From positions 1 to 28,059 of IMG/VR virus record IMGVR_UViG_3300045988_141296: a stretch of 28,059 nucleotides of DNA; one strand, given 5' to 3'. Each line of letters begins with the position of its first letter. The stretch's first letter is position 1. Positions 1 to 28,059 of this stretch are shown piece after piece. This DNA is from a virus. The notes below the pieces were generated by a model. It saw nothing but the letters and a program-made list of their open reading frames with translations, ran no database searches and was not told the DNA's origin. The position numbers were made by a program, and so were the translations under genes.

Positions 1-96
1 GACTCTGTAATGTGGCATAATCCTGGAAGTTCAGAAGTATCTGAATTATATGAACAGTATTGTGATGTAACCTTAAAAATTCATAATGTAAGATAA
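1..96 (+). CDS. 3' end of an upstream hypothetical protein (partial)
   Basis: Frame 1 is open from the window edge to TAA 94-96 (DSVMWHNPGSSEVSELYEQYCDVTLKIHNVR*). The stop overlaps the next ATG (TAATG). Confidence 0.35.
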   Translation, partial: DSVMWHNPGSSEVSELYEQYCDVTLKIHNVR

Positions 97-533
97 TGAA
101 AACAGATATAAGAAGTTTAGTCTTTATAAAGAATCTATTTAAAGATAAATATAATATAGAAATAGAATGATGTAAAGACGATTATTCCAGATATGATGGA
201 ACATTTACTTGAAATAATATAGACTATATAATTGAAGTTAAAAGGAGAAGATTTAAATCCGATAAATATCCAACTACAATTATAAATAGGGATAAGTTTG
301 ATATACTTAGTAAATGTAACTCTATATTAGTCATTATATTTGATGATGGAGTTTATATTTATAAAGATGTAAAAAGAGCTTTTATTAAAGATTCAATGAA
401 ATATGGAAGAAGTACAACTGATTTTGGAGGAGAATATAAATACTCTTTAAAAACAGAGTTATCTTTAAAGAAAGCAATTAAATTAGAAATAGACACAACT
501 TTTAGTAATTATATAAGAAATGACGACATATAA
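96..533 (+). CDS. Putative PD-(D/E)XK-like nuclease (145 aa), visible only with TGA=Trp
   Basis: ATG 96 to TAA 531-533, with in-frame TGA at 168 and 210 (..IEIE-W-CKDD.., ..GTFT-W-NNID..). YDGTF...DYIIEVKRRR resembles the D...E-x-K core of PD-(D/E)XK nucleases. Absent from the standard-code ORF track. Confidence 0.5.
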
Positions 534-1011
534 GGCAATACCTGGATATGAAAACTATTTAATAGGAACTGACGGTTCGGTCTGGAGTACTAGAACCTCA
601 GTTCCGAAAAATATCAAACCTCAACTCCAAAATAGTGGATATTATTATGTTACTTTATATAATCAGTTTGGGCAAAAGAAATATCTAATACATAGACTAG
701 TGGCAGAAGTTTTCATAGGTAAAAGTGACTTATGTATTAACCATAAGGATGAAAATAAGCTAAATAATAACTTAGATAATTTAGAGTACTGTACTTATGA
801 ATATAACAATAATTATGGCAGTCATAATATTAAAGTAGGAATTTCTCATAAGAAAGCAATTAGACAGCTATCATTAGATGGAAGTTTGATTAAGAGATGA
901 GATTCCGCAATAGATGCTGAACGGGGACTTAATATACAATCCAGAAACATTGTAAAAGTTCTTAAAGGTCAGCGAAAAACAGCTGGAGGGTTTATTTGGG
1001 AATATGAATAA
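520..1011 (+). CDS. HNH homing endonuclease (NUMOD4 / HNH_3-like), 163 aa
   Basis: Track ORF 520-900 continues through TGA 898 to TAA 1009-1011 (..LIKR-W-DSAIDAERGL..RKTAGGFIWEYE*). Motifs: IPGYENYLIGTDGSVWS and HRLVAEVFIG..INHKDENKLNNNLDNLEYCT..YNNNYG. Confidence 0.85.
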
Positions 1012-1312
1012 CAATGAAATAATAGAGAAATACTATCCGTTTATTATGGAGTTAAAAGAAAAATTTGGTGCAGATGACGATTGCACACAAATGGTCTGCA
1101 TTGCACTTCTGGAAACATCTAATTCCAAGCTTCAGTCATTAGATAGTAAGAATGAGCTGAAGTATTGGATTACAAGAGTATTTAAGAATAATTGGTTTTC
1201 TAAGAATAGTAGATACTATTACCAATATAAAAAGTACTATGAAATATTTAAAGAGCCATTAGAACAACAAACGGATAATTTAGAGGATTGGTTAAATGAA
1301 GCAGAAGATTAA
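1004..1312 (+). CDS. Sigma-70/ECF-like sigma factor, region-2 half (102 aa)
   Basis: DDDCTQMVCIALLET...ELKYWITRVFKNNWFSKNSRY matches the sigma region 2 pattern (acidic D-x-x-Q, then W-h-x-R-h-x-x-N-x-x-x-x-x-x-R). Ends TAA 1310-1312. No region 4 in this ORF. Trp is encoded only by TGG. Confidence 0.55.
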   Translation: MNNNEIIEKYYPFIMELKEKFGADDDCTQMVCIALLETSNSKLQSLDSKNELKYWITRVFKNNWFSKNSRYYYQYKKYYEIFKEPLEQQTDNLEDWLNEAED

Positions 1313-1550
1313 TATTGATGATTTATTAATTGAGTATAACTTTGAAATAGATACCTTTACAGAGATGGATGATAGATTACTTGCAATTTATCCTAAATGA
1401 GAGGCATTAAATAGAGCAGATAAGACTATAATTATCTTATATGCTGAATATCGAAGTTATAGAGAAGTTGGGAAGATTCTGGGAATTAGTCATACTACCA
1501 TAGCAAGGTGTATAAGTAATATTAGAAATAAAATATGTGGAAGGATATAG
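1296..1550 (+). CDS. Sigma factor region-4-like HTH protein (84 aa)
   Basis: ATG 1296 (17-nt overlap with the previous ORF, +1 frame) to TAG 1548-1550, with TGA 1398 read as Trp (..IYPK-W-EALNR..). ADKTIIILYAEYRSYREVGKILGISHTTIARCISNIRNKI is a typical sigma region 4.2 helix-turn-helix. Confidence 0.6.
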
Positions 1551-2020
1551 CTAATTATGAAGGTCTTTATAAAGTAAATAATATCGGAGAAGTTTATAGT
1601 ATAAGGACAAATAAATTTATTAAACCTACTATTAGAAATAACTACTTAGCAGTAGGACTATGAAAAAATGGAAAAGTTAAAATGAAGTCTATACATAGAT
1701 TAGTAGCTGAAACATTTATACCAAATATATATAATTTACCAGAAGTAAACCATATTGACGAAAATAAGTTAAACAATAGAGTTGAAAATCTAGAATGATG
1801 TACTAGGAAATATAATACAAATTATGGAACTAGAAATAAAAAGATTTCTTCTTACCTTTCAAAACCTGTAGCTCAATATGATCTTAACGGAACTCTAGTT
1901 AAAAAGTATAATTCTATTAAAGAAGCTGCGGAAGCTTTAGGTAAGTGTGATTATTCAATTCGAGCTTGTTTATATGGCAAATATAAAACAGGTTATAATT
2001 ATGTATGAAGATTATGTTAG
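1535..2020 (+). CDS. HNH homing endonuclease (NUMOD4 / HNH_3-like), 161 aa
   Basis: ATG 1535 to TAG 2018-2020, with in-frame TGA at 1661, 1796 and 2006. Motifs: WKDIANYEGLYKVNNIGEVYS and HRLVAETFIPN..VNHIDENKLNNRVENLE-W-CTRKYNTNYG. TGA 1796 sits at the conserved Trp of the NLEW motif. Not in the standard-code track. Confidence 0.85.
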
Positions 2021-2343
2021 AATTATTTATAATAGCAGTAATAATAGTCTTTATAATTGATTTATCTGGGGCTTTGGATAGTTTTAAACACAGTATTTGA
2101 AAAAGACTATTTAAAGGTATACCTTATAAAGAAGATTGAAGACTAAAACCTTTAGATTGCAGTTTATGTATGACTTGGTGAATTGGATTAATATATATTC
2201 TTATTACAAGTCAATTTTCAATTTTAATGGTTGGATATATTGCACTATTAGCATTTATGACTCCAATTATTAAAGATATTATGATATTATTAAAAGATGC
2301 ATCTACTAAGCTGATAGATGTTATATACAAACTTATTAATTAA
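2005..2343 (+). CDS. Small membrane protein (112 aa, about 3 TM), DUF1360-like C-x-x-C/W motif
   Basis: ATG 2005 to TAA 2341-2343, with TGA at 2098, 2137 and 2179. Hydrophobic stretches LELFIIAVIIVFIIDL, WWIGLIYILI and MVGYIALLAFM. PLDCSLCMTW-W-IGL, where the second Trp is TGA. Confidence 0.55.
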
Positions 2344-2432
2344 AAATTATATTTTATGGAAACAGAAGTTATTTATCACTACAAGAATGGAAAGTTAATT
2401 TCTATATTTACTTATACTAAAAAGTGCTAATT

Positions 2433-2768
2433 ATGAAACAATTAACAGAAGAGCAGTTTAAATATTTAAGAGGATTTGAAGATAGATTTGTAACTGCAAC
2501 TAAGTCTAATTATTGCAGAAATGTACAAAAGCAGGATGTAATTAAGCTTAAAGAGATTTATGAATGTTTAATTGAACAAGAATATAGAATGAGCGTAGCT
2601 TGTGCTACTTGTATACTTAATCTTATAAAGAGGATTGCCCCAATCTATTTTGAATATCAAGAAAAACTAAAGGAAAATGAAAGTAAAGAATCAGGAACTG
2701 CCGAAGAAAACAGGGAGACCGAAAAAGGCAGAGGTAGAAAAGGAACAAATAGACGAAGTAAAGACTAA
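2433..2768 (+). CDS. Hypothetical protein with C-x-x-C and a basic/acidic tail
   Basis: The track ORF starts at GTG 2424; ATG 2433 (MKQLTEEQFKYLRGF..) is preferred. Ends TAA 2766-2768. The last 92 nt overlap the next gene. Confidence 0.5.
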   Translation: MKQLTEEQFKYLRGFEDRFVTATKSNYCRNVQKQDVIKLKEIYECLIEQEYRMSVACATCILNLIKRIAPIYFEYQEKLKENESKESGTAEENRETEKGRGRKGTNRRSKD

Positions 2769-3129
2769 ATATCTTTATGCTGCAAGGTTATTTAACAAAG
2801 GATGGTCAAGAAATAAAGTAAGTGAAGAACTCCAAAGTAAATATAATGTAAGCCAATCAACAGCTGCAAGATATATTGGAGAAGCTTATAAGATAATTGC
2901 TGAAAAGAATGATAACCTTATAAAAAACCTTAGACATATACAATTATCAAGATTGGAATCATTACTGGATACTGCTATTAGTAAAGGAGATATTAGAGCT
3001 GCAAATGAGATTATTAAGACTATAAATAGTATGTTTGGATTAAATCAACCTGAGACTATTGTAGCTATTCAGAATAATGAAGTCCAGTTTAAATTTGGAG
3101 ATCCAATTAACAATGACAAAAATATATAA
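2677..3129 (+). CDS. Putative small terminase subunit / HTH DNA-binding protein
   Basis: Lies directly upstream of TerL and overlaps it. N-terminal KKTGRPKK basic motif and HTH-like NVSQSTAARYIGEAYKII. Its frame is closed by TAA 2668-2670, so ATG 2677 is the first possible start. Confidence 0.45.
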   Translation: MKVKNQELPKKTGRPKKAEVEKEQIDEVKTKYLYAARLFNKGWSRNKVSEELQSKYNVSQSTAARYIGEAYKIIAEKNDNLIKNLRHIQLSRLESLLDTAISKGDIRAANEIIKTINSMFGLNQPETIVAIQNNEVQFKFGDPINNDKNI

Positions 3130-4360
3130 AGGATATAGTCCATTTATCTATCAATTAAAGGTACATACTGCTTTAGAGCACTCTTATAGGTCTGGAAAAA
3201 TATTTACTGTAAAAGCAAAGAGACAATGTGGTAAATCCTTTATGGCAGAAAATGAACTATTACGATTTTCAATTAACTATCCTGGAAGTATTAGCTGTAT
3301 TGTTGAACCAACTCTTACTAACTCCAGAAAGATATTTAAAGAGTTAGTAAAGGCATTAGATGGCACAGATATTATTAAGAAAAAGAATGAATCTTTGCTT
3401 GAGATTGAATTTACTAATGGGAGTGAAATACTATTTAAATCTGCTGAGCAAAAAGATTCATTACGAGGATTTACAGTTAGTGGAATATTAGTAATTGACG
3501 AAGCTGCTTATATATCAGATGAAGTATACGAAATTTTAACACCTATCGCTGATGTATGAAATGCTCCAATACTTATAATTAGTACTCCAAGGTTTAGAGA
3601 AGGATTCTTTTATGAATGCTTTAAAAAGGGCTTTGATGGTAATTTTAGTAAATATTATCAATCCTTTGATTGAGCATTAGAAGATACTTCTATGCTGTTA
3701 AGTGAGGATAAACTTGAAATGTATCGCCTTACAACCTCCAAAAATAAATTTAGAACTGAATATCTTGGGGAGTTTGCAGATGATGATGGTTGTCTCTTTA
3801 ATAATATAGCTAACTGCATAATTGATAAAAAACCTGAATATCATAATCTTTATATTGGAGTTGACTGGGCTACTGGTTCTGGTAAAGACTATACTTGTAT
3901 TACAGCTTTAAATGAAAATGGGCAGATGGTCTTTATAAAGTATTTTAACGACAAAACTCCAACAGAACAAGTTGATTTACTGACAAATATATTTACTGAG
4001 TATCAAGGATTTATAAAGATAGTTCAAGTCGAACAAAACTCAATAGGTTCAGTGTTTTATGATATTCTTGTAAAAAGGAATCCTAAATTACGGATAGTTA
4101 AGTTTTTAACTACTAATAAGTCTAAAGCAGCTATTGTAAATAAGCTACAAGCTGCATTAGAAAACGAAAAGATTGGTATTTTAAAGGATGATAAACTATT
4201 AAATGAATTAAGACTATATGAAGCCAGTTATAATCCAAAGACTGGAAATGTATCATATAATGCTCCATCTGGCTTTAATGATGATACTTGTATATCTTTA
4301 ATGTTAGCTTATGATGCTTTAAATACAAATAAAGGAACTTATAATATTGCAATTAAATAA
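3113..4360 (+). CDS. terL: Terminase large subunit (415 aa)
   Basis: Track ORFs 3077-3559 and 3692-4360 are in one frame, joined through TGA 3557 and TGA 3671 (..PIADV-W-NAPILIISTP.., ..QSFD-W-ALED..). Walker A KAKRQCGKSF, Walker B ILVIDEAAY, C-terminal nuclease-like GVDWATGSGKDYT...FNDDTCISL. Start chosen at ATG 3113. Confidence 0.9.
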
Positions 4361-5162
4361 TGAATATAGCAACTAAATGGGAAGACGTAAGTCTTAAACA
4401 ATATGAAGCTCTAATGGAGTTTATAAACAGTAATGCAAAGATGACTGATTTAGATAGAAGTATTGAGATATGTGCATTACTTTCAGATGATCCAGATAAA
4501 ACAAGAGATGCTCTTTTGAGTATGGGATTAGATGAATTAGCTACAGAACTTAGTAAAGTTCAATTTATAATCAATAAATACAAAGCTAAGGCTCCAGAAA
4601 CTGAATATACTATTGCTGGAGATAAATATACTGTACAATTAAATATTAGGCAGATGACTGCTGCTCAATATATAGATTTTCAGAACTTTTATAAAGACTA
4701 TCAAAAGAATTTTAAATATATCTTTTTATGCTTCTTAATTCCAAAAGGTAAGAAATATAATGAAGGCTATGATTTAATTGAACTGGCAGATAAGTTATAT
4801 GATAAAATTCCAATTACTGTCATAAATGACATTATGGTTTTTTTTTGCAATCTATTAGCCGCATTAACGGTCAGTACCCTAATCTCTTCAATAAGGGAGA
4901 TGAAGAAGATGCTGAAGAAGGAGAAAGATCCAGTGAAGAAGTATCAATTAAGGAAGATGATCGTTCAGTCTCGGAAAACAGTGAGTTTGGTGCAAAATGG
5001 AACTGGGTTTGTTGAATAGACAGAGTTAGTGAAGTTACAAGATTAAATTGGCATCAAGTCTATGATATGTATATTCAAGAGTTTCTTAATATTATATGTT
5101 ATCTAATAGATAAAGGAAATGAAGAAAAAAGACAAATAGAAGAGTGAAAGAGGAGACACTAA
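4360..5162 (+). CDS. Hypothetical protein with two C-terminal reading options; long form about 267 aa by a -1 shift in a T9 run, join(4360..4845,4845..5162)
   Basis: Frame A (track ORF 4360-5019) ends at TAG 5017. The -1 frame is open 4806-5162 with no start codon before about 5063. It encodes ..FFLQSISRINGQYPNLF..SEFGAKWNWVC-W-IDRVSEVTRLNWHQVYDMYIQEFLNIICYLIDKGNEE..E-W-KRRH*, with TGA=Trp at 5013 and 5145. The T9 run at 4838-4846 is a U_UUU_UUU-type slippery site. Confidence 0.55.
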
Positions 5163-5163
5163 C

Positions 5164-5213
5164 TGTAACCTTTTTACTCATATTTGGTACTAAGATAATA
5201 TAAAAAAGTTACA
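5164..5213 (-). repeat. 50-nt palindromic module-boundary element, copy 1 (inverted relative to copies 2 and 3)
   Basis: TGTAACCTTTTTACTCATATTTGGTACTAAGATAATATAAAAAAGTTACA. Its reverse complement shares the first 14 nt and last 22 nt exactly with copy 2 (13756-13805). The arms pair as an approximately 13-bp stem. Starts 2 nt after the stop at 5162. Confidence 0.7.
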
Positions 5214-5240
5214 AGGGAGTAAAAATCTCCCTTGCTTTTT
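5212..5240 (+). terminator. Rho-independent terminator
   Basis: Stem CAAGGGAG (5212-5219) / CTCCCTTG (5227-5234), loop TAAAAAT, then CTTTTT. Confidence 0.7.
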
Positions 5241-5264
5241 GTATAGCTACTAATATTCAGAACA

Positions 5265-5280
5265 ATATATTTTATAAAAA
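5265..5280 (+). promoter_or_regulatory. Candidate promoter / leader motif ATATATTTTATAAAAA
   Basis: Resembles the motif found upstream of 17241 and 22941, and the Bacteroidota -7 TAnnTTTG consensus. Lies between a terminator and the ATG at 5281. Confidence 0.25.
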
Positions 5281-5760
5281 ATGACAAGTCAAGATTTAAA
5301 ATTCCCTAATCTTGAAGGAGTACTAAGACAATATGGAAGTCAATTGATTTCAATATATAGACAGAAGTTATTACAGAATAATGCTGATGATACAGGTACA
5401 TTAGGTAATACTTTAAACTACATTGTTGAGGATCAAGATGGAATTTATGAAGTCAGCTTACAAATTCAAGATTACTGAAAGTATTTGGAAGAAGGTAGAT
5501 CTCCAGGTAAATTTCCACCTATTAGTGAAATAAAGAATTGGATAAGAACTAAACCTGTATTACCAAGACCTTATGGAGGTAAACTTCCATCTACAGATCA
5601 ACTTGCATACTTAGTTGCAAGAAAGATTCATTTACAAGGAACACAAGGAAAGCGTATATTAGAAGAATCTTTAGATGAGCTTTCGGCTGTTGCATTGTTA
5701 GATGATGCAATTACAAAAGATTTAGAAACGCAAGTTAATAATGTATTTAAAGACTTTTAA
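5281..5760 (+). CDS. Virion morphogenesis protein, possibly HK97 gp10-like tail-completion type (159 aa)
   Basis: Track ORFs 5281-5478 and 5485-5760 share one frame, joined through TGA 5476 (..LQIQDY-W-KYLEEGRSPGKFPP..KNWIRTKP..). The Y-W-x-Y-x-E-x-G pattern is typical of this morphogenesis family. The family assignment is weak. Confidence 0.55.
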
Positions 5761-5762
5761 AA

Positions 5763-7967
5763 ATGACATTTATACCAAGTAAATTAGGAATACCAAGAAG
5801 TACAGGAACATATCCTGTTAAATGGGAAAATCCAGGATGGGGTCTTACAGGAGTATATGATTATTGGCTATGAGGAGATGACTATTCAGAAGAGGGTCCA
5901 TTAGATGTTACTATTTCTAATGCAAGTACAAGTGGTTGTACTATTAACTTTACAAATCCCTCAACTATTACAACAGACTCTTCTACAATATTTAGATTTT
6001 ATCCAAAAGGACTGACTACTGCTCAATTAGAAGATACTATGCCAGTTTATCTTCATAGTCAAGCTCCTGGATTCTATCCTGCTAATAGTAGTATAACAGT
6101 ACCCAATACTGGAGGTACTTATACTGTTGAATATATATTAAGTAGAGCAGATATTATTAAATGAACTTGTGATGTAGTAAATGCTACTGCTTTAGTAAGT
6201 GTTGAGGTATTAGAATGAGATTCCTGCTCTATTAAGTTTAAGATTACAGTAAATGCTAATACTCAATGGAATACTAATCTTACTGGAACTATTCAATTAG
6301 GAGCTTATTATGATACTAATAAGTTTATTTCTTATAGTTATGGCTTTAAAATTGAAAAAAGCAATACTCCAGAAGATTTAAAGTTAGTAGTAACTCCTTC
6401 ATCTGGAACTTATGGCGCTGGTCCAGGTGTTACTGATAGATTTATGTGCACTCTAACAAGTACTGAGGAAGAGATAACAGAGTTATCTGTAACTTGTCCA
6501 GGATCTTCAAATATTATGGTTGATAAAGTTAATAAATACTTTGTTATTACTTTTCCTGATAATGCTACAACTAGTATTAAAAACTATGCTGCATTAGTTA
6601 CTGCAATAACCTCTGGTGGATATACATTAAATGCTACAGTTCCAATTACTAAGTTAGCTACTTCTTTATCTTTAAAGTCCAGTGTTAGTATTGGATATAC
6701 AGCAGGAAGATATAAGATAGACGGTACAGGTTCTGATAATTTAGATGATGTAGTATTTGCAATTCCAGCAGATGCTCAGACTTGGTTAAGTAAAATGGAG
6801 TTAGTAATAGAAAGAGGAACTCCAGGAGGTATGAATATTGTAAGTATTAATTTTGATGCTACAGAAAATACAGGTAATGCTTCAAGAAAAGCAACAGTTG
6901 GAGTTACAGTAGTAAAAAATGGTTCTAGTGTTATAAATACTTCATTTAATATTGTACAAGAGGTTAAAGCAGATATATCTCCAATATGGAAAGATTATAT
7001 ATGAGAAGAGGAAACTTTAAATGATTTTATAGAATATCATCTTGATTATGCAGGAGATACTATTTATGCTGGTAAAGCTTATAAATATCCTGATGCTACA
7101 GGAGTACAATTTTTACTTAATGATGTATCTGAAGACTTTTTAGATAACGGCATTATATTTCCATCTTTTGGAAAGACAGAAATTATACCTAACTATTTAA
7201 AAACCTTTACATTAATAACTTCAAGCGGTAGTGAAAAGCCTGTAACATTCTTTAATGATTGGTCTTATAAAGATACAGATTTAACTAAGCCTTATTTCTT
7301 AAGTGATCCTATTGACACTTTAGTTGATTCAAGACAGTATGTATTATGTAGTTGGATATTCCCAACTGGTGAAGGTGTGCTTAATAGACGTTATACTACA
7401 CCTGAAGGAGTAGCAACTACTGTAGATATTACATTAAGACAAGGAATTAATGGTTATACTTATGCAGAACCTTTAGGTAATTTACTTTTGGAATGCAAGA
7501 GTAAATATGAAATAGGATTTGTTGAATCTGGCTCTTTTACTACAACTATTAATTATCAGATTGATACTACTAATAAGAATTACGTATTATATTATACTAA
7601 TGCTTATGGAGGATGGGATAGTTTATTAGTACAAGGTAATGTTAAACAAACGGATCAAATTGAATCTCAGACTTATGTAAGAAAGGTATTAAATACCACT
7701 TCTCAGTTTAGTAAAAATAAGTATTTAAACACTATAGTTCCAGAATGGACTTTATATACTAATTATCTTACAGATACTCAAGCATCAAAGATGCACCATC
7801 TATTAGAATCTACTATGGTATATTTACATAATCTGGAGGATAATAAGATTATTCCTGTAATAATTACTAATAATAGTTGTGAGTATAAGACATATAGTAA
7901 TCAGGGTAAAAATATGTTTTATTATACTATAGAAGTACAAAGTTCTCAAGATAAATATAGAAAATAA
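5763..7967 (+). CDS. Large tail/baseplate structural protein with Ig/BACON-like repeats (734 aa), Dit-like position
   Basis: ATG 5763 to TAA 7965-7967, in the same frame as track ORFs 6444-7004 and 7377-7967. In-frame TGA at 5871, 6162, 6216 and 7002. BACON-like strings: VPNTGGTYTVEYILSRADIIK-W-TCDVV and NTGNASRKATVGVTVVKNG. Confidence 0.7.
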
Positions 7968-7968
7968 A

Positions 7969-10900
7969 ATGAGAAAGAATATAAAACTATTTATTGCAAA
8001 TAAAGAGGTTGACTGTAGTGAGGGAATTAGTCTTCCTATAACTTATACAGTTGAGGATTTCCAAAACCCCACTATAGTCAAGAACTCGTTTAGTAAGACG
8101 ATTTCTATACCTGGCACAAAGAATAATAATAAGATATTTGGAGAAATCTATAAATTAGATAGATTACAACATATTGAAGACGGTCAGTTTAGCGGTATTA
8201 ATTTCAATCCTTCAAAACGAGTTGATTTTGGAATCTATGATAATGGAGATTTAATAGAATCTGGTTATATGCAATTAAATACCATACAAATTAAACAGAA
8301 GGTCATTACATATAACATTACTTTATATGGAGGCTTAGGAGATTTCTTCTATGGGCTTAAATATAAAGAAGATGGATCATTAAGAACTCTTGCTGATTTA
8401 CAATACTTTATTACAGATGAGGAAGGTAATGTTTTACCTGCTGATACTGAAATGGATTTTTATATTAATAAAGATTTTGTAAATAAATCATTTAATAATT
8501 ATTGGAATAGCGACTTTACTACATTAGATAGCTTTGTTGGATTTATTCCTGCATATAATGGTTTATATGAGAATTTTGACAATGAAACTTGTTTAATAAA
8601 TACAGCAGGAGACACTCTATTTCCCAAATCTGCAAGCGATGGAGGAACAACATATACTCCATATAATGGTTATGCTTTAGCACAATTAAATAGAGCTTAT
8701 ACAGAATGGGAAATAAGAGACTTACGCAGTTATATGCAAAGACCAGTGTTAAAACTTTCTAAGCTTATAGAAACTATTTGTAGAAAAGAGAATTCTGGAT
8801 ATGATGTAATATTTGATGATTACTTCTTTAATTATGCAAATCCTTATTGGAGCAAATCATTTGTAGCTCTTCCCTTGCTTGGAAGTAGTGAAGATGAAGA
8901 ATCAGATTCTATTAAAGAGAACGCAAAGCTTATTAAATATGGAGCAGATAACTGGTGGGTAGGATTAAAACCTGGAGGAACAACAACTTCATATAATTGA
9001 GGATATACTTCTGTTGATGGCAGCGAGGTAATAGTTCCTGGAGAAGGAAATATTATTGATTTATCTGCAACACCTGCTAATACTTTAGTAAATATCTCAA
9101 TGGATTTTCAGGTGTTCTTCAATGCTAATGCTAGTTCCTCTGCAAATAATCTTTATTTATCCTATGTACGCAATGGAAAAATGGGAAATACTGAGTATCA
9201 TAATGATCCGTATAGAACATCTTTAACTGTTCAGATACTTGTATATAATGCCGATGATGAATCTGTTCCATCTAAACCTATAGCATATTCTCCATTGTAT
9301 AATTTTACAAATAAGATTAATACTCAAGTTCAAGCTGGACCATCTACTTGGTTTAATTATTATCCTCTTACTGATGCTCCTGTTGAGGCTATTTATGGCC
9401 ATTTTGTTAAAGATAGTGGGCAGAGGTACTATTTTAAAAGTGATACGGGAAGCAATACCTTTAGATTTGTGGTTAAAGATATGCCAAAAGTAAATAAGAT
9501 AAGGGTGTCAATTCAATTTGCCAGAAGAACAGAAAGTCTCTATAATCAAGATGCTTTATGGATTTCAGATAATATGAACCCAAATAATGTTACTGCATCA
9601 AGAGTAGCAGGATGATCTGAATTTTTATATGATTCAGATCAATATACATTAATTGCAAGTTGGCCATCGGCTGTAACATCTGATGCTCTTATTACTAAGC
9701 AGAAGCTTTTAAAGACAGAATCTACACCTGCAGATTATTTACTTAGCTATGCTAAAATGTTTGGATTATATTTTATTAAAGATATAGATTCCAAAACTAT
9801 TAGAATATTTACCAGAAACAACTTCTTTAAAAATAAGATAACAGATTGGTCTAAACGAATTGATTATTCAAAAGATTTTTCAGTTAATCCATTATTATTT
9901 GATAAGAAGTGATATACTATGAAACAAGAAGCTCCTGAGACGTATTATGCAAAGAAATATAATAAACAGTATGATATAACTTATGGGCAACAGAGATTAG
10001 ATACAGGATATAATTTTAATAGTGATAATACAGATTTATACTCAGATAACTTATATGAAAATGTAATATCTGCAAGAGATGTAGATAAGTATTATAGAAA
10101 CTATTTTAATAGTTCAAGTTCGCCCGTTCCCTGCTTCCTAAATGATAATATTACTTATCAATTATTCCATTCTACATCTACTGAAAGAAAAACAAACGAT
10201 CAGGATCTTTATGGAGTAAATTTCATTGATTCATCTAAGACTACAGAGTGGTGGGATGTTCCTGGTAATGATATATTTGCAAAGACTTGTTTCTATTCAT
10301 TAGATAATGATGAGCAAAGTTTAGAAGAAATTAAATCGACATTACTATTTTATAACGGCAATGTAGAGATGAAAGATATTGATGGCAATCCTATTACGTA
10401 TTGGATTACTGATGATGTTACAGAAATGTCTGTATTAAATGATTCTGAACCTTGCTATTTATATACTACTAGAGAAACTAATGAAGCTGGTGCTAAGATT
10501 GCAATTAAAAGAACTTCTTTACCACAATTCATAAGATATAATATATCAAGTAATTATGTAATATCTAGTTGGGATTTTGGATTACCAAGAGAAATTTATA
10601 TAGATAAAATTGCATATCCAGAACAAAGTGTTATTTATTCTCAATTCTGGAAAGAGTTCTATACTGATCAGTTTGATGTTAATACTAAGAAAGTTACTTG
10701 TTTTGTAAAATTAAATGATTTACAAGTAAACTTTGATATGTTAAGACAATTTTATTATTTTGAAGATAGTTATTGGGTATTAAATAAAATAGATGCTTAT
10801 GATGTTAATTCTGATGCAACTACCAGATGTGAATTTATAAGAGTTCAAGACATCAATAATTATATAGGAGGAGTATCTACTTTAGGTAAATACATAGAAG

Positions 10901-11418
10901 TAAGTGACCCAGAAGTTACTGTAGGGTATGAAGCTGGAAGTAAAGTTGTAACTATAGAATCTAATGTTCCTTGGAAAGTTAGTTGGTATAATAATTTGAA
11001 GATTACAAATATTTCACCAATGGAAGGATTACCTGGAATTAGTACTATGACTATTGAATATAATGAAAATCCTAAATATATTGAAGATAACTTCTATTTA
11101 AGTTTAGTAGCTCAATCTGATATTTATGAAAGATTAGGACAAGTATATTTTTATCAAACTCCTGATCCATCTAAATCAGTAAAGCTTTCTGGAAAAGTAA
11201 CAGATGCAGATGGTAAAGTATTAGATGTACAACCTTATATCTATGTAGATAATGACAACTTTGTAGATAGTACATATTGTGATGCAACAACTGGAGAGTA
11301 CTATTTATATGTTCAAAAAGGAGTTCCATTCCATTTTGAAGTACAATTATCAAGTGTTGTTAAATATGAGGAAGAACTTACTTTAAATGCAGATACTATT
11401 AAAAATATTACTATTTAA
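7969..11418 (+). CDS. Giant tail-tip / host-recognition protein (1149 aa), Tal-like position; C-terminal BACON-like and carboxypeptidase-regulatory-like domains
   Basis: Track ORFs 7969-9000, 9100-9615 and 9919-11418 share one frame, joined through TGA 8998, 9613 and 9910. C-terminal strings: EVTVGYEAGSKVVTIESNVPWKVSWYNN..GISTMTIEYNEN and SGKVTDADGKVLDVQPYIYVD..TGEYYLYVQKG. Confidence 0.75.
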
Positions 11419-11420
11419 AT

Positions 11421-13745
11421 ATGGCTGAAGAAATTAAAAAGGTAATAGATATAGATACTACTAAAAGTACAAAGTCAATCAAGCAGCTACGAGAACAAGT
11501 AGCTGGCTTGACTGACGAACTTGAATCATTGGAAATTGGTAGTTCTGACTATTCCAAAAAACTTGAAGAGCTTGTAAGTGCACAAAACAAGCTTAATGTA
11601 GCTACTGAATCTATGCAAGGTAAGACTGTAAATGCAGTTAAAGCTTTTGATAGTATTAACCAAGTAGCTGGCGGTCTTGCAGGTGGAGTTTCGGCTGTAA
11701 GTGCTGCATTTACTTTATTTGGAAGAGATACAGAGAATCTCCAGAAAACTATGGTTAAGCTTCAAGCAGCTATTGCTATAGTTCAAGGAATTGGAGGATT
11801 AAAGGGTTTAGGTGAAGGTGTTCTTAATGGAGTAAAATCATTTAAGGCTTTATCTGTAGCAATAACTGGTACATCAGTTGCTATGAATGGATTTAAGGCA
11901 GCATTAGTATCAACAGGAATTGGTGCTCTACTTGTAGCAGTTGGTTTGCTTATAGATAAACTTACTTCACTAAAAGATGAAGCTAAATTAACAAGCGATG
12001 AAATAGAAAATATTAGACAAAGAAATGAGAATTTAAGAACTCAAGCTAAAGAATCATTTTGAGAGGAGGAATATAATAGTCTTATTAAATTAAATCCTGA
12101 ATTAAAAGATGAAATAGAGAATGTAATTAAAGCTACTGATGCATATAAGGAATTATCAAAAGTAGGAGCTGCTGTTACCCTTCAAACTTTTGAAGAAAGG
12201 GAAGCTAAGGCATTTTTGAAAGATATTATAGAATTAGATAAGGCATTTAGGAATGCCCTAACTGCTTATGATAAAGATTTACTATCAATAGGTACAAGAT
12301 TTGGTAAAACAGAAGAGGAAATCTCAGAATTATTTAAAAATACATTATCTAGACAACAATTCTTAAAAAAAGTAACTGGGAAGGATGTAAAAGAGGCGAG
12401 ATTAGAATTACAAAGAGTTTCTGAAAGTTTAGCAGATAACACTAAATACTTAGACGAGACTAAAAATCCTTTAAGGGATTATCAAAATCTTGTAAAAACA
12501 GGAAATAAAATTCTTGAAGATAGAAAAAAAGCAGAAGAAGAAGCGGCAAGAGCTAGAAAACAGGCTTTAGATAAACTTCAAGATGAAATAAAAACTAAAA
12601 AAGCAGCTATTGATAAATATTGGTCTGATAATGAAAAAACTTTATTAAGTGAAACAGATAGAGAAAATTTAATTTTAAAAGAAAATTATCAGTTACAATT
12701 AAATGATTTAAAATGGCTACTCGATAAAAAAGAATTAACTCAAGAGGAATATAGAAAGAGATTAAAGCAAATAAATGATGCTTATGATAAAGAGTATCTA
12801 GACAATCAGAACGAGCGGTATCGTAAAGAAATTAATAATAGAATTAATTCTTTAGAACAACTTAGAGAACGAGAGAATAGATTTTTTGATCAAAGGCAAT
12901 CTGAGTTAGATACTAAATATAATAAGACATATACACATAATGCAGGTCTTGGAAACGAATACAAGACTGCGGGAGATATAAAGAGTGAAAAGAACGATAG
13001 AATAACACAATCTAATGAGCTACTTGAAATACAGTTAGGATTCTACGAAAGAGATAATAAAAGAATTGGAGAATTACAAACCACTTTAAAAGAATCGTTT
13101 GATAATGGCTTAATAACTCAAGAAGAGTATAATAATGAGTATGCAAGATTAAATGCAGAAAGAGAAGCAAATGATACTGCTGCTGCAAATGCTATTGTAG
13201 CTAATGGAGAAAAAATAAAGGCTGCTAAAAAAGATGAAATTAAAGACATTGTAGCTGCTGTTCAAGGAAGTTTTGCTGCATTAGGAAGTTTAGGTGATGC
13301 TGTAGCTCAAAACTATAAATTTGAGGCAAATAATTCCAAGAAGTCATTAAAGGAGAGAGAAAAAGCTATGGAAAATTATAAGTCTATAGCTAAAATATCT
13401 ACCGTATTTAATACCGCTTCTGCAGCAATGAATGCTTATAACTCTATGGCAGGAATTCCAGTAGTAGGTCCTGTATTAGGTGGTATTGCTGCTGCTGCAG
13501 CTATTGCTATGGGATTACTTCAAATTAAAAATATTGAAAATGAAGAAATATCTGGTAGTGATGTATCATCTTCAGTATCCGCTCCATCTGCACTTACACA
13601 AGCTCCTGTTGAGTATACTCGAAATTTACTTGGAAATAAAGAGACTGATGAACTTAATAATCCAGTTAAGTGTTATGTTGTTGAATCTGATATTACTTCA
13701 GCTCAAACTAAGGTAGCAGTTACTGAATCTAATGCTTCATTCTAG
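11421..13745 (+). CDS. Tape measure protein (774 aa)
   Basis: Track ORFs 11421-12062 and 12216-13745 share one frame, joined through TGA 12060 (..KESF-W-EEEYNS..). Long coiled-coil K/E/Q/L-rich stretches plus Gly/Ala hydrophobic segments (AGGLAGGVSAVSAAFTLFG, GIPVVGPVLGGIAAAAAIAMGLLQ). Confidence 0.8.
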
Positions 13746-13753
13746 AAATGTTT

Positions 13754-13807
13754 AATGTAACTTTTTTATTCTTATTAACTACAAAATATGAGTAAAAAGG
13801 TTACATT
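13754..13807 (+). repeat. Palindromic module-boundary element, copy 2
   Basis: Core 13756-13805 is TGTAACTTTTTTATTCTTATTAACTACAAAATATGAGTAAAAAGGTTACA, and flanking AA/TT extend the stem. Starts 9 nt after the tape-measure stop. Confidence 0.7.
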
Positions 13808-13857
13808 AGATATTCTAAAAATATTACAAATTTATAAAGTGCTATATATTAATAAAA

Positions 13858-14451
13858 ATGGAAATTACTTATAATGATCTTCCATTATTTCAGGCAGTGA
13901 TTACTGATGATTGTGATGGAATAGAATATGTTGCTTTAACAAGCAAACCAGCTACACAAGTTAACTGGGTTGCTTTTAGTAATTCTCAGAAGTTCTCGAT
14001 GGATGAAGATAAGCATTTAGTAACATCTTGCTTAATGTTAAGTGATACTCCAATTTTCAGACGAGATGAGAAACTCGGAGAATACTACATACAGTATGAT
14101 AAGGAAACTCTTCGTAAAATGGCAGAGAAGATGCTGTATGATAAGAGAACTACAGATGTAAATATTGAACATTTAGAAGATTCTGATTTAAATGGAATTA
14201 CTCTACAAGAAATCTATGTAAAGGATATTAATAGAGGAATATCTCCAGTTGAATTCCAGGATGTTCCTGATGGTTCTTTATTTGCCACTTATAAAGTAGA
14301 TAATCAAGTTATTTGAGATGCAATTAAAGCTGGTAAGTTTAAAGGGTTCTCAATTGAAGGTTTATTTACTTTAGAGAGAAAGTCTGATGAATATGACGAA
14401 ATAAAAGAGATCCTTAATATGATTAAGAAGATAAAAAGAGTTAAACATTAA
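13858..14451 (+). CDS. Prohead protease, XkdF-like (197 aa)
   Basis: Track ORF 13858-14316 continues through TGA 14314 to TAA 14449-14451 (..YKVDNQVI-W-DAIKAGKFKGFSIEGLF..). The W-x-x-h-K-x-G-x-x-x-G-F-S-I-E-G tail is characteristic of XkdF-type phage proteases. Lies upstream of scaffold and capsid genes. Confidence 0.65.
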
Positions 14452-14461
14452 AAAGAGGTTA

Positions 14462-15064
14462 ATGTATAGTGGATGTATATACTTAGCAACCAATCAAACT
14501 AATGGTGCAAAATATGTTGGGCAGACTAATGATTTTAGTCGCAGACAAAAAGAACATAAGTACAGAACTAAGAATGATAAATTTCATAATGCAATTCAGT
14601 ATTATGGTTTTGATTCCTTTAAATGGGATATTCTGCAAGTATTTTGCTGTTCAACAGCTGAATTACTAAGAACAAAACTGGATGAAGCAGAAATGAGATA
14701 TATTAAATTATTTGATACTTATTCAAATGGTTATAATCTTACATTAGGTGGAGGAGGCAATAAAGGACAGATTCATACAATCGAATCTAGAAATAAAATG
14801 TCTGCAAAACAGAGAGGAAGGATTATAAGCGATGAAACAAAAGATAAGCTTAGATTAGTACGTTTAGGTTCTGTACAGAGTAAAGAATCCAGGCAAAAAG
14901 TAAGTAAACGTATAATTCAAACAGATTTGAATGATGTTTATATAAAAACTTGGGATTCTTCGATGGATGCTGAACGAGAGGATAAATTTGATCATAGTGC
15001 TATTATAAGATGTTGCAAAGGTAAACAAAACTATCATAAAAATTTTAAATTTAAGTATGAGTAA
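14462..15064 (+). CDS. GIY-YIG homing endonuclease with NUMOD3-like repeats (200 aa)
   Basis: GCIYLATNQTNGAKYVGQT..RRQKEH..YNLTLGGGG, followed by repeated S-x-E-S/T-R-x-K-h-S motifs. No in-frame TGA. It is the only gene here with an SD-like AGAGG, 5 nt upstream of the ATG. Inserted between protease and scaffold. Confidence 0.85.
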   Translation: MYSGCIYLATNQTNGAKYVGQTNDFSRRQKEHKYRTKNDKFHNAIQYYGFDSFKWDILQVFCCSTAELLRTKLDEAEMRYIKLFDTYSNGYNLTLGGGGNKGQIHTIESRNKMSAKQRGRIISDETKDKLRLVRLGSVQSKESRQKVSKRIIQTDLNDVYIKTWDSSMDAEREDKFDHSAIIRCCKGKQNYHKNFKFKYE

Positions 15065-15659
15065 ATTCACTAAAATTAAATTGGAGTTAGCGAGAATGCT
15101 GTCTAATTTTACGGATCTAAAGACATCAAGTGGTGTACTTACTTGGGATTCAGATGAAGACTTACGCGCTGGTATGGATGTGTATGTTCAGGATGAGAAC
15201 GGAGAATACAAACCTGCTGAGGATGGTGAGTATGTAACTGAGGATGGAAAGACGATTGTTGTTAAAGACGGTAAAGTAGAGTCTGTAACTGATCCTAAAG
15301 CTGAGGTTGATCCAGAAGAAGCAGCTAAAGCAGAAGTTGATGCTGCTTGTGGAAAACGCAAGGTAGAAACTGCTGAAGAGCCAGTTGATCCTGAAGTAGC
15401 TACTGATGGTGACAAAGAAACTGTAACTGATGCAATTGATGCAATTCATCGCGAAATTAATGAGCTTTATGACATTGTTGATAAGCTTGTTAAGAAAGTA
15501 GCTGAATTAGAGGGTAAATCTGAAGCTACAGAAAAGACGGTTGAAAAGATGAGCAAAATGAGTGCTGCATTTTCAGCTGAGGAACAGATAGAAGGCAAAG
15601 CTTCAATAATGACTGGTAATCCTGTTATTGATAAAAAGCTTAAAAACTTTATTGGTTAA
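15057..15659 (+). CDS. Scaffolding protein (200 aa)
   Basis: Acidic, Ala/Glu/Lys-rich, coiled-coil-like (..EINELYDIVDKLVKKVAELEGKSEATEKTVEKM..). Lies directly upstream of the major capsid gene. No TGA. Confidence 0.6.
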   Translation: MSKFTKIKLELARMLSNFTDLKTSSGVLTWDSDEDLRAGMDVYVQDENGEYKPAEDGEYVTEDGKTIVVKDGKVESVTDPKAEVDPEEAAKAEVDAACGKRKVETAEEPVDPEVATDGDKETVTDAIDAIHREINELYDIVDKLVKKVAELEGKSEATEKTVEKMSKMSAAFSAEEQIEGKASIMTGNPVIDKKLKNFIG

Positions 15660-15681
15660 TTATTAAATTATTTATAAAATT

Positions 15682-16587
15682 ATGGCAAATAGTCCTGTAA
15701 TGACTAGTCTTACTGCTTATGTAGAGCAGAGACGTCTTCCTCTTATTAAAGAGGCTGTATTAAAGGCTAAGAGTGCTTCGTTGTTCAATCTTCAAACTGA
15801 CATCAAAACTAGTGCTGCTCTTAACCTGTTATCTACCGATGTTCAGTTCGGTGATGGTCTTACTTGTGGTTGGGATGAAGCTGGAACTCAGACTCTTTCT
15901 CAGAGAATTCTGGCTACTGGTAATATTAAGATCAATATGGCATATTGTGATAAAGAGATGCTTAAATACTGGACTCAGTATCAAGTACGAGTAGCTGCTG
16001 GTCAGAAGACGCTTCCTTTTGAAGAGGACTTTATTAGTGGTGTAGTTGAGAATGTTAAAGCCGCTATTGAAACCGCTATCTGGCAAGGTGATACTAGTTC
16101 TAGTACGAACAACCTTAGATATTTCGATGGTCTGTTAAAGATCTTAAAAAATGCTGCTGGTACTGTTGATGTAACGATTACTGGTACTTCTGCTTATGAT
16201 GACATTATGGCTGTTTATAACGCTATTCCTGAGAAGGTTCTGGATGGTGCTTCTATCTTAGTTGGCAGTGATACTTTCCGTAAATTTATCCAGGAGTTAG
16301 TTGCTAAGAACTACTACCATTATAGTGGTGAGAATCTTAATGGTGAGATTATGCTTCCTGGTTCGCAGGTTAAAGTAATCGCTGTTAATGGTCTTAATGG
16401 AACTGATAAGATTGTTGCTGGTCAGTTAGATAAGAACTTCTTCTATGGTTGCGATATGATGAACGATGAGGAGAAGTTTGAATTGTGGTATTCACAAGAT
16501 TTCCGCGAATTTAGATTAGCTATTGAATTTAACGCTGGCGTACAGGTTGCATTCCCTGATGAGGTAGTTCTTGGTGCCAAAGCCTAA
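15682..16587 (+). CDS. Major capsid protein (301 aa)
   Basis: Position after protease and scaffold, size, and visibly higher G+C with biased codon use (GGT/GCT/CTT/ACT). Four Trp, all TGG, and no TGA. Confidence 0.75.
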   Translation: MANSPVMTSLTAYVEQRRLPLIKEAVLKAKSASLFNLQTDIKTSAALNLLSTDVQFGDGLTCGWDEAGTQTLSQRILATGNIKINMAYCDKEMLKYWTQYQVRVAAGQKTLPFEEDFISGVVENVKAAIETAIWQGDTSSSTNNLRYFDGLLKILKNAAGTVDVTITGTSAYDDIMAVYNAIPEKVLDGASILVGSDTFRKFIQELVAKNYYHYSGENLNGEIMLPGSQVKVIAVNGLNGTDKIVAGQLDKNFFYGCDMMNDEEKFELWYSQDFREFRLAIEFNAGVQVAFPDEVVLGAKA

Positions 16588-16625
16588 TTTCAATAGAGTT
16601 TAACTTTAAATAAGATTGAAATTAT

Positions 16626-17150
16626 ATGGCTTGTTTAATAACTATCGCTGGTATTACCCTGGATTGCGAATCTTCGCTTGGTGGTATCAAACAGGTATGG
16701 ATTACTCAGTACGATAACGTTAAGAGTGTAACTGTAGATGATGAGACTAATCAAATCTCAGCTATTACTCTTGAAGAAGATGCTAAATGGTATAATTACC
16801 AATTCCGCAAAGGTACTGGTTCTCTAACCTCAACATTGAACGTTGACGAAACTGCAGGAACCAACTATGTAAGTAATGAGCTTGCTCTTGTATTTACAAA
16901 GATGGAGACTAAGAAAAGAATCGAGATTGCTGCTCTTTCTATTGGACAACTTGTAGTTGTTGTAGAAGATTCTAATGGCAAATATTGGTTCTTAGGAAAA
17001 GATGACTATGTAAGCGCTTCCGCTGGTACGGGTGTTACTGGTACTGCAAAAGGTGATCAGAACGCTTATACGCTGACTTTAGCTACTGACTCTGAATCAT
17101 ATCCTTATGAGTTGAGTGCAGAAGCTATCCAAAGTGTTGTAGGTGCTTAA
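16626..17150 (+). CDS. Abundant virion structural protein (major tail tube or head decoration candidate, 174 aa)
   Basis: N-terminal ..ITLDCESSLGGIKQVWITQYDNV.., a pattern common in phage structural proteins. Same GC-richer codon bias as the capsid gene and followed by a strong terminator. No TGA. Confidence 0.45.
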   Translation: MACLITIAGITLDCESSLGGIKQVWITQYDNVKSVTVDDETNQISAITLEEDAKWYNYQFRKGTGSLTSTLNVDETAGTNYVSNELALVFTKMETKKRIEIAALSIGQLVVVVEDSNGKYWFLGKDDYVSASAGTGVTGTAKGDQNAYTLTLATDSESYPYELSAEAIQSVVGA

Positions 17151-17160
17151 CAACAGAAGA

Positions 17161-17196
17161 GGGGCGAGTATTAATTTACTTGCCCCTTATTTTGTT
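17161..17196 (+). terminator. Rho-independent terminator
   Basis: Stem GGGGCGAGTA (17161-17170) / TACTTGCCCC (17177-17186) with one G-U pair, loop TTAATT, then TTATTTTGTTT. Confidence 0.8.
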
Positions 17197-17217
17197 TATA
17201 TACCACATAATGAATAA

Positions 17218-17236
17218 TTTATATTTTATAGAAAAA
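17218..17236 (+). promoter_or_regulatory. Candidate promoter / leader motif TTTATATTTTATAGAAAAA
   Basis: Nearly identical to 22890-22908 (TTTATATTTTAAGAAAAAG) and similar to 5265-5280. Contains TAtaTTTt, resembling the Bacteroidota TAnnTTTG -7 box. Lies just after a terminator and before ATG 17241. Confidence 0.3.
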
Positions 17237-17240
17237 TAAT

Positions 17241-19583
17241 ATGGCAAACGAAACTGAAAAGACAATTCTTCCTTATCTTAATGTCCTTGAAGTCGAAACA
17301 ATAGATAAGTCAAATGTGACTAAAGTTATTGTTATTGACAAGGATGATGAAGTTAAGGTTATGGATGGTTCTCAGTTAGCTACTAATAGCTATTTTGATC
17401 TTCAGGATAAACCTGAAATCAATGGCATTGAGTTAAATGGTAATATGACTTCAGAAGAGTTGGGATTAGCGTCATCTGAAGATATTGTTACTATTAATTC
17501 TGAGTTAGAGCAAATAAAGAGTACTATTCCAAGTGCTGAAAATATTGATAATCAGATAACTGAACGATTAGCTGATTATCCAACTAAAGAAGAGGTTACA
17601 ACTGAAATTTCAGATGCAGTTGCCAATAAAGCCGATAAATCTGAGATACCAACAAAAACTTCACAATTAACTAATGATAGTGGATTTATTAGCAGCTTAG
17701 ATGGATATGCTACTGAAAAATGAGTTGAAGATAATTATCTTACAAAAGAAGCTGCTGAAAGTGCATTAAATTCTAAACAGAATAAATTAAACCAAGGTGA
17801 CGGTATAGTAATTGAAGAGAATACTATTTCTGCAGATTATAATACTATTCATAACAAACCATCTTTAAATGGAACTGAATTATCTGGAGCAGCTTCAATT
17901 GTACCTGCCATTAATATTCAATCAGTCCCATCTAAAGTTACTTTAGCTCCTGTATTTGGTAATCAAACTGGAGAAGCAGTTGAACTTCCAATATATAATA
18001 CAGAGACTAATCAAGCTGGTATTGTTAATGGTCCTCTATATGCACAATTAGCAGATAAATATACTAAAGCTGAAATTGATGCTTTAAATACAGCTATTAA
18101 TAAAGAGATAGCTTCAAAACAGGGAACTCTTACAGCAGGAAAGAATATATCTATTATAGATAATGTAATCTCTGCTTTTGAGAATCATTTCTTACTTAAT
18201 TTAGATGAGAATGATCCTGTAAGACAGAAACATATCTATGACTTTATTAGAACTAATCTGGACTTCTATTTATTCTGCCAGATTACATATAAAGGTGATA
18301 TTATAGTTATTCCTGTTGCAACTATTGAGCATCCCGAAACTATTGATTTATATGGCTATTATTTCCAAGATAATGGTGTATTAGTAGTTATTAATGCAAT
18401 CTTAGTAAATAATGGTAATATGACTGTTAAAGTTACTGAGGTTGATCTTACTAATAAAGGATATACTAAAGATGAAGTAGATGAGAAACTTGCAGCTAAG
18501 CAAGGAGTATTTACTCCACAAGCTCCATTAGCTTTTAATGAAGATAAATCCCAATTATCTGTAGATTTATCTGGATACCAACCAGTTGGTGATTATGCTT
18601 TAAAGAGTGATATTCCAACTAAAGTTAGTGAGCTTACTAATGATTCTAACTTTGTAACTGAAGCAGAGGTTTCTGGAGATTTAGCAGGTAAAGCAGATAA
18701 GACTTATGTTGATGAGCAGCTTGCTACTAAACAGCCTGTAGGAGATTATGCAACAAAAACAGAACTTGCTGGTAAAGCTGATTCTTCTGTGGTAGAATCT
18801 TTATCTACTCAAGTAGCAACTAATACTTCAGATATATCAATTATTAAAACAAAACAAGAAGAAGATGGAGATAAGATTGATTCTCTTGATAAAAAGATGG
18901 CTACTAAGCAAGATTTACTTGTAAGTGGAACTAATATCAAAACAATCAATAGTCAGTCTTTACTTGGAGAAGGTAATATAGAAATTGAAAGTGGTTCTAA
19001 TATTCCATTTCTATTTATAAATTCCACTACTCATCTTTCTGGAGATTTCGCTGCTGTTAAGAATGCTATAGCTAATGAAAGACCATTTGAGCTTTATTAT
19101 GTAAATATTCTAGGTTATGGTGGTATAGCAGCTCCAGACGTATGTTTTGCTTCAGGAGAAAATATTCAAGCTACTTTCCATTTTGAAAGTACTACAGCTA
19201 ATCATACTGTAGTTCAAACTACTATTACTCCAACTGGAGTATCAGCAGATACTAGTTATCATAGTTATCAGGAGCAATTAGTTTCTGGGACTAATATAAA
19301 GACTATTAATGGTGAAAGTATTTTAGGAGAAGGTAATCTTGAAATATCTGGTAGTGGAGGGACTACTGACTATACTCAGTTAACAAATAAACCTCAGATT
19401 AATTCTGTTGAACTTAGTGGTAATAAGAGTCTTGAGGATTTAGGTATTCAGCCTGCTGGAAACTATATTGAAGCTGGAACTGGAACCCAACCTCAAATAA
19501 ATACTATTACTGTTCTAACTCAATCAGAATATGATGGTTTATCAACTAAAGATCCTAATACACAATATTTAATTGTAGAATAA
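17241..19583 (+). CDS. Tail fibre protein (780 aa) with internal repeats
   Basis: Track ORFs 17241-17723 and 18420-19583 share one frame, and the stretch between them is open. Joined through TGA 17721 (..GYATEK-W-VEDNYL..). Repeated fibre motifs: YATKxEL/AGKADKS, LTNDSGF/LTNDSNF, NKPxINxxELxG, and two copies of LVSGTNIKTINxxS(L/I)LGEGN(I/L)EI. Confidence 0.8.
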
Positions 19584-19584
19584 T

Positions 19585-20427
19585 ATGAATATTAGAGATG
19601 ATTTAAAAACATTTTATGTAGGTGACAGACAAGGTACTGCCATTTATGTGGGCAGTACCAAAGTCTGGCCTAGTAATATTTGCTCCCCTATAGTATTTAA
19701 AAGTACTGAATTTAAGCAATTAGTTATAGATAATATATTTCCAGGACAGACTGAAATTACTGATTGTGATGCAAATACAGTAAATAGTTGGTATAAAGGT
19801 AATAATAGTATATTCGAAAGCACTTCTATTGAGGATGTATCCGATATGACCTATTTTCCAAACGCAAATAAAGGACCAGCAAATGGTTTATTTTATGGAT
19901 GTACAAATTTAAAAATAGTTCCCAATATACTATCAAATTTTGGACATTTTGGGCAAACATTTCAAAACTGCTCATCATTAGTATCTGTACCAGATATTAA
20001 TGGCACAACAGCTATAGCTTTTTACAATATGTTTGACGGATGCTCATCTTTAAAAAATGCTCCTAATATAAATATGGATAATGCTATAAGTGTTGAAAGT
20101 ATGTTTAGAGGATGTATAGCTTTAGAATCTGTTCCTAGATATAATGCAGAAAAGTGACAGGATTACCAAAATATATTTGCTTCTGGGCCTTTTTCTTATT
20201 TGACAGATTTAGGAGGGTTTACTAATATAGGGAAAAGCACTAACATAGAAATATTAAATTTATCAAACTTACCAGTATTAACGAGTCAGTCAGTAGATAA
20301 TGTTATAGATGGATTATATACTACAGATAGAAATTTAATAATCAAATTTCATCAAACTGTATATAATTCGTTAACAGAGGAACAAAAATCACAAATCACC
20401 AGTAAAGGCTGGTCAGTAACATATTAG
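19585..20427 (+). CDS. BspA-like leucine-rich-repeat protein (280 aa), receptor-binding accessory candidate
   Basis: Track ORFs 19585-20157 and 20200-20427 share one frame, joined through TGA 20155. Repeats FYGCTNLKIVPNI / FQNCSSLVSVPDIN / FDGCSSLKNAPNIN / FRGCIALESVPRYN. The C-terminal module is shared with 21798-22787. Confidence 0.7.
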
Positions 20428-20428
20428 T

Positions 20429-20665
20429 ATGAAAATTGAAATTAAAGAAAAATATAAAGTAGTTAGTCCAGAAGAAGGTTATGTACTTACTAACTATAAA
20501 GAAGGAATGGATATTAAATTATACAGTTCATTTACTGAATGTATCTGTCCTTTAAGTTGCGATTTAGAGCATCTATCAGAAGTCTCTTTAGATAAGGATG
20601 CTGAATATAAAGAATTAGCTATTAAAGCTTCTAAAGAGTATGAGGAATCAATAAAAGTTAGATAA
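20429..20665 (+). CDS. Hypothetical protein (78 aa)
   Basis: Intact ORF packed tightly between neighbours (2-nt gaps). No recognisable motif. Confidence 0.5.
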   Translation: MKIEIKEKYKVVSPEEGYVLTNYKEGMDIKLYSSFTECICPLSCDLEHLSEVSLDKDAEYKELAIKASKEYEESIKVR

Positions 20666-20667
20666 TT

Positions 20668-21282
20668 ATGATTATACTTAAGAATACTAAAAATACACAA
20701 ACTTTCTATGTAAGTAAGAAATGTGGTATTGAATCTGGACAACTTCCAGTTGGTTCTTATACAAAGATTGAAGCAGATGCGAGATTTCAACCTAAAGGTA
20801 ATTACATTTCCGAAGATAAGGCTGTTGAAATAATTGATGAGCAAATTAATTCTCAGTTGGATGTTATACTTGAACCTAAGTTAGAGCCAATTAAGAATGA
20901 TATTACTGAATTAGAAACATCTAAGATGGAAGTATTTCAAGCTAATCAACCTCTATCTTTACATAGAAATGGAGAAGGTTTGCAACTATCTGTAGATTTA
21001 AGTAATTATGCAACTAAAGCAGAAATTCCTGATACTAGTGATTTTGCTACTAAAGAAGAGCTTACAGCTGTAGAGAATAAGATTCCTGATGTATCTGGAT
21101 TAGCTACTAAAGATCAAGTTGCACTTAAAGCAGATAAAAGTGAGTTATCAAACTATGTAACTACAGATGCATATAATACAAAGATGACAGAGTTAGATGG
21201 AGAAATCTCAGCAATTCAAGCTCAGATTGGTAATATTTCAACTACTCTTGATACAATTAATGGTGAAATTCCAAATGAATAG
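20668..21282 (+). CDS. Short tail-fibre-like protein (204 aa)
   Basis: Shares fibre motifs with 17241-19583: (Q)LSVDLS(G/N)[22 protein letters not shown]. Coiled-coil-like C-terminus. Ends TAG 21280-21282. Confidence 0.6.
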
Positions 21283-21796
21283 AGTATTAACAAATTATCC
21301 TAACTATAGTGTATCTTCTACAGGAGATGTATATAGTAACCCATTGACTTTTAAAGATTCTATTGGAAGAACCAGAAAACAAATACATAAAAAGCTAAAA
21401 CAGCATATAGATAAATATGGCTATAATTATGTAATTCTAGTATCTGGCTTAGATAAACCTAAAGCTATTAAAGTTCACAGACTAGTAGCAGAAGCATTTA
21501 TTCCAAATCCTGACAATCTACCATATGTTAACCATATAAATGAAAATAAGACAGATAATAGGGTAGAAAATTTAGAATGATGTGATGCAAAGTATAATAA
21601 TACATATGGAACTAGAATAAATAGATGTATTGATAAAATTAGTAAACCTGTAGGGCTATTTATTAATGATTTACTAGTTAAAACATATAAAAATGCAATT
21701 GAAACATCAATAGATGGGTATACTCATAGTAGAGTTATAGATTGTCTTAAAGGAAGAACAGACACTTATAAAGGGGTAAAATTTAAATATATCTAA
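21275..21796 (+). CDS. HNH homing endonuclease (NUMOD4 / HNH_3-like), 173 aa
   Basis: Start chosen at ATG 21275; the track start at 21197 overlaps the fibre gene. Continues through TGA 21578 to TAA 21794-21796. [45 protein letters not shown], a paralogue of 1535-2020. Confidence 0.85.
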
Positions 21797-21797
21797 T

Positions 21798-22787
21798 ATG
21801 GCAAATACAATTTCTGATAAATTAACGTATCTTGAAGGTACTAAGAGTGCCATTAAAGATGCTATTGTAGCTAAAGGTGTTGCTGTATCAGATTCAGATA
21901 CCTTTAGAAGCTATGCAGATAAGATAGGACAGATTTCTGGAGGTGGTGGAGGAAAGATTAATTTAAATGATTATGGATTAACATTTGCAAATTCTAAAAT
22001 GGATAAAGATCATTATGATAACGTTGAATATGAAATTCCACAAGATTGTAGTTATTGATTTCATATGGCTTCATTTCAAGATCCTATTGATATATCTGAT
22101 CATATTAATCCAGATATATTATATGCTGCGGAAAGAACATTTCAAAATGCTAGCAATATACATATTAATGAGATAAAACTGATGGCCGAACGTTCATATA
22201 CATTTTCTGGTTTTGCAGGCAGTATTGATACTCTAGAATTTATTAATCCTCAATCCCCTAGTTGAGGATATTGTACGCGCACATTTTATTTATCCTCATC
22301 TTTTCCAAAAAATATAACAATAACAAATAAGTATGAAACTAGTGGATGTTCATTAGAATATTTTTTTAATCAAGTAACTACTGATTCTGCTGTTCCTATT
22401 AGTGTCCCTGAAATTGAAGTTATAAATGGGCAAGTAACTTTTACTCAGTATTTTAGCTCATATTCATCTAGTATCACATCTGTAGGTAAAATAAAATTAA
22501 CAAATTGTTCTTTACACCAAGATCTTAATAAATGAGCACTTTGTGGTACAGCTAGTAGTGTTGTAACTTATTTTGGGGGTGTTGAAGGAGCTGATAAAAG
22601 TATGAATTTAGCAAATTTTAGAGCACTAAATAGTCAATCAGTAACTGATATTATTACAAATGTTAGTGATTTAACTGGAAAGGATACCAAAACTTTAACT
22701 TTTTATACTAACGTTTATAATGCACTTACTGAAGAACAGAAATCATTAGCTACATCTAAAAACTGAACTTTAGCAAGTTCAAACTAA
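21798..22787 (+). CDS. Fibre-associated protein, paralogue of the 19585 LRR protein (329 aa)
   Basis: Track ORFs 21798-22058 and 22065-22265 plus untracked sequence share one frame to TAA 22785-22787, with TGA at 22056, 22263, 22533 and 22764. N-terminal fibre-like LTYLEGTKSAIKDAIVAKGV. C-terminal ..VYNALTEEQKSLATSKN-W-TL.. aligns with ..VYNSLTEEQKSQITSKGWSV.. of 19585-20427. Confidence 0.7.
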
Positions 22788-22788
22788 T

Positions 22789-22838
22789 TGTCAGTTTTTA
22801 TTTTTTCTTAGTACTTTGAGTGAGTAAAAAACTTGACA
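22789..22838 (+). repeat. Palindromic module-boundary element, copy 3
   Basis: TGTCAGTTTTTATTTTTTCTTAGTACTTTGAGTGAGTAAAAAACTTGACA. Same 50-nt architecture as copies 1 and 2, and shares the loop string CTTAGTAC with the reverse complement of copy 1. Starts 2 nt after the stop at 22787. Confidence 0.6.
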
Positions 22839-22871
22839 TTAAAGGAGGCTTAGGTCTCCTTTAATTATTTT
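22839..22871 (+). terminator. Rho-independent terminator
   Basis: Stem TTAAAGGAG (22839-22847) / CTCCTTTAA (22856-22864), loop GCTTAGGT, then TTATTTT. Confidence 0.65.
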
Positions 22872-22889
22872 AATACATTAGTAAATTAG

Positions 22890-22908
22890 TTTATATTTTA
22901 AGAAAAAG
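22890..22908 (+). promoter_or_regulatory. Candidate promoter motif TTTATATTTTAAGAAAAAG
   Basis: Near-identical to 17218-17236. Lies downstream of a terminator and upstream of ATG 22941. Confidence 0.3.
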
Positions 22909-22940
22909 ATATGTAAAACTAATGTAAATTGCTGTAAAAT

Positions 22941-23333
22941 ATGAATTATACTTTATTAATGCAAAATACAACTACTAAAGAAGTTTATGTATATAACTTA
23001 GAAAATCAGAATTATGCTGAAAATATCTACTATAAGTTTGATATTACATTATCTGATGATATGCCTGATGGTGAATATCAGTATATTCTGTTTAGTAACC
23101 CAAATAAACTTGAAGTAATTGTAGATGTAAATAATCCTATGCAGTCAGAGCTATATGGTAATCCAGTTATTCTGGTAACTTATGAAAATACTCTTACTAC
23201 AGGAACACAGATATTAGTTGCTGGTAAACCTATACCTGTATTGAGTTCAGGACTAATAAGAGTTGGAGATTATCAGAATAATAAATACCAATACGATAAA
23301 CAAAACAAATATACGGCTTATGAGCGAAAATAA
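22941..23333 (+). CDS. Hypothetical protein (130 aa)
   Basis: Intact ORF, first gene after the terminator/promoter region. No recognisable motif and no TGA. Confidence 0.5.
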   Translation: MNYTLLMQNTTTKEVYVYNLENQNYAENIYYKFDITLSDDMPDGEYQYILFSNPNKLEVIVDVNNPMQSELYGNPVILVTYENTLTTGTQILVAGKPIPVLSSGLIRVGDYQNNKYQYDKQNKYTAYERK

Positions 23334-24411
23334 AACAAAAGTACAATTAAGTGCAATTGATCCTGTTGTAGTGTCAAATTTAGTACTTCCTGTAGAATCG
23401 AGAAAAAGGGGTTCTGATTGGATTTCTTGGGGTGAAGATAATCGCTATCCATTATATCTATGGGATTTATACTTAAATGTAGCTACTCTTCAATCTATCA
23501 TTAATGGGACTGCTGACTTTATTGTTGGTAATGATGTTATATGTAATGCACCAGGATTTGAAGTAACTGTAAATAAGAAAGGTGAAACTATTATGGATAT
23601 TATGCGTAAAGTATCTAAAGATAAGATGATTTTTGGAGGATATGCTTTACAAATAATTAGAGATATGTTAGGTAGAGTTTCAGAGATCTATCATCTTGAC
23701 TTTATGAAGATTCGTTCTGATGAAAAGAATGAAGTATTCTATTATGCCGATGATTGGTCTGCTTGGTCTATTAAAGCTATCAAATATCCAAAATTTAATT
23801 ATTCAGATGATAATCCTACAAGTGTTGTTTATAATAAGGGCTATATAACAAGAAAAGTATATCCAGTCCCTGTTTATGGTGCAGCTATCCTATCTTGCGA
23901 AACTGAGAAGAATATTAATGAGTTTCATCTAAATTCTCTTCATAACGGATTTATGGGTAATATTATCATTAACTTTAATAATGGACAGCCTACAGACGAA
24001 GTTAAAGAAGAGATTGAGATGAATATTAATGAGAAATTCTCAGGATTTCAAAATGCTGGCAGAGTTCTTATTTCATATAATGATGATGAAACAAATAAGA
24101 CTACTATTGAGCGTTTAGACTCTGATGATTTTGATGAGAAATATAGTGCTTTATCTGAAAGGACAAGAGAACAGATATTCTGCGCATTTAGAGCTAATAG
24201 TGTACTTTTTGGCCTTAACTACTCAAGTGGATTCAACGAACAAGAATTTAATGAAGCTTTTAAACTTTATAATCGTACAGTAGTTAGACCAATTCAGGTC
24301 GAAATAGTAGATACATTTGATAAGATATTTGGAATGAAAGGTTCAATAACTATAACTCCTTTTAGCTTAACTCCAAATGGACAAGAAGATAGCAAACAAA
24401 ATGTTGAATAA
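23320..24411 (+). CDS. Portal protein (363 aa)
   Basis: Start chosen at ATG 23320 (MSENKTKVQ..) within track ORF 23263-24411. ..DWISWGEDNRYPLYLWDLYLNVATLQSIINGTADFIVGN..FGGYALQII.. fits the N-terminal pattern of phage portal proteins. Five Trp, all TGG. Confidence 0.7.
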   Translation: MSENKTKVQLSAIDPVVVSNLVLPVESRKRGSDWISWGEDNRYPLYLWDLYLNVATLQSIINGTADFIVGNDVICNAPGFEVTVNKKGETIMDIMRKVSKDKMIFGGYALQIIRDMLGRVSEIYHLDFMKIRSDEKNEVFYYADDWSAWSIKAIKYPKFNYSDDNPTSVVYNKGYITRKVYPVPVYGAAILSCETEKNINEFHLNSLHNGFMGNIIINFNNGQPTDEVKEEIEMNINEKFSGFQNAGRVLISYNDDETNKTTIERLDSDDFDEKYSALSERTREQIFCAFRANSVLFGLNYSSGFNEQEFNEAFKLYNRTVVRPIQVEIVDTFDKIFGMKGSITITPFSLTPNGQEDSKQNVE

Positions 24412-25009
24412 TTATACTGTTTATTGCCATATAAATAAGTATAACAATAAGCTATATTTTGGCATTACTGGACAAAGTGTGCAAGCTAGGTGAAAAAATG
24501 GATATGGATACTCTACTCAAGCTTACTTTTATAAAGCGATACAAAAATATAGCTGAGATGGATTTGAACATATCATAATTAAAGATAATTTACCAGAAGC
24601 TTGTGCTAAGACATTAGAAAGGATATTGATACATAAATATAAAACAAATACTCCTGAAAATGGTTACAATATAACATCAGGAGGAGAAGGTACATACGGG
24701 TATTCTTTTTCTAATGAGAGTAGAGCAAAAATGTCAAATTCTAAAAAAGGTAAAACACCCTGGAATAAAGGAAAGAAAGGAATCTATACTTTGGAAACAC
24801 TTATTAAAATTGGAAATGCTTCCAAAGGACGAATTACTAGAGTTAAGCCTATATTAAGATTTGATATGAATGGGAATTTTATTGCAAGATATAATTCAAT
24901 GAAAGAAGCTGTTAAATCAGTTAATGGAGAACGTTCTGGATTATATTTAGCTTTAAAAGAAAATAGACCTTATAAAAACAATAAATTTATTTATGATGGA
25001 ACAACTTAA
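24401..25009 (+). CDS. GIY-YIG homing endonuclease (202 aa)
   Basis: ATG 24401 (11-nt overlap with portal), in frame with track ORF 24626-25009 through TGA 24491 and 24554. YTVYCHINKYNNKLYFGITGQSVQAR-W-KNGYGY..KAIQKYS-W-DGFEHIII..ERILIHKY..GYNITSGGEG, then a NUMOD3-like SxESRAKMS. Confidence 0.8.
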
Positions 25010-25682
25010 CTATAAAAATGTACTGCTTATTTCAGAAGACTATATAAAGTCAAATTCTACATTAGATAACAATATATCGGGTAAATATTTACAAGCAGCC
25101 ATCACAAGTGCTCAAGATGTAGAGCTTCAGTCAACTATTGGTACTAAGCTATTAGAAGCATTACAAAAGAAATGTATTAATTGGATTGATCCTCATACTC
25201 CAGTTCATCCAATAGAACCTCCTGAGCCACTTCCAAGTGATTCTATTGATGATTCTGATAACTACAGATATAAAGAGCTATTAGACTATTATGTTCAGCC
25301 TTATTTACTTTATCAAGTACTTAGCGAGATAGTAATTCCTATATCTTATAAGCTTGGTAATTTTGGAGTTATGAGAACTGATGATGAGAAAGATATTGCT
25401 GCTGAAGCAAGTCAAGTAAATCAAATTAAGAAGTATTATAGAGATAAGGCGGATTTCTTTAAGACTCGTTTACAGGACTTTATAATTACATATTATAATG
25501 AATTCCCTGAGCTTTATACATATAAGCCATTAAAGGATATGTTTCCCAATCTTTATTCTAGCTCATCTTGCAATATTTGGCTTGGTGGAGCAAGAGGTAA
25601 AGGATGGAGCGTTAAACCTGGAGAGGGACCTCTTCAAAGAGCTTATGATTTTCCTTCAAGTAACAATAAAAAGAGTAAGTAA
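24993..25682 (+). CDS. Putative head-tail adaptor / connector protein (229 aa)
   Basis: Position after portal. Intact ORF with no TGA. The function is inferred from position only. Confidence 0.4.
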   Translation: MMEQLNYKNVLLISEDYIKSNSTLDNNISGKYLQAAITSAQDVELQSTIGTKLLEALQKKCINWIDPHTPVHPIEPPEPLPSDSIDDSDNYRYKELLDYYVQPYLLYQVLSEIVIPISYKLGNFGVMRTDDEKDIAAEASQVNQIKKYYRDKADFFKTRLQDFIITYYNEFPELYTYKPLKDMFPNLYSSSSCNIWLGGARGKGWSVKPGEGPLQRAYDFPSSNNKKSK

Positions 25683-25684
25683 TT

Positions 25685-26110
25685 ATGACCTACTATGAGA
25701 TAATTAGCAATTTAAAAGCTTGTGCATTAGAAGAGCCAAACATCAATTTTGTAGGAAGTAAAGATATTTATGAGTTAAATAGCTTACCAACTATTGAGTA
25801 TAATGTGTTCTATATAACACCTAATACTTTTAGTGTAGATGAAGATACTATTACTTACTCTTTAAACCTATACTTCGTATCAAGATGGGATGAGACTGAT
25901 AACAACCAATTGGAGGAACAGTCAGCAGGTATGCTTGCACTGCAAAATATAATTAATCGTTTTAATAACCTATATCCAGAAGTTGAAATAGCTTATCCTT
26001 TAATTTATACTCCATTCTATCAAAAGTTCAAAGATATTACCTGCGGAGTGTTTGTTAGAGCTGATTTCCAAGTTGACAACACACTGGGTTTATGTCAAGA
26101 CAGTATGTAA
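25685..26110 (+). CDS. Hypothetical virion/connector protein (141 aa)
   Basis: Intact ORF packed tightly after the adaptor-like gene. No recognisable motif. Confidence 0.4.
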   Translation: MTYYEIISNLKACALEEPNINFVGSKDIYELNSLPTIEYNVFYITPNTFSVDEDTITYSLNLYFVSRWDETDNNQLEEQSAGMLALQNIINRFNNLYPEVEIAYPLIYTPFYQKFKDITCGVFVRADFQVDNTLGLCQDSM

Positions 26111-26766
26111 TGGAAAATAAATTAAATTGGTTTGGTAAAGTATTAGAATGGGTTGATAAATATGGATTACTAAAGATATTTAAAGCAGGGATTGGATTAA
26201 TATTTATATCCTATGTAATGGTTATTACACTTAATCCCTCTATTGTTTATAATAAGGTTGTAACCTATATTGAACAAACTCACAATTCTAAAACTATTGC
26301 AAGAAATGAAGCAACTTTAAAGATTAAATATAAGCTTAAAGAATTGCTTCAAAGTACCAATGCTGATAGAGCTTGGGTTATTGAATATCATAATGGAACT
26401 ACTGGATTAGGGGGACTTCCATTTACTTATGGAGTAATGAATGCAGAGGAAGTAAAACCAGGAATAAGACCTGTAAGTAGCCATTATAAAGATTTCCTGT
26501 TATCTGACTATACTTCAATTATAGAGTTTTCTAAGAATGATGGATGGTTTGGTAATATAGATAGTTTAGAAGCAGATGATCCAAGATTATATTATGCATT
26601 TAAATCCAACAGAGTGAATGAAATAGCAGTATTTTATTTAAAGACTGAGGATAAAGATATTGGCATTTTAGGTTTGTCATTCTGTGATACACCTATGCCT
26701 TATGATACTTGAGTACATCTAAGAAGAGCTGGAATACAGATAAGTATAATTTTAAATAAAATATAA
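26110..26766 (+). CDS. N-terminally membrane-anchored protein of unknown function next to the lysis genes (218 aa)
   Basis: ATG 26110 (TAATG overlap; alternative ATG at 26092). Track ORF ending at 26712 continues through TGA 26710 to TAA 26764-26766. TM segment GLLKIFKAGIGLIFISYVMVITL, then a roughly 150-aa soluble domain. Confidence 0.55.
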
Positions 26767-26767
26767 T

Positions 26768-26929
26768 ATGAAATATTGGTTAAAATATGTAATTGCAGTA
26801 GTTATTATTCTGCTGATATGTTTACTAATCAAAGTAATTCCTTTTTGGATTACTGTAGTATTACTTGTAATAGGTGTGGCTTCACATCTATTTTATAGAT
26901 ATGTTATGATTAAAGATATACTTAAATAA
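26768..26929 (+). CDS. Holin candidate (53 aa, two TM segments)
   Basis: MKYWLKYVIAVVIILLICLLIKVIPFWITVVLLVIGVASHLFYRYVMIKDILK*. Below the track size cut-off. Its stop overlaps the endolysin ATG (TAATG). Confidence 0.55.
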   Translation: MKYWLKYVIAVVIILLICLLIKVIPFWITVVLLVIGVASHLFYRYVMIKDILK

Positions 26930-27381
26930 TGAAGTATTTCACACTCGAAGAATTAACAAGATCTGATACTGCTTCAATTAAGCATATAGATAACACTCCA
27001 GATGAGAGTATAACAGAGCACCTGATAGAGTTGGTCGAGAAGCTTTTAGACCCAATAAGAGAGAGATGGGCAAAGTATTGTGATGACAATCAGCTTGGCA
27101 ATGCAGGCATCAGGATTTCCTCTGGTTTTAGGAATAAGGAGCTTAATAAAGCAGTGGGAGGATCTTCAACTTCTGCTCATTTAACAGGGTATGCAGCAGA
27201 TATATCTCCAATTAATGGTAATATGAAAGTATTCCAAAGTTGGATTGCTGAAGCTATCGAAGAATTTGATTTCGACCAGTTGATATATGAAAGGCCTAGG
27301 AATGGTATAGCAAGTTGAATACACTTGGGATTAAAGAATAAAGACGGAATGCAAAGACGACAGAAATTTACTATTATATAA
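26929..27381 (+). CDS. Endolysin, peptidase M15 (VanY / D-Ala-D-Ala carboxypeptidase-like) family (150 aa)
   Basis: Track ORF 26929-27318 continues through TGA 27316 to TAA 27379-27381. SGFRNKELNKAVGGSSTSAHLTGYAADI carries the H-x6-D zinc motif. ..NGIAS-W-IHLGLK supplies the family's conserved W-x-H with the third zinc-ligand His. Confidence 0.8.
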
Positions 27382-27383
27382 TT

Positions 27384-27722
27384 ATGGATTCCAAATCAAG
27401 TAAATTGCTTCATAAGACTAAGAGAAAAGTAAGAAGTGAAGAATATTTAAAGTACCAGAGATATATCCGCTCAAAGGAATTTAAGGTGATTAGAGAGCAA
27501 GTTTTGTTGCGAGATAACTACCACTGCCAAACTTGTAATTGGTGCGTTGAGGAAGGCGGAAACAGGTCATTATCGGTACATCATAAGCGGTATGACAATT
27601 TATATGAGGAGCAAGACCATTTGGAAGATTTGATAACATTATGTTCAGTATGTCATAAAGCTATACATTCGGCAGTAAGTAATTATCAGAGGTTTAATAA
27701 AAAAGAAAAGGAGGGTAAATAA
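27384..27722 (+). CDS. HNH nuclease (HNHc type, 112 aa), possibly packaging-associated
   Basis: CQTCNW..SLSVHHKRY..LITLCSVCHKAIH. No TGA. Last gene of the plus-strand block. Confidence 0.75.
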   Translation: MDSKSSKLLHKTKRKVRSEEYLKYQRYIRSKEFKVIREQVLLRDNYHCQTCNWCVEEGGNRSLSVHHKRYDNLYEEQDHLEDLITLCSVCHKAIHSAVSNYQRFNKKEKEGK

Positions 27723-27735
27723 CCCTCCTTTTTTA
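27708..27735. terminator. Bidirectional rho-independent terminator at the convergence point
   Basis: Stem AAGGAGGGT (27708-27716) / ACCCTCCTT (27722-27730), loop AAATA containing the HNH stop codon. T-run downstream on the plus strand and CTTTTCTTTTT on the minus strand. Confidence 0.75.
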
Positions 27736-27873
27736 TTTCATTATCTCAAATAACTTCTCATCTTTAGGTATTAATTCTCCAGTTTGTAAATCTACTAAGA
27801 ATTTACTATTTTCGGGAATTACATAAACGTAATTTACTCCATTTAAGCATAATTTATATGTAAAGTACTTCAT
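27733..27873 (-). CDS. Small hypothetical protein (46 aa)
   Basis: Minus-strand ATG (27873-27871) to TAA (27735-27733): MKYFTYKLCLNGVNYVYVIPENSKFLVDLQTGELIPKDEKLFEIMK*. Below the track cut-off. Packed 1 nt after the upstream minus-strand gene. Confidence 0.35.
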   Translation of the reverse strand: MKYFTYKLCLNGVNYVYVIPENSKFLVDLQTGELIPKDEKLFEIMK

Positions 27874-27874
27874 A

Positions 27875-28015
27875 TTAGTCAATATATGTTGCGTTAGGAA
27901 TCTCTGGTTTGGGTGTTTCTTTTACTTCTTCCCAAACTAAACCTCTATTCTGGTTTTCTAGTTGAACTATTCTATATTCTAGTTCTTCAAGCTTTTTAAA
28001 TAAATAATCATCCAT
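27875..28015 (-). CDS. Small hypothetical coiled-coil protein (46 aa)
   Basis: Minus-strand ATG (28015-28013) to TAA (27877-27875): MDDYLFKKLEELEYRIVQLENQNRGLVWEEVKETPKPEIPNATYID*. Trp is TGG. Confidence 0.35.
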   Translation of the reverse strand: MDDYLFKKLEELEYRIVQLENQNRGLVWEEVKETPKPEIPNATYID

Positions 28016-28017
28016 AA

Positions 28018-28059
28018 TTAATCAAATTTAGAAATAAACATATAATCTTTATCTTTTAA
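28018..28059 (-). CDS. 3' end of a minus-strand gene (partial)
   Basis: The minus-strand frame is open from the window edge to TAA (28020-28018): ..LKDKDYMFISKFD*. It is 2 nt from the next minus-strand ATG. Confidence 0.25.
   Translation of the reverse strand, partial: LKDKDYMFISKFD

Follow-up and report, generated by a model that had tools for sequence, protein, structure and literature searches.

Phages that read TGA as Trp are an already described kind (code-4 phages of the Borges 2022 type), and published surveys found suppressor tRNAs in just 15–35% of code-4 phages, with undetected machinery suspected. Opal-recoded crAss-like phages carrying suppressor tRNAs are described as infecting Bacteroidota and as abundant in the gut (PMC7886860, PMC12386605). 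Genome-wide code screens list no code-4 Bacteroidota (10.64898/2026.05.24.727570; 10.64898/2025.12.01.691617), and a GTDB-scale screen of several hundred thousand genomes had no Bacteroidota among the recognised code-4 taxa. Besides, tRNA-Trp forms with a 4-bp anticodon stem are reported in some Bacteroidales; both tRNA-Trp forms are expressed in Bacteroides oleiciplenus, and the 4-bp form raised UGA readthrough in E. coli (PMC13092985).

The window analysed here (the whole stretch of 28,059 nt) makes up approximately 91% of the ~30.7-kb genome of a tailed phage from the human gut, in which TGA recoding was found to be real and of the kind already described. Gene calling with TAA and TAG as sole stops gave the gene set of an earlier note made from the same DNA. 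The main features, with in-frame TGA positions, are:

96..533, plus: 145-aa ORF, no assigned function; TGA 168 and 210, both of its Trp codons (relatives, 9 TGA to 8 TGG)
520..1011, plus: HNH_3/NUMOD4 homing-endonuclease-like gene; TGA 898, in a column with F/Y in distant homologues
1296..1550, plus: HTH/sigma-70 region-4-like regulator; TGA 1398
1535..2020, plus: HNH_3/NUMOD1/NUMOD4 endonuclease, I-HmuI-like; TGA 1661, 1796, 2006
2005..2343, plus: small membrane protein; TGA 2098, 2137, 2179 (relatives, 13 TGA to 5 TGG)
3077..4360, plus: large terminase; TGA 3557, 3671
4845..5162, plus: -1-frame extension overlapping 4360-5019; TGA 5013, 5145
5281..5760, plus: 159-aa structural-module protein; TGA 5476, W in 4 distant relatives (close relatives, TGA 4, TGG 3)
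5763..7967, plus: 734-aa tail protein; TGA 5871, 6162, 6216, 7002
7969..11418, plus: 1149-aa tail protein; TGA 8998, 9613, 9910
11421..13745, plus: 774-aa coiled-coil tape-measure-like protein; TGA 12060
13746-13815: strong terminator hairpin directly after the tape-measure-like gene
13858..14451, plus: XkdF-type prohead protease (Peptidase_S78_2); TGA 14314 (close relatives, TGG 23, TGA 7)
15057..17150, plus: scaffold-like protein, major capsid protein (MCP; 15682-16587) and 174-aa structural protein; 0 TGA, 8 TGG
17151-17197: terminator closing the scaffold/capsid block
17241..19583, plus: 780-aa tail fibre (Phage_tail_C); TGA 17721, its sole Trp codon
19585..20427, plus: 280-aa LRR-like repeat protein; TGA 20155, C-terminal TSKGW Trp as TGG 20410
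21197..21796, plus: HNH_3/NUMOD4 endonuclease; TGA 21578 in ENLEW
21798..22787, plus: 329-aa paralogue of 19585-20427; TGA 22056, 22263, 22533, 22764, all four of its Trp codons (relatives, 41 TGA to 1 TGG)
23263..24411, plus: portal protein; 5 TGG and 0 TGA in the window
24377..25009, plus: GIY-YIG/NUMOD3 homing endonuclease; TGA 24491, 24554
26092..26766, plus: 224-aa protein with a transmembrane segment at its N terminus, immediately preceding the lysis genes; TGA 26710 (relatives, 43 TGA to 21 TGG)
26768-26929, plus: holin-like gene, 53 aa, preceding the endolysin
26929..27381, plus: Peptidase_M15_3 endolysin; TGA 27316 in S-W-I-H
27723..28059, minus: terminator and start of the early module (two small ORFs)

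The remaining part of the early module, with a helicase-like gene and divergent promoters, lies just beyond the window. All 35 TGA codons reported earlier were found to be in frame, distributed over 19 of the 35 plus-strand genes of the window, and every one of these 35 genes was confirmed to end in TAA (n = 29) or TAG (n = 6), none in TGA. In-frame TGG, previously estimated at about 75, was counted at 76. With table 11, 22,731 nt of the window lay in plus-strand ORFs of 100 aa or longer, and with table 4, 27,477 of the 28,059 nt, the three longest growing from 620, 561 and 502 aa to 1162, 784 and 781 aa; freeing TAG in place of TGA covered 23,949 nt, almost no gain over table 11. Across approximately 40 genes in more than 60 genomes TGA was never used as a stop. 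It was present in frame in every transcription unit and already in the first genes of every transcript, and was not confined to late genes; on the early strand it was found in, among others, a small gene at a conserved Trp. An assembly artefact was ruled out, as the same in-frame TGAs came up again in other samples, on dozens of independent contigs. TGA is read as sense throughout this phage, and solely UAA and UAG terminate.

At the TGA sites of the window, relatives had 183 TGA, 79 TGG and approximately 21 other codons; at the TGG sites the counts were 853 TGG, 180 TGA and approximately 70 others. Over more than 60 related contigs, either codon thus freely replaces the other at a given site. 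This interchange affected 11 of the 14 Trp sites in the 734-aa tail protein, and 16 of the 20 in the 1149-aa tail protein were TGA in at least one genome. Distant standard-code homologues had W or F/Y/H at the TGA columns, and no Gly pattern was seen at these columns in the relatives and distant homologues compared. In the large terminase, the homologue columns read H24/W4/Y3/K2/F1 at residue 161 and F25/W8/L1 at residue 199; site 24491 of the GIY-YIG gene was TGA in 7, GGA in 5 and TTC in 1 of the relatives. The family alignments bore out the Trp assignments proposed earlier for conserved motifs (I-HmuI HNH, M15 and XkdF protease). In the alignment with I-HmuI (PDB 1U3E), TGA 1796 fell on the Trp of NLRW and TGA 1661 on F; TGA 21578 in ENLEW was W in distant homologues. 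In Bacteroides, Achromobacter and crAss-like phage endolysins, the S-W-[IV]-H motif has an invariant W at the position of TGA 27316; TGA 14314 was W in 35 of 39 distant homologues. The shared TSK(G/N)-W Trp of the two LRR-like paralogues was, as claimed, TGG at 20410 and TGA at 22764. At the level of sequence comparison, TGA was shown to specify Trp.

This phage is common, with more than 596 MCP matches in IMG/VR and TerL clusters holding hundreds of member sequences, and a large population of relatives also reads TGA as Trp. Recoding is patchy among them: L030 and L032 are recoded and L031 is not, having no in-frame TGA (its homologue of the small membrane protein contains 4 TGG and 0 TGA). 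The early modules of the two recoded clades differ and have no early gene in common. The only genes common to both recoded clades that BLAST did not detect in L031 were g96, a small membrane protein and the lysis pair, and g96 has an apparent distant counterpart at L031 6131-6586.

TGA made up 0.32 of the Trp codons in the plus-strand genes of the window, whereas the share was 0.77 and 0.95 in the Mycoplasma phages MAV1 and P1 of similar GC; in the window's other two-fold purine codons (AAA, GAA, CAA, TTA and AGA) the A-ending share was 0.65–0.89. TGA was shown to be avoided gene by gene, in the capsid block and in the large early helicase-like gene. MCP haplotypes had 0 TGA to 49 TGG, 16626-17150 had 1 to 37, the scaffold gene 0 to 10 and the helicase-like gene 1 to approximately 111. 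Trp sites that were ever TGA numbered 2 of 13 in these four genes and 79 of 103 elsewhere (Fisher p = 2.6e-5). The base 3′ of TGA showed a weak bias, T and C being underrepresented (p = 0.008, from data that are not independent), and no bias was seen in the position of TGA within genes; thus there is no clear signature of RF2 competition.

As reported earlier for the window, no suppressor tRNA is encoded: ARAGORN found no tRNA there, nor in more than 60 loci covering complete ~30.7-kb relatives, to which the search was extended. Relaxed ARAGORN settings gave inconsistent matches only, all inside coding sequence, and an Rfam E-value scan of the window and early region returned no tRNA-like or other credible RNA family. 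Intergenic structures were plain terminator hairpins. No deaminase, release-factor or synthetase domain was detected in 34 scanned proteins of the window and early module, and no phage-encoded candidate factor shared by the two recoded clades was found. The phage being without a suppressor tRNA, UGA would be decoded by the translation machinery of the infected cell itself.

The host is most likely a standard-code bacterium of the Bacteroidota. The Bacteroidota sigma-ABfr promoter consensus (TTTG-N19-21-TAnnTTTG; PMC7366714) was observed 4 times in L113 against 0.76 expected, a number reached in 0 of 200 shuffles. All matches lay either within the divergent regulatory region or immediately downstream of the helicase gene, and the arrangement is kept in 18 relatives, where it is approximately 70-fold enriched. 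SD-like 4-mers preceded only 4 of 32 genes, and A occupied position -3 in 75%. Among deposited phage records, portal homologues were confined to Nonlabens and Bacteroides phages, apart from one unannotated contig from human faeces. The endolysin gave its best E-values with B. fragilis phage endolysins and also matched crAss-like, Prevotella and other Gram-negative phages; Bacteroidota MAG contigs carried the MCP homologues of greatest distance. No prophage copy turned up, nor a CRISPR match or a contig linked to a host; the one long contig (148 kb) was rejected as a concatemer of phage genomes. The view of the earlier note that the host uses the standard code, and is not natively code 4, thus gains from the TGA share, endolysin, promoters, scarcity of SD motifs and portal, and stops short of proof.

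We consider it probable that the phage is recoded within a standard-code, likely Bacteroidota host, with UGA decoded by the host's own machinery. The most likely decoder would be host tRNA-Trp(CCA) reading UGA by near-cognate C:A wobble, possibly in a form prone to readthrough, such as those with the 4-bp anticodon stem, and release factor 2 may be weakened by some phage or host factor. UGA would lie far below mutational expectation because its decoding is slower or leakier than that of UGG. It may accordingly be removed from the block with the highest expression (scaffold, capsid and 174-aa protein) and from the large early helicase-like gene, and drift without constraint in proteins of low copy number (tail, fibre, homing endonucleases and the lysis-adjacent protein). 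Several points count against this explanation, among them the missing signature of RF2 competition. As TGA occurs in all transcription units, all of which start at host-type promoters, the clean split into early standard and late recoded genes that a code switch by the phage would produce is not seen; and genes with four TGAs need a per-codon efficiency above ordinary near-cognate leakage.

The lack of a candidate phage factor and the patchy recoding are just as compatible with a host in whose native code UGA is Trp (no RF2, with tRNA-Trp UCA or an equivalent), to which the phage is matched, the patchiness being as host switching would give. Such a host would belong to a walled lineage that has escaped recognition, perhaps a gut Bacteroidota or one from a different phylum whose promoters are similar, and we regard it as unlikely. 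Sense TGA in all units, none dependent on a phage tRNA, and its complete absence as a stop speak for it, as does the continuing emergence of code-4 lineages in Eggerthellaceae and Patescibacteriota; it is opposed by a TGA share well below that of true code-4-host phages at the same GC and by the strong purging from the capsid block and helicase gene. Furthermore, the peptidoglycan-degrading M15 endolysin argues against wall-less Mollicutes and excludes Mycoplasmatales, the host signals point to a phylum without a code-4 member in the GTDB-scale screen, and the abundance of the phage in human gut data makes an equally abundant, unrecognised code-4 host unlikely.

It is rather improbable that the phage encodes an undetected decoder or RF2 antagonist, either a non-canonical suppressor RNA or a small protein inactivating RF2 or editing or modifying host tRNA-Trp (e.g., C34-to-U). 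The default and relaxed ARAGORN and Rfam results on complete genomes, the simple terminators, the missing enzyme domains, the lack of early genes common to both clades and the TGAs in the first genes of every transcript all argue against it, even though few code-4 phages in the surveys have visible suppressor tRNAs and many small ORFs here lack a family match. The almost TGA-free large early gene would be expected if its product is needed before recoding is active, and L031 shows that close relatives need not have the trait in common. A third-party UGA suppressor in the same cell, such as a resident or co-infecting crAss-like phage or prophage with tRNA-Sup(UCA) whose already recoded cells the small phage exploits, is very improbable: the suppressor-carrying crAss-like phages of gut Bacteroidota, the lack of a decoder in the phage itself and the endolysin common to crAss-like phages make a purely circumstantial case, and every essential gene would be conditional in a phage that is widespread and diverse.

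Two sites had an unusual context. TGA 2006 overlaps the ATG of the next gene as ATGA and could be taken for a stop; this was rejected because, on inspection, the position is the conserved W of a C-terminal G-[FY]-x-W-x-Y motif in paralogous HNH proteins. The -1-frame extension at 4845..5162 is probably reached by slippage on a T9 run at ~4836-4846; its TGA 5145 is W in 3 distant relatives, and the overlap with 4360-5019 is kept in L031.

Genes were re-called with TAA and TAG as the only stops, which gave 35 plus-strand genes in an almost gap-free array in the window (30.6% GC). The 35 TGA codons that an earlier note had placed within 19 of the 35 genes were all shown to be in frame, beside 76 in-frame TGG codons, and its statement that no gene ends in TGA was borne out (29 TAA, six TAG and no TGA stops). 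TGA stops were also absent from the early module (minus-strand genes, mostly outside the window) of 16-23 relatives, and from the sister-clade locus L120. Plus-strand ORFs of at least 100 aa covered 22,731 nt (81%) under translation table 11 and 27,477 nt (98%) under table 4, and the largest ORFs grew from 620, 561 and 502 aa to 1162, 784 and 781 aa, in agreement with the earlier claim that reading through TGA fuses same-frame fragments. Freeing TAG in place of TGA gave almost no gain in coverage. Read-through of TGA gave full-length TerL, protease, endolysin and HNH proteins, and the protein families named before were confirmed by Pfam:

520-1011, plus strand, HNH_3/NUMOD, homing-endonuclease type
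from 1296, plus strand, HTH / sigma region-4-like protein
1535-2020, plus strand, HNH_3/NUMOD, homing-endonuclease type
from 3077, plus strand, TerL
from 13858, plus strand, Peptidase_S78_2 / XkdF
14462-15064, plus strand, GIY-YIG, homing-endonuclease type
21197-21796, plus strand, HNH_3/NUMOD, homing-endonuclease type
from 23263, plus strand, portal
24377-25009, plus strand, GIY-YIG, homing-endonuclease type
from 26929, plus strand, Peptidase_M15_3
27384-27722, HNH, homing-endonuclease type

Correct annotation requires table 4, because the standard code splits 19 genes of this abundant gut phage family, including those for terminase, tail, fibre, protease and endolysin. Whether other loci are recoded was judged from the number of in-frame TGA codons in their tblastn alignments, a measure adopted in place of a crude ORF-coverage ratio that could not tell the codes apart.

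UGA is read as Trp, as had been proposed from the sequence, and both the interchange of TGA and TGG among relatives and the presence of W in standard-code homologues showed this. The strongest evidence was found at the population level, where each window codon was projected onto aligned relatives. At window TGA sites, relatives carried TGA 183 times, TGG 79 times and other codons ~21 times, and at window TGG sites they carried TGG 853 times, TGA 180 times and other codons (mainly Tyr/Phe codons) ~70 times; therefore, TGA and TGG act as synonyms. Of 111 Trp sites, 80 were TGA in at least one genome. No in-frame TGA was present in distant relatives (MCP 32-46% identical, GC 31-56%), and the column of TGA 14314 was W in 35 of 39 distant relatives and the columns of TGA 1796, 5145, 5476, 21578 and 27316 were all W. 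TGA 1796, claimed to occupy the HNH_3 Trp, fell on the NLRW Trp when aligned to the solved structure of I-HmuI, and TGA 27316, claimed to occupy the M15 Trp, aligned to the invariant W in S-W-[IV]-H of B. fragilis, Achromobacter and crAss-like phage endolysins. Two TerL TGA columns (H24/W4/Y3/K2/F1 and F25/W8/L1 in the wider family) were compatible with Trp and non-diagnostic, and less conserved TGA columns contained aromatic residues or His.

Two other readings of TGA were not supported. For Gly (code 25, Absconditabacteria/Gracilibacteria type), GGA was found only five times, all at site 24491, compared to 79 TGG, and no Gly was present at TGA columns in distant homologues. For selenocysteine, the 35 sites in 19 genes exchanged with TGG and not with TGT/TGC, and the Rfam E-value scan showed no SECIS family nor any other credible structured-RNA match.

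For the MCP (15682-16587), IMG/VR contained more than 596 relatives, and those nearest to it (88-96% aa identity) were on contigs of 26-34 kb; an identical MCP was present in a 28,536-bp ENA human-stool scaffold, from which the window probably derives, and in 29-30-kb Logan contigs. Joined loci of relatives gave a circular or permuted genome of ~30.7 kb, in which the ~2.6 kb outside the window comprise the minus-strand early module, which contains a divergent promoter region, the gene of an SF2 helicase-like protein (575 aa) and between two and four small ORFs. Searches of the helicase-like protein against PDB sequences gave no match, and none against Pfam or PHROG passed the threshold. Window bases 1-25,000 matched no DNA in deposited phage records, no MCP homologue was present among deposited phage genomes, and TerL showed at most 28% identity to deposited phages, which was uninformative on the host. 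The phage had no integrase, and an MCP scan of GTDB species-representative genomes detected no prophage copy and only two matches, both distant, in Bacteroidota MAGs. A 148-kb IMG/VR contig considered as host DNA (IMGVR_UViG_3300045988_175865, 148,631 bp; loci L003/L084/L109) turned out to be a head-to-tail concatemer in which non-identical ~30-kb phage genome copies are chained, i.e., an assembly concatemer and not a jumbo phage or prophage.

No phage tRNA decodes UGA. ARAGORN, run with default and relaxed settings and with and without introns, found no tRNA in the window, which upheld the earlier observation that it holds no suppressor tRNA, and none in more than 60 loci that jointly cover complete genomes of many relatives. 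Relaxed runs gave only inconsistent calls inside coding sequence; one of these, a 'tRNA-SeC(tca)' at the 80% threshold, was antisense within coding sequence and was not reproduced in the window. Rfam at E<=1 gave no credible RNA-family match, tRNA-like or otherwise, in the window and early region, and the longer intergenic regions folded as simple terminator hairpins. Release-factor, synthetase and deaminase domains were not found in the 34 window and early-module proteins scanned, which showed no RF or aaRS domain that would represent RF1 or TrpRS. An undetected phage factor is a rival to decoding by the host; a gene-content comparison gave no credible candidate for a recoding factor common to the recoded clades and missing in L031, a relative without in-frame TGA. 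The two recoded clades had no early gene in common, and the only genes common to them that lacked an L031 match by tblastn were the lysis pair, a small membrane protein and the 145-aa ORF g96 (96-533). The L031 ORF at 6131-6586 resembles a distant g96 counterpart. A tRNA in the sister-clade locus L121 (6154-6241) was rejected as a suppressor, being a class-II tRNA-Ser(GCU) (Rfam tRNA 51.5 bits) located directly after the second late promoter and absent from L120, which is 97-98% identical.

Another rival is a natively code-4 host. The Mycoplasma phages MAV1 (29% GC) and P1 (26.8% GC) resemble the window phage in that TGA encodes Trp throughout, TGA stops are absent, no suppressor tRNA is needed and GC is similar. 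However, they prefer TGA for Trp (77% and 95% of Trp codons, tracking other pairs), whereas it makes up 32% of Trp codons in the window phage, compared to 65-89% A-ending codons in its other two-fold purine pairs. The earlier argument that TGG is the majority Trp codon despite an AT-rich genome was thus upheld in quantity, and a TGA majority that tracks NNA/NNG ratios, a trait of phages of Mollicutes-type code-4 hosts, was not seen (0.32). TGA is thus selected against in the window phage, and UGA is costly relative to UGG. Furthermore, no lysin is annotated in the MAV1 and P1 records and their hosts are wall-less, whereas the window phage combines an M15 endolysin with expression signals of Bacteroidota type.

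TGA was distributed unevenly over genes.

TGA:TGG counts per gene in distinct haplotypes
TGA-poor, MCP, 0:49
TGA-poor, 174-aa protein beside MCP, 1:37
TGA-poor, scaffold, 0:10
TGA-poor, holin-like gene, 0:26
TGA-poor, early helicase-like gene (23 relatives, 73-100% identity), 1:~111
TGA-rich, 21798-22787, 41:1
TGA-rich, 26092-26766, 43:21
TGA-rich, 4845-5162, 35:15

Sites that were ever TGA numbered 2 of 13 in the scaffold, MCP, 174-aa and helicase genes versus 79 of 103 elsewhere (Fisher p = 2.6e-5, uncorrected for phylogeny). The TGA-poor structural block, from the protease to the 174-aa protein, is bounded by strong terminators at 13746-13815 and 17151-17197, which fits a short, highly expressed transcript. 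A strict model with early genes in standard code and late genes recoded was rejected, because TGA occurred in a small early-strand gene downstream of the helicase, at a conserved Trp position (ELDK-W-MLE) where other relatives have TGG (ELDI-W-MEY). TGA was also abundant in the genes that open the plus-strand operon. TGA avoidance tracks expression level (capsid block) as much as timing. A signature of competition with RF2 was not supported, since the bias in the base after TGA was weak and there was no positional bias of TGA within genes. With further hairpin and T-run terminators at 5213-5240, 22838-22865 and ~27723-27760, the plus-strand operon is split into blocks; the hairpins are GC-rich, and the three regions where they are strongest have z-scores of -4.7 to -7.0.

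The host is predicted to belong to Bacteroidota, because several independent signals agree, namely promoters, absence of Shine-Dalgarno sites, homologues of portal and endolysin, and the distant MCP matches in Bacteroidota MAGs. The Bacteroidota primary-sigma consensus (TTTG at about -33, TAnnTTTG at -7; PMC7366714) had four matches in the early-region locus L113 compared to 0.76 expected, and none of 200 shuffles reached four. Two matches were in tandem upstream of the helicase gene, one pointed towards the plus-strand operon and one was located just after the helicase (L113 9434-9647 and 11716-11747; same positions in L092-L114). The arrangement was kept in 18 relatives, ~70-fold enriched over the rest of their loci, and was also found in the sister clade. 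The tandem promoters are two near-identical ~55-nt copies (TTTGGAAATT...TAnnTTTGTACTATCAA) that point at the helicase-like gene, with a divergent copy at the late operon. The helicase leader contains a conserved terminator-like hairpin (GGCAGG-TGAAART-CCTGCC plus a T run), which may be an attenuator and is replaced by a different hairpin at the same position in two relatives. A Shine-Dalgarno 4-mer core was found in only 4 of 32 genes, and 75% had A at -3, a pattern described for Bacteroidetes mRNAs (PMC7366714). Portal homologues among deposited phages were limited to Nonlabens (Flavobacteriaceae) and Bacteroides phages and one unannotated human-faecal contig. The lowest E-values for the endolysin were to B. 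fragilis phage endolysins, and Prevotella, crAss-like and other Gram-negative phages were also matched. The Peptidase_M15_3 endolysin is intact with conserved metal-site motifs and adjoins the holin-like gene; this putative, functional-looking peptidoglycan hydrolase argues against a wall-less Mycoplasmatales host. Recent genome-wide screens reported code 4 for Mycoplasmatales, for a few endosymbionts and for some members of Eggerthellaceae and Patescibacteriota alone, and Bacteroidota are absent from their code-4 lists (10.64898/2026.05.24.727570; 10.64898/2025.12.01.691617). Codon usage and the Bacteroidota signals make a host with the standard code, as proposed in the earlier note, probable.

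Related clades differed in recoding. The sister clade L120/L121 (TerL 58% identical, 28.5% GC) was more recoded than the window clade (44 TGA to 50 TGG, no TGA stops), with the same promoters and a different early module in which an HTH_36 protein replaces the helicase; loci L030 and L032 were recoded too. The 30,128-bp genome IMGVR_UViG_3300029905_000019 (L031 and L124; 25-28% GC) was syntenic with the window and showed 67% MCP and 51% TerL identity. It contained no in-frame TGA and 38 TGG in 20 genes counted, though AAA/AAG was 352/64, and had single promoter-consensus matches near the early region. Its only two possible TGA stops were each backed by TAA/TAG within 0-1 codons and were uninformative on its code; TGA looks as if avoided both as sense and as stop. 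L031 and the window clade have unrelated early modules. In loci L122/L123 (TerL 49% identical, 59% GC), TGA is an ordinary stop codon and ends 12 of 26 genes. Taken as a series, these relatives agree with the published model (Borges et al., bioRxiv 10.1101/2021.08.26.457843) in which TGA is first depleted at low GC and then captured, and into which the unrecoded close relative L031 fits.

We infer that UGA would be decoded by the infected cell's own machinery. The most economical candidate decoder would be host tRNA-Trp(CCA) with C:A wobble on UGA, possibly with help from a tRNA variant prone to readthrough, from weakened RF2 or from both; a helper element is a further rival. A 4-bp anticodon stem was reported for 8.9% of bacterial tRNA-Trp(CCA) genes, 24 Bacteroidales genomes had only this form and fewer UGA stops, Bacteroides oleiciplenus expressed both forms, and the variant raised UGA readthrough in E. 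coli (PMC13092985). This literature makes decoding by host tRNA-Trp plausible. Tentatively, we consider a compact and common human-gut phage lineage with genome-wide UGA to Trp reassignment in Bacteroidota without a suppressor tRNA, either through an unrecognised gut Bacteroidota population that reads UGA efficiently (e.g., by a 4-bp anticodon-stem or Hirsh-type tRNA-Trp(CCA), or by loss or weakening of RF2) or through a small unannotated phage product that converts host tRNA-Trp or RF2; taken together, this is possible and rather doubtful. Either route, if true, would give a bacterial system a tRNA-independent way to reassign a stop codon. For the way in which recoded phages that carry no suppressor tRNA have their codon read, this lineage offers a small and tractable case, with ~30.7 kb, no tRNA, hundreds of natural variants that map where TGA is tolerated or purged, unrecoded close relatives and a predicted host phylum.

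The recoding is of a known type and the phage lineage is new, because most such phages lack a suppressor tRNA, table-4 phages are rare (0.08% of UHGV vOTUs) and deposited phage genomes contain no MCP homologue. Like the code-4 gut phages that Borges et al. described (the Agate and Jade clades, among others), the window phage has TGA at Trp, low GC, loss of TGA as stop and recoded structural and lysis genes, and those phages mostly have no detectable suppressor tRNA either. Such a tRNA was undetectable in 65% (Borges et al., 10.1101/2021.08.26.457843) and 85% (PMC11210395), and a phage-encoded suppressor tRNA(UCA), RF1 or TrpRS is frequent, not universal (15-35% of reported code-4 phages). However, the phages analysed in depth by Borges et al. 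are 127-200 kb, mostly Firmicutes-predicted, often carry tRNA-Sup(UCA), RF1 or TrpRS and have standard-code replication genes, whereas the window phage has ~30.7 kb, a predicted Bacteroidota host, no tRNA and TGA in every transcription unit. Opal/amber-recoded crAss-like phages (Crassvirales; PMC7886860, PMC12386605) reassign a stop codon too and share Bacteroidota hosts (predicted for the window phage), the human gut, AT-richness, promoters of Bacteroidota type and a related M15 endolysin. They differ in being about 90-190 kb and podovirus-like, with block-wise dual coding and, in many, suppressor tRNAs; the window phage MCP shows no detectable homology in deposited phage records, and its TerL is at most 28% identical to that of any deposited phage. 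The single crAss-like endolysin examined (cr114_1) was TAG-recoded and not TGA-recoded; this M15 endolysin (L119 151-546, RefSeq NC_055897.1) contains three in-frame TAG and so exemplifies a lysis gene with amber recoding in a phage of Bacteroidota. The small recoded Garnet and Topaz (pro)phages (Borges et al.) resemble the window phage in that their genomes are small (22-34 kb), with nearly all genes recoded and one key early gene avoiding the recoded codon, and Garnet has a Bacteroidota host (prophage in Prevotella). In contrast to the window phage, they are temperate, recode TAG to Gln, and the avoided gene is the integrase. Features of the lineage's own are its small, complete tRNA-free genome, TGA in all units, expression-linked avoidance, Bacteroidota-type signals and unrecoded relatives.

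Further elements were observed. A nine-T run at ~4836-4846 is located at the start of a -1-frame ORF (4845-5162) inside a 219-aa gene (4360-5019), and both overlapping frames at 4836-5162 are conserved in L031. This overlap suggests a programmed -1 frameshift that would give a fusion protein, comparable to tail-chaperone G/GT pairs, though it adjoins the terminase. The phage carries six homing-endonuclease-type genes per ~30 kb (three HNH_3/NUMOD, two GIY-YIG and one HNH). The GIY-YIG gene between protease and scaffold (14462-15064) is absent in many close relatives (14453 joined to 15035) and, alone among the genes, has a clear Shine-Dalgarno-like site. In L121 (~5700-6100; L120 ~7230-7640), ~440 nt between two host-type promoters, seemingly GC-richer than the flanks, contain internal repeats (CTGGCAAGTTT twice), hairpins and only a short ORF, with no Rfam match, and could be an unknown ncRNA or origin. 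Seven loci (L092, L095, L097, L098, L101, L104 and L114) contain an extra ~160-aa ORF in the promoter region, at -728 to -242 of the helicase start, with an N-terminus that by eye is T5orf172/GIY-YIG-like and with three in-frame TGA.

Follow-up and report, generated by a model that had tools for sequence, protein, structure and literature searches.

Gut phages with a reassigned stop codon are already well represented among described phages (Ivanova et al., 2014; Borges et al., 2021/2022). Among them, the Agate and Jade clades read TGA as tryptophan (Trp; "code 4"), and the small recoded clades Garnet, Amethyst and Topaz have genomes of 22–34 kb. Sup-TCA is present in only 35% (Borges et al.) or 15% (Cook et al., PMC11210395) of phages using NCBI translation table 4, and TGA decoding without a phage tRNA is a recognized gap for most of them. 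The concept of a "lock on lysis" also belongs to this literature: it is the published hypothesis of Borges et al. and is not specific to the endolysin codon considered here.

TGA-to-Trp gut phages are therefore already known as a kind, and what is new here is a further member. The genome (~30.4 kb; "the window" is the whole stretch of DNA analyzed, 28,059 nucleotides) comes from a family of ~30–31 kb gut phages that is uncultured and strongly mosaic; when annotated relatives were sought in INPHARED, neither its DNA nor its capsid protein had a match. L124, a contig of 148 kb whose endolysin is the same, was rejected as a larger helper phage: its genes run in the order seen in the ~30 kb phages, and the contig is probably a concatenated assembly. 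A sequence-only reading of the window had proposed that the single TGA in its endolysin gene is a translational lock on lysis. We consider it likely, instead, that this TGA (27316–27318) encodes Trp in the ordinary way (W130), the M15_3/LAS endolysin being full-length at 150 aa and its phage family one in which TGA means Trp, that TGA is a disfavored synonym of TGG, and that the capacity to decode it is present early.

TGA as a tryptophan codon in the phage family

On the evidence of coding density and codon exchanges, TGA is Trp throughout the genome (NCBI translation table 4). ORF coverage of the window rises from 0.74 under table 11 to 0.96 when TGA is sense, and its genes stop at TAA (27) or TAG (6) and never at TGA. 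The related loci L001–L020 and L103–L127 likewise have a higher coding density with TGA as sense and no genes ending in TGA. When the window was aligned with 20 relatives, its TGA codons were matched by TGG in 83 cells and its TGG codons by TGA in 75; these 158 exchanges compare with about three with Gly codons, the aromatic codons coming second.

Trp is encoded in the window by 33 TGA and 73 TGG codons (31% TGA), and the 33 sense TGAs are spread over 18 of 33 genes (55%). This proportion falls within the 26–71% of genes with a recoded stop in recoded phages of standard-code hosts, as opposed to the ~90% in phages adapted to code-25 hosts (bioRxiv 10.1101/2021.08.26.457843). Annotation under table 11 splits about half of the genes in this gut phage family, which is widespread. 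Table-11 deposits of the family endolysin are often a fragment of 127–129 aa, and some are labeled "putative chitinase" or "YcbK (DUF882 family)".

The endolysin and its codon 130

The features of the endolysin gene are as follows.

26929–27381, + strand: endolysin gene, 150 aa with TGA as Trp; Peptidase_M15_3, LAS-fold zinc peptidase
27178–27201, + strand: H84-x6-D91 (SAHLTGYAAD), putative first two zinc ligands
27316–27318, + strand: in-frame TGA, endolysin codon 130, Trp; the W of the conserved W-x-H
27322–27324, + strand: His132, putative third zinc ligand by homology, in beta-strand 130–134

The ORF extends from the ATG at 26929 to the TAA at 27379–27381, and the next gene begins at 27384. 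Its sole in-frame TGA is codon 130, followed by ATA (Ile131) and CAC (His132), and so lies two codons before the His, as the sequence-only reading had stated; the other Trp codons, W47 and W105, are TGG. The protein passes the curated threshold for Pfam PF08291 (53.6 bits; cutoff 23.2) and matches PHROG 894, "endolysin", over residues 1–145 (E = 1.7e-29). No signal peptide was seen by eye. Across 35 full-length homologs there is no variation at H84, W130 or H132, and conservation at D91 is 90% or more. SAHLTGYAAD aligns with SRHMYGHAAD of 1lbu, and H84 and D91 correspond by alignment position to H154 and D161, which we take to be zinc ligands of that enzyme. An AF2 model of P0001, a protein 96% identical to the window endolysin, has a pLDDT of 96.1 and a pTM of 0.90 and contains strand 130–134. 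Its best Foldseek matches were the Zn DD-peptidase 1lbu (E = 4e-5; LAS-fold match over 138 columns), Hedgehog-N, LdcB, VanY and ChiX.

The His after the TGA had been taken for a metal ligand. The alignment agrees with this, the ligand role being assigned by homology, and the model supports the LAS fold and the position of H132 on strand 130–134; H132 is thus the putative third zinc ligand. A product ended at the TGA would, as had been noted, keep the H-x6-D motif, since H84 and D91 precede the TGA, and would lose the W-I-H. With H132 and the last two beta-strands of the model gone it would very probably be inactive, in line with the earlier proposal.

Judging from its homology, the stretch past the TGA is genuine coding sequence: its 20 residues (IHLGLKNKDGMQRRQKFTII) match the C-termini of standard-code Bacteroidales homologs, which read W-[IMV]-H-[VIL]-G-Y-K at this point. 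All 28 distinct recoded sequences have TGA at codon 130, where every standard-code homolog has TGG, and the TGA is retained down to 46% amino-acid identity, including in L060, apparently an independent recoded phage. Many of the standard-code Bacteroidales homologs themselves terminate in TGA, with TGG at their W-x-H. Only the standard-code reading speaks for the endolysin TGA as a true stop, and this alternative is extremely improbable, as are selenocysteine, glycine (code 25), an error of sequencing and a lesion in a pseudogene. The TGA is common to 28 distinct sequences, the frame after it is conserved and homologous to the C-terminus of the family, TGA exchanges with TGG and not with GGN, and no Rfam family was found at threshold anywhere. 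Code 25, selenocysteine, pseudogene and sequencing error were rejected on the first three of these grounds. The tryptic peptide of the endolysin that covers codon 130 as Trp is NGIASWIHLGLK.

Since TGA is confined to Trp positions and one of the three Trp residues of the endolysin is in the W-x-H, the placement of the TGA two codons before His132 is no more than chance would give; it follows from the invariant W-x-H of the family and not from regulatory placement. The endolysins of the family carry one or two TGAs each, and the constancy of TGA at W130 could reflect selection for keeping one of them. Selection specific to this site was not demonstrable, since 2 of 10 other conserved A/G twofold columns (W47, always TGG across the recoded sequences, and K74) are also monomorphic in the 28 sequences.

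Distribution of TGA and the proposed lock on lysis

Other features to which we refer are listed below.

1296–1550, + strand: sigma-70 region 4/HTH protein, 84 aa; HTH_50, Sigma70_r4 and r4_2
3077–4360, + strand: large terminase (TerL), 427 aa; Terminase_6N and 6C
11421–13745, + strand: tape measure protein, 774 aa; PHROG 3336 "tail length tape measure", E = 7e-13; TGA at 12060–12062
13858–14451, + strand: prohead protease (XkdF/S78_2-like); Pfam PF14550, E = 6e-9; TGA at 14314–14316
15682–16587, + strand: major capsid protein; PHROG 11320, 1623 and 10 "major head protein"; no TGA, four TGG
26092–26766, + strand: membrane-anchored protein of the lysis cassette, 224 aa; TGA at 26710–26712 (W207)
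26768–26929, + strand: holin-like ORF, 53 aa, two hydrophobic segments, no TGA
27384–27722, + strand: HNH endonuclease; Pfam PF01844, E = 9e-6; final gene of the rightward operon
27704–27734, both strands: bidirectional intrinsic terminator, stems of 13 and 11 pairs followed by T runs

The terminator separates the convergent rightward and leftward operons. The 26768–26929 ORF had no PHROG or Pfam match and is called holin-like on account of its size, hydrophobic segments and position.

The use of TGA is low and uneven. The A-ending codon has a 73% share in five other A/G codon pairs, versus 31% for TGA among Trp codons (p = 2e-19). Head and packaging genes of the window are depleted (3 TGA versus 21 TGG among 24 Trp codons, p = 0.026), with no TGA in the major capsid and portal genes. 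Enrichment is seen in the homing endonucleases (HEGs) and operon-head genes (13 of 24 Trp codons, p = 0.011), the latter being the small genes with which the rightward operon opens, among them the 1296–1550 sigma-region-4/HTH gene, whose TGA at 1398–1400 (W35) is conserved in 10 of 10 relatives. That gene overlaps and pairs with an ORF at 1004–1312 that is weakly sigma70-ECF region-2-like (TIGR02937, weak match). At the level of the family, where the overall mean TGA fraction is 0.40, values are 0.13 for the portal, 0.04–0.14 for the connectors and 0.08 for TerS; 0.00 for the holin, 0.43 for the endolysin and 0.51 for the membrane-anchored lysis protein; 0.5–1.0 for HEGs; and 0.92–0.97 for two Trp-bearing fiber/receptor-binding proteins. 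No readthrough-favoring context was found, the +4 base, the −1 base and the position in the gene being alike for TGA and TGG. From these distributions TGA looks like a disfavored synonym of TGG that has been purged from the abundant head proteins and the holin-like gene. In what would be low-copy proteins, with expression level judged by gene function (enzymes, regulators, receptor-binding proteins and HEGs), it appears to be tolerated or common.

The sequence-only reading had seen the same logic as in the endolysin in the TGAs of TerL (3557), the prohead protease (14314), the tape measure (12060) and the membrane protein upstream of the holin (26710). All of these TGAs are in frame at those positions. 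However, the claim that TGA marks essential late functions does not hold, given the depletion in head and packaging genes and the enrichment in operon-head genes and HEGs. TerL has two TGAs, at 3557–3559 (W161) and 3671–3673 (W199); W161, the proposed lock, is TGG in eight of nine relatives, W199 being TGA in all nine. W207 of the membrane-anchored lysis protein is TGA in 20 of 20 relatives, and at least one TGA occurs in all 31 distinct sequences of this protein. Nonetheless the lysis genes of the window taken together are not enriched (2 of 10 Trp codons versus 31% overall, p = 0.72), which speaks against the endolysin TGA as a lock. The holin candidate does lack TGA, as had been said, and the same is true of the 13 distinct sequences of this gene in the family, none of whose 25 Trp codons is TGA.

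In canonical holin–endolysin lysis the holin is the timer. With only the endolysin blocked, the lethal membrane event would come no later. The endolysin, whose gene is the last but one in the long rightward operon, would most likely build up in the cytoplasm and reach the wall once the holin-like membrane protein triggers. An in-frame TGA in a lysis gene, then, need not be a purpose-built lock. Here a conserved Trp sets the place of the codon, and across the genome TGA looks like a costly codon that abundant proteins avoid, which argues against reading every lysis-gene TGA in that way.

Decoding of TGA and comparison with known systems

It had also been suggested that the availability of a suppressor times packaging and lysis. 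No suppressor tRNA was found by ARAGORN or Rfam in the ~30.4 kb genome or in ~35 related loci, which leaves that suggestion without its decoder. Over the window, the gap region and the related loci, ARAGORN was used with its default, 90% and 80% thresholds as well as its mitochondrial mode, and Rfam with the gathering threshold and with E ≤ 10. At the 80% threshold there were 13 calls, none with a tca anticodon, and mitochondrial mode gave 68 calls, which were inspected in part; a hidden suppressor tRNA was rejected, nothing credible having appeared at the relaxed ARAGORN and Rfam settings. An unrelated locus recoded at TAG served as positive control, and there ARAGORN did find a Sup-CTA tRNA. 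The fully surveyed ~30.4 kb genome has no other recognizable switch gene and no RF1 or TrpRS. As the phage has no suppressor tRNA and its operon-head genes already need TGA to be read, decoding capacity would be present early in the infected cell, provided either by a non-tRNA phage factor in a standard-code host or by the host itself.

The host is probably a standard-code member of the Bacteroidales, to judge from gene relationships. The best cellular homologs of the endolysin are from Bacteroides, Alistipes, Parabacteroides and Phocaeicola (45–53% identity), and a gene like that at 26092 lies directly upstream of an endolysin homolog in the Bacteroidales MAG contig L055. There is no Shine-Dalgarno (SD) signal (4 of 33 genes versus a background of 12%). 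The Bacteroidota −7 promoter motif TAnnTTTG is not enriched (44 versus 40 expected) and is uninformative in AT-rich DNA.

It is also conceivable that the host natively uses code 4, with tRNA-Trp(UCA) and no RF2, and that phage and host share the code, so that TGA has no regulatory meaning. Such a host would fit with the lack of a phage tRNA, the presence of TGA in regulators and in both operons, and the absence of TGA stops. Wall-bearing code-4 Eggerthellaceae with a mean GC of 36.8% do occur in mammalian guts (bioRxiv 10.64898/2025.12.01.691617), and many table-4 phages merely mirror their hosts (Cook et al., PMC11210395). We nevertheless regard a native code-4 host as rather doubtful. A phage with an endolysin would not infect the wall-less Mycoplasmatales, and the nearest cellular relatives of this one are in standard-code Bacteroidales, in copies often ending in TGA. 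AT-rich native code-4 genomes favor TGA. With a shared native code, TGA would be the preferred Trp codon and would occur in nearly all genes; here its share of the Trp codons is 31%, where ~73% would be expected from A-ending codons, and it occurs in 18 of 33 genes. An SD signal, lacking here, is expected for Actinomycetota or Bacillota. Moreover, TGA is sense in only 18 of 4930 human-microbiome reference genomes (PMC8153819).

We consider unlikely the temporal code switch of Borges et al., in which TGA is a stop in the host, the early genes can be read with the standard code, and a later, phage-induced reading of TGA as Trp gates packaging and lysis. Part of the architecture predicted by that model is present. 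The endolysin, the lysis membrane protein and TerL each have at least one TGA in every family member, and a leftward-operon gene for a 573-aa protein has no TGA and four or five TGG codons in three alleles that are 73–100% identical. This protein had no PDB, PHROG or NCBIfam match and only a sub-threshold match to Helicase_C_2; we call it helicase-like from motifs read by eye. A switch would also suit the probable standard-code Bacteroidales host, the under-use of TGA is compatible with incomplete adaptation, and there is precedent, including recoded prophages within standard-code hosts (bioRxiv 10.1101/2021.08.26.457843). However, the ~30.4 kb genome holds no suppressor tRNA or recognizable switch gene, the leftward operon also contains a conserved 53-aa ORF, adjoining the helicase-like gene, with a conserved TGA, and TGA is most frequent where the rightward operon begins, in genes that include the sigma-region-4-like regulator. 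The holin-like, major capsid and portal genes would be unlocked, the lysis genes are not enriched, and W161 of TerL is TGG in most relatives. Less probable still is leaky readthrough by the host tRNA-Trp(CCA), acting as a dosage attenuator for low-copy proteins such as the endolysin. The concentration of TGA in low-copy proteins, its avoidance in abundant head proteins and the one or two TGAs per endolysin would accord with this, but long essential proteins carry three or four (four in 5763–7967, three in 7969–11418 and four in 21798–22787), for which readthrough of a few per cent would give a negligible yield, and there is no +4/−1 context bias at the TGA sites.

About the decoder we make a tentative suggestion. 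The family may read TGA without a tRNA of its own in probable standard-code Bacteroidales by an undescribed route, or the host may be an unrecognized wall-bearing code-4 gut bacterium. An undescribed route, if true, could depend on a small protein of the phage, either disabling RF2 or retuning the host tRNA-Trp, or else on the suppressor of a resident element. So compact a genome is convenient for closing the gap left by most table-4 phages. With ~45 genes in total, the few TGA-free ORFs of unassigned function (the 46-, 49- and 573-aa proteins of the leftward operon and one 79-aa ORF) make a short list of candidates.

Among known systems, the endolysin shares the H-x6-D motif, the C-terminal His and the LAS fold with M15/LAS peptidases such as the Streptomyces albus Zn DD-carboxypeptidase (1lbu), VanY, LdcB, ChiX and the PHROG 894 endolysins, and like phage endolysins it is a small single-domain enzyme adjoining a small membrane protein. 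The second motif is W-x-H in the phage endolysin, whereas it is H-x-H or E-x-x-H in other LAS/M15 enzymes. Phages of Mycoplasma and Spiroplasma, with native code-4 hosts, likewise have TGA as sense in all transcription units and need no phage tRNA; unlike them, the present phage encodes a peptidoglycan peptidase and uses TGA as the minority Trp codon. In phage Qbeta, UGA is occasionally read as Trp by the host tRNA-Trp to give the A1 protein, also without a phage tRNA; this is one leaky site with a minor product, in contrast to the present phage, in which 18 of 33 genes carry sense TGAs, 33 in all.

The closest resemblance is to the stop-recoded gut phages, with which the family shares low GC, TAA-dominated stops, in-frame TGA at Trp positions, TGA in lysis and structural genes, a TGA-free replication-type gene and a probable standard-code host. 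It likewise has a distant TGA-free relative (L056), which fits the loss of a stop codon followed by its recapture as a sense codon. Unlike some stop-recoded gut phages the present one has no suppressor tRNA, RF1 or TrpRS, a condition already common in the published set. Unlike in phages of the Borges type, the lysis genes are not preferentially recoded, and the most TGA-rich genes are operon-head regulators, homing endonucleases and receptor-binding proteins.

The endolysin and its in-frame TGA codon

The gene under study has the following features:
26929-27381, plus strand: M15-type endolysin gene
27316-27318, plus strand: its only in-frame TGA (codon 130), followed by ATA (Ile131) and CAC (His132)
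27379-27381, plus strand: TAA closing the frame, with the next ATG 3 bases downstream

The single TGA two codons before a His that the sequence-only reading had described was confirmed. When codon 130 is read as Trp, the product is 150 aa long, matches Pfam Peptidase_M15_3 (53.6 bits; cutoff 23.2) and matches PHROG 894 ("endolysin") across residues 1-145. H84 and D91 of its H-x6-D motif correspond in alignment to H154 and D161 of 1lbu, the zinc DD-peptidase of Streptomyces albus, and H84, W130 and H132 are invariant among 35 full-length homologues, with D91 nearly so. The AlphaFold model of P0001, a homologue 96% identical to the endolysin, has pLDDT 96.1 and the LAS fold, its best structural matches being 1lbu, Hedgehog N-domains, LdcB, VanY and ChiX. 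The model has beta-strands at residues 130-134 and 145-149, and H132 is invariant, so a product ending at Ser129 would lack both strands and the C-terminal His, a putative ligand by homology. The alignment and the model thus support the structural premise of the proposed lock on lysis. Public gene calls are often 127-129-aa fragments ending at the TGA (P0024, P0037, P0050, P0051, P0097 and similar entries), some of which are named "putative chitinase" or "YcbK (DUF882 family)". The endolysin is also mosaic, with N-terminal, middle and C-terminal variants recombined variously between the window and L001-L127 (for example, ...NGIASWIHLGLKN... versus ...SSTSQWVHIALYS...).

TGA is possible only at Trp positions, of which the endolysin has three. 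W130 is encoded by TGA in all 28 distinct recoded-phage sequences, down to 46% amino-acid identity and including L060, a different recoded phage with only the endolysin gene in common, while W47 is always TGG in such sequences. This constancy is suggestive; however, selection on the W130 codon was not demonstrable from the 11 conserved A/G twofold columns of the alignment, because three of these (W47, K74 and W130) are monomorphic. The L060 gene (1872-2285) lies on an unrelated TGA-recoded phage fragment in a contig binned to a Faecalibacillus MAG (GC 36%; ORF coverage rising from 0.55 to 0.82), with TGA at the W-x-H tryptophan of its M15_3 endolysin, TGG at the W47 equivalent, and no tRNA found within the 8.3 kb examined. 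A distant family relative, L056 (a 4.6-kb contig of a horse-faeces MAG; portal 31% and endolysin 47% identical), has TGG at the W130-equivalent site and zero TGA in its real genes, as sense or as stop; it resembles the "TGA lost" stage postulated as an intermediate in codon recapture.

TGA as a tryptophan codon across the genome

With ORFs of at least 80 aa counted, coverage of the window is 74% with TGA as stop and 96% with TGA as sense; the TGA-as-sense ORFs abut on the plus strand, and the gene stops are TAA (27) and TAG (6), none being TGA. Comparison with 20 IMG/VR relatives gave 83 cells in which a window TGA faces TGG and 75 of the reverse, followed by Tyr and Phe codons. Since Gly codons were negligible, these alignments indicate table 4 (Trp) and rule out table 25 (TGA as Gly). 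In standard-code Bacteroidales, endolysin homologues encode the W-x-H tryptophan by TGG, and many of them terminate in TGA. One 84-codon ORF (16985-17239, TGA taken as sense) with five TGAs lies partly over the 3' end of 16626-17150; it is probably out of frame and spurious, although it may be a frameshift extension.

TGA accounts for 33 of the 106 Trp codons in the window (31%), whereas A-ending codons make up 73% of five other A/G-ending pairs (p=2e-19); TGA is therefore avoided relative to mutation bias. In-frame TGAs do occur, as the sequence-only reading listed them, in TerL (3557), the prohead protease (14314), the tape measure (12060) and the lysis-cassette membrane protein (26710), but its generalization that TGA marks essential late functions is contradicted by the distribution. 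Head and packaging genes are depleted (3/24, p=0.026), with zero TGA in the window's major capsid and portal genes, and lysis genes show no enrichment (2/10, p=0.72), while homing endonucleases together with the small genes heading the rightward operon are enriched (13/24, p=0.011).

TGA share of Trp codons over distinct family sequences
Holin-like: 0 (0/25)
Connector-like genes: 0.04-0.14
TerS: 0.08
Portal: 0.13
TerL: 0.37
Endolysin: 0.43
Lysis membrane protein: 0.51
Operon-head genes: 0.26-0.79
Fibre 17241 and RBP 21798: 0.92-0.97
Homing endonucleases: 0.5-1.0
Family mean: 0.40

Eight of 9 relatives have TGG instead of the TerL TGA at 3557 (W161), which argues against a gating stop; the second TerL TGA (W199) is fixed among relatives. 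TGA is also conserved in an 84-aa sigma-region-4/HTH protein (1296-1550) which, with the weakly sigma-region-2-like 1004-1312, is the best candidate phage transcription factor. These overlapping ORFs in different frames, conserved in the relative L001, seemingly represent a split sigma-70-like factor (weak ECF region-2 and region-4/HTH matches, respectively), the alternatives being a sigma in two pieces and a programmed frameshift.

Six homing-endonuclease-like genes lie within 28 kb; their presence and position vary among relatives and they rank among the most TGA-rich genes:
520-1011
1535-2020
21197-21796
14462-15064
24377-25009
27384-27722
Three are paralogous, with L001 counterparts carrying I-HmuI_NUMOD-like or NUMOD domains, two are judged GIY-YIG-like from sequence (the L001 counterpart of one has a NUMOD3 match), and one is HNH (Pfam).

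Genome layout and the search for a switch

The window covers about 28 kb of a ~30.4-kb genome, and relatives L001 and L003 supplied the missing ~2.4-3 kb. At 27704-27734 a bidirectional terminator ends the long rightward operon (regulators, terminase, tail, head, portal, lysis, HNH) and faces a short leftward operon, seen in L001, in which a 573-aa helicase-like gene is followed by ORFs of 53, 46 and 49 aa. Across three alleles (73-100% identity), the helicase-like gene encodes Trp by TGG alone (4-5 TGG, 0 TGA) and is the sole large gene TGA-free in all alleles, whereas the adjoining 53-aa ORF keeps its TGA between alleles just 61% identical. The layout thus fits an early/late code switch of the Borges type only in part; it is not clean, and the switch is missing. 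The 573-aa protein (L001 8439-10160, minus strand) lies in the segment absent from the window; P-loop-like, DEYH and TAT motifs can be picked out by eye, Helicase_C_2 matches only below threshold, and PDB, PHROG and NCBIfam give no match. In L124 (IMGVR_UViG_3300045988_175865, 148,631 bp), the 16 kb examined has the exact gene order of the ~30-kb family. Rather than a large phage, the contig probably represents several related genomes joined by concatenation or chimeric assembly.

ARAGORN detected no tRNA in the window or in L001-L022 and L110-L127. The tool works, since it found the Sup-CTA tRNA of an unrelated TAG-recoded locus, L153 (7275-7353, on a 171-kb phage contig with low ORF coverage under tables 11 and 4 alike, where an M15_3 endolysin homologue lies about 0.7 kb away). 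For the pseudo-genome (window plus gap), a 90% threshold gave nothing and 80% gave 13 weak calls, all within coding sequence and none with a tca anticodon. With Rfam, gathering scores gave no match of any kind, and relaxing to E<=10 still gave no tRNA. Neither the +4 nor the -1 base sets TGA sites apart, and the sites are evenly distributed along genes.

Host and relation to other recoded phages

The evidence on the host is indirect. The nearest cellular homologues of the endolysin (45-53% identity) are overwhelmingly from Bacteroides, Alistipes, Parabacteroides, Phocaeicola and Prevotellaceae, and in a Bacteroidales MAG a homologue of the membrane protein 26092-26766 lies directly upstream of an endolysin homologue. 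Shine-Dalgarno motifs are lacking, preceding 4 of 33 genes against a 12% background; their absence is typical of Bacteroidota. The phage's endolysin rules out the wall-less Mycoplasmatales. A native code-4 host may still be considered because wall-bearing code-4 bacteria (Eggerthellaceae) occur in mammalian guts (bioRxiv 10.64898/2025.12.01.691617), but such hosts are rare, TGA being read as sense in 18 of 4930 human-microbiome reference genomes (PMC8153819), and the low TGA share disfavours full adaptation to one.

In canonical holin-endolysin lysis, timing is set by the holin. The small hydrophobic holin-like ORF (26768-26929) is TGA-free, as the sequence-only reading stated, and is the sole lysis gene always without TGA. 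With no switch encoded, this speaks against a suppressor-timed lock on lysis. The pattern is best described as genome-wide Trp reassignment with TGA as a costly synonym, which would be excluded from abundant proteins but tolerated in others. The TGA of the endolysin falls at the conserved W-x-H tryptophan. What deserves attention next is the means by which a ~30-kb phage lacking any tRNA has TGA decoded.

A regulatory lock on lysis has no support here, nor is the idea new: it is the hypothesis of Borges et al. (bioRxiv 10.1101/2021.08.26.457843; Nat Microbiol 2022, cited in PMC9523058) that recoded stops lying in frame within structural and lysis genes block premature expression until the code changes. 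INPHARED had no match for the window phage. Borges et al. reported small clades (22-34 kb) of recoded phages, found 26-71% of genes to be recoded where the host uses the standard code, and detected a TGA suppressor tRNA in just 35% of code-4 phages (15% in Cook et al., PMC11210395). The window phage, lacking a tRNA and with 55% of its genes recoded, fits this class.
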